Source of the DNA: Desulfatiglandales bacterium | GTDB taxonomy: Bacteria; Desulfobacterota; DSM-4660; Desulfatiglandales; Desulfatiglandaceae | Direction: 5' to 3' | Length of the DNA stretch: 64,000 nt | NCBI GenBank assembly: GCA_963662465.1 | Contig: OY759599.1 | Coordinates: 3,840,001 to 3,904,000, forward strand | Shown here: piece by piece, positions 1 through 64,000 of the stretch | How positions within the stretch are numbered: position 1 is the stretch's first letter | Layout of the letters: each line of letters starts with the position of its first letter | Notes under the pieces: model-generated | Told to the model about the DNA's origin: nothing | The model's database searches: none | Seen by the model: only the letters and a program-made list of their open reading frames with translations | Program-made: the position numbers and the translations under genes

Positions 1-1
1 C

Positions 2-481
2 AGTGTATCCCACTTTTTTGATGTCACCACTGTGGAGGTGGAAGAGGGCGTCGTTGAAGTAACCGATCTTGATACGAAAGTTATCTATACCATGCAGGCT
101 GATGAGGAGCTTTCCTTTGGAAGCAATTGCATCCCCATTGCTGATGATCTGAGCATCTTCTTCTCCTGTGCCGAATATGATGAGGTAGGCTACAGTTTTA
201 AGCTGGACTATTTTCCAAACCCGAATGATCCGTCCAATATTTATTGGAAGATGGATCTGTCAACGTTTAAGGCCGTCATGGAAAAAGACTGCATCCCGTT
301 AGGGGGCGACCTGACCATAACCATTCCATGTGCGGAGTATGCTGGAATGCAGTACAGCTTTGCGCTCGATTTTGTTGTAATACCGGCAGACCCGGGAGGT
401 ATCTACTGGAAGATGGATATAAGCACTTTCAAGGCGGTTCAAAGACCTGTTCCCGAAGCGCGATTGAGGTCTATTTTCTGA
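2..481 (+). CDS. 5'-partial protein: end of a FecR-like segment followed by two ~52-aa Cys-containing repeats
   Basis: Frame is open from the window start. TVEVEEGVVEV resembles the end of FecR domains. Two repeats of the form CIP..DL.I...CAEY...YSF.LD....P.DP..IYWKMD.STFKAV. Confidence 0.55.
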   Translation, partial: SVSHFFDVTTVEVEEGVVEVTDLDTKVIYTMQADEELSFGSNCIPIADDLSIFFSCAEYDEVGYSFKLDYFPNPNDPSNIYWKMDLSTFKAVMEKDCIPLGGDLTITIPCAEYAGMQYSFALDFVVIPADPGGIYWKMDISTFKAVQRPVPEARLRSIF

Positions 482-852
482 ATATTACAGAGCCTCTTCG
501 CCATAACTTGTTCATTCTCCATACGCTTCCGTGTTGTATTCCCTGTTTCCTGAAATAAAGGAAACAGGGAATATCCTCCCCCAAGACCCGCAAACGGGAA
601 TGCAAGCAGATGAATTTTCTTTCTATACGGGGGCTGAGTCGGACTTGTTCTACTGTTCCGGCATTGGGGTGGGAGAACTCTCTCCGGAACCGAAAAGGCA
701 GATATCGCCTGGTACTCTGTCCCCTGCTTTTCTTTTCTTCAGAATGATCCTGGCGACGAACGGTCACTATGCATTAAGGAGAACAATAACGATTCAAGTC
801 CTACCTTGATTGTTACGGGGAGAGAGCGCCGAGCGCTTTCCACCACCTTCAA

Positions 853-1665
853 TCATTTCACTTTGTAGTAATCGAACTTGTGGTCGGTCGTTCTCTTGCC
901 GTGACGCGTGTAGTAGCCGGTGATTCTCGAGTTATCATTGGAAATCGTCCAGTGATACACCCAGCCCTCGTCAACGCTGCGCCCGTACCGATTGGAAGGC
1001 ATAACTTGGAATACCATTTGGCGGCCTTGAAAAGTCCCCTCTCCCTTGTAGCTCTTCCAGATACCGGCCTTGTGGTCCGCGGCGGTAGACGGCCACGAGG
1101 TTATGACGGTGAAATGCTGTCCGTTTTGCCAGATATGCACTCTTCCGAGCTGATTTCTACTACCCTTGTAACTCCAGCTTCCCGCAACGTATACGGGCAG
1201 CGTTTTTCCGGGGGTGACAGAAGGCTGAGGCGGCGCTGGAGGAGCAGGAGTGGACGAGGATCTTCTCAGGGGGACCACCGAGGTAGCGGTCCACTGAAAG
1301 TTTCCCTTGAGATCCTGGGTGAAGGTGCCTGTGATCGTTCCTTTGCCGTCGGCGCCAATCGTCAGTTCACCTGTGAAGTCCTGTCTTAACTTTTTGTTAT
1401 CCCACTTTCGCGTAAAACTTATGGTGTTACCGGCAATGATTCCGTCAACCATTCTCTCGTTGTATACTGTGCCAGAAAAACGAGAGCCGGTCTGTTTGGA
1501 AACAACCAGCTTTCCGGGATAATTATTACCGATAATACGCCATTCCCCGGTCAGATCCGGAACATTGGAGGGCTGCGCCAAGGCAAACGAAGACTGACAG
1601 ACAAGAAGTCCAGCCAGAAACATTGAGGATACCAGCCGCGCAACGGCACTCATTCGGATGCTCAT
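853..1665 (-). CDS. Secreted hypothetical protein, two beta-rich domains joined by a Pro-rich linker
   Basis: 270-aa ORF, signal peptide ending ALA, RBS AAGGGGG, domain starts DLTGEW and VAGSW, PAPPAPPQP linker. Confidence 0.7.
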   Translation of the reverse strand: MSIRMSAVARLVSSMFLAGLLVCQSSFALAQPSNVPDLTGEWRIIGNNYPGKLVVSKQTGSRFSGTVYNERMVDGIIAGNTISFTRKWDNKKLRQDFTGELTIGADGKGTITGTFTQDLKGNFQWTATSVVPLRRSSSTPAPPAPPQPSVTPGKTLPVYVAGSWSYKGSRNQLGRVHIWQNGQHFTVITSWPSTAADHKAGIWKSYKGEGTFQGRQMVFQVMPSNRYGRSVDEGWVYHWTISNDNSRITGYYTRHGKRTTDHKFDYYKVK

Positions 1666-2158
1666 GTCTAAATCCCCCTTTTAGCTGGCAGGAAACCGTT
1701 TTTTTAGATTTGCCAAAAAAACCATACATCATAAACATAGGATAGAAACTTGCTTTTTGTCAACGAGAATGCGACAGGCTTTTAAAATGTTCCCCCGTCC
1801 GCGAGCGGACGTGGAACGGCATGGCAGGGAGGGAATGGGCAAAGATCGGCAAAGGATTGAAACCGGTTCAGCAAAAACGGAAGTTGCTCGGAAATTAAGG
1901 GCAAGAGCCTGTACAATAGAAAATAGGGGACGTTTGTGCAGAAATTGACTAGAAAAGGAGGATGAATTCAAAATATGGTATAAATTGATAGGGAAATAAA
2001 GGGCAAGTCGATTCTATTCTTTCTTTGGTTCGTTATCCTACCTTTTGATTTCCGTATCATTTTATGAAAATGTTTCAGCTACTTAAGCTAAGTGCTGATG
2101 GCTAAAAGCCGATTGCGGTTTTCAGAATTAAATATAGCTTCGGGATAGTGTTCTCGAA

Positions 2159-2279
2159 GCCCCATATCTTGTGGCTTCCCCTCTATTAGATGATCCTCAT
2201 CCAATTCAAGCTTTCCTATATGCAACATTCTTTTGATTTCACTGGTAAATAGTGTAAGATTGATCTGTCATCCTTGCAC
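2159..2279 (+). repeat. Degenerate copy of island repeat A plus an 11-6-11 core site
   Basis: CCATATCTTGTGG...CAAGCTTTCCTATAT resembles 7116-7178. GTGTAAGATTG-ATCTGT-CATCCTTGCAC (2252-2279) nearly matches 9298-9325. Confidence 0.6.
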
Positions 2280-2561
2280 GGTTTTGGCGGATGTGCTAAG
2301 AGGGTTGATGCAAGCATTGTGGAATCACACCCGGAGAGACTGAAGATCTTCCCATCTCAATATCTGGTGGTTCAAAAGACGACGATGTTACCTCTGATAC
2401 CGAACCTGGGATAGCATATCGGAAAATAATTTTTTGGCTTTTGACAATTATGGCGATTCCATGTATTCCCAATATATATCGACCATGCCAGACCTGAGAG
2501 AGGGATCTACCGCCCGCGCACGGGGATTGAACAGAAAACTGACACTCGAAAGGAGCTGCCA

Positions 2562-5222
2562 ATGCATAGAATGAGAGTAACGAGATATTTGTTTACCCTG
2601 TTCTTGTTCTTGTTTTTTTCTTTCCTGACACTGCGCCAGCCGCTGTCTTCCCCTACGGATTATGAACTTATGCAGGAAGTCATAAAGAACTTTGTAGAGC
2701 TGACCGGGGATCGAATCGTGGGGAGTGGTTCCTGGATAAAAGGCAGTACTTTTGAACCTGGGGTGTCTGATTTCGATATGCGGCTGTTGACGCGATCAGG
2801 AGATCCGGCTATTCAGATTCAAAAATGGAAAGAAAGCCAAGGGAAATTAGTCGAATTGATTCAAAAGAAATTTGGCTCCCGCGCAAATGCAATCCTTACC
2901 AGAACCAACCTGTATCCCCCCGACCAGATGATGTTTGGTGTCGAAGACCAATCTGAAGCAGCTGCGCGGTTTGCCGAATGGAGGCGCATGCCCAATCTCA
3001 AGAAGGGAGGTAAATTTACCTCCGCCAATGATATTGAAGGGCTGTGGGGGGAGCCAGGAAGGTTGATGCGACAAAAGAAGGAGCTATCCGAAGGCCTTCT
3101 ATTCTATAAAAACCCTGAGACCTTCGAAGCTATTACCAGCTCACCTCGAAGCATTCACAAGGCAGAAGGGATACTCAGGTACAACGCTGAACTCGCAGCC
3201 AAGAGTACCGCGCAGTGCGCCGACATAGGACTTGCATACCTGTCCAAAGGCAACTCTCATGAACTGCTCAAGTACCTCGGACGGACCGACAGGGAATTGC
3301 AGCGTTGCCGGGAGCTGAGTGGAGCGGCTATTGATTGGGATTTCATAAAAAAACTCCAGAAGTTACAGACGGACATCGAACTTGACCCCAAGCTCTTGAA
3401 AGATCCCAAATTTGCGGCCGGGGCCAAGCAGGTTCTGTTGCGCGCCAAATCGGAATCAGCCATCCTGGCCAATTACGCCAAAGCCGGCCCCATGCAGAAG
3501 GCCTATCTGAGGGTTATGCTCGATGGCGTTGCAGCAAAAAACCAGTTGGGGGACCTGATTGATACCATCGGTACACACACCCCGGACTGGGTCAATTTTA
3601 CCAATGCCGTCAAGTTCATGATGATTGCCGCTGGTACGGCCCAAGTCGCCGAGGCCGCCGGGCACGGAGATACGGATGAGGCTGTACGCAGTACTCTGAT
3701 TCTCCTCAAATCGGCCAGTGTCAAAGGACTTTCCTTGTCATCCCTGGTGGCCAGCATTCCCGGATACTCTGCTCTCTTGTTGGCGCAAATGATCGTTGAA
3801 ATCCGCATGGAGGCCAAACAAGCAGGAGTGTTACTGGCAGTGGGCAGGCAAAATCCTTGGGAGCTTATCAGCGGCATCTATAGGGCATGGGGAGCAGGGT
3901 ATGATCCTGATCCCAGGTACGGCAAAGAAAGGACCCTGGGTGACCTGGTGGCTCGATTTCACAGCGAGAGTCGCCTCGAGGCCTGGGTGCTTCACATGTG
4001 CGGCCGGGCGGTTTCTCAGGGTGCAAGGCCTCCGGAATGGGGGCCTAGGGTCAGGGCAACGGTAGAAGATACGAAAAAAGCCATCTTCGACAGGTGCTGG
4101 CCGATTATCCGTTTTGCCTGGCTATGGGAGCGAGAGATGCTGATGGCCGAGTACCTGAACATACGGAGTGAACTGGTTCACACGCCGCTGTTTATCGGCT
4201 ATACCCCACAGAAACCCAAACTCAATGAAAGTGTCATCGCCTCTGTACACAATATGGGGCAACATCTTGAGCAATCCTTATTCCGAATGGAGGTCATCCT
4301 CAAACTGCTTTATGGGAGCAAATCATTTCTTGGTTGGCAGTATTTTTGGGACCCGGAAGGCTCTCATGTCAGCTTGAAGAATCGGCGAAGCTTCATCTTT
4401 CAGACCCTTGGGAACCATCAGGTGGATGTTCGTCTGTCTTTGAAACCTTATCCGGGAGGTAACGATCCCGCGGGATTCCGCTCCGAAAATGTAACCGAAA
4501 CCCGAATCATGCGGGAATACGAACTCGAGGCTTCAGTTTATGTAGAAATAGTCGGCGAAACAGGTGATCAGGTTCAGGTCCCCGATGTGGTCGGTCTGCC
4601 CCAGGCAACCGCTGAAAAGGCAATCAAGGATGTGGGTCTTGAACCGTCTTCAACCACGGAGACGCTCGATACCGCACCGACCGGACAGGTTGTCAAGCAG
4701 AATCCGCTGGGTGGGACAAAGGTTCAGAGCGGAAGCACTGTGAATATTGCAGTTTCATCGGGAGCTAAAGGACTTCCGGTAAGTGGTGTATTTAAACCAC
4801 ACCGCATGGAACCAACAATGCCTGGTCACCCGGCTTATTTTCAAGATTTTCAAATCGAATATACCGTGAAGGGGTTGTATGCCAGGCAAGTCACGGATAC
4901 TATCGGCCAGACTACTGGAAGAAGGTCTTATTCAGGATGCTGTATTGATGGAGATCCGGGGGAATTGAGGGTTTCAGGGACGGCCTCAGGCAGCAACCTT
5001 GGTAATTCTTCACAGTATGCAGGAAGAATTGTTGTAAAAGTTCGACTCTGTTCATCCCCGGAAGAGGTTGTAACCTATCCCATTGCAATCAATACTTCGC
5101 CCCCTTACGCCTTTGATGTTTCGGTACCTGTTCCCTCTGGATGTACACGGGTTTCTTTCAGCATTACAACCGGTATGGCGTGGCCCAATGGGTTTTTCAA
5201 CATTTCCGTAAGCGGAGGGTAA
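2562..5222 (+). CDS. Large exported protein with an N-terminal nucleotidyltransferase-like motif and a PASTA domain
   Basis: 886 aa, hydrophobic N-terminus. GSGSWIKGSTFEPGVSDFD resembles the Pol-beta hGS..DxD motif. VPDVVGLPQATAEKAIKDVGL...GQVVKQNP.GGTKV..GSTVNIAVS is a PASTA domain. Confidence 0.7.
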   Translation: MHRMRVTRYLFTLFLFLFFSFLTLRQPLSSPTDYELMQEVIKNFVELTGDRIVGSGSWIKGSTFEPGVSDFDMRLLTRSGDPAIQIQKWKESQGKLVELIQKKFGSRANAILTRTNLYPPDQMMFGVEDQSEAAARFAEWRRMPNLKKGGKFTSANDIEGLWGEPGRLMRQKKELSEGLLFYKNPETFEAITSSPRSIHKAEGILRYNAELAAKSTAQCADIGLAYLSKGNSHELLKYLGRTDRELQRCRELSGAAIDWDFIKKLQKLQTDIELDPKLLKDPKFAAGAKQVLLRAKSESAILANYAKAGPMQKAYLRVMLDGVAAKNQLGDLIDTIGTHTPDWVNFTNAVKFMMIAAGTAQVAEAAGHGDTDEAVRSTLILLKSASVKGLSLSSLVASIPGYSALLLAQMIVEIRMEAKQAGVLLAVGRQNPWELISGIYRAWGAGYDPDPRYGKERTLGDLVARFHSESRLEAWVLHMCGRAVSQGARPPEWGPRVRATVEDTKKAIFDRCWPIIRFAWLWEREMLMAEYLNIRSELVHTPLFIGYTPQKPKLNESVIASVHNMGQHLEQSLFRMEVILKLLYGSKSFLGWQYFWDPEGSHVSLKNRRSFIFQTLGNHQVDVRLSLKPYPGGNDPAGFRSENVTETRIMREYELEASVYVEIVGETGDQVQVPDVVGLPQATAEKAIKDVGLEPSSTTETLDTAPTGQVVKQNPLGGTKVQSGSTVNIAVSSGAKGLPVSGVFKPHRMEPTMPGHPAYFQDFQIEYTVKGLYARQVTDTIGQTTGRRSYSGCCIDGDPGELRVSGTASGSNLGNSSQYAGRIVVKVRLCSSPEEVVTYPIAINTSPPYAFDVSVPVPSGCTRVSFSITTGMAWPNGFFNISVSGG

Positions 5223-5561
5223 AAAAACCGACATGGCGCTGCAGCGGAGGACAGCGCTACCGAACGTTACAGTAACCGGAAAGTTTTACTCGTTGTACCG
5301 TGTTGAGATAAATACGGTTTAGGCCCTTGCGGCCTGGTGTTGTGTCACAAAAAACAAGAAAATTTCGAACTTCGCAAAAAGGAGTGTCAAAACAGTATTT
5401 TGACATGCCTGGCCTGACTCAGTTTAGAGGTGCCAAAATTTCATTTCGACACTTCTACGGTTGCGGGGGTAGCCCGCCTTAGAGGTCTTATAGCCCTTTG
5501 GTTAATTGCTTTGAACAGTCACCTAAATGGAATGAGTGGAAAACAGACAGGAGATGAGACC

Positions 5562-6407
5562 ATGGTCATCAACACGGATCATACTGCGCGCTATGTGTTT
5601 GTTTGTTTGCTGACAACGCTGTTGTTACTGGTTGTGGTACAGAATGCTATCGCACATGACCTGAACGGAACGTGGGGTTCATCGCAGTACGAGGCGGAGC
5701 TTTCCGTGTTGGGCGAAAGTGTTAAGGGTACCTTCAGATCCCTGTGGTATCCGGAACATGCCCTGGGAACCATTGCAGGAGATCTGAAGGAAAATGCCTT
5801 TGTCGCCGAATGGAGCACACCCGAAGGGGAGGGTCCAGGGGACTTCAGCACAGTGCTTGTCCTTTCAGCCAAAGGAGAAAGCCTTACCGGCTATAGGTGG
5901 AGCGAAGGGTTGTACTTTACAGGCTTTGCCCTGCATCGGGCTGTTGATGGAGAGATTCCAACGCTTTTTGATGAACAGATGTTTTCAGGCCCGGCATCCT
6001 CTGATACGTCTATAAAAAGGATCGATGACCCGCCAGATTTAGACGGCCGACAAGGTCTGGTAGGACAGGCCATTCAGGAGGCCAAAAAGCTCCTTCAACA
6101 AGCCCGCACCCAATGGAACAAAGGGGATCTGGACAGGGCAATAGCAACCCTGCGGGAAGCGAAAAAACTTGATCCGGATAACAAGGAGATCGTCAAGACG
6201 CTCGAAATTATGGAGCGCCAGAAAGATGAATGGCAGAGCCACACGCCCATAACCAAAAATCCACAGCCCACCCCTCAAAGACCTTCTTCTGACGATGGCT
6301 GGGCGCCCATCGGTGGAACAGGCTCCTCTACTACGAGAGATAAAAGTGGGAATTCGGAAGGGGAACGAAGCATACCCAAAGGGCACTCAACGCGCTACGG
6401 GTTTTAG
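5562..6407 (+). CDS. Secreted protein with a TPR-like repeat
   Basis: ATG at 5562 follows RBS-like AGGAGATGAG. Signal peptide ends AIA. TPR-like QARTQWNKGDLDRAIATLREAKKLDPDN. Confidence 0.65.
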   Translation: MVINTDHTARYVFVCLLTTLLLLVVVQNAIAHDLNGTWGSSQYEAELSVLGESVKGTFRSLWYPEHALGTIAGDLKENAFVAEWSTPEGEGPGDFSTVLVLSAKGESLTGYRWSEGLYFTGFALHRAVDGEIPTLFDEQMFSGPASSDTSIKRIDDPPDLDGRQGLVGQAIQEAKKLLQQARTQWNKGDLDRAIATLREAKKLDPDNKEIVKTLEIMERQKDEWQSHTPITKNPQPTPQRPSSDDGWAPIGGTGSSTTRDKSGNSEGERSIPKGHSTRYGF

Positions 6408-6559
6408 AGCTAAAGAAATTACTCCGGGACTGGAGACTGAATATTCCCTGGTTTTGCCTCTGAAAAATGGCCGTTCCCTGCAAACATAAAGATAATATGC
6501 CAGGCCTTGCTATATCCGTCAAAAATAGCGGATACGTCCATTAAATTCAACTGTAGCAA

Positions 6560-7280
6560 ATAATGTGATATCGTTGTTGGGAGGGGGCAGACTGTGAGTT
6601 GATAGGGGCATGAAATTGGCAGTTTTCTGGGTTACATGAGATAGGCATATCTCCAACATACGTCAGGCAGCGAAAAGGTGCCTTATTAGCTCGTTTTCAC
6701 AAAATATGGAAATTATTGGGAGGGACGATTACGGATTACACGGTCCTTTTGACGGCAGGATTGGTCTGTCGCCAATTAAATAAAATCGTCAGGTGGCTTC
6801 TGGCAAATGGTCACTATTTCCCCGCCAGATTTTATCTTGCCCTGAACTAAATATAGTGATTTGTATGTCCCATGAAGTCAACTCCACTATTTGTCTGAAT
6901 CGATATCTCAAACGATTTCTCGCGGTCGAATGTTTGTGATATCATCATTGGGAGGCGGCGGATTCAGGGTTGAGAGATGCATGGAGCTGGAAGTTTTCTG
7001 ATCACACCAGGCTGGGACTATCTCCAACGTACCACAACCAAAGACGACGTTGTGATATGATCCACATATTACATCCGGTCCGTATTTGAAAACCGCTTTC
7101 GACAAATGATTGAGACCCCTACATCTTGTGGTCGCGCCTTTTTCAGATTGTTAATCCAAAAGTGAAGACTTCCTATATGAATATTCTGCCAAATCTGGAG
7201 CTTGGAGGCTTGAAAAAGCACCTGACTTGGAACTTCTGTTTTGGTGTAGCGTAGAGAAGGATGGCAGCTCTAATCTTCAC
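6560..7280 (+). repeat. Composite island repeat block downstream of the integrase (units C, D, A, E)
   Basis: 6708-7028 is a close copy of 21627-21950. 7017-7070 matches 15380-15431. 7116-7178 matches 15478, 15872 and 22039. 7200-7280 resembles 15562-15642. 6560-6668 is a degenerate copy of 6930-7030. Confidence 0.85.
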
Positions 7281-7327
7281 CTCTCCGGGCTGAGACGCTT
7301 CGGCTCTCAACCCGGTTTTGTTTCCAT

Positions 7328-8163
7328 TTATCCATGAATATTGTCAATCCATCTCATGGCCTCCATATCACTGACTTTACCCAAATATCTTTGAGTGGTC
7401 GACAGGTTGGAATGGCGGAGGATGATCTTGCTGACAATCTCCAAAGGGGTTCCAGCCCGGGAGGCAAAAGTTGCGGCATGCCTTCTCAGATCATGCGGCC
7501 TCAATCTGACACCAACCAACTTACCGGCTTTCATCACAACAATCCTCGCAGCGGAGTAGCTTATTGGGAAAATTCTCTCAACAAGTTGAATCTTTTTCTC
7601 GCTGATGTACACCTTGAGTCTGTCTGCTACTTTTTTGGGGATAAAAACAACCTCCATTTCTTTTCCGCTTTTGGGCTCACAGATAAAGATTTTTCTGTCT
7701 TCAACGTCAGCAGGTGTGAGTTTCAGAACTTCTCCTACTCTCATGCCGCCACGCCCCATAAGTTCGAGCATGAGACGGTTTCTGATGTCTTCGGTTCTGA
7801 AGATGATTTCATCCACAACGTCTTTTTCCAAAATCTTCCAATGGATCGGTTTCTGGACTTTGAAAAGTTTCTTCAGTGTAGGGGAATCACAAGGGTTTTG
7901 AATTTTGGGGTCGAAAGAGGTCTTGATAAAATTGAAAAAGGTCGACAGGAGGGAGTAACGGAGCTTTTTCGTAGACTGCTTCGCCTCTTTTGATATCTTT
8001 GTGAGAAAAGGGAGGACATTTTCAGTGGTTACGGATGATAACTCAATGTTGCCGAAATGATGCTCGAATCTGGTTAGAACGAACTCATAGTTTTTCAATG
8101 TGCTTTTTTTTGAATTCATTCTCTGATAGTCAAAAAAAAATTCGTGGCCTCCAACAGTTCCAT
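7328..8163 (-). CDS. Tyrosine recombinase (phage-integrase/XerD-like), with a probable frameshift in a 5' T9 run
   Basis: Catalytic residues present: GMRVGE (R), SGK (K), HDLRRH, LRHSN, TQRY. The best RBS (GGAGG) and ATG at 8163 are out of frame with the main ORF across the T9 at 8132-8140. Confidence 0.85.
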
Positions 8164-8190
8164 AGTGCACCTCCCGTTTTTTGAGGGTTA

Positions 8191-8826
8191 GTCAATGACC
8201 ACCACCAAAGGTGGTGGCTTGAATTAATGCACCTGGAAGGTGCATGGTACCTATTCTATTTGAACAATTTACCTTGCGTCACATCGGCATCTTTATCTTT
8301 ACTATGCTGCCATTTTACATACTTTTTGATCCGCTCTTCATCTAAGCCTACCGTACTCACACAATAGCCTCTCGACCACACATGTTGTCCCCAGTATTTT
8401 TTTCGCAGTTGAGGAAAACGGTCAAATAGTTGTAGAGCCAGTTTCCCCTTCAGGAACCCCATGAACTGCGATATGGCGTATTTCGGAGGGATTGATACGA
8501 CCAGGTGAACATGGTCAATTTGCACATTACCTTCCACCACTTCTACGTCATCTTTTTGATTACATAACCGATATATCTGTTGCATCACATATTTTGCCAC
8601 TTCTTCCTGCAATATTTTGTAGCGATATTTCGGGCAAAACACCACATGGTACTTACACTCATACAAAGAATGTGCTAATTTCTTGAATTGACGTTGACGA
8701 GTCATTATATGCCTCCTGTTAGTTTCGCACCTTCCAGGAAGACATATAATACTCGTCATATTCAATACACCGGTAGAACCTTTTTTTATTCCACTACCAG
8801 AGGTAGTGGTTTACTTTTTAATAAAA
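8191..8826 (-). mobile_element. IS200/IS605-family element (tnpA only)
   Basis: Subterminal hairpins CCACCACCAAAGGTGGTGG (8199-8217) and CCACTACCAGAGGTAGTGG (8791-8809) flank a Y1 transposase. Outer boundaries are approximate. Confidence 0.85.
8256..8705 (-). CDS. tnpA: IS200-family Y1 (HUH) transposase
   Basis: YHVVFCPKYR, HuH motif DHVHL, WSRGYCVSTVG, catalytic Y in KYVKWQ. Confidence 0.92.
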   Translation of the reverse strand: MTRQRQFKKLAHSLYECKYHVVFCPKYRYKILQEEVAKYVMQQIYRLCNQKDDVEVVEGNVQIDHVHLVVSIPPKYAISQFMGFLKGKLALQLFDRFPQLRKKYWGQHVWSRGYCVSTVGLDEERIKKYVKWQHSKDKDADVTQGKLFK

Positions 8827-8923
8827 AATGAATTGACCTCAACATATCCTATTGGTTAAAGTTACGACTTCTGAGTTAAATATTCAATTTGAGTAAGGTT
8901 GTTGGCGGTCAAGATTACTACAT

Positions 8924-9196
8924 ATTGGTAAAGCTGAACTGGTCGGGCAAATGGCTAAAGATGCAGCCATCAGCAAATCCGCTGCCAATGCTGTACTAAA
9001 TTCATTTATCGACAGTATTACGAAAGAGCTGAAGAAAAAGGATGGAAAAGTAACTGTGATTGGATTTGGTACATTCTCAAAAGTCCACCGAAAAGCTCGG
9101 AAAGGTCGAAACCCGAGTACCGGAGAACCGATCAAGATCAAGGCATCTAATGCCGTTAAATTTAAAGCAGGGAAGAAGCTGAAAGAGGCGGTTTAG
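8924..9196 (+). CDS. hup: HU family DNA-binding protein; canonical start codon missing
   Basis: KAELVGQMAKDAAISK...GFGTFSKVHRKARKGRNPSTGEPIKI...KFKAGKKLKEAV. No ATG precedes KAEL (ATT at 8924); the first ATG is at 8951. Confidence 0.8.
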   Translation: MGKAELVGQMAKDAAISKSAANAVLNSFIDSITKELKKKDGKVTVIGFGTFSKVHRKARKGRNPSTGEPIKIKASNAVKFKAGKKLKEAV

Positions 9197-9297
9197 GATT
9201 TCGCAGGGAAACTGCATACATTTTCAGCGGTCGACTTGATTTACCCCATGGGGAATGTCGATCTACCGCATCGTGTTTTATCCTACAGAAGCAGATG

Positions 9298-9682
9298 GTG
9301 TAAGATTGATCTGGCATTCTTGCACGATTTTGGTGGTGTTGGGGTGAAGACTCATGCACGTACTCTTTTTCTGTGACCGGATAAGCGGAAACCAAATTGA
9401 CCACAATATGTTGTTGTGGTAGGATTTTACGGTTTAGGTTCAGGAACGTGAAGGCGATTTCAGATATGTAAGGGCATATCAACACTTCAGAGACACTGTT
9501 TTTTTGGGAATATTCTCAATTTATGTTGCGATGAAAAAGCTGACCACAACATCTGGGATATCGTCCAAACGGCTTTGTTTCCAGATACTGTCTGTCAAAA
9601 GCTATTCCCAAGGAAATTTGAAGTATTGATCTGGCTGTCCTTTAAAATTCGGACCGCTATGCTACGGAAGTAGCAATGCACG
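9298..9682 (+). repeat. Island repeat block (units B, F, G)
   Basis: 9298-9325 is an 11-6-11 inverted core. 9354-9390 resembles 12036-12072. 9527-9682 resembles 11887-12043 and 19987-20130 (GCGATGAAAAAGCTGACCACAACAT...GAAGTATTGATCT...CTATGCT). Confidence 0.8.
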
Positions 9683-9841
9683 AATTTTTGAATTGAAAGT
9701 GCTGACAAGTATTGAAAGATTCGGTTTTTCCGTTGACTTGTTTTAATCGATGAGCGGTTGAAAATAATAGTGTGACGACTTGGCCTTTGGCGGTGTACAA
9801 AGGGGCATTACAGCTTTAAAACATTTCAGAAAGAGGAAGAA

Positions 9842-11209
9842 ATGAAAACAGCAAAACTTTTGATCATCCTGTGTGTTTTTCTTGCGACTTTCCTGGTTGG
9901 AGGGATTTCCCTGGCTCTTGAAGCACCGACCTTAACGGTGTCGACCGCCGGAACTACACTTTCACTTTCTTGGACATCAGTAGCTGGTGCAACGGGATAT
10001 ACTCTATCTTATGCTCCAGCCCCATATACCGGGCCTGACACGATTGGAAGTATTCCCATGGGAACCCAAACATCATGGTCGGCCACTCTTTGGGAAGGTG
10101 CTGCCTATTTCGTGGCTGTCCAGGCGTATGACAGTGTTGCAAGCAGCGTCTATTCCAATATTGAGTATTTTGCTATTGATTCGTCTCTATTGAACCAACA
10201 GCTTCAAAACATTCTGGATACTGCTGTCGTCGACACAGGAGCGACAGGCGCTGTTCTTTCTGTCAAAAGCCCTTCCTTTCAGTGGACAGGTTCCAGCGGC
10301 TTTTCTAATCGTGAGACGAAAACAGCCATGGCGCCCACCGATATGCTACGGCTCGCCAGCATGACGAAATCCTTTGTCAGCGTTGTTGTTCAAAAATTGA
10401 GCGAGGAAGGGAAATTCGACCTGGATGACAAAATCCAGCAGTACCTCCCCGCCGCGATTGTGGACCGTATTTCCCATGGGTCGGAAGTCACCATACGCCA
10501 ACTCCTTAACATGACCAGTGGCATATACAGTTACACCGAAATTGACAACTACAACGATGAAGTAGAGAGAAACCCCTATCGGTCGCCTTGGACTCCAGAG
10601 GAAATTTTGGCGTATGTCTATTCAGAAAAAGCAGTTTTTTCTCCCGGAGAGGGATGGGAATACTCGAATACCAACTATATCTTGTTCGATATGCTTGTCA
10701 AAGAGGTGAGCGGCACTTCGCTTGCAAGCGAAATGCGACGAATTATTCATAAGCCCTTGGGATTAAGCGATACGTTTATGGAAATTCAAGAACCGAGGGA
10801 TGGAGGATTTGGGGGGCTAATTGTACGGGGGTATGAGAAAGATGGGGAGGATGTTACGGAAATTCAAGATGCACTCGGCTTGGGGGATGGTGGATTGATA
10901 TCAGATGCTGAAGGGGTCGTGAAGTTTCTCCAAGGCCTCTTTGTGGATAAGGTCCTGCTGAGTGCGACTTCACTGAATCAGATGCGTAATTTTCATCCCA
11001 TCGAAGATTATGGATTGGGTCTGGAACGCCGAAAGACCAAATTCGGGGAAGCATGGGGTCATAGTGGCGGTTCCAGTGGGTTTGAAGGAGACATGCTGTA
11101 TTTTCCGGAAAGTGAAGTCATTTTTGTATTTTTGACCAATACCATGGATACTAACGTCTGCGAAGAGGTTTTTCAGCACAGCATGGAGTTGCTCTTATCC
11201 ACCAATTGA
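9842..11209 (+). CDS. Secreted serine hydrolase (beta-lactamase/D-Ala-D-Ala carboxypeptidase family) with N-terminal FN3-like domain
   Basis: SxxK (ASMTKS), YSNTNY and HSG motifs; signal peptide; LSWTSVAGATGYTL...YFVAVQAYD is FN3-like. Confidence 0.85.
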   Translation: MKTAKLLIILCVFLATFLVGGISLALEAPTLTVSTAGTTLSLSWTSVAGATGYTLSYAPAPYTGPDTIGSIPMGTQTSWSATLWEGAAYFVAVQAYDSVASSVYSNIEYFAIDSSLLNQQLQNILDTAVVDTGATGAVLSVKSPSFQWTGSSGFSNRETKTAMAPTDMLRLASMTKSFVSVVVQKLSEEGKFDLDDKIQQYLPAAIVDRISHGSEVTIRQLLNMTSGIYSYTEIDNYNDEVERNPYRSPWTPEEILAYVYSEKAVFSPGEGWEYSNTNYILFDMLVKEVSGTSLASEMRRIIHKPLGLSDTFMEIQEPRDGGFGGLIVRGYEKDGEDVTEIQDALGLGDGGLISDAEGVVKFLQGLFVDKVLLSATSLNQMRNFHPIEDYGLGLERRKTKFGEAWGHSGGSSGFEGDMLYFPESEVIFVFLTNTMDTNVCEEVFQHSMELLLSTN

Positions 11210-11867
11210 AACATTGCATCATCCCAAAAAACACATGACCCATCAACTCGGTGTACAGATAAAGGGCTGATTCTCTCCTGCTCATGGGCATGTTGAAAGG
11301 ATGAGGATGCCCTCGGAACGGGATACTGACTTTATTATGCCTATCTGGTATTTGGAGGATAGAATCCACGGCTATACTCTCAATTTATGTTGCGAGTTTG
11401 GTTATGTTGTGTGTATTTAATTCATCTAATTCATATTTAAAATTGAAATATCTATATAATTCTTATCATTCTGAGCTTGACTTTGCCTTACAAGCATGGT
11501 ATATATTACACCAAGCTTGATTTTATGGTTTTTCTCATATTATTATTATGATTGATTTTAGAAGTTGCAAGCTGTCTGTTATGTCCTACCCCACGTCGAA
11601 TTACCTTCCTTATAGGAGGTTTGCGATATGAGACTTTATGAAAGATGTAGGCCCGCTCGCTTGATCCAGTAACCCTCCCCGGAGCAGTTTAACCCCTGGA
11701 TCAGAACACAGAAGTATGTTTAAAGGATTATTATTATGTTGCGAGTTCCTTCAAACCGTTTCTGGAAATTGGAGGTAAACTATCGGAATCTTTACCAAAT
11801 CATCATTTCTCAAGCCAGATCCGAACTCCCTTATTATTTCGATAGGTTAGGCCAACACACAACATAA

Positions 11868-12110
11868 CTCAATGTATCACAGACTGGCGATGAAAAAGCT
11901 GACCACAACATATAGGATATTGTCCAAACGGCTTTGGTTCCAGATGCTGTCAAGAGCTATTCCAGGAAAAGGTGAAGTATTGATCTATTGATCTCGCAGT
12001 ATTGCGAAATTCCAACCGCTATGCTATGGAGATATCATGCACGGACCCTTTTGCCGTGACCGGATAAGCGGTAAATTGCCCTACCCGCACATGCTGCGGC
12101 CGATGGAATT
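11868..12110 (+). repeat. Island repeat G/F copy
   Basis: CTCAATGTATCAC...GACCACAACATATAGG...GTGAAGTATTGATCT...GTGACCGGATAAGCGG, matching the 9.3-9.7 kb and 19.97-20.13 kb copies. Confidence 0.8.
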
Positions 12111-12199
12111 TCCGGTGTAGCTTTGAGCTTGAAGGGCCACAAGAACAATACGGCACCTGTCAAAATTTCGACAGGGCTGATTCTTTAGGATAATGCCAA

Positions 12200-13366
12200 T
12201 TGCGAAAACTCAATTTATTTCTGCAAGAAGAAGACATAGAAGCATTTCGATTCGGCGAAGGGCTAATCCTTTCCCGTCCACAGAAGCTTTACGTTCTCAA
12301 CGCCACTGCCACCTTTTTATGGGTGGACCTTCAAGAAGGATATACATTAGAAGAGGCCAACAAGCGGCAAGCCCAACGTTTTGGACTCTTGTCGGCTGAA
12401 CTTCTTCCAGATAGCGAGCACATCTACAAACAGTGGGCTTTTGAAGGCCTCATTCCAGGCTCCCCCCATCGTTTGGCTGAAACCAATAATTTACTGGTCA
12501 AATCTGAATTTGATGTTCGTTTTCGAGCAGAATTCTTAAAACCTGCTTCTCCGATTACCAGAACATACCGTTTCCCTGAAAATATGATAACATTGGGCTT
12601 TCAGAACCCAGCACTGGAAAATCTCATTCACCCGGCTTTCGCTCACCTAGAGGAAAAGGATATAACTCCCGATCGTGCCAATATTGAATTGAGAATGGAA
12701 AACGAGGCTGTCATAATTCACTGTGATGGGAAAGAGCCACTTTCCACATTTGATTTGCGTGAAGCCCGTACCAATGCGCTAAATCACATTTTGGATCACA
12801 CATCCGGAAATTCCGATTGGTGTGCACTGCTTCACTCCGCCGCTTTAGCTCGTGGAAAGGAGGCAATTGTTTTAGCTGGAGCCTGTCAAAAGGGTAAAAC
12901 GACTTTGACTGCCTATCTCATTCAAAGGGGTTGGGAATATCTCAGCGAGGATATAACTGCAATCGATGTCCAAATGGGCGCTGTATATGGTCTCCCTTCA
13001 GCGTTGAGCCTAAAACAAGGTAGCTGGGACCTTCTTTCTGCTGATTTTCCTGAAATTGAAACCTTAACCGTTTATGAAAAGTTTGGTTCCAAAATTCGTT
13101 ATTTGCCTCCACCAAAGTACGAAATCGGCCCACGATCCTTTGGATTTCTTTTTGCTGTCGATTTTGATCCAAATGCAACACACTCTTGCCAAGAATTACC
13201 TCCCTTAGAGACTTTGGAAAGTCTCGTCAGTGGCGATTCGTGGATAAGTTCAGCTTCAGATCATCTTATGTTTTTCTTGGGGCTACTCGAAAATGTTCCC
13301 GCTTATCGGTTGACGTATAAGACATTGGATCAGGCTCTATCTTCTATCGAAGAGATAATTTCATGA
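12200..13366 (+). CDS. PqqD/RRE-like domain fused to an HPr-kinase-related kinase
   Basis: N-terminal KLYVLNATATFLWVDLQEG is PqqD-like. LLHSAAL, P-loop GACQKGKTT and YLSEDI are HprK-like motifs. TTG start after TAGGA. Confidence 0.75.
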   Translation: MRKLNLFLQEEDIEAFRFGEGLILSRPQKLYVLNATATFLWVDLQEGYTLEEANKRQAQRFGLLSAELLPDSEHIYKQWAFEGLIPGSPHRLAETNNLLVKSEFDVRFRAEFLKPASPITRTYRFPENMITLGFQNPALENLIHPAFAHLEEKDITPDRANIELRMENEAVIIHCDGKEPLSTFDLREARTNALNHILDHTSGNSDWCALLHSAALARGKEAIVLAGACQKGKTTLTAYLIQRGWEYLSEDITAIDVQMGAVYGLPSALSLKQGSWDLLSADFPEIETLTVYEKFGSKIRYLPPPKYEIGPRSFGFLFAVDFDPNATHSCQELPPLETLESLVSGDSWISSASDHLMFFLGLLENVPAYRLTYKTLDQALSSIEEIIS

Positions 13367-14472
13367 AAGACCGTGAAGCCCACCTTTTTATCGGACTTTG
13401 CTTATCTGCCCTAGTGGAATCACATCGTTCGCCAGTGCTTGCTGCGAAGTTAAAAAGCGGCCAGATCAACTGGCCCTTAATTGTTACAATCTCTAGTCGG
13501 CACCTGGTTACACCCGCCCTCTTTGCCTCGTTTCAAGTCCATGGGCTAACGGAAATACTTGAATCAGAGGTTCGAAACTATCTGTCAATCATTCACCAAC
13601 TGAATCTAGCTCGGAACAAAAATATTTTAAAGGAAGTGCATGATGTTGTATTCAAACTCAACGATGTCGGGGTTCAGCCAACCCTCATTAAGGGGGCGGC
13701 ACATCTAACCAGCGGGCTTTATAAAGATCCTGGAGCCCGAATTATGAGCGACATTGATATGCTCGTTCCCGAAAGCCAGCTGATGTCTTGTGTGGGAGCC
13801 CTTAAATCATTGGGATATGGTAGCAAAAACCCATTTGATGGTGAATTGAAAGGCCATCATTTTCCAAGATTGATTCACCCAAATCGAGAGGTAGGAATAG
13901 AACTTCACCGCTGGGCTACATCCAAAAATGCAATTAAAGCTGAAGAGATTTTTGGAGCATCTAGCCTTTGGGAGATAAACGGCAATAAATTCAGAATTCC
14001 CTCCCGTGAACACGCTCTCATGATTAATATCATACATGCCCATACGGGAGCGCTTAGATTTCCAGGCCAGATAAATTTCAGGGCTAACATGGACCATGCC
14101 CTTTTGATTCAAGCGCCTGGTGAAAAAGTCGATTGGGCTCGAATATCCGAGGCACTTTGCTCCGTCAGTGAAAAAAAAGCCATGGAAGCTTTTTTAGACA
14201 CCAACTATTGGCTAATGGCAGTTCCTCTTCCGCTACCATTGAGAACAGGCTTGCAGCTATATTTAGGACGTCTTGGGAGGAAAGTTTGCGTCACAAACCA
14301 TTATTTTGAGAAGGGAATTCTGTTGACGTTATTTTTCATTCATTATATAAATTCTCTAATGTTACGGTTTAAAGACCTTGGTCTTAATGAATTTCTTTTG
14401 CGATTAACCAGCCCCAAAAAATGGAAAAATCAAGCAACTGCTTTAAAGAATGTAGTAAAATCGTTAAAGTGA
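13363..14472 (+). CDS. Nucleotidyltransferase family protein (NTP_transf_5-like)
   Basis: LIKGAAH..LY.DPGARIMSDIDMLV and IELH motifs; ATGA overlap with the upstream kinase. Confidence 0.85.
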   Translation: MKDREAHLFIGLCLSALVESHRSPVLAAKLKSGQINWPLIVTISSRHLVTPALFASFQVHGLTEILESEVRNYLSIIHQLNLARNKNILKEVHDVVFKLNDVGVQPTLIKGAAHLTSGLYKDPGARIMSDIDMLVPESQLMSCVGALKSLGYGSKNPFDGELKGHHFPRLIHPNREVGIELHRWATSKNAIKAEEIFGASSLWEINGNKFRIPSREHALMINIIHAHTGALRFPGQINFRANMDHALLIQAPGEKVDWARISEALCSVSEKKAMEAFLDTNYWLMAVPLPLPLRTGLQLYLGRLGRKVCVTNHYFEKGILLTLFFIHYINSLMLRFKDLGLNEFLLRLTSPKKWKNQATALKNVVKSLK

Positions 14473-14499
14473 CCTGCGAGTTCTAACGGAGGATTAGCT

Positions 14500-14703
14500 T
14501 TGGAAAGAAAAGATCGAGAGTCGTTTGGTGAATCGAATTTTCAAGAAAAGGAAGATCAAAAAGCATCTGAGGGCCTTGACCGCCGTGGCGCTTTCCAGGT
14601 AGCTGGAAAGATGGCGCTCTATACTGCTCCTGCAATGTTGGCGTTGTTAGTTGCAAAAAAGGCTCATGCTCACGGTGAATTTGTTCTAACGCTAATCCAT
14701 TGA
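14500..14703 (+). CDS. Small twin-arginine-like peptide 1, C-terminus altered by a MITE insertion
   Basis: RBS GGAGG plus TTG start; LDRRGAFQVAGKMALYTAPAMLALLVAKKAHA. Removing the MITE restores the ending AHA-SP-stop (AGTCCATAA at 14785-14793). Confidence 0.75.
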   Translation: MERKDRESFGESNFQEKEDQKASEGLDRRGAFQVAGKMALYTAPAMLALLVAKKAHAHGEFVLTLIH

Positions 14704-14774
14704 TTTGTTTGAATTGATGTGTCCTTCATAAGGTTTTGATATCAAAGGTTTACAAATAGAACAAATTTGCCCTG
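14671..14774. mobile_element. 104-bp MITE (CA...TG ends, 10-bp TSD)
   Basis: Imperfect TIRs CACGGTGAATTTGTTCTA / CAGGGCAAATTTGTTCTA. Flanks GGCTCATGCT and GTCTCATGCT. Reverse complement of 54482-54585. Confidence 0.9.
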
Positions 14775-14992
14775 GTCTCATGCTAGTCCATAATGAAGAT
14801 TTCTAAACAGAATTTTTTCATCCCAATCTGATTTTATATCGGCCTCTGTCAGATTTTCAACCGATGCTTGTTGGATTCCCTCAAGGTTTTTTCACACGGG
14901 AACATGACGGTGTTTGTTTTTTTGAGAGTTTTTTTACACAGAAATCATAATTCTTTAAAAAAATCAAAAAACCAAAGGAGGAGGAAATAGCT

Positions 14993-15175
14993 TTGGAAAA
15001 AAAAGATATAGAGTCGGTTGGTGAATCGAATTCCCAAGAAACAGAAGATCACAAAGCATCTGAGGGCCTTGACCGTCGTGGGGCTTTCCAGGTAGCTGGA
15101 AAGATGGCGCTTTATACTGCTCCTGCAATGTTGGCATTATTAGTTGCAAAAAAAGCTCATGCTGGTTCCGAATAG
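14993..15175 (+). CDS. Small twin-arginine-like peptide 2 (paralogue of peptide 1)
   Basis: RBS AAGGAGGAGG plus TTG start; 60 aa, near-identical to peptide 1, ending AHAGSE. Confidence 0.8.
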   Translation: MEKKDIESVGESNSQETEDHKASEGLDRRGAFQVAGKMALYTAPAMLALLVAKKAHAGSE

Positions 15176-15339
15176 AATTCTTTCATCAGATTTTGATTTT
15201 TTCTTTCAAAATCGATAGATGGGTTGTTTGAAATCTTTACAACGCCAAGAGGTAGCCTTCCGTTGTAGGCGATTAAGTTCCGGCCTCACTTAGCGGTTCT
15301 CAAACGAGACGACAGCGCCTTTCGAATATTGGGCGGTCA

Positions 15340-15945
15340 TACCATATATTGTGGTTCCCACATTTTTGGAGAAACCTGCACTATCTCCAACGTACCACAA
15401 CCAAAGACGACGTTGTGATATGATCCACATATCCCAATCGGACAAGACTGAAGTTGCGATTTCACTCATTATCCAACACCACTACATATTGTGGTCACGC
15501 CATTTTCAGATTGTTAATCCAAAAGTGAAGACTTCCTATCATTGTTTTGTTGGACCTGTAACCCGGAGGCCTGAAAAAAGCAGCTGCCTGGCACGAAGTT
15601 TTTCGGTGCAGCATGGAGAAGGATGGCAATTCAATTCTTCCGTTTTGAAACTGAAGGCACGCCCGAAAATCATCGATGTTAACTCTTCCTGAAAAGAATC
15701 AAAAATCATCAAGAGTCGCCCGTTAACGTCTTGCGGCTACCCCAAGATGCGGGGGTTGCCATCCTTATAAAAATTTTTGGCATAACTATCACAATATTCC
15801 AATAGGTTGTGATAAGAGCTCAATATCTCATCCGAGCAAAATTGAATTTGCCGTTTCACTCCTTGTCCAGTACCACTATATCTTGTGGTCGAGACCTTTT
15901 CAGACTGTTAATCCAAAAGTGAAGGTTACGTAATATTATGTTGCA
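15340..15945 (+). repeat. Island repeat block with two tandem copies of unit A
   Basis: 15380-15540 matches 7017-7178. 15562-15642 matches unit E. 15806-15926 is a second D/A copy followed by TTATGTTGCAT. Confidence 0.85.
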
Positions 15946-16236
15946 TTCGAATCTATGGAAAAAAACAGAATCTTACATCTTGCAGCCTTCACCCTTTGTG
16001 ACTGTCGAAAAAGAAGCTAGGGACATAAGGCGGGACAATTAACAAAAGCGCTTGTTCCCACGCTTTGCGTGCGTCAAGATGAGGCCATTGTGCGGGACCG
16101 TTGCAAGAAAAAAAGGACGCATACAGCACTACGGCTTCACCCACAAAAAGGTGGATTTCATCATGAACCTTCGACATTAAGTACCGCATATGAAAGGCAT
16201 TGTACAATGGGAATGCCGGAAAATGTTTGAACACGA

Positions 16237-16621
16237 TTTAAAAGATTAAATGATGGACAGGATTGTCATTGCACGAGAAAACACCAATAAAAAGGGGTAA
16301 AGGGGTCTGAAGGAACTTGTTCAGACGCCGTCTCCTCATCCTGTCCATCCAAAAAATCCTGTTCATCGTGCTCAAAACAGTGGAGAGGCCAACAATGCCG
16401 GATAACCCTTTGCCCGTTTTTGAAATCTATAAAATCCGGACATCAGCGGCGGCCACAAGGCGGGACAATTAAAAAAAACGCGCTCCCACACGCTGCGTGG
16501 GGATGGATGAAAGTCAGGCCTTGGCCAGCCTGCCCCGCTTTTTGTCCGTAGCCATTTTTTGTGTATGTTATGAGTTGTTGATGGTACGATGTGTTCCTCA
16601 TAATAGAGCGTGTTGTTCTGC
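16237..16621 (+). repeat. 385-bp direct repeat H, copy 1
   Basis: Near-identical to 23522-23906. Contains GATGGACAGGAT/ATCCTGTCCATC inverted motifs and a REP-like TCCCACACGCTGCGTGGGGA. Confidence 0.9.
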
Positions 16622-16796
16622 CCCTTAACGTCGTCCTTTTTGGGACTCATATCCTAATCTTGAAGTCAAAATGTATGATCTGGATCGAAACTGCAAAGAA
16701 ATGGCGGAATTTTTCAGTTATTGCTAGAGAGGGTAAAAGTGGGGTATGGTACAGTTGCATTTGAGGTGAAATCCCGAAAAAAACACTGATATCATC

Positions 16797-17033
16797 ATGG
16801 ATTTTGAAATTGCAGAAAATATTTTAAGAATTGAAACCATCGCTGTCGGATCTTCAATTCGTGATTTAAAGCGTTTGATCAGAGTGTACGACAATGGGCG
16901 GTGGCGCAAGTTGAAAGGGTTTGCAACGGTACGTTTGATGGACGGATCTTTTCGTAAACCAGAGATCCATTGGTATGAGGCTCATGGAATAGGGAGAAAG
17001 GAATTTAAATTGAAACTCCCGTTTCTGGATTAG
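16797..17033 (+). CDS. Small conserved hypothetical protein, first of a TA-like pair
   Basis: 78 aa; IETIAVGSSIRDL.RL...Y..GRWRKLKG.ATVRL.DG.....EIHWYEAHGIGRKE is a recognisable small-protein pattern. Confidence 0.7.
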   Translation: MDFEIAENILRIETIAVGSSIRDLKRLIRVYDNGRWRKLKGFATVRLMDGSFRKPEIHWYEAHGIGRKEFKLKLPFLD

Positions 17034-17045
17034 AGGGGGACAGCC

Positions 17046-17297
17046 ATGGAAGAGAAGGTCGCGCTGACACAGGGATTTGTGCTTTGCCTCAACAACCAGG
17101 GATACGAAGCTTCTTTGGAGGTGGGGAAGTTGTATCGTTTTATTGAGGACAAGGATGCGGCATCGCACGGATATGCGCGTGTGGTCGATGAAAGCGGGGA
17201 AGATTATGCCTACTCCAAAAACCGGTTTTTTCATCTCCAGTTACCAAAGACTGTTGAAGAAGTATTGATGTCTTTTTCTGAACAATGTGTGGCATAA
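17046..17297 (+). CDS. Small conserved hypothetical protein, second of a TA-like pair
   Basis: 83 aa, RBS GAGGGGG; FVLCLNNQGYEASLE..KLY...D..A...G..RVVDESGEDY.Y. Confidence 0.7.
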   Translation: MEEKVALTQGFVLCLNNQGYEASLEVGKLYRFIEDKDAASHGYARVVDESGEDYAYSKNRFFHLQLPKTVEEVLMSFSEQCVA

Positions 17298-17369
17298 ATC
17301 TATAATTTACCACGCAAGAGCATGTGGGTCCATTATGGGCGTGAGGCAGATGGATCAAGAAAACAGAAA

Positions 17370-18419
17370 ATGAAGCAGCGAATTGAGTGGCTCGACAATT
17401 TAAGGGCAATTGCCATATTTTTTGTGGTGCTGGGGCATACCGTCGGTCTTCCCGGGCATGTGGAAAAATTGATTTTTTCTTTTCATATGCCCATTTTCTT
17501 CTGGATTTCAGGGCTTTTTGCCAGGGAAAGCATTCGCGATGAAACTTTTTGGGGTTTCATTGCCAAACGGTGGCGAAAACGCCTCATCCCCTACCTTTCT
17601 TTTTCCGTCATCAGCTATGTGGCCTGGTTTTGTCTGTTCAGACACTTCGGGAGCCAGGCGGAGATGAATATCAGCCCCATTCGGCCGCTCATCGGTTTTT
17701 TTTACGGCAACGGCATCAACGACTGGATGGTGACCAATACCGTATTGTGGTTTTTTCTGTGTTTGTTTGTTACGGAGATTTTTTTCTACTTTGTGATCAA
17801 GGTCCCTTCAAAGCTTTGGATGGTGCTGTTGCTGGCGGGGTTTTCCATTGTGGGATATCTGGATGTTTACTACAACCCGCCCGATGGTTTCAGACTGCCC
17901 TGGGACATGGATATTGCGCTTACAACGGTTGTTTTCTATGGCGCCGGGTATCTTTCAAAAGGGTACGTACTCGGAAATAAAAAATCCACCCCCTGGCGGT
18001 GGCTCGTCATGCTCCTCAGCCTTGTCATTTATGCGGTTTTCAGCCTCTTGAATCGGAAAGTCGCCCTGGTGGCGGGTGTGTACGGCAATTATTTTTATTT
18101 TTATGCGGCTGCCATAGCGGGCATCTGCTTCTGGATGGAGCTGGCCTACATGATTCCGACGTCACGGTTTTTTTCCAGGATCGGCCGGAACACCCTCACC
18201 ATATTCTCTCTGCACCTGCTGGTATTTCCTTTTATTACGGCCGTTTTGGTCTACGGATTGAAGATGCCCTCCCAATTGAAGTTCGAGTCCGCATCCCTCT
18301 CCCTGGCCTACGCGGTCATCAGCATCCTGGTGTTGCTGCCCATATCCGATCTGATCAATCGATATGTCCCCTTCATTCTAGGGGAGTCCCGAAAACCGGC
18401 GTCACAACTAACCCTTTAA
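17370..18419 (+). CDS. Acyltransferase 3 family membrane O-acyltransferase
   Basis: RIEWLDNLRAIAIFFVVLGH, FHMPIFFWISG, LWFFLCLF, IGRNTLTIF..H; multiple TM helices. Confidence 0.9.
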   Translation: MKQRIEWLDNLRAIAIFFVVLGHTVGLPGHVEKLIFSFHMPIFFWISGLFARESIRDETFWGFIAKRWRKRLIPYLSFSVISYVAWFCLFRHFGSQAEMNISPIRPLIGFFYGNGINDWMVTNTVLWFFLCLFVTEIFFYFVIKVPSKLWMVLLLAGFSIVGYLDVYYNPPDGFRLPWDMDIALTTVVFYGAGYLSKGYVLGNKKSTPWRWLVMLLSLVIYAVFSLLNRKVALVAGVYGNYFYFYAAAIAGICFWMELAYMIPTSRFFSRIGRNTLTIFSLHLLVFPFITAVLVYGLKMPSQLKFESASLSLAYAVISILVLLPISDLINRYVPFILGESRKPASQLTL

Positions 18420-18444
18420 CCTATAATTCCAATTGAGGTTCAAA

Positions 18445-19642
18445 ATGTTTATAATTCATCTTATGTTCACCCTGGTATTCCTGTATATAATCATCACAAC
18501 CCTTTACCTCGTCATCCTGACCGTTGCCGCCTATTGTTTCACGAAGAAGCAAGGATCTATTCCCGGACCCTTTTCCATAGCGCTCATCATCCCCGCTCAC
18601 AACGAGGCCCTTGAAATCGGGAAGACCATTGAAAATGTCAAGGGCTGCGGTTATCCTGAAGATGCCTACGGTATTGTGGTGATTGCCGATAACTGCAACG
18701 ATGAAACCGCTTCCCTGGCCCGGTCCGCGGGGGCTGTGGTGGTGGAGCGGACGGACATGGCAAACCGCGGGAAAGGCCAGGCCCTGGACTGGTTTTTCAA
18801 GAACCACGCCGACATTTATGGACGCTACGATGCCGTGGCCATCATGGATGCGGATACCCTTATGCATGGATTTTCTCTCTGAAATATCATCGAGTCTTTC
18901 TTCTCCGGGGGTGAACGCGATGCAGGGTTATTACGGGGTTTCCAATCCAGAGGACAACTGGCGTACGGCATTGTCTTCCGCCGCCCTGAATGTATTTCAC
19001 CATATTCGTCCCGCCGGCCGCAACCGCATCGGGGGGACGGCAGGGCTCAAGGGAAACGGTATGGCCTTTAAAACCGACATCCTCAAAACATACGGCTGGC
19101 CCGCTTATTCTATTGTGGAAGATATTGAATTTTCCATGATCCTGCTTCACGATGGCATCATTGTGCATTACAACCCGGACGCCATCGTTTATGGAGAGAT
19201 GGCCACGGAAAAGAAACAGGCCGAAACCCAGCGAAAGCGCTGGGAAGGGGGGCGTTTCGAGGTACTCAAGAAATACGCTTCGCCGCTGCTCAAAATGTGG
19301 TTCAAGGACAAAAAAAAGGTGCAATACCTGGATGGTTTCATGGAGTTGTTTACCCCGCCCCTGTCACTTCTGGTGATAGGACAGATCCTTTTTTTTGGGG
19401 TGTCGGCCTTTATGTATCCGGCCCTGTTTAGACTTTCCATCTACTGCCTGTTGGGAACCGCGTTCTATGTCTTTTCGGGATTGATCCTCAAGAAAGCGCC
19501 CCTTTATGTCTGGAAATGCCTTTTTTCGGCCCCTTTCTTTATCCTCTGGAAAATCCCCATCTATCTGAAAGTCGTAAAAAAGGGCAACCAGAACACCTGG
19601 GAGAGGACTCAGCGAAAATCCGAACTGGAGAAGAAAGAGTGA
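18445..19642 (+). pseudogene. GT2 glycosyltransferase, frameshifted
   Basis: IPAHNE, ADNC.D.T, GKGQAL and DAD lie in one frame; EDIEF and QRKRW lie in another. The break is near 18865-18870. Confidence 0.8.
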
Positions 19643-19655
19643 TAGGCCATTCGAT

Positions 19656-19799
19656 TTCGCAACTCCGGAACTGCTTTGGCGCGTGCTGACCGCAAAACGG
19701 TGGGTGTTACTCAAGGCTCTCTGTGGAGCAGGCCCTGTATCAATCCGCGAAGCTGCTTGACGTGTTGGGCGCGATGTTAAGGCAGTCCACAGCGATGTT
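19656..19799 (+). pseudogene. Fragment of a wHTH antitoxin-like regulator (HVO_A0114-like)
   Basis: Translates as FATPELLWRVLTAKRWVLLKALCGAGPVSIREAA*RVGRDVKAVHSDV, with an internal TGA at 19758 and no start. Confidence 0.6.
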
Positions 19800-19959
19800 A
19801 AGTACCCGAACAATAGTTTTTTGGTATGAACTTAAGCAAAATTAATTCGGAATTCTCTGCCAATGTTTTTCAAAACATTTTCAACTTCATGGTCTAAATC
19901 TTTTAAAGAGTTATAGGCTGAGAAAAGCAACCATTTATATTTGACAAATCGCCAAAGAA

Positions 19960-20130
19960 TGGGGATACTCAATATATCACACGTTGGCGATGAAAAGGCT
20001 GACCACAACATCTGGATGTCATTCAAACGTCTTTGGCTCCATACTGTCAAGAGCTATTCCAGGGAAACGTGAAGTATTGATCTCGCAGTCTTGCGAAATT
20101 CTGACCACTATGCTCCGGAAGTATCATGTA
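19960..20130 (+). repeat. Island repeat G copy
   Basis: GGGGATA-CTCAAT-ATATCAC...GACCACAACATCTGG...GTGAAGTATTGATCTCGCAGT. Confidence 0.85.
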
Positions 20131-20279
20131 CAAAAGTCCGCGTTTAGAGGACCACCGAAAACATGTAAGATTGGATGTGTAAACATGAATCGGCCAATTT
20201 CATGACCACCGGAAAGATGGGTTAATGAGTTATTCACTTGTTTCAATGTCAACCTTTAACGCAAAAGGGGTGAGGAAAG

Positions 20280-21605
20280 ATGAGAATAAAGATCGCGGGT
20301 ATTGTGCTGTTTTTCTGTTTTGTGGTAACCGGTCTTTTTGGGGCTTCCATGGTCTTGTCATCTGATGACATAATTAATCCGCAGGGAAGCGAGACAGGGG
20401 ATAACGTCTGGTATGGGGAAGCTGCATGCGATAGCATCACGAGCGGAGCAGGTAACTCCTTTTTCGGAAGGGCCGCCGGGTATTCGAATACCACCGGTAA
20501 CGAGAACTCCTTTTTCGGAAGGGCTGCCGGTCTTATTAACACCACTGGAAACAACAATTCCTTTTTCGGAACAGATGCGGGGCATGAGAACAAAGACGGA
20601 CACTCCAACTCCTTTTTCGGATGGAAAGCCGGACATAACAACACTTCAGGATACTCAAACTCCTTTTTCGGGCTAAACGCCGGTCTTAGTAACACCACCG
20701 GAGACAACAATTCCTTTTTTGGAAGGGCCGCCGGGTATTCGAATACCACCGCAGACAACAATTCTTTTTTCGGGCAGGGCGCCGGTATCAATAACACTGG
20801 AGGAAGCGATAACGCCTTTTTCGGGCAGGATGCAGGGTGGAATAATACTAGCGCCAATTATAATACCTTTATCGGACAGGAAGCCGGACAAAGTGTAGAT
20901 AATCCCCTGACCGGAGGTAGCAACGTCTTTGTTGGACAGCGCACTGGATGGAAGAACACCAGCGGGCATTCCAATACTTTTCTCGGAAGAAATGCCGGTG
21001 CGTTTAACACAGAGGGATCCAGCAATACCTTTGTAGGGAGGGCTTCGGGATACCACAACCTGACTGGAGATCTTAATGTGTTCCTGGGTTATAATTCGGG
21101 ATATAATGAAACCGGATCCAACAAGCTCTATATTGCTAATACCGGCACTATTAACCCTCTTATCTGGGGTGATTTTAACACCAGAAACCTGGTGATAAAC
21201 GGAAACTTCCGGGCTATTGCAGTTACAAGCCCTTCGGATTTACGCTTAAAAAGGAATATTAAACCATTGGAATCATCCCTAGACAAAATATCCAATCTTC
21301 AGGGTGTGACCTATGAGTGGAATCGAGAAGACTATCCCGATGCGGGAATGACCGAGGGCAAACAGATCGGCCTGGTTGCACAAGACGTTGAAAAAGAGTT
21401 CCCTGAACTGGTCTCTGAGGACAAGGACGGCTATAAGGGTTTGTCCTATTCAAAATTGACGGCCGTGCTCGTTGAAGCTGTTAAGGAGTTGAAGACTGAG
21501 AATCAGAGTCAGAAAAAACTGATAGAGGCGCAACGGAACCAATTTAAGAAACAGCAGGCCGAAATTGAAGAATTACGTTCGATGATAAAAGAATTGAAGA
21601 GCTGA
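20280..21605 (+). CDS. Secreted tail-fibre/adhesin-like protein with C-terminal peptidase S74 intramolecular chaperone domain
   Basis: Signal peptide; 17-aa repeats NSFFG..AG..NTTG; SDLRLKRNIKPL...LQGVTYEW...GLVAQDVE..FPELV; C-terminal coiled coil. Confidence 0.85.
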   Translation: MRIKIAGIVLFFCFVVTGLFGASMVLSSDDIINPQGSETGDNVWYGEAACDSITSGAGNSFFGRAAGYSNTTGNENSFFGRAAGLINTTGNNNSFFGTDAGHENKDGHSNSFFGWKAGHNNTSGYSNSFFGLNAGLSNTTGDNNSFFGRAAGYSNTTADNNSFFGQGAGINNTGGSDNAFFGQDAGWNNTSANYNTFIGQEAGQSVDNPLTGGSNVFVGQRTGWKNTSGHSNTFLGRNAGAFNTEGSSNTFVGRASGYHNLTGDLNVFLGYNSGYNETGSNKLYIANTGTINPLIWGDFNTRNLVINGNFRAIAVTSPSDLRLKRNIKPLESSLDKISNLQGVTYEWNREDYPDAGMTEGKQIGLVAQDVEKEFPELVSEDKDGYKGLSYSKLTAVLVEAVKELKTENQSQKKLIEAQRNQFKKQQAEIEELRSMIKELKS

Positions 21606-21626
21606 TTCATATTATGTCTGCAAAAG

Positions 21627-22112
21627 AAATATGGGGAGGAACGATTACGGATTACACTGTCCTTTTGACGCCAGGATTGGCCTGTCGCCAATTAAATTTA
21701 ATCGTCAGGTGGCTCTGGTATGGGGGTCACCACCTTCCCACCAGTTTTGTCTTGCCCTGAACCAAATATAGTGATTTGTATGTCCCATGAGGTCAACTCC
21801 ACTATTTGTCTGAATCGATATCTCAAACGATTTCTCGCGGTCGAATGTTTGTGATATCATCATTGGGATTGGGAGGGCGGCGGATTCAGGGTTGAGAGAT
21901 GCATGGAACTGGAAATTTTCTGATCACACCAGGCTGGGACTATCTCCAACATATCTCAGGCTCGGTTTCAAATGAGAAACGGACAGGATATTCAGAAAAA
22001 GTGTAGCACATTGACCCCATGAACCCAGAATGGGAGAACCACTACATCTTGTGGTCGCGTCCTTTTCAAACTGATAATCCAAAAGTGAAGGTTTCCTATA
22101 TTTATGTTTACT
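21627..22112 (+). repeat. Island repeat block (unit C plus unit A)
   Basis: 21627-21950 is a copy of 6708-7028. 22039-22101 is unit A followed by TTATGTTTACT. Confidence 0.85.
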
Positions 22113-22411
22113 GTTACACTGTGCTCTTGGGAGCCTCAGAAAAATGGGTTTTTGACGCCCATTTTTCCGATAACAAAAAGTGAAGGATGCTGATTCTATT
22201 TTTCCGTTCGAAAGCTGAAAGGCATACCCTTTGAATCATCGTTTTCATATTGAGACTGTTAAATTTTTTAAATGTTTCATACTGAGACTGCTGTTTTGTT
22301 CTCATCACCGCAGGCCGTTTCTGGTAGGCCTGTTTATTTATTAATTATTCCTTACTAATACAACATGTTATGTTCAAAAACTGTTTGGACGCCAACTATT
22401 CCCCAATTTGA

Positions 22412-22425
22412 GGCACACAATTTGC
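22412..22425 (+). promoter_or_regulatory. Sigma-54 (-24/-12) promoter of a PEP-CTERM gene
   Basis: GGCACACAATTTGC = GG-N10-GC, about 110 bp upstream of 22533. Confidence 0.7.
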
Positions 22426-22532
22426 AGTTATAAATTTGAGTGTAGAAGATATACTGGTTCTCATATTCAAGTTCGATGAAACAGGAACCTGATTTGCCTC
22501 TTACTGGAAAAGCGTATTAAGGAGCCAAAATA

Positions 22533-23306
22533 ATGAAAAAGCCGCTCAAAAAGATACTGTATTTGTTACTCTTGTTTTCATTGGTTGCAATAGGAACGGA
22601 TGCCAACGCAACTTTTTTCTCCGGCAGCGTAACCGGAGAGTGGGGAAATGTCATTTCTACCGACAACAATGATGTTTATAGTATCAGCAATAAGGATGAT
22701 CGTGGGCGGAATGGTGTTGCCAAATTCAATTGGGGAGAGGGTGGCTCATATCCTGCTACCTCGTTTGACAACCAATTCACCTTTGATGGCGTCGGTAGCG
22801 ACCCTGGAGAATCGGAATGGGACGTAGAGGAAGCGATTGCGTTTCTTCTGGGGGATTTTACCTATCGAAACGGGTCGACCTATAATTCAACAGGCGTCGA
22901 TGGCGTTGATCTCAATGTAATGGTTTCCCTTTCAAGCCCTGTAAATACAGACTATAATTTTTCAAGTTTTGGATTTACAATAACAAACACGCCCAATTCA
23001 ACAGGAAATTCGGTAACGGATGGTGATATTGTCATCCTTGCCAATAACACAACAGATAACACCTTTAGCTATGCCGGGACTGAATACACGCTCGAAGTCC
23101 TTGGATTTTCGAAGGATTCTGGAAATACATTTGCCTATAATTTCAGCAGCCCAGAAGGAGCAACTGCAAGTGCTGGGCTTTACGGAAAAATCAGCAAAAC
23201 AGGTGGTAGCGCCCAAGTCCCCGAACCAGCAACCATTTTCCTGTTGGGTTCCGGGCTATTGGGTCTCTTCGGATATCGAAAGAAATTCAATAAAACTGAT
23301 AATTGA
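22533..23306 (+). CDS. PEP-CTERM sorting domain protein (choice-of-anchor K-like)
   Basis: Signal peptide ending ANA; FLLGDFTYRNG; C-terminal VPEPATIFLLGSGLLGLFGYRKK. Confidence 0.9.
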   Translation: MKKPLKKILYLLLLFSLVAIGTDANATFFSGSVTGEWGNVISTDNNDVYSISNKDDRGRNGVAKFNWGEGGSYPATSFDNQFTFDGVGSDPGESEWDVEEAIAFLLGDFTYRNGSTYNSTGVDGVDLNVMVSLSSPVNTDYNFSSFGFTITNTPNSTGNSVTDGDIVILANNTTDNTFSYAGTEYTLEVLGFSKDSGNTFAYNFSSPEGATASAGLYGKISKTGGSAQVPEPATIFLLGSGLLGLFGYRKKFNKTDN

Positions 23307-23325
23307 CAGCAAACCCTATTTAATG

Positions 23326-23367
23326 GAACCCCAACTCGAAGATTTAACCTTTGGGTTGGGGTTCTTT
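23326..23367 (+). terminator. Intrinsic terminator-like hairpin
   Basis: GAACCCCAAC...GTTGGGGTTC followed by TTTG. Confidence 0.6.
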
Positions 23368-23521
23368 GTGTTATGAGCCACAAAATAACCATCACTGTAT
23401 ATTTAAGAACGATCTCAGAGCGATGCTTGCGTCCCCATTACCGTAGACTGTCGTTACATAACGGAAGGTTGCCTATATTGTATAGTTGCGTCAAGATGCA
23501 AATACCAATAAAGGTTGTGTT

Positions 23522-23906
23522 TTTAAAAGATTAAATGATGGACAGGATTGTCATTGCACGAGAAAACACCAATAAAAAGGTGTAAAGGGGTCTGAAGGAA
23601 CTTGTTCAGACGCCGTCTCCTCATCCTGTCCATCTAAAAAATCCTGTTCATCGTGTTCAAAACAGTGGAGAGGCCAACAATGCCGGACAACCCTTTGCCC
23701 GTTTTTGAAATCTATAAAATCCGGACATCAGCGGCGGCCACAAGGCGGGACAATTAAAAAAAACGCGCTCCCACACGCTGTGTGGGGATGGATGAAAGTC
23801 AGGCCTTGGCCAGCCGGCCCCGCTTTTTGTCCGTAGCCATTTTTTGTGTATGTTATGAGTTGTTGATGGTACGATGTGTTCCTCATAATAGAGCGTGTTG
23901 TTCTGC
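23522..23906 (+). repeat. 385-bp direct repeat H, copy 2
   Basis: Near-identical to 16237-16621; abuts a 5'-truncated gene. Confidence 0.9.
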
Positions 23907-23908
23907 TT

Positions 23909-24211
23909 AATATTGATTTTTACATAAACGAATATCTGCTGTACGAAGATGCAACTGAAGCAAAGGATGGGGCATCTTTTGCTGGGATGTTTTTGGGTGA
24001 CTGGTTTATAAGAAAAGCAACGTGGGCAAATAAGTCAAGTATTAAGGGGTATGTAGCGAGCCTCAAGAAGTTCTACACATTTTTACAAGAGAAAGGATTG
24101 ATCGATAAAGAAGATCTGACTGAGTTGAAGCAAACGATAAAAGAAGAGATGCCTGAATGGTTGGCAACCTTGGAGGAGTATGATGATCCGTCAATTGAGG
24201 ACCTTTGGTAA
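23909..24211 (+). pseudogene. 5'-truncated small protein with integrase N-terminal (SAM-like) resemblance
   Basis: NIDFYINEYLLY...FLGDWFIRKA.W....SIK...ASLKKFYTFL. The first codons of the ORF-track call come from repeat H. Confidence 0.5.
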
Positions 24212-27177
24212 GGAAAAACTTGACGCACAAAAATTCCGCAACCGATTACATCGATTTTAATGCACTGTATGAGAAATATCAGGCGCTGCTTGAAGAGAAC
24301 CTTTCTCTCAAAGCTGAAATCCGGGAACTGAAAAGACAACCCCTGTTGCCCTTCTATCCGCATCCTGTGTTGGATACCCCACCATTGCTTCAGGAACAGC
24401 TTATCGGCGAGTCATCAAAGCCGACAATTTCAAATACGGGGACCGTCACCAACCTCTCCCGGCCCGCCGATAAAATTGAACTTTTTATGTCGCTTTTTAG
24501 AGGCCGGGAGGATGTCTATGCCAGGAGATGGGAAAGCAAAACCGGAAAACGCGGATACAGCCCTGCCTGTTTGAATGAATGGAAACCGGGCGTATGCCAT
24601 AAGCCAAGAACTAAATGCTTCAATTGTAAATACCGATCTTATGCGCCTTTGAATGAAAAAGTGGTTGACAGCCATCTGCGCGGGGAAATGGTGATTGGGA
24701 TATACCCGTTGTGCCGCGATGAAACCTGTCATTTTCTGGCCATTGATTTTGACAAAGACGGCTGGCAGCAGGATGTTGCAGCAATAAGGGCTGTGTGTGG
24801 GGAGTTTGGAATTCCCATCGCTCTTGAACGTTCCATGTCAGGCAATGGCGCTCATGTATGGATCTTCTTTAAAATGAATATTCCTGCCGCTACGGCAAGG
24901 CGATTGGGTTCAGGCCTCCTCACCCATGCCATGGCGCGACGTCATGAGATCAAGTTTAAATCCTATGACAGACTTTTCCCGAACCAGGACACGATGCCCA
25001 AAGGCGGTTTGGGAAATCTGATTGCCGCGCCCCTTCAAATGGCAGCGCGAAAAAAAGAAAACAGCGTTTTTGTTGATGAGCGTTTTATCCCTTATGAAGA
25101 TCAATGGGAATTCCTGGACCAAATGCAAGCCCTTGGGCCGGAGGAGATATCAAAACTTGTCACGAGGCTTTGTCCGGAAAACGAACTGGGATACCTGAAA
25201 GCGGATGAATCTGTTACAAAAAAACCTTGGGAACGTTCCCATATGGATCTCAAAAGAAAGGATTTTCCGGAAACTTTTGATATCGTAAAATCCGGTATGC
25301 TTTATGTGGATAAGAAAGGCTTTTCCCAAAAGGCGCTGAATATCTTGAAACGATTGGCGGCCTTTAACAATCCGGAATTTTACAAAGCCCAGGCCATGCG
25401 GATGCCCACTTACGGCAAATCCAGAATTATTTCCTGCTTTGATGATTTTGAGACTCACCTCGGCCTGCCTCGGGGGTGCGAAAATGATCTGCGTGAACTT
25501 TTCGATGGATTCAGCCTCCAGCCGCGCTGGTTTGATGAAACACAGCATGGGAAGACCATTCGGGTGGAATTCGAGGGTAAACTCCGAGAAGAACAGCAAG
25601 CGGCACTTGATGCCTTGATGAAGTATGATATTGGCGTTTTGTCCGCTACAACCGCCTTTGGAAAAACCGTTGTAGGCGCCGGACTCATCAGTGAACGGAA
25701 GGTTAACACATTGATTCTGGTACACCGGCAACAGCTTTTGTCCCAATGGATGAAGCGATTGTCCGATTTTCTGGTAATACGGGAGGAACTCCCCGAACTG
25801 CCCGAAAAGAGGGGACGAAAAAAGGAACAGGGACTCATTGGGCAGATGGGCGCGGGGAAAAACCGGCCGAGCGGCATTATTGATGTCGCCATGATGCAGT
25901 CTTTGAATTCGAGGGAAGAAATTAAAGACTGCATAAAGGACTACGGGATGGTGATTGTTGATGAGTGCCATCACGTGCCGGCCTTCAGTTTTGAACAGAT
26001 ATTGAAAAATGCAACAGCAAGATATGTTTACGGTTTAACGGCAACGCCCGCCAGGAGGGATGGGCATCATCCCATTCTTTTTTTTCAATGCGGTCCCATC
26101 CGGTACAGTGTTGATGCAAAAAAGCAGGCTCAACAAAGACCTTTTGACCATTACGTTCTTCCAAGATTCACATCCTTTAAACTTCCATTCCGAAAAGGTG
26201 ACGATGATCCTTCCATTCAGGAGATTTACTCAACACTTGCCTCCGATGAAATTCGCAATGATTTAATCGTTGACGATGTGACGGCATGCCGTCAAAAAGG
26301 CCGGAATTCCCTTGTGCTGACCGGGCGGATTGCCCACGTTAAAGCATTGGCTGAAAAACTCAGACACAGTATCCCGAATGTGGTTGTCTTGACAGGCGGT
26401 ATGGGAACCAAAACAACCGGCAATTTGCTGGAGATGATATCCTCAACGCCCCGGGAGAACCCGCTTACGCTGGTTTCAACGGGAAAGTTTATCGGCGAAG
26501 GGTTTGATGAACCGAGACTTGACACCCTGTTTCTGGCCATGCCCATCTCCTGGAAAGGCACGTTGCAGCAGTACGTCGGAAGATTGCACCGGTTATGCGA
26601 CCATAAAAAGGATGTTCAAGTCTATGATTATGTGGATATCCATGTGCCCATGCTGGAAAAAATGTATGGGAAAAGATTAAGAGGTTACGCTTCCATCGGG
26701 TATCAGGCAAAGGGAGAGAGCATTCCAGGGGCGCCCGCTGACATTATCTTTGACAATCGCAGCTTTTTTAGCGTTTACACAAATGATATCGAAAATGCAT
26801 CCAAACAAATCTTGATCGTCAGTCCCTTTGTCACTGAAAAACGAGTCTCCCAGATGATGCCGTATTTCGAAGTGCTTCTGAAAAAAAAGATCGCCGTTAC
26901 CATCCTTACCCGGCCCGCGGAAAATTTCAAAATTGAAAAACTGAGGATGCTGAGGAGCATTTTCAGAAGTCTGATGGATGCCGGGATCAGGGTCATTTTC
27001 AAATCCCATATTCATCAGAAATTTGCCGTCATCGACCGAAAGATTGTCTGGTACGGCAGTATTAACCTGTTAAGTTTCGGCGTTTCCCAAGAGAGCATCA
27101 TGCGGTTGCTCAGCGGCGGGATTGCATATGAATTACTGCAGAGCGTTAATGCCGATGATCTTGATTTAAGGCTTTGA
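24205..27177 (+). CDS. TOTE-type archaeo-eukaryotic primase domain + SF2 (DEAD/DEAH, ResIII-like) helicase + PLD-like domain
   Basis: LFRGREDVYARRWE, Cys cluster, AIDFD, ERSMSGNGAHVWIFF; Walker A TAFGKT, DECHH, LTATP, QYVGRLHR; HQKFAVID..IVWYGSIN. Confidence 0.85.
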   Translation: MVRKNLTHKNSATDYIDFNALYEKYQALLEENLSLKAEIRELKRQPLLPFYPHPVLDTPPLLQEQLIGESSKPTISNTGTVTNLSRPADKIELFMSLFRGREDVYARRWESKTGKRGYSPACLNEWKPGVCHKPRTKCFNCKYRSYAPLNEKVVDSHLRGEMVIGIYPLCRDETCHFLAIDFDKDGWQQDVAAIRAVCGEFGIPIALERSMSGNGAHVWIFFKMNIPAATARRLGSGLLTHAMARRHEIKFKSYDRLFPNQDTMPKGGLGNLIAAPLQMAARKKENSVFVDERFIPYEDQWEFLDQMQALGPEEISKLVTRLCPENELGYLKADESVTKKPWERSHMDLKRKDFPETFDIVKSGMLYVDKKGFSQKALNILKRLAAFNNPEFYKAQAMRMPTYGKSRIISCFDDFETHLGLPRGCENDLRELFDGFSLQPRWFDETQHGKTIRVEFEGKLREEQQAALDALMKYDIGVLSATTAFGKTVVGAGLISERKVNTLILVHRQQLLSQWMKRLSDFLVIREELPELPEKRGRKKEQGLIGQMGAGKNRPSGIIDVAMMQSLNSREEIKDCIKDYGMVIVDECHHVPAFSFEQILKNATARYVYGLTATPARRDGHHPILFFQCGPIRYSVDAKKQAQQRPFDHYVLPRFTSFKLPFRKGDDDPSIQEIYSTLASDEIRNDLIVDDVTACRQKGRNSLVLTGRIAHVKALAEKLRHSIPNVVVLTGGMGTKTTGNLLEMISSTPRENPLTLVSTGKFIGEGFDEPRLDTLFLAMPISWKGTLQQYVGRLHRLCDHKKDVQVYDYVDIHVPMLEKMYGKRLRGYASIGYQAKGESIPGAPADIIFDNRSFFSVYTNDIENASKQILIVSPFVTEKRVSQMMPYFEVLLKKKIAVTILTRPAENFKIEKLRMLRSIFRSLMDAGIRVIFKSHIHQKFAVIDRKIVWYGSINLLSFGVSQESIMRLLSGGIAYELLQSVNADDLDLRL

Positions 27178-27272
27178 GAAATAGACGGTTCAATTACCAT
27201 TTCAGAGCGATTTTCGGGGGTAGCTGGAAGATGGTATTGAATATGGAAGTATCTGGGGATCGGAGATTGTCC

Positions 27273-27980
27273 ATGGATCGGGTGGATCTCTGGTGGGAAA
27301 ATATTGACAGCCGGCCTCAAAGGATCTCCGAGTTCTGGAAAATGCTATCTGAAGATGAACGGAACCGTGCTGAAAGATTTCGCTTTGAACGCCACCGAGA
27401 GCGCTTTATCGTTCAAAGGGGCAGGCTCAGGGAAATTTTGAGCGGTTATGGGGATGTGCCACCCGGCGCAATCCGATTCCGTGAAGGATCCGACGGAAAA
27501 CCGGAGATTGAAGGGGATAACCCCATAATTCGTTTCAATCTCTCTCATTCAGGCGGACATGCCCTCTATGCGGTTGCATATGGCAGGGAAGTGGGGGTCG
27601 ACGTGGAGGTGGTTCGACCAAAACCGAAAGCCGCTGGATTGGTGGCGCGTTTTTTTTCACCCAATGAAAAACAGGCTTTTCGAAAGCTTGAACCCTGTGA
27701 AGAAGAAGCGGCCTTTTATGCCGGCTGGACGCGCAAGGAGGCCTATGTGAAGGCCTTGGGCAAGGGGTTGCGGTTTCCCCTGGACCGGTTCGATGTTTCC
27801 CTGAAATCCGGGGATCAAGAGGCCCTGCTCCATGTGGAAGGTGCGCCCGAGGAATTGAAGCGCTGGTCCCTTCGGGACATCGATCTGGGGCCGGGTTTCA
27901 AGGCCGCTTTGGCGGTGGAGCTGACAAATTCATCTCCCGTGGCGGGTCTTTCAATTCAATTCAGAAGTTATCGCCCTTGA
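27273..27980 (+). CDS. Sfp-type 4'-phosphopantetheinyl transferase
   Basis: GKP, FNLSHS, VGVDVE, WTRKEAYVKALGKG. Confidence 0.9.
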   Translation: MDRVDLWWENIDSRPQRISEFWKMLSEDERNRAERFRFERHRERFIVQRGRLREILSGYGDVPPGAIRFREGSDGKPEIEGDNPIIRFNLSHSGGHALYAVAYGREVGVDVEVVRPKPKAAGLVARFFSPNEKQAFRKLEPCEEEAAFYAGWTRKEAYVKALGKGLRFPLDRFDVSLKSGDQEALLHVEGAPEELKRWSLRDIDLGPGFKAALAVELTNSSPVAGLSIQFRSYRP

Positions 27981-27986
27981 AATCCA

Positions 27987-28670
27987 CTAAATTCGTTTTT
28001 CCGACTCTTCAAGAATCTTTTCAACTAGTTCAGCGTAAGGACTGTCCTTTGGGAAAGCATCTGTCAATAGCGTTGCATAACCCGTTATCTTTTCGAGCGC
28101 TTTTGCTTGAACATTGATGACGGTCTCATATTCTTTCTGGATACCGAACAGATGATCAATTTTTCCGCCCAATGATCTTAATAAGGTTTGAAGCCGATCA
28201 TCCGGAAGATCTTCTCTATTAATCAATAGCTCCAGAACTTGATGATGAAGTCTCTTGTAGGTTCCAATGGTTTTTTCCGAATCAATGAAACGCCTGTATT
28301 GCAGGACCCTTTCGATTTTTTCTTTCAAATCATGGAGTGGAACGGGTTTTAGGATGTAATCAAAGGCGCCCAATTTCATGGCTTCCACGGCTGTGTCCAC
28401 TGTGGCGTAACCCGTGATCATAATCACCTCGGTGGCAGGCGCATATTCTCTCGCATGTCTCAAAAGGGTCATGCCGCCCTCCCGGTTGCCATCGCGATCG
28501 GGCATGTTCTTATCCGTCAGAAAAAGGTCATAGTTATTTTGGCTGAGCAACGCCAATGCCGTGTCCACGCTTTCAGCCAGGTCCACCCGGTATCCAAGAC
28601 CCGTCAAGTAATCAAAAAGCATATCCAGAATGTCCTTTTCATCGTCGGCAACCAGTATTTTTGCTTCCAT
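27987..28670 (-). CDS. Response regulator (receiver domain plus helical C-terminus)
   Basis: ILVADDE, LTDKNMP, MITGYA, AFDYILKP. Confidence 0.88.
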   Translation of the reverse strand: MEAKILVADDEKDILDMLFDYLTGLGYRVDLAESVDTALALLSQNNYDLFLTDKNMPDRDGNREGGMTLLRHAREYAPATEVIMITGYATVDTAVEAMKLGAFDYILKPVPLHDLKEKIERVLQYRRFIDSEKTIGTYKRLHHQVLELLINREDLPDDRLQTLLRSLGGKIDHLFGIQKEYETVINVQAKALEKITGYATLLTDAFPKDSPYAELVEKILEESEKRI

Positions 28671-28890
28671 TTCTCTCTCTCACCTTACCCAGGTTAACTT
28701 CTTTGAATAAAAGCCCCAAAAGTCGAGCGCAAAAAAGGTGGAAATAAGCGTCTCATAATTTTATCCGGGGTAGTTTATTGCAAAGCAGCCGAAGCGTCAA
28801 GAATGAATTCTTTTTCACACGAAAACAAGCATTTTGCGAAAACGGCGTCGAATGTAGGATGATTTAATGGGTTTGGGGGCGCTGGTGATA

Positions 28891-29847
28891 CTATTTGGAG
28901 ATGATGCGAAAAAGATCATTAATCAATTCAGTGGCCATTCGCACATAGATGTGGGGCGGGAAATTTTCAAGGTTCATGCCTAAAGCGCCCAGGGCAGCCA
29001 GGAGGCAGCTCATGGCGTCATGTTCGCTGCATTCCAGAGCGATGCATTGTTTGCGAATGATCTGTTTTGTGAAAAGAGCGGGAAATTTAAAGCTTCGCGC
29101 CAATTTCATCAAATCAAAAAATGCAAAGCCCCTTGTGGATGAACCGGCCCAGTCAATGACCGCAAACTTCGGGGATGTTTTACCGGGCTCATCGGGCCCC
29201 GGCAGCATGATGTTTCCTTTCCACAGATCATTATGCGCCAGGATAGTTTGAGGTTGCCAGGCCCCGGATTCAATACGCTTGATGGAAAGCCTTGCCTCCT
29301 GCCTGAGATCCATGGGAAAATTTTCGTCTTCGGTAAATGCCCTTAGCGGCGCAATGGCGGTTTGTTCCATGGCAGGGTCGAGGATGGGCCTTTTCGACTT
29401 TCGAACCACTTTTGTTAACCAGGCCGTTACCGGCCATGCGAGTTTTGCTTTTTCCCAACGCCATTGCCAGGGATTTTCGGAAAGGGGCTGCTTCATGGTA
29501 AAAAGGGCCCAGGTCAATCCTTCAAAGCGACCTTCTTTAACAGGCATCTGAATGGTATCGCCCAGAGGCGTGTTCAGCAGTTCTTTTGCCTGCCTGGCCT
29601 TTTCCACGTTTCGCGCGATCAGACCGGGATTGCGAGTGTTTGAGCAGAGAAGAAATAATTGGGGTTGTTCATCGGCATTTTTGAAAATGGACTTAAAGGA
29701 GGCATCGGCCGGCGCATCTGCCAGGCTCAAGGTACTCGGTAAAAATGGTGATTTTTCAATAACGACGCCCGACCGTTTCGCTTCCTCCCCGGTTGCAACG
29801 TATTTTCTCAAGGCCTCTACCGGGGCCGGCGTTTTTGAATCCGTCAT
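28891..29847 (-). CDS. Aminoglycoside-phosphotransferase-like kinase
   Basis: HNDLWKGNIM and VIDWA motifs. Confidence 0.7.
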   Translation of the reverse strand: MTDSKTPAPVEALRKYVATGEEAKRSGVVIEKSPFLPSTLSLADAPADASFKSIFKNADEQPQLFLLCSNTRNPGLIARNVEKARQAKELLNTPLGDTIQMPVKEGRFEGLTWALFTMKQPLSENPWQWRWEKAKLAWPVTAWLTKVVRKSKRPILDPAMEQTAIAPLRAFTEDENFPMDLRQEARLSIKRIESGAWQPQTILAHNDLWKGNIMLPGPDEPGKTSPKFAVIDWAGSSTRGFAFFDLMKLARSFKFPALFTKQIIRKQCIALECSEHDAMSCLLAALGALGMNLENFPPHIYVRMATELINDLFRIISK

Positions 29848-30010
29848 GTTTTCTCTCCAAATGGTTGTCTTGTATCTTGACTAATATAAGGACTGCGTTA
29901 CATAATACGCCGCTAAAAGAGATCGACCCTCAATCAAGCTGTCATTATTCGTTAATGACGGCATATTGTCAAGGGGTTGGCCAGGTATGTTCAAAAAGTC
30001 AAAAAGGAGA

Positions 30011-30826
30011 ATGTTTGTGGATGATGAGCAACTAAAAAAATATCTGTTGATGGCTGTTCGTGCGTCCATGATGGCCGCTTCAGCCATCATGGAGGTTTAT
30101 TCACGGGCTGATTTCAATGTGGATATGAAATCAGATAATTCACCGCTGACGGATGCGGACAGAAAAGCCCATGAAATTATTGTGGATGCATTGAAGCATA
30201 CGCCGATTCCCATTCTCAGCGAAGAAGGGCGTGATATCCCTTATGTTGAACGTAAGGATTGGGACCCACTGTGGATTGTAGACCCCCTGGACGGTACAAA
30301 AGAATTTATCAAGCGAAACGGCGAATTTACGGTGAATATTGCGCTTATTCAGGATAATTCGCCTGTTTTCGGTGTGATTTATGCCCCTGTTTTGAAGCGA
30401 CTCTATTTTGGCGGTCGTGATTTCGGCGCTTATGGTTGCACCCGGGAAATGGAGGCCCTCCCCGACCGTCTGGATGAATTGATGAAGCAGTGTGATAAGC
30501 TGCCGTTGAAGATTTCCCGTTCTTCCTATGTGATTATGGGTTCCCGTTCCCATGCGACCCCTGAATTGGAAGCGTTTGTTCAGAAAAAACGAACGGAAGT
30601 GGAAGCGGTTGAATTTATATCGGCGGGCAGTTCTTTAAAGATATGCCGGGTGGCGGAAGGGGCCGCGGACATTTATCCGCGGCTGGGACCCACCATGGAA
30701 TGGGATACCGCGGCAGGTCAGGGCATTGCCGAGGGGGCGGGCCGAAAGGTGTTGCTCTGGGAAACAGACGAGCCACTCATGTACAACCGAGAGAATCTAC
30801 TGAATCCATGGTTTGTGGTTCAATAA
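30011..30826 (+). CDS. cysQ: 3'(2'),5'-bisphosphate nucleotidase
   Basis: KSDNSPLTDAD, LSEE, WIVDPLDGTKEF, SRSH, GSSLK, EWDTAAG. Confidence 0.93.
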   Translation: MFVDDEQLKKYLLMAVRASMMAASAIMEVYSRADFNVDMKSDNSPLTDADRKAHEIIVDALKHTPIPILSEEGRDIPYVERKDWDPLWIVDPLDGTKEFIKRNGEFTVNIALIQDNSPVFGVIYAPVLKRLYFGGRDFGAYGCTREMEALPDRLDELMKQCDKLPLKISRSSYVIMGSRSHATPELEAFVQKKRTEVEAVEFISAGSSLKICRVAEGAADIYPRLGPTMEWDTAAGQGIAEGAGRKVLLWETDEPLMYNRENLLNPWFVVQ

Positions 30827-30849
30827 AAAAAGAATGGATAAAGGGTGCT

Positions 30850-32562
30850 ATGGAAAATCATGATGCCGCCCATGGGGGCGAACTGGTTCAGTTGATTGTC
30901 GACGGGGACAGAGCGGAAGCCTTGAAGGATCTGTCAAGGGATCTGGAAAGTGTGACGCTGTCCGATTGCGCCGTGTGTGATCTGGAATTATTGATGAATG
31001 GCGGTTTTTCACCTTTGACGGGGTTTTTGAATCAAACGGATTATGAATCGGTCCTGGATCGGATGCGGTTGAAGGACGGCGCCCTCTGGCCGATTCCCAT
31101 TTGTTTGGATATCTCGGAAGGACAAGCCAAAAGCCTTGATGTGGGTCAATCCGTGGCCATTCGGGACAATGAAGGTTTTATGCTGGCGGTCATGCGTATT
31201 GAGAGTATCTGGCCCATCGATAAAAAGCGGGAAGCTGAAATCCTCTTTGAGACCCATGATGATCAGCACCCGGGCGTAGACCATCTGTTTAACGGAAAAG
31301 GGGCCTATTATATCGGCGGCGCCATTGAAGGACTCCAATTGCCCTTGCACTCCGCCTTCAAACGATACCGCCATACGCCGGTGGAGCTGCGGGCTCTTTT
31401 CAAAAAACTGGGCTGGCGGCGGATTGTGGGGTTTCATACGCGAAACCCCCTGCACAGGGCACAATTTGAAATGACCTTGAGGGCCATGGCCAAAGCAAAG
31501 GCAGGTCTTCTGTTGCATCCCGTGGCCGAGCAGGTCCGGCAGGGCGAAATTGATTATTACACCCGAATCCATTGTTACCTGGAAGCGGCCAGGTATTATC
31601 CCCCCAACATGATGCTGTTAAGCCTGCTCCCCCTTTCCATGAGAATGGCCGGACCCAGGGAGGCTTTGTGGCATGCCATTGTCAGAAAAAACCATGGTTG
31701 CACCCATTTTATCGTGGGGCACGGCCATGCGGATCCCGGCATGGGGAAAAATGGTGAATTATGGTATGAGCCGGATAGCAGTTGGGAACTGATGAAGCGT
31801 TACGCCGATGAAATCGGGATCGAGGTGGTTTCATTTGACGAAATGGTCTATTGGGTGGATGAGGATGTGTATCTGCCCGTCAGTGAGGCACCTGCCGGCA
31901 GCCGGACCCTGTCGCTTTCCAACGATCAGTTTCATAAGAAATTGAGAACCAGCCGGCGGGTCCCGGAATGGTTTACCTTCCCCGAAGTGGTGTCGGCGAT
32001 TCAGCACGCTTATCCACCGCGACATCAACAGGGGTTTACGATTTTCTGTACAGGTCTATCGGGGGCGGGGAAATCCACCATTGCCAAGGTACTCCATGCC
32101 CGTTTTATGGAAATGCGGTCACGCCCGGTGACACTCCTTGACGGGGATGTTGTGCGGACGAATCTTTCCAGTGAATTGGGCTTTTCCAAGGAACATCGGG
32201 ACATCAATGTGCGGCGCATCGGCTTTGTGGCCGGTGAAATCACCAAGAACCGCGGCATCGCCATCTGCGCGCCCATTGCGCCCTATACGGCAACACGGCG
32301 ACAAATCAGGCGCTTGATTGAAAATTATGGCGGGTTTGTTGAGGTTCATGTGGGAACCTCCCTTGAGGTGTGTGAGCAACGGGACCGAAAAGGGCTTTAC
32401 GCCAAGGCGCGGGCCGGCCTTGTCAAGGGCGTGACCGGAATCGATGATCCTTATGAAGCCCCTGAAAACCCGGAAGTTTTTATTGATACATCGGACATGA
32501 CGCCCGATGAGTCGGCCCAGGAGGTGCTGCTTTATTTGGAACGGGCGGGATATACAAAATAG
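30850..32562 (+). CDS. sat/cysC: Bifunctional sulfate adenylyltransferase / adenylylsulfate kinase
   Basis: HGGELV, GGFSPLTGF, TRNPLHRA, MAGPREALWHA; APS kinase FCTGLSGAGKST, LLDGDVVR, RDRKGLY. Confidence 0.92.
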   Translation: MENHDAAHGGELVQLIVDGDRAEALKDLSRDLESVTLSDCAVCDLELLMNGGFSPLTGFLNQTDYESVLDRMRLKDGALWPIPICLDISEGQAKSLDVGQSVAIRDNEGFMLAVMRIESIWPIDKKREAEILFETHDDQHPGVDHLFNGKGAYYIGGAIEGLQLPLHSAFKRYRHTPVELRALFKKLGWRRIVGFHTRNPLHRAQFEMTLRAMAKAKAGLLLHPVAEQVRQGEIDYYTRIHCYLEAARYYPPNMMLLSLLPLSMRMAGPREALWHAIVRKNHGCTHFIVGHGHADPGMGKNGELWYEPDSSWELMKRYADEIGIEVVSFDEMVYWVDEDVYLPVSEAPAGSRTLSLSNDQFHKKLRTSRRVPEWFTFPEVVSAIQHAYPPRHQQGFTIFCTGLSGAGKSTIAKVLHARFMEMRSRPVTLLDGDVVRTNLSSELGFSKEHRDINVRRIGFVAGEITKNRGIAICAPIAPYTATRRQIRRLIENYGGFVEVHVGTSLEVCEQRDRKGLYAKARAGLVKGVTGIDDPYEAPENPEVFIDTSDMTPDESAQEVLLYLERAGYTK

Positions 32563-32570
32563 GGCGTCGT

Positions 32571-34202
32571 TTACGGTTGCCGGTTGATAGTTTTCGGTTT
32601 TTTACCCATGAATTCAAGAATCGCCCGGTATTTGGGGGGTACATCCTGGTCTGAATGTTCCAGGAGGCCCCAGCTTCCCCATTTCCCGTATTGACCCATT
32701 GAGGCAAAGGTCGTAAACAGTCCGCCTCCGGCGTTTTGCCATCCCTTCAGGTCTTCCTGGTACAACCGCCCCATTTGGGGATCACGGTTGGCGGCCATGA
32801 AAAGGGTTGTGAGCTGTTCGTTATTTTCGGCACCCCCGGTTCCCACCAGATGTTGTCCCCCCTCATAGGCGATGAGATCCAACCCATATTTTCCTGCCAG
32901 GGCGGCGTGTTCAGCCACCTTTTTGCGCTGCTTAAGCATGTCTTTCCCGCAGTGATCCAGAATCTGCCCCACCGCCATGCGGCTGACGGCGCTCTGGGTG
33001 TCGGGTTTTCCGAGATGCCCTCCGAAATAGGGTGCAATAGCCAGCGCATCCGCGGATTCATAGGAATTTTCAAAGTCAAGAATTTTTTCGCTGGTCCAGG
33101 GATTGCTGCTTTGAGCCGCCAGGACCCGCACAAGCCGATCATTGCCGCCAAAAGCATCTTTCCATATGGTAAAAATTTCTTTTGCGCGTTTGGCATAGAA
33201 AAAAAGGGAAGCTTCAAATGGATTTTCGCTGAATCCCATCCCTTGTCCCACCCGGGCGGCATAATGGGCTTGTTTAAACTGGAAATTCCACACTTCGTTG
33301 CTGTATTCCACGTAAATCTTCAGGGAGGGGTCCAGTTTTTCCTTCACCATTTTAGCAAAATTTTCCACATAGTCGTGGGATGCTTCGTGGGGCATGCAGA
33401 ACCATGGATTGGCCTTGAGCGTATTGGCCAGCAGGATCATGTATTCGAGGGCGACGCCCTTATCCCCGCCCTGGGTTTGCATATGGATGGTGGGTCGTTG
33501 ATCCCAGGTTTCAACCACGGAATTGTTGGTGCGCATCCAGTCCATAAAACGGATCACTGTAAATCCTTTCCATCGTTTCAGAAACTCCGGATGGAAGATC
33601 TGCTTTTCATGGGTGTTTTCGAATCCCGGCATGACGAGGCGAATATTGCGAATGGGATTATCCGGGTTTGTTTCCGCAATCCTGAGAAGGATGCCTCGCT
33701 TTGAAGGGCTGACGTCAAGCGCAATGCGTCCTTTTCGACGCTCTTTTATTTTTCCGTCAAAGCCGAATTCAATTCTTCCCTCTCCATCATAGAAACAAAT
33801 ATATTCCCCTGCTGGATAGTGCCCCCCGGCCCTGCACATGACGGTATCCGCCCATTGACCGGGGCTGAGCTGTTTGAGCCATCCGTTTGAATCCAGAAGC
33901 AATTGACCGCCTTTACCATACGGGGCCCCCTTCATCTGTGCCTGAAAAAACTGTGATTGTTTGAAGATATCCACAAAAGGGTTTTCCGCTGACCAGTAGC
34001 ATACGGACGTCAGGTTGATCCCCATGGGGAAGGCCTCATCGGCCGGTTTTTCCGCTGATGCCAAAGCGAAGGGGAGCAAGGTTAGAAGGATGGTGAACAG
34101 AGGTCGGAAGTCGGAGGTCGGAAGTCGGAAAACTGACCTCTGACCTCTGACCTCTGACCTCCGACCTCTAACCTCTGATCTCTGACCTCTGACCTCTCTC
34201 AT
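32571..34202 (-). CDS. Secreted putative glycoside-hydrolase / carbohydrate-active protein
   Basis: Signal peptide ending ASA; MGINL, IRFMDWM.TN, PWFCMPH, YVEYSNEVWN, AYEGGQH, GSWGLLE. ATG overlaps the upstream stop (ATGA). Confidence 0.7.
   Translation of the reverse strand: MREVRGQRSEVRGRRSEVRGQRSVFRLPTSDFRPLFTILLTLLPFALASAEKPADEAFPMGINLTSVCYWSAENPFVDIFKQSQFFQAQMKGAPYGKGGQLLLDSNGWLKQLSPGQWADTVMCRAGGHYPAGEYICFYDGEGRIEFGFDGKIKERRKGRIALDVSPSKRGILLRIAETNPDNPIRNIRLVMPGFENTHEKQIFHPEFLKRWKGFTVIRFMDWMRTNNSVVETWDQRPTIHMQTQGGDKGVALEYMILLANTLKANPWFCMPHEASHDYVENFAKMVKEKLDPSLKIYVEYSNEVWNFQFKQAHYAARVGQGMGFSENPFEASLFFYAKRAKEIFTIWKDAFGGNDRLVRVLAAQSSNPWTSEKILDFENSYESADALAIAPYFGGHLGKPDTQSAVSRMAVGQILDHCGKDMLKQRKKVAEHAALAGKYGLDLIAYEGGQHLVGTGGAENNEQLTTLFMAANRDPQMGRLYQEDLKGWQNAGGGLFTTFASMGQYGKWGSWGLLEHSDQDVPPKYRAILEFMGKKPKTINRQP
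34101..34195. repeat. Inverted heptamer arrays
   Basis: (ARGTCGG)x4 at 34101-34128 and about (CTGACCT)x9 at 34133-34195. Confidence 0.9.
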
Positions 34203-35473
34203 TTCCTCACCATCTCCTCGTAGATATCAACAATCCGGTCCGCTTTGGTTTCCCAGTCAAACTCCTTGACCCGTTCAATGGCTTTTTCAGCCATTGCGTG
34301 CCGTAATGTTCTGTTTTCAAACAAAATATGGATTTTATTCGCCAGCTCATTGACCAGAAATTCCCTTGAAGTGGGTTTGATTTTAAATCCGGTTTCTTCC
34401 GTGACATATTCTCCCAGACCCGCATGATCGGCAACGATGCATGGAAGACCGCCGGCCATGGCCTCAAGGGCGACAGCGCCGCCGAATTCCCTGACCGACG
34501 GAAAACAGAAAACATCCGATTGACGGTAATACCGCAGCGTTTCTTTCTGATCGATCCAGCCCGTGAAGGAGACCGTTTGGTTCAGACCCAGATCACGAAC
34601 CTGTCTTTCCAGCGTTTCCCTTTCAGAACCGTCTCCCACAATGGTGAAATGAACCCGTTTCCTGATCCGCCGATCCAGGCGGCTGATGGCGTCTATGGCC
34701 ATATCCGCTCCCTTGTAGGGCACCAGACGACCCACAAAGAGCAGTTCCAGCGTTTCCCCCGTCCGCTGCTGAGGCTTGCCGATGAATTCACGGAGAATGC
34801 CGTTTTCGTAAAAAAGGCTGAACCGCCGGGGGTCGTAACCAAACATATCTTTTAACATCTTCAGCGTGTATGTGGAGCCTGCCAGGACCCTGTCCGCTTT
34901 TTGGTAGGTTTTAGCATAACCGGGTAGCATTCTTGAGAAAATTCTCAGGAAATTAAACTGTGCGAACTCTTTTTTGGCCACATCCGTAAATCCTTCCGGA
35001 AAGGGAACCCCCCCGTTGACCGGCCCCAGCAGGAACGGAACGCTGCGACAGGCCTGAACCATTTTTACCGGATAACGCGGAAGGATGGGAGTCATGGCAT
35101 GAACCAGATCATATTCCCCTTTCATAACGCGTGGTGCGTACCTTTGGTAAACCCGGCGGTTGAATTCTCCATAGATAGGATAGGTAAGTGCGTGCTGAAG
35201 TGGCCAGTTCACCCCCCCCCTGGATGTCAATCGACTGACGAAGCCATAATATTTTTTCAGATGTTTACTTTCATCAATATAGTCGATTCGATGGTCATTC
35301 CTTATTTTTTCCAGCGCCTCCCGGTTCCGCTCATGGGTAACCAGGGTCACTTGAACCCGTTTCCGAATACCCTGGTAAAAGTTGTACCCCACAAGGGGGA
35401 CGGAAGCCCATTCAGGATTGCATTGTTCCATAATCAACAATACATGCAACATTTCGGGTGTTTTCATGTCCAC
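34199..35473 (-). CDS. GT4 glycosyltransferase
   Basis: LLFVGRLVPYKG, IVGDG, FPSVREFGGAVALEAMAGG. Confidence 0.92.
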   Translation of the reverse strand: MDMKTPEMLHVLLIMEQCNPEWASVPLVGYNFYQGIRKRVQVTLVTHERNREALEKIRNDHRIDYIDESKHLKKYYGFVSRLTSRGGVNWPLQHALTYPIYGEFNRRVYQRYAPRVMKGEYDLVHAMTPILPRYPVKMVQACRSVPFLLGPVNGGVPFPEGFTDVAKKEFAQFNFLRIFSRMLPGYAKTYQKADRVLAGSTYTLKMLKDMFGYDPRRFSLFYENGILREFIGKPQQRTGETLELLFVGRLVPYKGADMAIDAISRLDRRIRKRVHFTIVGDGSERETLERQVRDLGLNQTVSFTGWIDQKETLRYYRQSDVFCFPSVREFGGAVALEAMAGGLPCIVADHAGLGEYVTEETGFKIKPTSREFLVNELANKIHILFENRTLRHAMAEKAIERVKEFDWETKADRIVDIYEEMVRK

Positions 35474-35532
35474 TCTCCTTTGCGGTCTGTTATAAAACGG
35501 GTATCACCTGGTCACGGGACCGGATAGGGTTT

Positions 35533-36492
35533 TTAAGAAACCCTTATGGGTGATGTAAACCGGTCTGTTTTCTTTATTTTTGAAAAAGGCGAACCTGCCA
35601 TGATGTCAAAGGCTGGTTTTAATTCAGGCTCCGGGGTAACGGTGGGAAGGTGCATTTCGGACGCGGAATTCAAAACAGATGGAAGTTCAGTTTCAATAGG
35701 AGCAATGCCTTCCGGCACCGGTTTCACCATATCCCATTCGGAAAATTCCAACTCGTGAGCTTGAGAATCCCTGGATGTTTCTACCATTACCGCTGCCTGT
35801 TCCAGCGAAACTATCCCTTTGGGTTGTGGCTTTTTGAGAAACCTTTTGGGTGATAAATGATCTCCTGCAATGACCCAACCCAAATACCCCAGAGCAAGCA
35901 ACAACATCAAAATCATCATTTTTGCACGCCATTTTTTTAAGATCCCCGGGCTGACATGGGGCGTTTCAGAAACGGATTGCGGAACCTGCATTTCCGCTTT
36001 TGTTTCCCTTTCATCGGTCTGGATAATTTTTTCTTCTGCTCGGTCGTTAAATACATGAAAGGCGTTATGGTTTTTGCCCCTGTATTTGAATTGGCCGGTC
36101 CGAAAGAAAAAACGAATGGCCAGGGCCAGAACGATGCCGATAATAGCACCGATATTGTTGGCAATCATGTCCCCGGGGGAAAAATTTCGGCCCGGCACGT
36201 ATTTTTGAAATATTTCCAGCAAAAACCCTAAAGGCGCAATAAAGGTTGAGACCATGAGGCCCATTCGAATGGAAGGGAAAAAGGCCGCAGGGTAGAAAGA
36301 TAACAGCATAAACGTCACCACGCGCGCTGCTTTATCCCGGCCAAACCCGGAATCCATCTCGGAAAGACCGGCCTGGGGTATCAGGGAGGCGACAACCATC
36401 GCAAAGAGTCCGCCGAACCACAAGAGAATCAGCGGATTAGACAACATCCCCTTGAAATAGGCCGCAGGGCTTCTATGTTCTTTTTTTTCCAT
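35533..36492 (-). CDS. VanZ-like membrane protein
   Basis: SLIP, DK, LEIFQKYVPGRNFSPGDMIANNIG. Confidence 0.75.
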   Translation of the reverse strand: MEKKEHRSPAAYFKGMLSNPLILLWFGGLFAMVVASLIPQAGLSEMDSGFGRDKAARVVTFMLLSFYPAAFFPSIRMGLMVSTFIAPLGFLLEIFQKYVPGRNFSPGDMIANNIGAIIGIVLALAIRFFFRTGQFKYRGKNHNAFHVFNDRAEEKIIQTDERETKAEMQVPQSVSETPHVSPGILKKWRAKMMILMLLLALGYLGWVIAGDHLSPKRFLKKPQPKGIVSLEQAAVMVETSRDSQAHELEFSEWDMVKPVPEGIAPIETELPSVLNSASEMHLPTVTPEPELKPAFDIMAGSPFSKIKKTDRFTSPIRVS

Positions 36493-36529
36493 AAAAAGAC
36501 CAAAAAAACGCTAGAGAGAGAGTTTTTTC

Positions 36530-36642
36530 GTATCCTATTCAAAAACCATGGTAAAAATCATTTTTGATTTGCAAAAAGGCTTTATTTACAAGCAGTTATG
36601 TTTTTGCAAACTGCTCGTTACCAGGGAATTTGAATAGGATAC
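36530..36642. mobile_element. 113-bp IS66-related MITE with 8-bp TSD
   Basis: TIRs GTATCCTATTCAAA...TTTGAATAGGATAC; perfect flanking duplication GTTTTTTC (36522-36529 and 36643-36650). Confidence 0.88.
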
Positions 36643-36655
36643 GTTTTTTCTAATT

Positions 36656-38482
36656 TCATACACGTCTTACCCATTTCTCTTCCGTATGGATGTAGCCTTC
36701 ATCCAGGCTATCCTCACCCGGTTTCTTTTGAAGATCATCGGGAGATGCTGTTTCTTCCTGAACACGTAATTTGCGGGACATTTGCTCGGTTTTATTTTTT
36801 CCGGGATCCGTAAGATTTCTTGGACCTCGGTACCGTGATTCCCTTTTTTCTGTTTCACCCCTGGCGGTTTTCATTTTGAGTAAGGGGAAAGATCCCGTGA
36901 TCTGTTTCAGTCTTTGCAAAAACCGGGGTTCGGAATTTTCACTTTGAAGTGCTGCAAGCCCGAACCTCATGGTATAGCCGCGAGCGCCGTCGGACATTTC
37001 CTGATTGAGCAGCGGTCGAATTCCCAGTTCCGCGGCCATGCCGCCTTCTGCTGTTTTTCGAAAACGGACGGACCCCAAAGTCGGTTGCGGTTGAGGCGCC
37101 ACTTCTGATGGGGTCGAATGATCCCGCAATCTCCCCTTTTCAGATACGGCCTGTCCTTCCAGTCTCCCAATGCCGTATTGGGCCAGCATGCCCGCCGTAC
37201 CCCCCGCGAAAATAATATAAGCCTGGTTGACCATGGCATTTAACATGCAATCAATCATAAACAAAAGGGGGATAATACACAACACGGCAGTTGGCGAAAA
37301 TTCCGGCTTTCCCCACAGTTTAGCCGGACATTTAAGCAAAAAGAGAAGCGCCGGCAGAATCATTGCCAATGTGATAGAGAAAAGGCCGAAATAGCCCCGG
37401 GTTCCCAGGGTAATAATCCAAAACCCATCGGTAACACTCATGTCTTCACCGGTTTCTTCATCATAGACCCGTGATCGCCCCCATCCGCCCCATCCAAAAA
37501 GAGGTTTCTCCAGCGCTTTTTCCACCAGGATATTTTCATTGTCAAACCTGAACTGAAGGGAAGCGGCGCGATCCGCACTGAATTTTTCCGTGATCAAATC
37601 GCACAGGTTCTGACCGTCCCAGTATCCCGTGGCCCTTGTACCGACATAGGCTGGGGGAATCATGAGCAGCACCCACACCAGCACTGAAAACTTGAGTTTT
37701 GAGGTCACCATCAGAACCAGAAGCCCAATGATGCACAACCCAATGGCGCCGGATGATTTGCAGGCAATGGCAACGCACAGCAGAACGACTACCAGCAGAA
37801 GGGTTGGCGTGTGCCACATTTTCTTGGGAAACACCCGGGTCCAGGTACACCATAGCCCCACCAGAGCCGCCATGCACATCCATGTCCCCAGCATAATGCC
37901 GTGTTCCATAAAGACCATGGGTCGATATCCGTCTCCCCGCATGACCTGTGCAAAGGAATGCTGCATATAACCGTAGACAATGGCATGAGACTGAGGGCTC
38001 ATTTTGAGTTCAAAAAGCACAAAGGGGATATAGATCAGCCCCGCCGCGAAAGTGGATCGGCATAAAAGCCTCATCCCCTCGGCGCTTGAAAAGTAGATGC
38101 GGCCGGCAATATAGGGAATCCCCCATGTGGTGAATGTGTTGAAGCATTCCTGGAGCCCATCTTTAACCCCCAGCCCATTGGTAACGGATGCCGGAAAACC
38201 GGAAAAAATCCACAGGATCATGGGAATATCCACGGGGCTGATGGAAATGTTTTCCAGCTTTTCCGGGTTAAACACTTTTATGGCGATCATCACCCCAATG
38301 GCCGTTGCGGTCATCTTGTTGTAAAGGATGAGCGGAATGGGCAACTTTTCCATGGGAAGAAACATGAGTGCGCCGAAAAAAGCAATGACGACGGCCTGCT
38401 CCGGTTTATACTTTGAAAAAAGATACAGAACCATCGGAATGCAGCCGTAAAGAGCAAGTAAACAGATAATGTTGCCGCGCAT
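36656..38482 (-). CDS. O-antigen ligase / Wzy-like polymerase
   Basis: Many TM helices; YRPMVFMEHGIMLG, SL.FR..NE, KPLFGWGGWGR, TDGFWII. Confidence 0.75.
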   Translation of the reverse strand: MRGNIICLLALYGCIPMVLYLFSKYKPEQAVVIAFFGALMFLPMEKLPIPLILYNKMTATAIGVMIAIKVFNPEKLENISISPVDIPMILWIFSGFPASVTNGLGVKDGLQECFNTFTTWGIPYIAGRIYFSSAEGMRLLCRSTFAAGLIYIPFVLFELKMSPQSHAIVYGYMQHSFAQVMRGDGYRPMVFMEHGIMLGTWMCMAALVGLWCTWTRVFPKKMWHTPTLLLVVVLLCVAIACKSSGAIGLCIIGLLVLMVTSKLKFSVLVWVLLMIPPAYVGTRATGYWDGQNLCDLITEKFSADRAASLQFRFDNENILVEKALEKPLFGWGGWGRSRVYDEETGEDMSVTDGFWIITLGTRGYFGLFSITLAMILPALLFLLKCPAKLWGKPEFSPTAVLCIIPLLFMIDCMLNAMVNQAYIIFAGGTAGMLAQYGIGRLEGQAVSEKGRLRDHSTPSEVAPQPQPTLGSVRFRKTAEGGMAAELGIRPLLNQEMSDGARGYTMRFGLAALQSENSEPRFLQRLKQITGSFPLLKMKTARGETEKRESRYRGPRNLTDPGKNKTEQMSRKLRVQEETASPDDLQKKPGEDSLDEGYIHTEEKWVRRV

Positions 38483-38483
38483 G

Positions 38484-40673
38484 TCAAGATCCTGATTTAA
38501 ATGAATCTTCCCGGTTGCCAAGCCGGTCCAGAATAAATTTAAAGGAAGGTTTCTTCAGAAATTTTTCCAGTTTGGTGGTGTATTTTGCCCCACCCCAGTT
38601 GAGTACCGAAGCCATGGCCGGGATTTCCAGCCGCATGAAAAACTGAGCAATTTCCCGAACCGAACGATACAGGGTGCGGTCCCCCTGAATGACCATGATG
38701 ACCACATCCGCATGCATGGCGAGATACTCGGTAAAATCACTTTTCATGATCTGAGTAGAGTCGATGAGGACAATATCGAAGTTCTTTTTAACTTCGGCTA
38801 AAACAGACTGAAATACCAGACTGGCCTCAAGCGCATAGGCGGGCTCTGATGAAAAAATGAAGTTAACGTTCCGTTCGTAATCCGTGTAAATGGCATCATC
38901 AATGGTTACCTTTCCGGTCAGGACATCAGAAAATCCAGGGTGCTCAGGAGGAATAGCCAGCAGCTTTCTCAGGGTAGGATGGGCACTGGTGGCTTCGATG
39001 ATCAGAACGCTGGGCAGCATCTGCCCCAGGTGATGGGCGGTGTTCAAAATGATTTCAGTGGTGCCGCTTTGATGGTCCACCCCGTTAAAGAGAAAGAGTT
39101 TGGTATTATTGCGTACGGAATCGCGGTGCAACCGTAATGCCAGACTTCGCAATGCTTTGCTGGTGACCGATTCCGGCGCATCCAGGGTCACCCTTGCAAA
39201 GGAAACCCCTTGGGGCGCCCTCGATATGGGCCATGTGGCGGGATATCCCAGTGCACTGACAATATTTTTGGGGCTTGTAATGCGATTATCCATGAATTCG
39301 ATGATGAACAGGATAAATGTGATCAACCCAAAGGGCAATGCCAGACAGACCATAAAAAGGGTTTTGGCATTACTCCCGGCCTGGGAATTGGGTTTTCGCG
39401 CCTTAGTGGAAATGGATACGCGACTGGCCACATTGGACTGAACCACCAGCTCATTGATTCGGGATTCATACTTGAACTGGAGTTCCCGCATATGCCTTAA
39501 CTCCGCCTGAATCTGTTCCCCCAGGATGAGCCGTTCCGAATTGGTTGCCGCCTCATCCTTGGCGGCCTGCAATCGCAAATGGATATCCGCCATGGATGTT
39601 TTAATGCTTTCATATTGCGCTTTCGCCTCAATCAGCTTTTTTTCCAGATCATATTCCCGTTCGCCGTAGATGACCTTCCTTGCCAGTTCACGAACTTCCT
39701 CCGTCATGTCCAGCTCATACTGGCGCATGGATTTCATTCGTTCCTCGGTGTATTTTCGTTCCCTGTTTTCCGAGGTCAATCCATCAAGGCTGGATCGCAT
39801 CTCCTGCATCTTCTGATAGGTCCAGGACTGGGTCGAATCAAGCCCCCAGTCGTTGGCAACCATTTTTTCCACCTGGGGTTCCATTGAAAGCTTTGAAATT
39901 TCATTCTTTTCCTTGGTCCGTTGCCCATAAAGATGTTCCGCATCCACCAGTTGCAGATAGAGCTTCACATAGGCATGCTGGAGTTGCTCCGCCCGTTTGA
40001 AATAGAAGTTAAAGGCTTCACTGAAACTGCTGGTATTGGTCAATTTGGCCAACTCCTGAAGTCGGGTCTGTTTTTCAAGAATCTGATTTTTCAGTACATT
40101 ACGCTCCGAGCGAAGGTAGTCAAGACGCAGGTCATTCTGGGCCCGCTTCTCCGAGTCAACGGTTTTCTTGTATACCATCATGATATTGTTTAAAGTGGCG
40201 GCAAGCCCCTCAGGTTTATCCCCCTGAATGGCCAGGTCAATAAGATACGTGCGACTAACCGGTTTAATATAGAGTCTCCCAGCCAGCAAAACAGCGCAGG
40301 CTCTCGAGGAAAAACCTCTTGGGAAAAGGGCGTTTTTCTGTTCAGGCGTCAGTATGTCGATGGCTTTTTCAAGAATCTTCAAATCTCGCAGGCGCATGGC
40401 CTGGGTCTGGGTAAAATCCTTGTATTGCATCAGGATCGAACTTTCTTCCCCTTTTCCGATGATGGATTGGACCACAGGCTCGATTTTCAGACAGGCGGAA
40501 GCTTTATAGAAAGGCTTGATGCCCAGAAGGGCAAAAGGCGCCAGCAGGGTAAAACCGAAATTACCCATAACAAAAATGATAACGATATTGCGGGAAAAGA
40601 ACCTGACAATATCAATGGGCTTGTTTTTTTTGGTCCCCGGAAGAAGCGCCCCGTCACTGCCTGCCATTGCCAT
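38484..40673 (-). CDS. Wzc-like polysaccharide co-polymerase (degenerate kinase domain)
   Basis: TM, periplasmic coiled coil, TM, DNRI motif, P-loop-like domain with FDIVLIDS. Walker A position reads NGVDHQSGTT. Confidence 0.75.
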   Translation of the reverse strand: MAMAGSDGALLPGTKKNKPIDIVRFFSRNIVIIFVMGNFGFTLLAPFALLGIKPFYKASACLKIEPVVQSIIGKGEESSILMQYKDFTQTQAMRLRDLKILEKAIDILTPEQKNALFPRGFSSRACAVLLAGRLYIKPVSRTYLIDLAIQGDKPEGLAATLNNIMMVYKKTVDSEKRAQNDLRLDYLRSERNVLKNQILEKQTRLQELAKLTNTSSFSEAFNFYFKRAEQLQHAYVKLYLQLVDAEHLYGQRTKEKNEISKLSMEPQVEKMVANDWGLDSTQSWTYQKMQEMRSSLDGLTSENRERKYTEERMKSMRQYELDMTEEVRELARKVIYGEREYDLEKKLIEAKAQYESIKTSMADIHLRLQAAKDEAATNSERLILGEQIQAELRHMRELQFKYESRINELVVQSNVASRVSISTKARKPNSQAGSNAKTLFMVCLALPFGLITFILFIIEFMDNRITSPKNIVSALGYPATWPISRAPQGVSFARVTLDAPESVTSKALRSLALRLHRDSVRNNTKLFLFNGVDHQSGTTEIILNTAHHLGQMLPSVLIIEATSAHPTLRKLLAIPPEHPGFSDVLTGKVTIDDAIYTDYERNVNFIFSSEPAYALEASLVFQSVLAEVKKNFDIVLIDSTQIMKSDFTEYLAMHADVVIMVIQGDRTLYRSVREIAQFFMRLEIPAMASVLNWGGAKYTTKLEKFLKKPSFKFILDRLGNREDSFKSGS

Positions 40674-40675
40674 TG

Positions 40676-42487
40676 CTAATCCTTGGATTTTGAAGGATTG
40701 AAACGATTGAATGCTGAAGAAATGGTTCTTTTTTCTTCCCTGGATAGAAACAGCTTCCAAACCAGCAGAAAAGTGAGCGTCAGATGGAAACACCCCAGAA
40801 TTAGCACTTGGGCGGCGGAAGTCCAACGACCTGTTGTGGGCACCGCAAAGGTCAGAACATACACCGCCGCGGCTGATAGGGCCGGCGCCAGACCGGGTCC
40901 GAGAGCTGTCCCCAGGGTTTCATGCCAGGATATATGAAATGCATGGTGGGTTCGCCAGAAAAAATAAACGCTGCCCAGGGTCGAACTGAAAAGGATGCCG
41001 AGTGCCGTCCCGGTAATGCCGAAAAGGAAGGTGCCGGCGGGTATCCAAACCAAGGCCAGCACAAACTGTATAATGAGGTATTCCAGTTCGCGTCCGGCCC
41101 GATTGATGCCGCGAACCATGAGTCCGGCCGGTCCCGTGCCTTGATGGATCATGTTGGCAAGGCTGATCAGAACCAGAACGGATACGGCAGGCAAATATTC
41201 ATTACCCACCCAGGCGGTAATCAGGGGCCTGGCCGCGGCCATTAGAAAGGAAAAGATGGTCACATTGATCAGGTTGATATGCCGAAGACCTTTTAAATAA
41301 AGGCCCCTGAGACTTTCTCCCAGAAGGCGGTCCTCGGAAAGGAGCCTTCCATGGAACTTCTTGAGCTGCAATAGGAGCAACATGACGATCAGAATAGCTG
41401 CAATGGCGACAAAGTGATATGGAATTTGAATGCCCGGTACAATTTTTTCCCCGATTTCCTGGATCCAAAAGAGCCCGGGAAGGAGTGCCACGATTGCGGA
41501 AGCGAGGCCAAGGCCGAGATATTTTTTGGCTCTTTCGGATAATGGAATGCTGTCCCCTCTCTCCCATCTGCCGCCCATGTGCGAAGCGGCAGGGAGTAGC
41601 GGACCAAAGGCGGCGCGGGAAATGTTTCTACCGGTAAACGGAAATTTTCGCCCCACCTCGAAAAGACCCGTTGCTTTGAGACCGAGCAGGGCGGTGATCA
41701 CCATGCGATCCAGGGATGCCAGGAAAATGGCAAGGGCGCCAAGGACCTGAACTTTGCTGCCGAACACAAAAAGGTCTTTGAATGCCTGTTTGGAAATCAG
41801 TCTCGGATGAAGCTTCAGGCTTGGCAGTTTTTTGAAGGCCAGCCATGTACAGGCGATCATTTCCGCCAGGGTCTTAATGATGTATGCATAGAGCAGCCCC
41901 TCAATGCCAAATCCGAGGGGAAGGAATAGAACGACCATGGCCACTTCAAACAAGGACGCCGATACGTTGATCCCTTTGGACAGTGCGATTTCCTGAAGAC
42001 CTTCAAGGGTAGCCCGGAAACCACCCAGGGTAAAATCAAGACAGAAGGCCAGGGCCGTTCCCAGAATCATGAATGATGCAATGGGCATGAGCTCCGACGA
42101 CACATGGAAGAAGCGAAGGATATAGGGAAGCGCCAGATATAGGACAGCGTAAAATACCACGCAAAAAACGGTCATACACAATATGCCGGTGGAAAGGAGA
42201 CTTCCGATGGCCGAATGGTCCTGTTTGGCATGGTATTCGGCCGTAAATTTTATGTAGGCGCCATTTACGCCGACGGCCCCCAGTCCAGCATAGGAAAGGA
42301 TGACGAAACACATGGACCACAAACCGAATTGGGCCAGGTTTACATAGTGAAGGATGAAAGGGGTCAGCGCCAGACGGCTCAAAAAATAGATCCCCACGGC
42401 GCCCATGCCGGCAATGGAATTTTTGGCGACTTTCCGGCCGATGCGCCGATTATTGTCCTGTTCGAGGACTGTTGATTCGGATGCCAT
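40676..42487 (-). CDS. Wzx-type oligosaccharide flippase
   Basis: KVAKNS, LTPFILHYV...FGLW, LDRMVI..LLG..ATG.FEVG; polytopic. Confidence 0.85.
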   Translation of the reverse strand: MASESTVLEQDNNRRIGRKVAKNSIAGMGAVGIYFLSRLALTPFILHYVNLAQFGLWSMCFVILSYAGLGAVGVNGAYIKFTAEYHAKQDHSAIGSLLSTGILCMTVFCVVFYAVLYLALPYILRFFHVSSELMPIASFMILGTALAFCLDFTLGGFRATLEGLQEIALSKGINVSASLFEVAMVVLFLPLGFGIEGLLYAYIIKTLAEMIACTWLAFKKLPSLKLHPRLISKQAFKDLFVFGSKVQVLGALAIFLASLDRMVITALLGLKATGLFEVGRKFPFTGRNISRAAFGPLLPAASHMGGRWERGDSIPLSERAKKYLGLGLASAIVALLPGLFWIQEIGEKIVPGIQIPYHFVAIAAILIVMLLLLQLKKFHGRLLSEDRLLGESLRGLYLKGLRHINLINVTIFSFLMAAARPLITAWVGNEYLPAVSVLVLISLANMIHQGTGPAGLMVRGINRAGRELEYLIIQFVLALVWIPAGTFLFGITGTALGILFSSTLGSVYFFWRTHHAFHISWHETLGTALGPGLAPALSAAAVYVLTFAVPTTGRWTSAAQVLILGCFHLTLTFLLVWKLFLSREEKRTISSAFNRFNPSKSKD

Positions 42488-42722
42488 TGTCAGTTTCAAG
42501 CCTCTCATCTCTTTTCCCGGATAATAGCCGGAAATGAAGGACTTCGTCAAGGTCTTGCACCTTTTTCAACATCATTTTGGCGGTTTTAGGGAGCACTCGC
42601 AACAATTTGATCTTTACTTGTGTTGAATGGAAATGTATCATAAACCCAATTTATTCCCATATATGAATCATATCAAGGCATTTTTGGGGTTTAAATCCAT
42701 TGCAAAGGAAAGGTTATCTGAA

Positions 42723-43622
42723 ATGAAAGGAATTATATTGGCCGGCGGGTCCGGGACACGCCTTTACCCCATCACCCGCGTGGTCAGCAAGCAGTTGATG
42801 CCGGTTTATGACAAGCCCATGATTTATTATCCACTCTCGGTCTTGATGCTGGCCGGCATTCGAGAAATCCTGATTATTTCGACCCCTGAAGACCTGCCCC
42901 GTTTCAGGGAACTTCTGGGAGATGGCGCAAATATCGGCATCTCCCTTTCCTATCGTGAGCAACCCAAACCCGAAGGGCTGGCTCAGGCGTTTGTCATTGG
43001 AAAAGAATTTATTGGCGAAGAAAATGTCGCCCTGGTGCTGGGGGACAATATCTTTTATGGTCACACCCTGTCCTTCATCCTTCAGAGAGCTGCCGCCCTT
43101 GAAAGCGGAGGGGTTATTTTCGGTTATCTGGTGCGGGACCCACAGCGGTATGGGGTGGTGGATTTTGACGAAACCGGAAGGGTCACCAGCATTGAGGAAA
43201 AACCGCAAAATCCCAAATCAAGGTATGCGGTTCCCGGGCTTTATTTTTATGACAACCAGGTGGTTGAAATCGCGGAAAATCTGAAGCCATCCCCCAGGGG
43301 AGAGCTTGAAATTACGGATATCAATCTGGAATATTTAAGACGGGGGGCGCTTCGCGTGGAACTTTTGGGGCGTGGTTTTGCCTGGCTTGATACGGGAACC
43401 CATGAATCGTTGCAGCAGGCGGGGGATTTTGTCAAATCCATCCAGGACCGGCAGGGCTTGAAAATCGGCTGTATCGAAGAAATTGCCTTTCGCCTCGGCT
43501 ATATTGACGCCGATCAGATCAGGGGGCTCGCAAAAGACATGCTCAAAAATGATTACGGCCGATATCTGATGGAAATTCTTGAAAACGAGGACAACCGGAA
43601 AAATGACCCTGAAATTTACTGA
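42723..43622 (+). CDS. rfbA: Glucose-1-phosphate thymidylyltransferase
   Basis: [55 protein letters not shown]. Confidence 0.97.
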
Positions 43623-44175
43623 AAAGTCACTGCCCGACGTTTTGTTAATCGAACCCAAGGTGTTTCAGGATGATCGAGGGTTTTTCATGGAAACCTTCCA
43701 TGCTGAAAAATATGTTGAGATCGGCATTTCCCGCCCCTTTGTTCAGGATAACCATTCCCATTCCCGGCGCGGCACCCTTCGCGGGCTTCACTACCAGCTC
43801 AAACATCCTCAGGGAAAACTGGTCTATGTGGTGAAGGGCGAAATTCTGGATGTTGCGGTGGACATTCGGAAAGGTTCCCCCGGTTTCGGGCGATGGACCG
43901 GCAATCTTCTTTCGGAAAAAAATAAATATCAGCTTTATATCCCTGAAGGGTTTGCGCACGGTTTCTGTGTTTTGAGTGAAACAGCCGATGTGCTCTATAA
44001 ATGCACGGATCTTTATGCGCCGGGCGATGAGTATGGGGTGTTTTGGGCGGATGATGCCATTGATATTGTCTGGCCCATGGAAAATCCGATCCTTTCGGAG
44101 AAGGATTTGAAAAACCCCATGCTTGCGGATATCGAGGAAGCGCATTTGCCCCTTTATAAAAATGGGAAGGAATAA
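43603..44175 (+). CDS. rfbC: dTDP-4-dehydrorhamnose 3,5-epimerase
   Basis: [39 protein letters not shown]. Confidence 0.96.
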
Positions 44176-44178
44176 CCC

Positions 44179-45720
44179 ATGAGCGATGAGACCATTGTAA
44201 TTTTAGGAATCCCCGTGGATAATCTGACCATGGATATGGCGGTAAATCGCATCTTTAGCATGGTGGACGATTATGCCGAAGACGAGCGCGCCCGCCTGGT
44301 GGCCACGGTCAATGTGGATTTTCTAGTCAACACCCATGCCTGGTTGAGAAAACATGTTCGCCATCCGGAACTCCTGGATATTCTGAGGCGCGCGGATCTG
44401 GTGACTGCCGATGGAATGCCCATTGTCTGGGCCAGTAAACTTTTGGGAACACCGCTCAAAGAACGGGTCACCGGCGCCGATCTGGTGCCCAGGCTTGCGG
44501 AAGAGGCGTCAAAACGCAGGAAATCCATCTTCTTCCTGGGAGGGCGGGGAGACGTTGGGCAAAGGGCCGCAGATTTGCTCAAAGAGCGGTATCCGAGCTT
44601 TGAGGTTGCCGGCGTTTATTCCCCCTTCGTGCATGTGGAAGGGGAAGCGATCCTGGAAACGGAAGAAGTTGATCGGGAAATCGTGGAACGGATCAACCAG
44701 TCCGGGGCCGATATCCTGCTGCTGGCATTCGGCAATCCCAAACAGGAGATCTGGTTTGAGCGAAACCGGCGACAGTTGAAAGTCCCTGTTTCCATCGGTA
44801 TCGGCGGCACCTATGAGTTTATTGTGGGATCGGTGGCGCGAGCCCCGGAATGGATGCAGAAAAGCGGCACCGAGTGGATTTTCAGAATCACCCAGGATCC
44901 AAAACGGTTGATCAAACGGTATCTGGTGGGATTTTTAAAATTTGGGTTTATGATTGGGCCGGCGCTTCTTTACTATCGATACCGGAACCTTCGATACAAG
45001 CGGTCGAACCTTGCACCGTCCGCTCCGGAAAGTGAACCGTCAACCATTGCCGACGACATGAAAATCATCCATTTCCCATCGCGTGTGGATGCTCTTTTTG
45101 TTAAGGAGAGTGGTGAAAAAGTTGCTGATGCCATTGGTAAAGCGGCTTATCTGGTTCTCAATTTCAAACAAACCGACTTTATTGACTCATCGGGGCTCGG
45201 ACTCATTGTCAAACTCTGGAAACGCGGTGCTGAAACGGAAACGGGAATTTATTTTACAGGGATTCATGCGACTGTTGTGCAATTTTTCAAGCTGACGCGA
45301 TTGTGGGATCTTTTTTCGGAAAAATCCTATGATAATTTGGATCAATTGCTGAAACACCTCCATCAGGACAAGCTGTTGCCGCCATTTTTTATGATGGTGA
45401 CCGATGAGACGCCCGATGTGGTTGTCCTCCGGCTTTCCGGAAGGCTTGATGGGGTTCTGATGGCCAAAATTCGAATGGATGTGGTGATTAAGAATGTGGG
45501 TGAACGACACTGCATTTTCGATCTATCCGACATGGCGTTTGTGGATAATTCAGGCATTTTCTTCTTTTTAACAATCCGGAAGGCCCTTGCACAAAAGGGT
45601 AAAACATGCGCTCTCTGCAATGTGAGCGGCAACGTGCTTCAGATTTTCCGCATCTCAAAGCTGATTCATCTGTTCACCCTGGCAACCGATGTGGATAAAG
45701 CAAAGAAAAAGCTTAATTGA
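44179..45720 (+). CDS. WecB/TagA/CpsF glycosyltransferase fused to two STAS domains
   Basis: TVNVD, ADGMPIVW, ERVTGADL, FGNPKQE, RAPEWMQ..G.EW.FR; STAS motifs FIDSSGLG and FVDNSGI. Confidence 0.88.
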   Translation: MSDETIVILGIPVDNLTMDMAVNRIFSMVDDYAEDERARLVATVNVDFLVNTHAWLRKHVRHPELLDILRRADLVTADGMPIVWASKLLGTPLKERVTGADLVPRLAEEASKRRKSIFFLGGRGDVGQRAADLLKERYPSFEVAGVYSPFVHVEGEAILETEEVDREIVERINQSGADILLLAFGNPKQEIWFERNRRQLKVPVSIGIGGTYEFIVGSVARAPEWMQKSGTEWIFRITQDPKRLIKRYLVGFLKFGFMIGPALLYYRYRNLRYKRSNLAPSAPESEPSTIADDMKIIHFPSRVDALFVKESGEKVADAIGKAAYLVLNFKQTDFIDSSGLGLIVKLWKRGAETETGIYFTGIHATVVQFFKLTRLWDLFSEKSYDNLDQLLKHLHQDKLLPPFFMMVTDETPDVVVLRLSGRLDGVLMAKIRMDVVIKNVGERHCIFDLSDMAFVDNSGIFFFLTIRKALAQKGKTCALCNVSGNVLQIFRISKLIHLFTLATDVDKAKKKLN

Positions 45721-45737
45721 TCACAAGCTGCCGACCC

Positions 45738-47264
45738 TTATCTCTTTCTGGAAAAAACGCCACGGATATAGGACGCAAACAGCTTGAAATCGTGCCCCAG
45801 TCCTCCGATGGAGGAATAGAATACCTCCGCCGTGTAAAGCTCATCTTCCGTGGGTATTTCACCGTAGTTGACGTAGGCCTCGGTGATAATGCCCGGTTTG
45901 GATTTCAAATACAGATCCTTCCAGTCAGGGCTCAATGCCTCGATCTCTTCTTTGGACCTGGGATGAACGCCTACGAAGTGCAGGTTTCCCTTTGCGATGC
46001 AAACCAGGGCCGGTAGAAATTGAAAGATAAGGTGATGAAGCTTTTCGTTTTTTGAGGGCTCCCTTCTTTGGAGTGAACTCCGGCTATGGGGTAGAAAGCT
46101 TAGGAAGTTGAATGTCCGCCAAAAAGCGTCATCGGCTTGCGTCGGCAGCCTAACCACCTTTTTCTTGAAAATTGCAGGACCACGCCGAAAAAGCTTCAAT
46201 ACCAACGGGACCCCCAGCAAAAGTGGCCAAACAAGAAGCAATAACGCGCAGGCCGCGATTTGAGAAATTACCGTTCTTAAGCGACGCCCCAGTGTTGAAG
46301 CGGATACGCCGCCTAAAATAAAATTCTCGGGGATCGAAACCGCCGTGCCGAATCGGGTATTGATCAGGCGGTTTTTGTCTACGATCACATCCTTTAATTC
46401 AAGGCCATCACCCACGTAGGTGTTCGAAAAAATGACGGCGTTTTCAACAATGGAGCCCGAATCAAGGACGCATTCCTTGCCGATAACGCAATTGGGTCCT
46501 AACTGAACACCGCTGCCGATCCGGCAATCTTCATCAATGTAAACCGGTGATTCAATCTTTGTTGTGGGATGGAGACTCACATTTCGGGAAATCCAAATAC
46601 CGTCTTCCGCTTCGGCGCCTTTCAGGAAAAGGCCGGTGAATTCTTTTTTAAGGAGGACGCGATGGCTCATAAGTATGGCTTCATAGGTTTGAAAACTGAG
46701 CTGTTGGGCGACGGTTACCCAGGATGCCGTTTCCTTGGCCTGGGACAGAAAATGCGTTTTAAGATGCCCTTCATCCGTATTTTCCGGAATATTTTTGATG
46801 TAGGTTTCGGGGATCAATGCCCAGCCTGTCCAGTCCCATTCATTTGGGCTTTCGGATTCGGACGGGTTGGCCCAGAATGTGGGCATGCCCTCCCCTGATT
46901 GAAAATTTTCAACCGCTTTTTTAAGATTAATTTGGGGCAGACGATCCGCGTGGGCCAGCAGAAGGATTTCGTCGGGGTTGTCAAATTTCAAGGTCTTGAG
47001 CGGTTCGTAGGGTGATAGAGGGTCTTGCGCCAGATGGTATCTGAACGTGGTTCCCCAACGGCTGCCGTCTCCCAGCAACGCTTCGATTTTTTCAGGCAAA
47101 TGGCTGAGAATAAATTCAAAGCGGGTAACGCCCTGCCCGATGAGAAATTCGACAGCATGCTGAATAAATGGGCGATCTACCAGGGGCAGAAGGGGTGTCG
47201 GATAATGTTTGTTCAGGGCTTCAAGCCCAGGGTTGAGGCCCGGGGCTATAACGAGGGCAATCAT
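45738..47264 (-). CDS. NDP-sugar pyrophosphorylase-like + left-handed beta-helix + sugar-transferase-like fusion
   Basis: PTPLLPLVDRPFIQH, GDGSRWG, hexapeptide repeats, C-terminal VG..PRS...KPGIITE. Confidence 0.7.
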   Translation of the reverse strand: MIALVIAPGLNPGLEALNKHYPTPLLPLVDRPFIQHAVEFLIGQGVTRFEFILSHLPEKIEALLGDGSRWGTTFRYHLAQDPLSPYEPLKTLKFDNPDEILLLAHADRLPQINLKKAVENFQSGEGMPTFWANPSESESPNEWDWTGWALIPETYIKNIPENTDEGHLKTHFLSQAKETASWVTVAQQLSFQTYEAILMSHRVLLKKEFTGLFLKGAEAEDGIWISRNVSLHPTTKIESPVYIDEDCRIGSGVQLGPNCVIGKECVLDSGSIVENAVIFSNTYVGDGLELKDVIVDKNRLINTRFGTAVSIPENFILGGVSASTLGRRLRTVISQIAACALLLLVWPLLLGVPLVLKLFRRGPAIFKKKVVRLPTQADDAFWRTFNFLSFLPHSRSSLQRREPSKNEKLHHLIFQFLPALVCIAKGNLHFVGVHPRSKEEIEALSPDWKDLYLKSKPGIITEAYVNYGEIPTEDELYTAEVFYSSIGGLGHDFKLFASYIRGVFSRKR

Positions 47265-47323
47265 AAGCCTATCCTTTCAGGGGTTTGACGCTTAGAATTT
47301 ATTTCCGAGTGTTGATTCCGTTC

Positions 47324-48115
47324 TCAATAGGCGCCTTTTCCCAACAAAACAGCCGGAATCGTGCTGAGAAGGAGCTTAATATCGAACCAGAGACTTCGGC
47401 TTTCGATATACTGCACATCAAGTTCTACCTGCTCATTAAAAGGGATGTCGCCCCGGCCGCTGACTTGCCAGATGCAGGTCAACCCAGGGATCACATCCAG
47501 CCTGCGTCGATCGGCCAGGGTATATTCCGCCACTTCCCTGGGAACCGGCGGTCGGGGGCCCACCAGGGACATATCCCCCTTGAAAACACACCAGAGTTGT
47601 GGCAGTTCATCAATACTCAATTTTCGAATGATCCGTCCGATCCAGGTAATCCTCGGGTCTTTTTTCATTTTGAAGGTAACGCTGTCTTCATGATCGCTTT
47701 GTTCCAACAGCTCGTCTTTGAGCGCTTCGGCATTTACAACCATGGACCTGAATTTGGGAAATGGAAACTCCCTCCCCCAAAGCCCGATCCGCGTTTGCCA
47801 GAACAATACGGGGCCTCCGTCCGTGAGTTTGATGCACAGGGCGACCACGAGAAAGATCGGCCAGAGGCAGAGCATCAAAAATCCGGAGGCAACCACATCG
47901 ATAATCCGTTTAAGAAGTTTTGCGCCGCCAACCACAATCATCCAGGCGTATTTTTTTCGCCAGAATCGGATTTGACGAATAAGTCCTGCGGGGCCCCCGG
48001 CGGCGCCGCCATATTTCCGGTAAAGTTCCTCCATCAGAGCAATACGTTGCCGACCCTCTGTTAAATACGATTTTTTTTCAGATTCCATCGGTTTCCCCAT
48101 GTTGATGATGGTCAT
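47324..48115 (-). CDS. Bacterial sugar transferase (priming phosphoglycosyl transferase)
   Basis: KRIIDV, KFRSM, DPRIT.IG.IIRKLSIDELPQL, MSLVGPRP, PGLTCIWQVSGR. Confidence 0.95.
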   Translation of the reverse strand: MTIINMGKPMESEKKSYLTEGRQRIALMEELYRKYGGAAGGPAGLIRQIRFWRKKYAWMIVVGGAKLLKRIIDVVASGFLMLCLWPIFLVVALCIKLTDGGPVLFWQTRIGLWGREFPFPKFRSMVVNAEALKDELLEQSDHEDSVTFKMKKDPRITWIGRIIRKLSIDELPQLWCVFKGDMSLVGPRPPVPREVAEYTLADRRRLDVIPGLTCIWQVSGRGDIPFNEQVELDVQYIESRSLWFDIKLLLSTIPAVLLGKGAY

Positions 48116-48372
48116 TCAAAAACGGTCCCATAATCTTTTTGTTACCTTCTGTTTTTGTAATCGCTAACCGGCAACTGTAAACCGTAAACGATTGCCTTTT
48201 TATTAACACCTTTTTTTGATCCTTGCAATCATATTGCCTCCGGTTCTCTAGAGACAAGGGATGCCGTGTCTCTACAGTTGCGATCGGAATTCCTGAAAAA
48301 GAACGGTTGCCCTTCGATGAACATTTTGGGTATCATAAAAAAATAATCACCTAAAAATTTGTTGGAGAAAAA

Positions 48373-49047
48373 ATGGAAAACCAAACCATTGTTATTTCTT
48401 TGGGAGGATCGATTATCGTTCCCAACCGGATTGATGTACCCTTTCTTAAAAAATTCAAGCAGATCATTATGGGATTCCAAGCAGATCGATTTGTGATCAT
48501 TTGCGGCGGCGGCAAGATTGCCAGAGATTACCAGGAAGCCGCCAAAGCGACTGCCGTTATTTCAACGGAAGATCTCGACTGGATCGGCATAGCCGCCACG
48601 CGCCTCAACGCCGAGCTGGTTCGGTCGAGTTTTGCCGATGAGGCCCATGAGAAAGTCATCCATGATCCTGATGAAAAAATTGATAACTCAAAACGCATCG
48701 TTATCGGCGCCGGTTTCAAACCTGGGAGTTCGACGGATTTACGCGCCGTGCAACTGGCAAAACGGTTTAACGCCGTCCGTGTGATCAACATGAGCAATAT
48801 CGATTATGTATACAGTGCAGATCCAAAAAAGGACTCTCAGGCAGAAAGAATGGAAAGCATTTCGTGGCCGGCATTCAGGAAGCTGGTGGGCAATGAATGG
48901 GATCCGGGATTGAGCATGCCTTTCGACCCTATCGCTTCCCGGGAGGCCGCCGCGCTGGGACTTGAAGTGGTGATTATTGGGAATGATATGGAGAACTTTG
49001 AGCGGCTCTTAAAAGGCGAAAAATTCCGGGGAACAATTATTTCCTGA
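48373..49047 (+). CDS. pyrH: UMP kinase, archaeal-type
   Basis: IVISLGGSII, GGGKIARDY, LDWIGIAATRLNA, PGSSTD, DYVYSADPK, PFDPIA, GTII. Confidence 0.85.
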   Translation: MENQTIVISLGGSIIVPNRIDVPFLKKFKQIIMGFQADRFVIICGGGKIARDYQEAAKATAVISTEDLDWIGIAATRLNAELVRSSFADEAHEKVIHDPDEKIDNSKRIVIGAGFKPGSSTDLRAVQLAKRFNAVRVINMSNIDYVYSADPKKDSQAERMESISWPAFRKLVGNEWDPGLSMPFDPIASREAAALGLEVVIIGNDMENFERLLKGEKFRGTIIS

Positions 49048-49111
49048 AATGTTCACGGTTGTCGGTTCACGGTTTATGTTACCGTTAACCGATAACCGTT
49101 GACACTTGCCT

Positions 49112-49429
49112 TTATCCCTGTACCAGTTTTCCCAGGGTTTCCAGCTTTTCCCTGATTTCTTTCACCCAGGGCTCAATCAATTCCAGATGGTTATTCCGAA
49201 TCTCCCCTTCGATGGTTTTAGCCAATTCATAAATGTCCATCAAACCAAGATTTCCGGAAGCGCCTTTTATCGAGTGCGCCGCTTTGGCGGCTTTTTCCGC
49301 ATCTCCAGCTCCAACAGCCGATTCCAACTTGCTTAAATCGGCCATCCCTGTTTCCACGAGGAGGTCCACCAACTCCAGATATTCGTCTTCTTCCAGACCT
49401 AGATTATCCGCTAACGCTTTAATATCCAT
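49112..49429 (-). CDS. Hpt domain protein
   Basis: AHSIKGASGNLG. Confidence 0.9.
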   Translation of the reverse strand: MDIKALADNLGLEEDEYLELVDLLVETGMADLSKLESAVGAGDAEKAAKAAHSIKGASGNLGLMDIYELAKTIEGEIRNNHLELIEPWVKEIREKLETLGKLVQG

Positions 49430-49438
49430 CACTTCTCC

Positions 49439-52339
49439 TTATCTTATGGTTTTGAGGCATGATATGAGTGCCCATTTTTCAAGGACCCCCATGACAATTT
49501 CCCTTTTTATCGGTTTTGCAATATAATCATCCATTCCGCCCTCAAGACACTTTTCCCTGTCTCCTTTCATGGCATGAGCGGTCATTGCGATGATGGGTAC
49601 CCTGTGAATGAATGATGGTTTTCCCTGCTTTGCAGTCGCTTCCCCCATTATGGGTTCATTGAGATTTCGGTTTTGGATTTCAAATTGTCGAATCACTTCA
49701 GTGGCTTCAAAGCCATCCATTTCCGGCATCTGAATGTCCATCAAAACAAGATCGTAATCCTTTGGATTTGCGCAATATATTTCAACGGCTTCCTTTCCAT
49801 TGTTGGCGATATGAATATGATATCCGGCTTTTTTAAGCATCATTTTTGCCAGCTTCTGGTTCACAGGATTATCTTCAACGATCAAAATACGAACGGCATT
49901 TTCCGTCTTACCGGGATGGGGATGTTCCTCGGATTGTTCTTGGCCGGCTGGTTTTTGCGCTTTCAGTTTGCGATGATTCCTTTTTTCAGCCATGTTTTCA
50001 ATGGATTGAAAAACATTGCGTTTACGAATGGGTTTTCTCAGAAAATCGTCGAAACCAGCCTTTTCAAATTCCTGAGGGTTGTTGGCCATTATGGATGACA
50101 TGGCAAGGAGAGGGGTATTGCTGATGGCAATTTGCCTTTCTTTTATCGGTGAGCGGTACATTCGAATTTTTGCGGCAAGTTCAAATCCGTTAATTTGTGG
50201 CGCTGAAATGTCGATAATACAGATGCAAAAAGGCTTTTCGTCACTCAGGCCCTTTTCCAGTGCCGGCAAAACGGCCTCACTCTTATCCAGCGAAACGACT
50301 ACCATGCCAACGGATTGCAGCATATGGGTTAAAATACGAAGACTGTTAGAGTTCCCATCAGCAATCAATGCTTTCTTGCCGGAGAGCGCCATGGAGACGG
50401 ATTTAGGGGGTATTTCTTTTTGTGCTTTTTTAAGCCAGGCGGTGAAATGAAACGTGCTTCCCGTTCCACCGACGGTTGGGCTTGAAGGGGGCTTTCCGGC
50501 GTCTTCTATTTTTTCGGTTCCATTCACATCCGCCCATACGTCGCCATCCATGAGATTGGATATCTTTTTACAGATGGATAGCCCTAAACCGGTACCGCCG
50601 TACTTTCGGGTGGTTGAGCCGTCCGCCTGCTGGAAGGGCTCAAAAATCTTGAGCAGATTTTTATCCCTGATGCCGATGCCGGTATCCCTTATGGTGGCAT
50701 GGAGTTTTACCCGGGTTCCTTCTTCCTTTTCCAGTGCCAGGGATAATTCGATTTCACCCGCTTCAGTGAATTTAGGAGCGTTGTCCATGAGGTTGGTCAA
50801 AACCTGCCTGAATCGTACGGGGTCTCCTCTCACCAGGGTTGGAACATCCTCTTCCATGTGACAGAGCAGCTCTATGGGTTTTGTACCGATTTTGGGACGG
50901 ATAATATCACAAATGTTGAAGATCAGCGATTCCGGATCAAAATCCGTTTCCTCGAAAGTCATTTCGCCCGCTTCGATCTTTGAGAAATCCAGGATGTCGT
51001 TGATCAATGAAAGCAATGCGTCGCTGCTGTTTTTAATCATATTGGCGTAATCAATCTGAGTATGGTTGAGCCGGGTTTCCAACAGCATGTCGCTGAAACC
51101 GATAACGGCGTTCATGGGAGTCCTGATTTCATGGCTCATATTGGCCAGAAATTCACTCTTGGAGATACTGGCCAGCTCCGCTTCTCTGCGGGCATCGATA
51201 AGCTGTTTTTGGGTACCTTCCAGCTTGTCCATCATCAGATTGAAATCGACCCCCATATATTCAACTTCATCAAGATTTTTACCAGCGGCTTTAGCAGGCG
51301 GCATTTTGAGCCTGATGCTCAGGTCTCCTTCTCCTTCGGTTACTTTCCGGAGGGCAGCAATTAACTCTCTTATTTTATTGAATACCCTTAGCTTAAGAAG
51401 GGCAAAGAGGGCAAAAGAGATAACGATGGAGATGAAAAAAGGCGTCAGGTTATTAAAAAGAATCCATTTTCGTTGCGCTAAAAATGGCTTTTTGTTAATG
51501 GCCGCCGCCAGGGCGCCAATGGTCTGCCCCGTGAAGTCGGCGATTCTCTTTTGGAAAACAAAGTAGGGTTGACCCTTAACGGTAAGGCCATCCGAATCCG
51601 GATAGGGGATTTGAGAATCGGCAAAACTGGTCAATACGGTTCTTTTATTCTGATCATAGTACACGACTTCCGCTTCAGCAATGTGGGCCATTCGCTGAGC
51701 CAGGGTTTTATTTCCGTTGATCAGCTTTATCAGCACCACATAGCCGTAAATTGCACCCGTATCATGCAGTAGCGGGATCACGGATTTGAAGCACAGGACC
51801 TCCGATGTTTGGACGTATGTGGCCAATTCCGGCAGGTGGCCTTCCACGATTTGTGCCGGTATGGTCTCTATGCTGACCCTTTTGCGCTGATCGTTGAGGA
51901 GCCTTCCGTAGACCGGCAAATCCTGCCCGCCTTTTGGATAGGACGCCAGCAGGTCTCCGTATTCGTCAAATACAAAGGCCAGATCAATATTGTGAATGGC
52001 GGCAAGAGACTTGAGCATAAACCTTATGGCGGTATGGTTGTCATAATCTATAAAATCACAATACCGTTGACTCTGTTCTTTGACAATTCCCGAGATAACA
52101 TTCAGTTTTTCCAGGGCGTTATTTTGCAGGGCCGAGACAAAATTCAGCTTTGTTTTAAGATCTTCATAATTGTGATGTTTGGCGTATTTGTCTCCCTGGT
52201 AAGTAACATATAAGGTGTTTCCGATGATGGCGGCAATGAGCAAACCGAACAGAAGAAAAATATTTCGAATAACCCTTTTCCTGGGGCGGTTTGAGGGAGG
52301 GGACGCGGCGTTTTGGTTTGTTTGATGCATGAAAATCAA
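49439..52339 (-). CDS. Hybrid sensor histidine kinase (periplasmic sensor, HAMP, HisKA, HATPase, two receivers)
   Basis: FLANMSHEIRTPMN, DTGIGI, GGTGLGL, LMDIQMPEMDG, KP. Confidence 0.95.
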   Translation of the reverse strand: MIFMHQTNQNAASPPSNRPRKRVIRNIFLLFGLLIAAIIGNTLYVTYQGDKYAKHHNYEDLKTKLNFVSALQNNALEKLNVISGIVKEQSQRYCDFIDYDNHTAIRFMLKSLAAIHNIDLAFVFDEYGDLLASYPKGGQDLPVYGRLLNDQRKRVSIETIPAQIVEGHLPELATYVQTSEVLCFKSVIPLLHDTGAIYGYVVLIKLINGNKTLAQRMAHIAEAEVVYYDQNKRTVLTSFADSQIPYPDSDGLTVKGQPYFVFQKRIADFTGQTIGALAAAINKKPFLAQRKWILFNNLTPFFISIVISFALFALLKLRVFNKIRELIAALRKVTEGEGDLSIRLKMPPAKAAGKNLDEVEYMGVDFNLMMDKLEGTQKQLIDARREAELASISKSEFLANMSHEIRTPMNAVIGFSDMLLETRLNHTQIDYANMIKNSSDALLSLINDILDFSKIEAGEMTFEETDFDPESLIFNICDIIRPKIGTKPIELLCHMEEDVPTLVRGDPVRFRQVLTNLMDNAPKFTEAGEIELSLALEKEEGTRVKLHATIRDTGIGIRDKNLLKIFEPFQQADGSTTRKYGGTGLGLSICKKISNLMDGDVWADVNGTEKIEDAGKPPSSPTVGGTGSTFHFTAWLKKAQKEIPPKSVSMALSGKKALIADGNSNSLRILTHMLQSVGMVVVSLDKSEAVLPALEKGLSDEKPFCICIIDISAPQINGFELAAKIRMYRSPIKERQIAISNTPLLAMSSIMANNPQEFEKAGFDDFLRKPIRKRNVFQSIENMAEKRNHRKLKAQKPAGQEQSEEHPHPGKTENAVRILIVEDNPVNQKLAKMMLKKAGYHIHIANNGKEAVEIYCANPKDYDLVLMDIQMPEMDGFEATEVIRQFEIQNRNLNEPIMGEATAKQGKPSFIHRVPIIAMTAHAMKGDREKCLEGGMDDYIAKPIKREIVMGVLEKWALISCLKTIR

Positions 52340-52364
52340 TTATGCCTCAATCAAAAAGGAGTTT

Positions 52365-53162
52365 TCAGTGATGGGCTTTTTCATCACGGGACGCTAACGG
52401 CATGATCTTTGTAATGGGCTTTCGCTCTTCAACGGGTAATTTCTCGCTTTCCCAACGTTCGATGCCGCCTTTCAAAACGCCCAATATGGCGTATCCCTTG
52501 GCAATGAGGAATTTCGCGGCCACGGGGGATTGTTTCATGGCCCAATCCGTAACCACAATCGGTCGGTCTCTGGGAATTTCCGGGTATCGCGTCGCCAAAA
52601 AAACCAGGGGACATAAAACGCTTCCCTTGATGAAAGAGGTATTTCGGGTGAAATTTAGAGGTCGGACATCAAGGATATATAAAATTTCAGCGTTCATGCG
52701 TTTTGCAAGGTCTTCAGGGGAAATTTTTTTGACCTTTATCTTTTGCCAGTCGTGGTTGATAAACATCGGATAATTAAACTTGCGCCATTCCGGTATGCCT
52801 CCCACAAAGGCATATGTTTTGGTGTATCCTTTTTCGGTCGCAATCCTTGCAGCCCGAACTGAGTAGGGTCACCTTCTCCCCATACAATAGAAAACCAGTG
52901 GTGTATTTTTATCCCGGGGCAGCGCGTTTGTGGTTTTCATATCAATGATCGGGATGTTGATGGAGCCGGGGATATGCTGCATTTCATATTCGGTTCCGGA
53001 TAATACGTGAATAACCACCGCCTGGCCGGCTTCAAGCATGTTTTTGACTTCAGGAGCGGAGATTTCCTTGATGGTTCCCGACTCCGCTTTCGCGGAAATC
53101 GCCATGGCGTTCAAAAAAAATACGACCAGCAGTAACAGGGTTCTTTGAACCGGTTTTTTCAT
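52365..53162 (-). CDS. Exported tandem rhodanese-domain protein with in-frame UGA, probable selenoprotein
   Basis: ORFs 52869-53162 and 52365-52805 are in frame and joined by 21 sense codons: FYCMGRR-UGA-PYSVRAA...GY...GGIPEW. A SECIS-like hairpin follows the UGA. Confidence 0.8.
52833..52858 (-). promoter_or_regulatory. Putative bacterial SECIS element
   Basis: UUCGG-GCU-GCAA-GGA-UUGC-GA-CCGAA stem-loop with G-containing apical loop, starting 11 nt after the UGA. Confidence 0.65.
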
Positions 53163-53229
53163 GGTCCATGCCTCTATTGTTTTTAAATAAATCGCCCTAT
53201 TTTCTCAAATTCCTGGGAAAGTTGCAACG

Positions 53230-54393
53230 TTAATACCTTTCCAGGCAGTTTCGGCAAACTGCCATGGTTGCAATGGAGATGCAATTGAGGGAAAATTCAA
53301 TCATGTTTTTGAGTGTATTGCTGAGTTGATCATATTCGCTTTGCAGCGCTTCCGGGTCCAGGGGGGTGGATTTCAGTTCGGTTGAAAAGAGAACGGATGC
53401 GGAAAAAGGCTCATGTCCCATCTCAAGAAAGGGAAGCGGACCGAAAAAATCATCCGGGCCCAAGTTGATGAGGGGAAAAGGACGATTTTTTATATCTTGA
53501 ACAATGGTGGCATTCCCTTTTGAGATCAGGAAAGGGGTTTCAATCCTTTTTCCTGTTGTGGCTTGTTTTGTCGGACTGGAAAAAGTGTTTTTACCCACAT
53601 TAATTCCGGAGTGAATTTCCGAGAGCCTTTCGGTTATTTCCCTGAAGCGATGGTCGAGACTTAACAGAACGCTCCTGAACTCATCGGAAAGGCTGGAATA
53701 TTCCGCATAAAGGGGCTCAAGATCGAGAACCCCCAGACGTATGGTTTCGGTTGCTGTGAATGTGGCGATTCGACGGCGGCCCATAGCCATCATGGATGAG
53801 ATATTGCCGATAAAAGCGCCTTGCCCCACCCTTAAAATCTTTGTGGGTCCGGCAATGGTCTTTTTTGACATTTCCGCCATCCCATGAAGGACCATCCAGA
53901 TCCAATTACCGAATTCTCCTTCTTCAATGATGCTTGTTCCCTCGGGGAACTCTTCTTCCTCCACCATAAAGGCATAATGGGTGATGGGTTTCTTGAGTAA
54001 CGGAAGTCTCGATAGAGGGTCCATCCGGCCCGGGCGGTTTTTTGCCTCAGATCCCGGTCCCAGCCTTTTGATGATGCCTTCATCCAGCATGCGGAGACCG
54101 TCAAGGACGATCTCCATTTGTCCCCTGCGGATGGTTTTTTGACTGTCAACCTTTTCCTGGCTGAATTCAAATCGGCCCGTTGTCCAACCAAACAAAGCAT
54201 AGAGGGCTTCGATACCTTTCAGCAAACCATAAACCGCATGTATGGGATTGCCCATCAAGAAAACGACGGAAGCCGGCATCTGAGCGTGAGGGTTTGTCAA
54301 TCTCAGGACTCCCGTACTGTTATTTGTTGCAATCAACTGCAGCAAATCCGGGATGCCAAGGAAGCGAAGGTTACCCGAAAAAACCACATTCAT
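53230..54393 (-). CDS. DUF4388 + cyclic-nucleotide-binding domain protein
   Basis: FSGNL..LGIPDLLQL......TGVL...G.EALY.LF.W..GRFEF; II.EG..GNW.W.V..G (cNMP-like). Confidence 0.8.
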   Translation of the reverse strand: MNVVFSGNLRFLGIPDLLQLIATNNSTGVLRLTNPHAQMPASVVFLMGNPIHAVYGLLKGIEALYALFGWTTGRFEFSQEKVDSQKTIRRGQMEIVLDGLRMLDEGIIKRLGPGSEAKNRPGRMDPLSRLPLLKKPITHYAFMVEEEEFPEGTSIIEEGEFGNWIWMVLHGMAEMSKKTIAGPTKILRVGQGAFIGNISSMMAMGRRRIATFTATETIRLGVLDLEPLYAEYSSLSDEFRSVLLSLDHRFREITERLSEIHSGINVGKNTFSSPTKQATTGKRIETPFLISKGNATIVQDIKNRPFPLINLGPDDFFGPLPFLEMGHEPFSASVLFSTELKSTPLDPEALQSEYDQLSNTLKNMIEFSLNCISIATMAVCRNCLERY

Positions 54394-54481
54394 ATTTATC
54401 TCCGATCCTTACCTTCCACACTTCAAATAAAAATATTTTAACATAATATTTTCGTTAATTCTACCGCTTGGAAGAAACTCC

Positions 54482-54585
54482 CAGGGCAAATTTGTTCTAT
54501 TTGTAAACCTTTGATATCAAAACCTTATGAAGGACACATCAATTCAAACAAATCAATGGATTAGCGTTAGAACAAATTCACCGTG
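54482..54585. mobile_element. 104-bp MITE, second copy (inverted relative to 14671-14774)
   Basis: Perfect 10-bp TSD AAGAAACTCC at 54472-54481 and 54586-54595. Confidence 0.92.
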
Positions 54586-54616
54586 AAGAAACTCCAGTTT
54601 GAAGGAGTTGAAACAA

Positions 54617-54660
54617 TAAAAAAACCCCAATTCAAAGGTCCAATCTTTGAATTGGGGTTC
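54617..54660 (-). terminator. Intrinsic terminator of a PEP-CTERM gene
   Basis: AACCCCAATTCAAAG-loop-CTTTGAATTGGGGTT followed by a U-tract on the minus strand. Confidence 0.75.
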
Positions 54661-54675
54661 AGGAGATGAATTTTG

Positions 54676-55500
54676 TCAATTTCCAGATTTCCTGATTTTT
54701 TTTCGAAAACCGAAAAATCCTAAAAGCCCTGAACCCAGTAAAAAGAGGGTCGCTGGTTCAGGGACTGCAGCGGATGTGTTGCCGCCGCCGGTTACGACAT
54801 CATTCCCACATTCCTCTGAAGACCAGAGATTAAAATTCGTATTAGACCCGAGAAAAGCGAGGTTTACAATTGCTGCATTGTGAGAACCTCCCGTCAAACC
54901 GCCTCCCATTTGACTGTCACTCTGATTACTGAGGTAGTTCAAAGCAATGTTGTCAAAACCTGTGACCACTGTCCCGCCGCCCGCATAGGTCCACGCCTGC
55001 CCCTGCGTCCCTCCTGCGGGGCCGTCATAGGTTGTATTAAATGTGATTGATCCACCGGTATTCTCATATGCTGTGTAGGTGCTATTGTTTTCCTCGTTAT
55101 CTTCGCCGGGGTTGGATATATCGAAGTTTAAATCCAACACATATTCATAGTAATCATTACTCATATCCGTATCTATGAATATGTCTCCCGGATCGACCCA
55201 AAGCTCTCCCTCAGCAAAATCAAATCCACCCACCATTGCCAGCGAGTTCATTACCACTCCGCTTTCCGTACCGTCGGCAAAAAAGAAGCCTTCCATATCC
55301 CAGATCTGGCCCGTGGCAGCGCCCGGTTCAACTTCTTGATCTTCGTTTTCTGTATTCCACCAGGTATTACCGCTTCTTTCGAACCCATCATAGGTGGTAA
55401 TGTTTTCCCAACCTGTGTCAAGATATCCTGCGTTGACGTTGGAGATCAAGAAAAACAATCCAAAAACGGCAGCTGTGATAATCAATATTTTCAGTTTCAT
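54676..55500 (-). CDS. PEP-CTERM sorting domain protein
   Basis: Signal peptide ending VNA; EECGNDV; VPEPATLFLLGSGLLGFFGFRKK. Confidence 0.9.
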   Translation of the reverse strand: MKLKILIITAAVFGLFFLISNVNAGYLDTGWENITTYDGFERSGNTWWNTENEDQEVEPGAATGQIWDMEGFFFADGTESGVVMNSLAMVGGFDFAEGELWVDPGDIFIDTDMSNDYYEYVLDLNFDISNPGEDNEENNSTYTAYENTGGSITFNTTYDGPAGGTQGQAWTYAGGGTVVTGFDNIALNYLSNQSDSQMGGGLTGGSHNAAIVNLAFLGSNTNFNLWSSEECGNDVVTGGGNTSAAVPEPATLFLLGSGLLGFFGFRKKIRKSGN

Positions 55501-55599
55501 TTTGCTTGCCCCTTTCATTCTGACCATCCAGTAACCTATAAGATTGAGATGAAGATTAACAAAAATCTTCTAACCTTTTACAATAAAGCGATTTAAAAA

Positions 55600-55613
55600 G
55601 CAATATCCGCGCC
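55600..55613 (-). promoter_or_regulatory. Sigma-54 promoter
   Basis: Minus strand GGCGCGGATATTGC = GG-N10-GC. Confidence 0.65.
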
Positions 55614-55629
55614 GAAAATTCCCTTTCCA

Positions 55630-56283
55630 CTATTCCTTCGGGTTCGGGATGGATTTCCGGAACTTTTTTCTATAACCGAACAGTCCTAGCAGACCGGAAC
55701 CCAGCAGAAAGATGGTCACCGGTTCGGGGACTTGCGCGCCGCCTCCGTAGGTGGGATAGATTTTTGCGCTCCCTCCACCTGTGAGTCCCTGAAATCGAAC
55801 TACTGCAAAGTCTTGGTCCTTTACGAAATCCTCACTGGTAAAGTTGGCGCTTGCGTTAGTGCTGATTCCAAAGGTAAATGTAGCAGTTTCTCCAGCGGCA
55901 ATACCTTTACTGACCGTACCGCCCCAGAGGTTTTTATCTGTTCCCGCACCGCCGTCAAATCCTTTTAGATTTTTTTCATCAGTGATTTCGTCAAAGTCGG
56001 TATCACCTGAACTCACATACTTAAATGAATCGACTTCCATCCATTCGCCTTCTCCCAACAGCGGGAAAAGAAAGCCTAGGGCGGTAATAGTCCCTATGCC
56101 ATCGGTGGTTGTATTCGTAAGAGATATAATTAAGTCGTTATTATCAAAATTTAAAGTTCCCGCGAAACTCGCAAGACTATCAGGATCGCTCCCTGAAATA
56201 TCAATGTAAGTTCCAAAACTGATTCCGCCAAGAGATATGCTCATGTAAAAAGCAAAAACCACCATTAGTCCTTTAAGTTTCAT
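55630..56283 (-). CDS. PEP-CTERM sorting domain protein
   Basis: Signal peptide; VRFQG..GG.S.K; VPEPVTIFLLGSGLLGLFGYRKK. Confidence 0.9.
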   Translation of the reverse strand: MKLKGLMVVFAFYMSISLGGISFGTYIDISGSDPDSLASFAGTLNFDNNDLIISLTNTTTDGIGTITALGFLFPLLGEGEWMEVDSFKYVSSGDTDFDEITDEKNLKGFDGGAGTDKNLWGGTVSKGIAAGETATFTFGISTNASANFTSEDFVKDQDFAVVRFQGLTGGGSAKIYPTYGGGAQVPEPVTIFLLGSGLLGLFGYRKKFRKSIPNPKE

Positions 56284-56322
56284 TTTTTGTACCCCCGTTT
56301 TAACAGAATGATTTTAATTTAT

Positions 56323-56336
56323 GCAAAATTTATACC
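56323..56336 (-). promoter_or_regulatory. Sigma-54 promoter
   Basis: Minus strand GGTATAAATTTTGC = GG-N10-GC. Confidence 0.6.
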
Positions 56337-56520
56337 TAAAAAAGACAGAGGCCGGACCTCAGGCGTATTTAAAGTGTAACGTTCTGTATCTATGGAATAA
56401 ATTTTTAAAAAAAGCAGCTATGCCGGAAATGAGTTGAAATGACGAGAACAAAAAAAATGATTTCATTATGAAACGTTTTGGAAAAAAATGTTCTCAAAAA
56501 GAGACGGATGTCCTATTTTG

Positions 56521-57435
56521 TCACAAGTCCTTTTCTCTGAACCTTCGATACATCCTCAAAGGAAAAATCAGTCCAAAAAAGGGAACCATATACATGGCGG
56601 CCAGCGTAGGTTCCAGGGGACCAAAGAATTCCGAAGCAAAAACCAGTACCAGCACATTGTTAATGTTACCGATACTGATGACGGAAGCCAGTTGATTTTC
56701 AACCGGTGCTCTAGGAAATACCACCAGCCCCGCAACCAGGTATATGCCGCCAAGGGCAACGGCAGCCAGCGTTGCCTCAATGATGATGGCGGGGTGTTTG
56801 TGAAAGAAAACGCTGTATTTTGAAAAAACCGCCAGATTGATGGACGCGAAGACCGCCAGGGAGATGGGATAGCGGCGTTTCATGATGCCGTTTATCAGCT
56901 TTGGCGAAAGACGTTTCAGTGTTTCCACGACAATAACCGGCACAACAATGACCAGAAGCAGCATGCGCATCATGGTCAGCAGTGAAATGCTCATTTCCTG
57001 TTCAAGAAGAATCTTCACAAGGGTCGGCAGCGTAAAGGGAACCACAAAGGAGGAAATAACCACAATCACCAAAACCAGAGGCCCGTTGGCGCCCACCAGA
57101 CCGGAAATGAACGGCGCTACAACGCCGGTGGAAACACCGGTCAGCAGGAGGGCGCCAATGGCATAAGCGGGGGCGAATTGTAGAAAAAGAAAATATACCA
57201 ATACTGGAAGCAGAATCATCTTGAAACAGGTCAGCCACAGAACCGTGGGGCCGTTGTCCCGAATGAGATGCCAGATGGAACCGAATTCAATGGGCAGAAA
57301 GCTTAAAAAGAGGAGGAACATCATCAAGTACAAGGGGTACGGTTGAAATATTGCCATGGGTTCCGGAAACAGGATGCCCACCAGCATGGAAGAGAAGATA
57401 ACCAACAGCAGTATAAGATCGTTCAGTCGGAACAT
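56521..57435 (-). CDS. Bile acid:sodium symporter family transporter
   Basis: About 10 TM helices; KMILLP, GVSTGVVAP, G.N..L, NINNVL. Confidence 0.75.
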   Translation of the reverse strand: MFRLNDLILLLVIFSSMLVGILFPEPMAIFQPYPLYLMMFLLFLSFLPIEFGSIWHLIRDNGPTVLWLTCFKMILLPVLVYFLFLQFAPAYAIGALLLTGVSTGVVAPFISGLVGANGPLVLVIVVISSFVVPFTLPTLVKILLEQEMSISLLTMMRMLLLVIVVPVIVVETLKRLSPKLINGIMKRRYPISLAVFASINLAVFSKYSVFFHKHPAIIIEATLAAVALGGIYLVAGLVVFPRAPVENQLASVISIGNINNVLVLVFASEFFGPLEPTLAAMYMVPFFGLIFPLRMYRRFREKDL

Positions 57436-57466
57436 GGATTACCTTGAGGCGATTAAAAAAGACCCG

Positions 57467-58309
57467 CTATTCGCGTTCCACTAAAATAATGGCCTTCCCG
57501 GATAGACCCGCCAGAACAGGGTTTGTTGAATGAGATTGATTCGAGAGTCGAGGGAGCGTTGTTCGAATGATCCTTAGCCCCGGTACGCTTGTCTCGGCTG
57601 CCGCTGAAAGATTCGGATCACCGGAGGGTTGAATATCCTTGCCGTCAAAAAAATCCGCGGCATGATTCATGATTTGCCGGTCCAGAGTGAGCAATGTTGC
57701 CTTCTTCCCAACTTGGCTCCCAAAAAGGCCGAACCACGCTTCAAATATCAGGTTGAGATGATGATCCGTGATGTAAGGATAGGCGGTGGAAAGAGGAAGG
57801 TCTTCAAAAATATCGGGAACCGGGTCTCCGCCTTCCATTGCCTCTGCCAGAGGGGATTTGGTTTTTGTTATCCGGTGCAGCATGGCCTCGGCGGATTTAC
57901 GATCCTCTTCCAGACTTCCGGCAAGGTGAAGCATCAGATGCCATTTCAGGGTGTTTTTCCGAGCGGAATCGACCGCATCTTTTTGGGCATCGCGGATGGC
58001 TTTTCTGATGGCCCATGTTTCATCCCCTGTTTCGCCCCCTGAAAAAGCGACCGGATGGGCTTCGCCACGGTTTTCCATCATCCACCCTTGATACTCGGAA
58101 AGCAGCACCTTGAAATCCCCCGGAGGTTTCAGGGTTTCAGGGGGAAAACAGACATTTAACGCTCCCTGCTCAAAGGGGCTTGACAGGACCGGCGGTTCCG
58201 TGAACCAGGGTTTAAAGAGGGTCAGGGAACCGAATGTTTCAATCAGGCGTTTAAGAATCCCTTCCTCAATATTAGAGTGGGGAAACAGGACTATGGGTGT
58301 ATCGGTCAA
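57467..58309 (-). CDS. Hypothetical protein
   Basis: 280-aa ORF lying tightly between co-oriented genes; no motif recognised. Confidence 0.55.
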   Translation of the reverse strand: MTDTPIVLFPHSNIEEGILKRLIETFGSLTLFKPWFTEPPVLSSPFEQGALNVCFPPETLKPPGDFKVLLSEYQGWMMENRGEAHPVAFSGGETGDETWAIRKAIRDAQKDAVDSARKNTLKWHLMLHLAGSLEEDRKSAEAMLHRITKTKSPLAEAMEGGDPVPDIFEDLPLSTAYPYITDHHLNLIFEAWFGLFGSQVGKKATLLTLDRQIMNHAADFFDGKDIQPSGDPNLSAAAETSVPGLRIIRTTLPRLSNQSHSTNPVLAGLSGKAIILVERE

Positions 58310-58317
58310 TGGATTTG

Positions 58318-60273
58318 CTAAGCCTCATTCAGTTCTGCTATGTTTGCGTAAAAGTCCAGAGCGTCCGGGTTGCTCAATGCATCCTTGTTCAGCACCGGTT
58401 GTCCCTCGATGGTTTTCTTCACGGCCAGTTCCACTTTTTTCATATTCAGGGTGTAGGGGATGTCAGGCACAGCGATGATTTTGGCCGGTACATGTCTGGG
58501 GGAGGCATGGGTTCTGAGGGTTGTCTTAATCTGTTTTTTCAGATCTTCGCTAAGGGTTTGGCCTTCCGCCATTTTTACGAAGAGAACCACCCGAACGTCA
58601 TTTTTCCACTTTTGCCCCACCACCAGGCAGTCGGCGATTTCAGGAATCTGTTCAACCTGGCGGTATATTTCCGCCGTTCCGATTCTCACGCCCCCAGGGT
58701 TCAATGTGGCGTCGGACCGTCCATAAATAACCACGCCCCCCCGGTCGTTGATTTCGATAAAATCCCCGTGTCGCCAGATATTGGGATACACATCGAAGTA
58801 GGCCGAATGATACCGTTCGCCCTTAGGGTCGTCCCAGAAATAGATGGGCATGCAAGGCGCGGGCGCCGTACAGACCAGTTCCCCCTGTTCATTGATGACC
58901 GGTTTTCCGTCGGGGTCAAAAGCCTCCACCTTCATGGCCAGCTGTCGGCACTGAAGTTCACCGGCATAGACCGGGCCCATGGGGTTGCCGCCGGCAAAGC
59001 ATCCATTGATGTCCGAGCCTCCCGATATGGAAGCCAGTTGCAGGTCGCTTTTGACTTCGTTGTAGATGAATTCGAACCCTTCCTCGGAAAGGGGCGAACC
59101 CGTTGACATGAGGGCCTTCAGTGGAGAAAGATCGTATTCTTTTCCGGGGCAAACGCCGGCATTCTGCAAGGCAGCAATGTATCCCGCGCTGGTGCCGAAA
59201 ATGGTGATTTTTTCGTCCTGGGCCATTTTCCAAAGGGCGCCTGGATTGGGATGAAAGGGATTTCCGTCAAAGAGTACGAGGGTCGCTCCCACGCTCAGTG
59301 AAGTTGTGAGCCAGTTCCACATCATCCATCCGCAGGTGGTAAAATAAAATATTCTGTCCTTACGCTTAAGATCCGCATGGAGCAGCAGCTCTTTCATCTG
59401 ATGGATCAGGATGCCCCCCGCGCTCTGGACCATGCATTTGGGAAGCCCCGTGGTGCCGGAGGTAAACATGATGTACAGGGGATGGTCGGCGGGAAGTTGT
59501 TCAAACTGAATTTCAGTCGGTTCAAAGGTGGATCTGATGTCATTGTAGCTGACGGCATTGGGAACATGGCTAATGTCGGGATTTTTATGAACGTAGGGCG
59601 TCACGACGACCTTTTCAATGGAAGGCAGGTTTTTCAAGATATCCGCTACCCGGCCCAGGGAATCCAATTCTTTCCCCTTGAAGAGATACCCGTCGGCGGT
59701 AAACAGGATTTTGGGTTTGATCTGACCGAAGCGATCCAGTACGCCTTTGATGCCGAAGTCAGGTGAACAGGAGGACCATGCGGCGCCAAGGCTGGTTGTC
59801 GCCAGCATGGCAATGATGGTCTCGGGAATATTCGGCATGAAGCCCGCTACGCGATCATCGGGACCCACGCCCATCTTTTTAAGGTACTGGGCCAGCTGGG
59901 ACACCTCATCATAGAGCTGTGCATAGGTGATTTGAATGGTGTCGCGACTTTCGCCTTTAAAGACAATGGCCACATGGTCGTCCCGGTAGCGGAGAAGGTT
60001 TTCCGCGAAATTGAGTCTCGCCCCCTGAAACCATTTGGCGCCGGGCATTTTGGTGATATCGTCCACCACCTGTTCGTAGGGTCTGGAAGACTTGATTCGG
60101 GCAAAATCCCACATAGTTGCCCAGAAATCAGATATGTTGTCAATGGACCATTGGTAGAGCTGCTTGTAATCGACGAAATCTTTGTTGAACTTTTCGTTGA
60201 TGATGCCCATAAACCGGTAAATGTTGGAATTTTTGATCCTGTCTTCGGATGGTTGCCATAACAATTTGCCCAT
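58318..60273 (-). CDS. Acetoacetate--CoA ligase
   Basis: LWQPS, WF.GARLNFAENLL, SSCSPDFG, FTSGTTGLPKC, TTCGWMMWNW, SGGSD, WRHGD, GRSDATLNPGGVRIGTAEIY. Confidence 0.95.
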   Translation of the reverse strand: MGKLLWQPSEDRIKNSNIYRFMGIINEKFNKDFVDYKQLYQWSIDNISDFWATMWDFARIKSSRPYEQVVDDITKMPGAKWFQGARLNFAENLLRYRDDHVAIVFKGESRDTIQITYAQLYDEVSQLAQYLKKMGVGPDDRVAGFMPNIPETIIAMLATTSLGAAWSSCSPDFGIKGVLDRFGQIKPKILFTADGYLFKGKELDSLGRVADILKNLPSIEKVVVTPYVHKNPDISHVPNAVSYNDIRSTFEPTEIQFEQLPADHPLYIMFTSGTTGLPKCMVQSAGGILIHQMKELLLHADLKRKDRIFYFTTCGWMMWNWLTTSLSVGATLVLFDGNPFHPNPGALWKMAQDEKITIFGTSAGYIAALQNAGVCPGKEYDLSPLKALMSTGSPLSEEGFEFIYNEVKSDLQLASISGGSDINGCFAGGNPMGPVYAGELQCRQLAMKVEAFDPDGKPVINEQGELVCTAPAPCMPIYFWDDPKGERYHSAYFDVYPNIWRHGDFIEINDRGGVVIYGRSDATLNPGGVRIGTAEIYRQVEQIPEIADCLVVGQKWKNDVRVVLFVKMAEGQTLSEDLKKQIKTTLRTHASPRHVPAKIIAVPDIPYTLNMKKVELAVKKTIEGQPVLNKDALSNPDALDFYANIAELNEA

Positions 60274-60378
60274 TTTTCACTCCTTCCGCTATTTAAGATT
60301 TGGCCGGCGCTGAAAAAAGTACCCATATCACTAATTGAACCGGTTTTCAAAAGAAACCGCATTTTATGTTGGATGTGG

Positions 60379-61257
60379 CTATCTCCCGCCGTTCAGTGAT
60401 TTCAGGGCAAGGAATAGGGCGTGGGTACCTGAACGGCCATGCCCCTGCGCTTTAACCGCCAGATATAATTGCTGCACCAAGGCCAACCCTGGAAGGGCCA
60501 GCCCAATTTCCTCGGCTTCCTTGAGGGCGATTCCCATGTCTTTGATGAAATGTTCAACGAAAAACCCGGGATTAAAATCGCCTTTTACGATTCGAGGTCC
60601 TAGATTGCTGATGGACCATGAACCTGCCGCGCCTGTCTCAACAATGTCGATGACCTGCTGCATGTCCAGCCCCTGCCGGTGTGCATAAAGAAGGGCTTCA
60701 CAAACCCCGATCATGGTGCCCGCAACGAGGATTTGGTTGGCCATTTTAGTGTGTTGGCCATTGCCCGCATCGCCCATAAAGGAGATGGTTTTTCCCATGA
60801 TCTGGAAGAGCGGCAGTACGGTTTCAAAAACCTCTCTTTTTCCGCCGACCATAATCGCCAGTTTTGCCTCTTTGGCGCCCACGTCGCCGCCTGAAACCGG
60901 CGCATCAAGGCTTTCGATCCCCAATTTTGCTGCCGCCTCATAGATGATTCTGGCAAGACTCGGCTGGCTGGTGGTCATGTCCACGACGATTTTGCAGGTG
61001 GCATTTTCGTGAAGAATGCCTGTTTTCCCCAGGAAAATATCCTGAACATCTTCCGGATGTCCCACAATGGAAAAAACAATCTCTGAATTTGATGCCACAT
61101 CCGCGGGTGAGTTATACCATGTGGCGCCATGGTCAAGCAGTGTCTGAGCCCGCTTTTTGGAGCGGGTAAAAACAGAAATATCATGCCCCGCCCTCTGAAG
61201 GCGCCCCGCCATGGATGCACCCATTACGCCTGTGCCGATCCAGCCGATTTGCATCAT
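60379..61257 (-). CDS. NAD(P)-dependent oxidoreductase (3-hydroxyisobutyrate dehydrogenase family)
   Basis: GWIGTGVMG, DAPVSGGDVGA, GQHTKMANQ, F.PGF...HFIKD. Confidence 0.93.
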   Translation of the reverse strand: MMQIGWIGTGVMGASMAGRLQRAGHDISVFTRSKKRAQTLLDHGATWYNSPADVASNSEIVFSIVGHPEDVQDIFLGKTGILHENATCKIVVDMTTSQPSLARIIYEAAAKLGIESLDAPVSGGDVGAKEAKLAIMVGGKREVFETVLPLFQIMGKTISFMGDAGNGQHTKMANQILVAGTMIGVCEALLYAHRQGLDMQQVIDIVETGAAGSWSISNLGPRIVKGDFNPGFFVEHFIKDMGIALKEAEEIGLALPGLALVQQLYLAVKAQGHGRSGTHALFLALKSLNGGR

Positions 61258-61374
61258 AATGGTTCTCCTTCGTGCTTTAACGCTATCCTTCCTTCATCGC
61301 ATATGTATTATGTAATATGAATTTGAGCTTTCAATGTCAATCAAATCTATTTATAAAGAGGGAGGGCAATACCC

Positions 61375-61635
61375 ATGAAAAAGATGATGGTCTGTTTGAT
61401 GATGCTGTTGTTTTTGGTCGTTCCGATTTTTGAAAAAACGGCTATTTTTCGATATAACCCCGGCGCCGAGGTTAACAGTCTTGGAACGTGTCAAAGCGGA
61501 AGCAACATAGCGTTGTCTGAAAACGGGGACCATGAGGATGACGATGCCACGGATAACGGTGAGGATCGTATGGATGGCGAATGCACCGAGGTTTTTCTTG
61601 GTGACGAAATATTTTTTCACGTTAATCCGTGTTGA
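61375..61635 (+). CDS. Small secreted hypothetical protein, possibly truncated by IS debris
   Basis: RBS GAGGGAGG; MKK plus hydrophobic signal; acidic tail. Confidence 0.4.
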   Translation: MKKMMVCLMMLLFLVVPIFEKTAIFRYNPGAEVNSLGTCQSGSNIALSENGDHEDDDATDNGEDRMDGECTEVFLGDEIFFHVNPC

Positions 61636-62046
61636 GCCTTCTTTTTTGACTTTTTCTCCTTCTTGCCTATTTGTTCCTTTCTCTCTTTTTCCGAGGATAC
61701 GTCCTTACCTTTGCCGCCTCCTTTATTACCACGGATATTCGGTTTGCCCTGCTCCCCTTTCAACCTGTTGTTTTCATCGCGCAGTCTCTGGGTCTCAATC
61801 TTCAATTTCTCATTTTCTTCACTCAATCTTTCAACAAGATTTAAAAGGACTGAAATGGTTCTAGACAACGCTTCGTTGTCGCGAATACCTGCGTTAAAAT
61901 CGATATTGTGAAGGATTTCTTTTATCTCTTGAGGGCTCATATTTCAAGCATAGCATTATCCGTTCAATTTGTTCTCCAAAAATTGAATCTTTTTTCGTTC
62001 CCCATGCCTTTTTATTTTTTTGCTGAAACTACCAGGGAATTTGAAT
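61632..62046 (-). mobile_element. IS66-family remnant (left end plus transposase N-terminus, ORF 61617-61940)
   Basis: LLNLVE...LRDENNRLKGEQGKP...DVSSEKER. End sequence ACCAGGGAATTTGAAT is shared with the MITE at 36620-36635. Confidence 0.7.
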
Positions 62047-63466
62047 GGGTGCGGCTCTTTTTCGACGACCCGTGAAACAGTTTGCTGTAGTTCATAGCTC
62101 ACCTCATCTACCAGATTATACTATTTGATTACTTTCAGATGACCGCTCTTGGAAAACGGAAGCGGAGTGGAGGTAGGTGGAACGACGCCGCCTGCGTAGA
62201 GATCCTGATGCTTCCGTTTGTATTCACAGGCCTCATGGAAGACCCAATACTCGTCAAAATCCTTGCTGGAGCGCAGGGCGCGCAAGCGTAGTACTGCTTC
62301 GGCGATACTCTCCAACGGTCGTGATTTACACCCTAGGGCGACTTGTTCAGTAGGTAAGTTGCACAGGCATCCACGGGCTCATCTCCGAGTTTTTTGCGTG
62401 TGGCACTACGACGCATCCCACCTGCCATCAAGCCGGCTTTTCCCTTAAGGACTCCGAGAAGACGATGTCGGACCCAATTCTCAAGCTCCGGGCCGAATTT
62501 GGGGTGAAATACTCTGCCTGCTTTCCACACATCGATCACGTGGATAATATCGACGATGACCGTAATATCCACCCCTTTTTCCCTGCCCATACGGTTCAGA
62601 ATATCAAGCTGGGTATTATTGCTATCGACCAGTGCAACCCAGTGCTTCTCCTCATTTGGATCACGGTGAGATGCTTCGTCAAACGCATCTCCGATGACCT
62701 GCTCGGCGGATTTCTCGATACTCGACCATACCCGTTTTTGTTCTGGACGAGGACGTTTCGTCTTAGCGATAGCACAGCTGACTTCGGAGACTATCTCTTC
62801 CGGAGTGCGTTCGAGGGTGTCGGTGGTGTACACGGCCGATACGGTAGCCATTCGCTTGGAATCCTTCTTTTCACCCTGAGAGAGTCGTTTTCCCATCTTT
62901 TGCTTACGCTTTTTGGCTGCCTTCCGGGTCTACTCTCTAAGATCTTCTTCGTGCATCACCACCCCTTTCCCATCGGCAGTGATCACCAGCACCGGGCCCG
63001 TATCCTCGCCCCCTCCGGGTTCGCATTGGCGTATCTCGTAAAAGGCGTCGAAGTCCTGGGCCGCTCGTTGGGTCAATTCTTCGACCTGGCGCTTAGGAAC
63101 ATGGCCGCCGGTGGTCTTTGCGATCGTCTCTACAGTCTCGTCGAAGGAGTTCTTTGCCACCTCAGTGGCCACCCGGTGGCGAAGTTCGAGCGAATAGCGC
63201 TCGGGGGAAAGATTGAGCTCTGCATCCAGCGGATAGAGGCTATCTGTGCTCTCTTGCCCGTATCCAGTACGGCTTGCCCTGACAGTACCAATGGTCTCAA
63301 GGTTCCGCTCATGAAGCCTTACTTGCGGTCGCTCGATACCGTCAGCACCGCGGACAGGTTCATCGCAACGCCCGGGGCTTCGGCTGTCCAGATGCTCCTG
63401 CAGCAGGATGCGCATCAGTTGCCGCCCTCTTTTTTCAAGTTCTCGTTCCAGTTCACTGTGGGACAT
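62047..63466 (-). pseudogene. ISKra4-family transposase, fragmented, with one terminal repeat
   Basis: Fragments YPLDAELNL..ERYS, ADGKGVVM, KRMATV.AVY, DIIHV, AEAVLRLRALRSS.DFDEYW; several frameshifts; end GGGTGCGGCTCTTTT at 62047. Confidence 0.8.
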
Positions 63467-63579
63467 CGAACAACCCTCCCCGGAATCAACGAAAAATCGG
63501 TTGAGAGCCTAAAACGGAAACGCTCCATCTGTTTTCTTCTTTACACAACAAAAACTTTGACCTATAAGGATATTACAGT

Positions 63580-63885
63580 GAATACACGGATGTTCTTCAG
63601 AGGGAATATTTTCTCAAATATTTCACGCCATCTGAACGTGAGGATGTCATTGGCTATCTTGTCAAAAATTCCCATTACACCTTATCAAAAGTTATTGCAT
63701 GAGATATGCCTGATGAAGGCGATGCGACCTTTCTGGAAATCGCCTTAAACGAAGGGGTTCTCCTGATCACCGGAAACCTCAAACATTACCCTGAGCCCGC
63801 AAGAATGGAGTATCGCGTCTTAACGCCCCGGCAATTTATCGATGATTATCCGGCAATAGCAGAGCAACGTGGCGAAACCGGATAA
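63580..63885 (+). pseudogene. PIN-family toxin fragment
   Basis: EYTDVLQR...*DMPDEGDATFLEIA...LITGNLKHYP...VLTPRQF, with an in-frame TGA and a missing 5' end. Confidence 0.65.
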
Positions 63886-63929
63886 AGCGTAAAAAACTTT
63901 TGGGCATAAATTTAAGGAGGGGATCACTG

Positions 63930-64000
63930 ATGAAACATCAAGAAAACGAATGGATTGTTCCGGTTATTCTGGCGGCGCTGTGTCTGGCCCTGGCAGGCTG
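63930..64000 (+). CDS. 3'-partial putative lipoprotein
   Basis: RBS AAGGAGGG; MKHQENEWIVPVILAALCLALAG(C), lipobox-like. Confidence 0.5.
   Translation, partial: MKHQENEWIVPVILAALCLALAG

Follow-up and report, generated by a model that had tools for sequence, protein, structure and literature searches.

Integrons are the textbook platform by which unrelated genes are gathered into co-oriented arrays. The genome of a sediment sulfate-reducing bacterium (Desulfatiglandales) contains a locus in which genes alternate with long repeats around a tyrosine recombinase gene, and this raises the question of whether such arrays can be assembled by another enzyme acting on another site. The locus was analyzed within a 64,000-nucleotide stretch of DNA, hereinafter the window. 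A preliminary description had proposed an integron-analogous platform, and this idea is supported by sequence comparison, in which modules recur with ends at the sites and orthologous arrays differ. The locus probably represents a site-specific gene-cassette system that is not an integron, with integron-like logic and different parts. Below, G000 denotes the source genome, G010, G004 and G073 those of relatives, and L-numbers other loci compared.

Compound Junctions and Cargo of the Window

Self-comparison confirmed the repeat units A, G and C at the places described earlier. The C copies (6711-7031 and 21627-21953) are 90% identical over 329 bp, the G copies (9505-9682, 11867-12043 and 19960-20131) are 77–80% identical, and A-type copies are located at 7115, 15478, 15872 and 22038. 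The A copy assigned to position 2160 is present as well, but in diverged form, with box GCCCCATATCTTGTGG and the X spacer at 2216, and it is fused directly to a previously unnamed unit, H. The distance from TATCTCCAAC to the palindromic box, estimated before as a near-constant 88 bp, was 87, 87 and 88 nt at 7019, 15382 and 21941, respectively. Units A, C and G, together with the fourth unit H, make up a single compound junction. The proposal that H is an inverted copy of C-A was rejected, as pairwise scores were within or close to those of shuffled sequences.

The compound junction has a length of approximately 170–220 bp and contains several cores. Its core M is a 28-bp 11-6-11 palindrome with inverted arms around a 6-bp spacer, and the flanking exchange points are X (at -47 relative to M) and Z (at +45), plus T. 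Each of T, X, M and Z consists of two arms around a 6-bp spacer, that is, Xer-type half-site pairs in series. The junction also contains NrdR-type 16-bp boxes, one of them inside a promoter-like site facing the cargo; the second box lies at +91 to +93 from M. Spacings of 91–93 and 96–97 nt are kept constant across diverged segments.

An empty compound junction (2159..2371, plus strand, as all features below unless indicated) includes box 1 (2159-2174), X spacer CTATAT (2216-2221), core M (2252-2279, GTGTAAGATTG-ATCTGT-CATCCTTGCAC), Z spacer (2308-2313) and box 2 (2355-2370). It is followed by cargo genes encoding proteins of 886 aa (2562..5222; PASTA domain, signal-peptide-like N-terminus) and 325 aa (5430..6407; weak TPR match), and then by a partial C unit (6564..6668) with a terminal T site (spacer TCCAAC, 6652-6657). 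The sequence after this partial unit resembles the tail of another recombinase subtype. The C unit at 6711..7035, a cassette 3' flank with a terminal T site (spacer 7023-7028), runs into an A unit (7029..7178; box 7116-7131, then the X left arm), and the homology of the A copies ends at the X spacer CTATAT (7173-7178). Beyond the recombinase unit lies the right half of a filled junction (9263..9425), with a degenerate X, core M (9298-9325) and Z (9354-9359); its box 2 (9401-9416) is inside the promoter-like TTGACC-17-TAGGAT (9397-9425), which faces the cargo.

A G-type junction variant (9505..9690; box ~9544, M spacer 9629), which opens with a left end of the RIT type, precedes the gene of a secreted serine hydrolase (PF00144; 9842..11209), which occurs at another locus in G010. 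Next come a gene-less mini-RIT element (11385..11867) with ends TTATGTTG...CAACATAA and CTCAAT on both sides, present in five copies of 97–99% identity, and a G-type junction (11874..12100; box 11903, M spacer 11991). The cargo operon at 12200..15175 encodes an HprK-related kinase-like protein, an NTP_transf_5 protein and two precursor-like ORFs of 60–67 aa (14500, 14993), and contains a 106-bp MITE (14670-14775). It is followed by a box (15339), T (15386-15391) and two A units, the first with its box at 15479 and X at 15536, the second with its box at 15873 (15339..15942). The 385-bp direct repeat at 16237..16621 (98% to 23522-23906) belongs to a separate repeat family with 41 genome matches.

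The region 16650..19800 duplicates a chromosomal acyltransferase-GT2 locus that lies 25 kb upstream (G000 3832670-3834961; 94% match); the window copy has a two-gene insert (16797-17297) and a frameshifted GT2 gene. The preliminary description is corrected here in that this region is not an ordinary cassette. The remaining features are a G-type junction (19960..20131; empty CTCAAT target 19968, box 20003, M spacer 20080), a gene for a 441-aa repeat protein with a Peptidase_S74 domain (20280..21605), a C + T + A block (21627..22112; T 21945-21950, box 22039, X 22096-22101) and a PEP-CTERM protein gene with a choice-of-anchor K domain (22533..23306). All annotated cargo ORFs from 2562 to 23306 are on the plus strand and the recombinase is on the minus strand, as described previously. 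No tRNA genes were found in the window, and the Rfam scan of positions 1-30000 gave a single sub-threshold match (E 0.31), therefore no known RNA is present there.

Conserved Signals of the Junctions

The core matrix produced 66 matches in the genome and the additional loci collected versus 0 in reversed sequence, which excludes chance for the core. Among 40 junctions, linkage between adjacent windows of the junction fell to 0.05–0.24 at X, M and Z and peaked at 0.55–0.64 between them; the trough at M is partly due to low variance in the conserved arms. The NrdR-type box was scored by C4, A6, A8, T9, T11 and G13 in 16 bp (PMC13584703). A 6/6 box was found at +90 to +94 in 36/59 M cores versus 2/5000 random windows. 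For the box alone, the reversed-genome control did not discriminate (46 vs 86 matches). NrdR sites consist of two boxes 15–16 bp apart (PMC13584703). The class II reductase promoter does carry such a pair, and none of the 36 junction boxes has a partner at 31/32 or 42/43 bp. In addition, a promoter-like geometry, as read from sequence, was detected in 19/40 junctions versus 22/20000 random sites.

The Recombinase and Its Unit

The gene at 7328..8163 (minus strand) encodes a small two-domain Xer-like tyrosine recombinase of ~278 aa (280-aa open frame). Its ATG at 8163 is preceded by GGAGG, and the frame is broken at a 9-base homopolymer (8132-8140). Residues R144, K167, H226, R229, H253 and Y262 (numbering of the 280-aa open frame) are present. 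Scores with the integron integrase profiles were far below the cut-offs (TIGR02249, 38.6 bits vs 265; NF011946, 21.8 vs 435), as were those with the profiles of XerA (117.8 vs 220), XerC (59.5 vs 335) and XerD (57.8 vs 330), and no integron integrase was among the 10 PDB sequence matches. The distance between K167 and H226 is only 59 aa, leaving no room for the IntI insertion. By sequence, the enzyme is a Xer-like tyrosine recombinase and not IntI, in agreement with the preliminary description. The AlphaFold model (pLDDT 74, pTM 0.48) gave low TM-scores, suggesting similarity at the superfamily level only, and ESM Atlas matches had generic names. As for archaeal XerA and XerC/D (PDB 4A8E, 5HXY, 1A0P), they are likewise simple two-domain recombinases with no arm-binding domain, but identity is ~20–24%, scores are below all Xer cut-offs, and the enzyme described here is multi-copy, mobile and frameshifted. 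Members of the IntDes subgroup have an arm-binding domain, and their first catalytic His is replaced by Tyr (PMC8138268); membership in this subgroup was rejected, as the recombinase contains only SAM-like and catalytic domains and H226 is invariant.

The recombinase family comprises 4206 clusters at E<=1e-10; the gene is multi-copy and patchy, and many copies are broken. Out-of-frame genes accounted for 66/77 members, 65 of these having a 5' A/T run of >=7, and the frameshifted state is recurrent across the family tree according to a quick protein tree.

The recombinase-HU unit lies between X and Z and is present in three copies in the genome. In its 3' tail (7179..7327, minus strand), the stop codon is followed by a hairpin, and an M-like motif is present in inverted orientation (~7255-7282). 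The upstream region (8818..8924, minus strand) ends in an X-like half-site, GTCAAGATTAC-TACATA (8908-8924), and adjoins an HU gene lacking its first codons (8925..9196, plus strand). The reported proximity of recombinase and HU was only partly correct: a truncated HU gene does follow, but an IS200/IS605-family insertion (8188..8817, minus strand; tnpA 8256-8765) splits the recombinase from its upstream region. This insertion is 99–100% identical to three other copies; neither of the other two copies of the recombinase has it. The unit is also free of the insertion in a contig obtained in a separate study, with matching that ends at 9360. In G004, regions with junctions contain intact close homologues of HU. 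The idea that HU is a partner throughout the family was rejected, as none lies beside the recombinase among the relatives' loci listed.

Identity among the three copies of the unit is lost at Z, and at L001 the recombinase tail is at an X spacer. The W/Y identity step at X is not sharp, which counts against the cassette reading. The flanks of a G004 recombinase were found joined, with the gene absent, at two places in G010. Similar gene-less flanks of the window recombinase proposed for the junctions at 15640, 22176 and 6.59 Mb were unsupported, being equaled by 191, 414 and 31 of 500 shuffles, respectively.

Distribution of Junctions in the Genome and Its Relatives

The repeats are not limited to the window locus: 75 backbone matches were detected genome-wide, and 60 cores form 25 clusters in G000. 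Neighboring cores are co-oriented in 34/35 cases, and the next ORF is co-oriented with the junction in 28/34 cases in G000 and 17/23 in G010. A single platform built around a single recombinase does not describe the system correctly, given the 25 clusters, the recombinase being a nested module in three copies, and a relative, G010, with at least 28 junctions and the recombinase present as fragments only. Scattering of the repeats independently of the integrase had been named as an argument against the proposal, and it applies by half: the junctions are dispersed, with a modest link to the enzyme, but they are clustered and co-oriented. The recombinase was found in 10/16 genomes with >=5 junction matches versus 13/44 genomes with none, and the link across genomes is modest.

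Loci of the family repeat their own upstream flank in only 15/52 cases and their own downstream flank in 16/52, which argues against the cassette reading. So does the finding of the G000/G010 core profile within 900 nt of just 1/99 family recombinase matches. In the L063 genome, the recombinase upstream flank is repeated ~15 times, and flank searches in the L004 and L008 genomes revealed mostly tandem copies and unrelated repeats.

Probable Exchange of Cargo Modules

Two cargo modules are found in more than one array, and both ends of each coincide with junction sites. A 1.5-kb cassette spanning Z to X is shared by G000 and G010 at 99% identity, although the arrays that contain it differ. A 562-aa cargo gene has three copies in G010, of which two are 97% identical over the segment between Z and T. 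A shared chromosomal flank ends at M+45 in both G000 and G010, and orthologous loci in the close relative contain different cargo. Among M-anchored junction pairs, which are not independent, 8/19 break at +36 to +49 and the other 11/19 show no break at Z. Several observations count against the cassette reading, namely, the break at T in only 1/10 T-anchored pairs (also not independent), the lack of a core bounding the left side of the serine-hydrolase cargo in G010, and a third cassette with a sharp T end and a blurred Z end. Only 7/271 ends of blocks shared by G010 and G000 are near a core. Neither an excised circle nor a recombination event was detected in the sequencing runs, which were available as contigs, and this also counts against the cassette reading; contig joints, confounded by paralogous repeats, were not counted as circles.

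It is unlikely that the X-to-Z unit is instead a small tyrosine-recombinase transposon, autonomous with the gene and a ~95-bp miniature without it, that preferentially inserts next to earlier copies, so that the cargo moves only as a passenger between two copies and the arrays are tandem accretions. Gene-less forms do exist, L004, L020 and L030 contain full copies in tandem, and most of the 15 junction matches listed for G073, from another genus, share mainly TATAT...ATGCAA with variable flanks. Against this, the shared cargo modules run from Z to X or to T and thus exclude the miniature; M is also an exchange point, the cargo has its own conserved ends (box, promoter), and orientation is strict.

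Other mobile elements meet the junctions as well. A RIT trio element is separated from a Z spacer by a single base step, and mini-RIT elements end at CTCAAT and CTATAT spacers, the RIT copies there being 97–99% identical; this sharing of junction spacers was counted against the cassette reading. A true RIT trio is located outside the window (G000 3491109-3493976), and the genome has 58 tyrosine-recombinase matches. With the state of G010, where many junctions coexist with recombinase fragments, these data would fit exchange of the junctions not by the small recombinase but by RIT recombinases or by host XerC/D (as at pdif), the small recombinase being a parasite inserting there. We consider this quite improbable, since the RIT end TTATGTTG is missing from the ends of both cargo and junctions, gene-less junctions are formed by the recombinase's own flanks, and the M arms are unlike the arms of the dif consensus; a pattern search based on the same consensus gave no clear host dif, only 3 weak matches.

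Finally, the many block ends off sites and the many broken recombinase copies could mean that a family of mobile elements and promoters has decayed and left the repeats as remnants, with cargo shuffled by RecA or gene conversion between similar copies. This is very improbable in view of the switches between unrelated partners at 6-bp spacers, the fixed spacings in diverged segments and the recurrence of the frameshifted state.

Comparison with Known Systems

No description of this junction-recombinase system was found in a search of mostly open-access literature. Integrons comprise IntI, attI, attC and Pc, with CALINs as a further form (PMC8618304). The cassette system proposed here resembles them in the tyrosine recombinase, tandem co-oriented cargo, site-bounded modules, a cargo-facing promoter-like site predicted from sequence, and arrays with no nearby enzyme. 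It differs in the non-IntI enzyme, the gene of which is nested in a junction, in ~170–220-bp multi-core junctions, apparently instead of attC, and in cargo that has its own long flanks and is often 1–5 kb or multi-gene. Instead of a single attI beside intI with a one-sided array, cargo is on both sides and the enzyme has three copies. A strict attC scan detected no site in the window, but it likewise missed those of the positive control L054; with relaxed settings, 3 weak matches were obtained for 11 window stops versus 3 for 9 control stops, so the control was not separated.

The pdif/dif modules of Acinetobacter plasmids are shuffled between 28-bp Xer-type sites (PMC6449649, PMC13141974). 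Judged against these, the 28-bp 11-6-11 geometry of core M and the targeting of sites by other elements are similar, but the present sites are chromosomal, all in one orientation and with several cores per junction, and a dedicated recombinase family would act instead of host XerC/D. RIT elements are also tyrosine-recombinase elements with gene-less miniatures (PMC3414803, PMC5737581), but RIT membership implies three adjacent recombinase genes and the window unit has one, with other ends; the RITs look like visitors.

Further parallels exist in cer/psi, where accessory palindromic protein-binding boxes flank an 11-6-11 core at ~90 bp, like in the junction described here. Cis-mobilisable elements (CIMEs) grow by tandem accretion at one att site, with head-to-tail island growth by repeated site-specific integration. 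The present system differs from CIMEs in that there is no fixed tRNA target, 25 clusters exist per genome, and cargo is probably exchanged among clusters.

Proposed Mechanism and Significance

The compared sequences show the junction anatomy, co-orientation, module ends at Z, X or T and differing content at orthologous loci. In the proposed cassette system, modules of any size lie between sites, from multi-kb cargo down to segments of 45 bp that are empty, and the gene of the recombinase is also such a module. The recombinase would be made at a low level via slippage on the 5' homopolymer run, act in trans from the three copies, excise modules as circles and insert them at other junctions, apparently with no requirement for spacer identity. 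The distal junction part may serve as a promoter for the cargo, with the NrdR-type box in the promoter spacer.

A broader reading is rather doubtful and is put forward tentatively. It assumes a second independently evolved cassette-capture system across sulfate reducers, in which cargo is moved among double-stranded multi-core junctions by a slippage-controlled Xer-like recombinase, in chromosomal arrays that number dozens. Each junction would provide the promoter of its cargo, and pairing of single NrdR boxes in trans, across a synapse, would tie recombination or cargo expression to dNTP state.

If the cassette reading is true, the same logic with another enzyme and another site would mean that this design evolved at least twice, in a form invisible to integron-finding tools. 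A compact new tool for recombination could be developed from the defined sites and from those homologues that are naturally in frame. For anaerobic sediment bacteria, such a system would explain the hypervariable islands of surface and secreted proteins.

Structure of the junctions

The locus is probably a cassette system of a non-integron kind that the small recombinase encoded at 7328-8163 (minus strand) drives; catalysis, circle formation, slippage, activity of the promoter and binding of NrdR are all predicted steps. The cargo genes are separated by a compound intergenic repeat (junction), whose 28-bp core M consists of two inverted 11-bp arms flanking 6 bp (GTGTAAGATTG-ATCTGT-CAGCCTTGCAC). 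A 16-bp palindromic box (box2) lies 91–93 nt downstream of the core, and junctions of the A-H type also carry a mirror box upstream of it. A core-only scan of the host genome (G000) and loci L001-L119 gave 66 matches, versus 0 in reversed sequence. Sequence comparison bore out the placement of units A, C and G in the preliminary description, with the 87–88-nt spacing, and a fourth unit, H, was found directly after A at 2160 and after the HU gene at 9298. Unit G is a shorter version of the same layout.

In copies of unit A, shared homology ends at CTATAT (site X, -47), where the partner sequence switches: what follows may be a 30-nt segment with M, the tail of the recombinase, an end of RIT type or something else. 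Two further candidate exchange points, Z (ATGCAC, +45) and T (TCCAAC, end of unit C), have similar arms. For the 40 of 59 junctions of G000 and its close relative G010 that have full box2, the identity correlation between adjacent intervals shows troughs at X (0.18–0.24), M (0.05–0.07) and Z (0.09–0.14), with peaks of 0.55–0.64 between these sites; the low value at M is partly an effect of the conserved arms.

The junction spacers also receive other elements. A gene-less element at 11385-11867 (TTATGTTG...CAACATAA, CTCAAT on both sides; five copies, 97–99%) shares its ends with a RIT trio element carrying accessory genes (G000:C1:3489340-3494164), which is inserted one base past a Z spacer. 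Such placement of RIT and mini-element ends shows that tyrosine-recombinase elements target the spacers, and RIT enzymes may perform part of the shuffling. These ends speak for an alternative in which other recombinases do the shuffling, which is nevertheless quite improbable. Related RIT pieces lie close to other junction clusters.

All six conserved positions of the NrdR box, as given in the accessible part of PMC13584703, occur at +90 to +94 in 36 of 59 M cores versus 2 of 5000 random windows. According to the same part of that source, NrdR sites have a partner box at 31–32 bp; a search for it beside the M-core boxes found none, so the junction box is NrdR-like rather than a canonical site. 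In G000, the promoter of the class II ribonucleotide reductase does carry a pair spaced in this way. A promoter-like site directed at the cargo (TTGACC-17-TAGGAT, 9397-9425) has its spacer filled by box2, and at least 4/6 matches in both hexamers were found in 19 of 40 junctions versus 22 of 20000 random positions; judging from sequence, this site may function as a promoter. An identical 16-mer, CGACCACATGTAGGGG, is present at eleven G000:C1 sites on either strand (e.g., 348840 and 843228), just 5' of diverse ORFs, and constitutes a separate repeat family with an NrdR-like box.

The recombinase and its nesting in the junction

The recombinase is a two-domain Xer-like protein with R, K, H, R, H and Y all intact; the closest solved structures are archaeal XerA and XerD. 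It scores far under the IntI cut-offs, in agreement with its earlier description as non-IntI, and also far under the Xer cut-offs. Membership in IntDes was rejected, the protein not fitting the description in the accessible part of PMC8138268. The family comprises 4206 clusters among 4866 candidates, and the nearest relatives are records labelled Desulfobacteraceae, Desulfatiglandales and other Desulfobacterota.

The start codon that follows GGAGG is out of frame. Among 81 matches surveyed, four were unscored (three cut, one without a start); of the remaining 77, 66 have an out-of-frame start (+1 in 55, -1 in 9, another shift in 2), and an A or T run of at least 7 is present in 65 of the 66. 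Seven of the 11 in-frame genes have no such run. Most relatives have an A run near codon 19, and the window clade has a T run near codon 9. The sequences suggest that slippage on the run would keep recombinase expression low.

G000 contains three near-identical recombinase copies (95–96%), each with a truncated HU gene, besides fragments; an upstream IS200/IS605 insertion is confined to the window copy. The recombinase-HU unit spans the stretch between X (7179) and Z (9359) and measures 1551 bp once the IS is subtracted. Between the window copy and copy Y, 19–20 of every 20 bases agree until M+39 and 13–17 thereafter, and the step at site X is not sharp; with copy X, identity falls to 7–11 of 20 beyond +40, with a step at site X. 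An IS-free version of the unit is present on a contig of 6650 bp from a different study, whose match to the window ends at 9360. The recombinase tail of L001 likewise terminates at CTATAT, and that of one G004 recombinase at T; both flanks of the latter are joined gene-free at two places in G010, a case of one enzyme (two entries) among 81 tested.

A 5.7-kb block splits one recombinase copy (G000:C1:2838505-2844281) and recurs in a G010 junction array (L092, 96–97%). Intact HU genes with ~80% identity to the truncated one of the window are found in junction-bearing regions of G004 (L108, 18366-18608; L114, 564-806), and HU may therefore be a recurrent cassette and a possible bending cofactor.

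Cargo exchange between arrays

Most blocks shared by G010 and G000 are 90–97% identical. The region G000 2846428-2844912 matches a module of a different G010 array at 99.2% identity, the near-identity running from Z to X. G010 carries three copies of a 562-aa gene: two are 97% alike between Z and T, and the remaining one is left-truncated. The segment G000 6578018-6580627 recurs in another G010 array, where its T end is sharp and its Z end blurred. At an orthologous locus, the two genomes share a flank with 98% identity as far as M+45, beyond which their content differs (~4 kb versus 38 kb). Breaks at +36 to +49 occurred in 8 of 19 M-anchored pairs (about six independent events), and breaks at T in only 1 of 10 T-anchored pairs. 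There are also cases to the contrary: the serine hydrolase of the window is found at another G010 locus, without a left core there, and only 7 of 271 shared-block ends between G010 and G000 lie near cores. That the junctions are relics shuffled through homology is highly improbable; a transposon with miniature forms, carrying the cargo as passenger, is unlikely.

With regard to the cassette reading, the next ORF is co-oriented with the junction in 28/34 (G000) and 17/23 (G010) cases, and 24 of 57 cargo ORFs pass a crude signal-peptide filter versus 223 of 1539 background ORFs.

Region 12200-15175 looks like a small peptide-modification operon, with an HprK-related kinase-like gene, an NTP_transf_5 gene and two near-identical 60–67 aa ORFs that contain an RR-x-F-type leader-like motif. 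A 106-bp MITE whose terminal inverted repeats are imperfect (14670-14775 and 54481-54586; 14 identical copies in the genome) lies, in its first position, inside the 3' end of the first of the two peptide genes. The Peptidase_S74 cargo has 51-bp tandem coding repeats (20432-20837), and its 3' part with the C unit is found again in other G000 and G004 arrays. PEP-CTERM tail sequences (23202-23367 and 54619-55746) are repeated inverted elsewhere in the window.

Island setting and distribution

The window corresponds to G000:C1:3840001-3904000, within a complete 8.16-Mb genome; the array region has an acyltransferase-GT2 locus on one side and a phosphopantetheinyl transferase gene on the other. 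The two adjoin directly in genome G005, and in G010 ~60 kb separates GT2 from the next shared gene, with the window's cargo wholly absent, indicating a variable island. At its right end, a TOTE conflict-system protein with AEP primase, helicase and PLD domains is encoded (24205-27177); it is found in G010 and G006 and absent from the G005 site. A 94% second copy of the chromosomal acyltransferase-GT2 locus (16650-19800), also present on a contig of another study, contains a 641-bp two-gene insert without a Pfam family, possibly a toxin-antitoxin. A 385-bp direct repeat (16237-16621 and 23522-23906, 98%) encloses a 7.3-kb block and includes a REP-like repeat (41 genome matches) and the 5' end of ORF 23876.

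The repeats had been placed around the window recombinase; they do occur there but are spread over the whole genome (75 backbone matches). The G000 cores (35 M and 25 T) form 25 clusters, and 34 of 35 neighbouring cores are co-oriented. A junction model found matches in 31 of the family's 75 genomes. G073, which belongs to another genus, has 9 co-oriented junctions within 37 kb. A recombinase match was found in 10/16 genomes with at least 5 junction matches, 6/15 with 1–4 and 13/44 with none, in a tally of mostly draft genomes in which at most 28 junctions were counted per genome and kin are not independent. Of the 99 recombinase matches of the family, only 1 had a hit of the G000/G010 core profile within 900 nt, and loci repeated their own flank in 15/52 (upstream) and 16/52 (downstream) cases; thus, the junction sequence seems to be subfamily-specific, or else many members of the family work independently of arrays. 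What appears to be a true integron array (L054, 6200-14922; attC-like sites by eye) contains an inserted family recombinase and ~150-bp copies of the recombinase upstream region at several cassette ends.

Relation to known systems

The system works like an integron as described in the accessible part of PMC8618304, but does not pass the tests for IntI and attI. A strict attC scan returned no site in the window and none in the positive control L054, and a looser one gave 3 weak hits at 11 window stops versus 3 at 9 control stops. It has the core geometry of pdif modules, as far as partial descriptions of these go, but not their setting. Full-text literature searches, mostly without subscription journals and without supplements, found no description of it. 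The observation itself is real, and if the best reading holds, the system is categorically new. The locus shows a multi-site anatomy, cassettes mapped at both ends, a box-in-promoter geometry and targeting by RIT elements.
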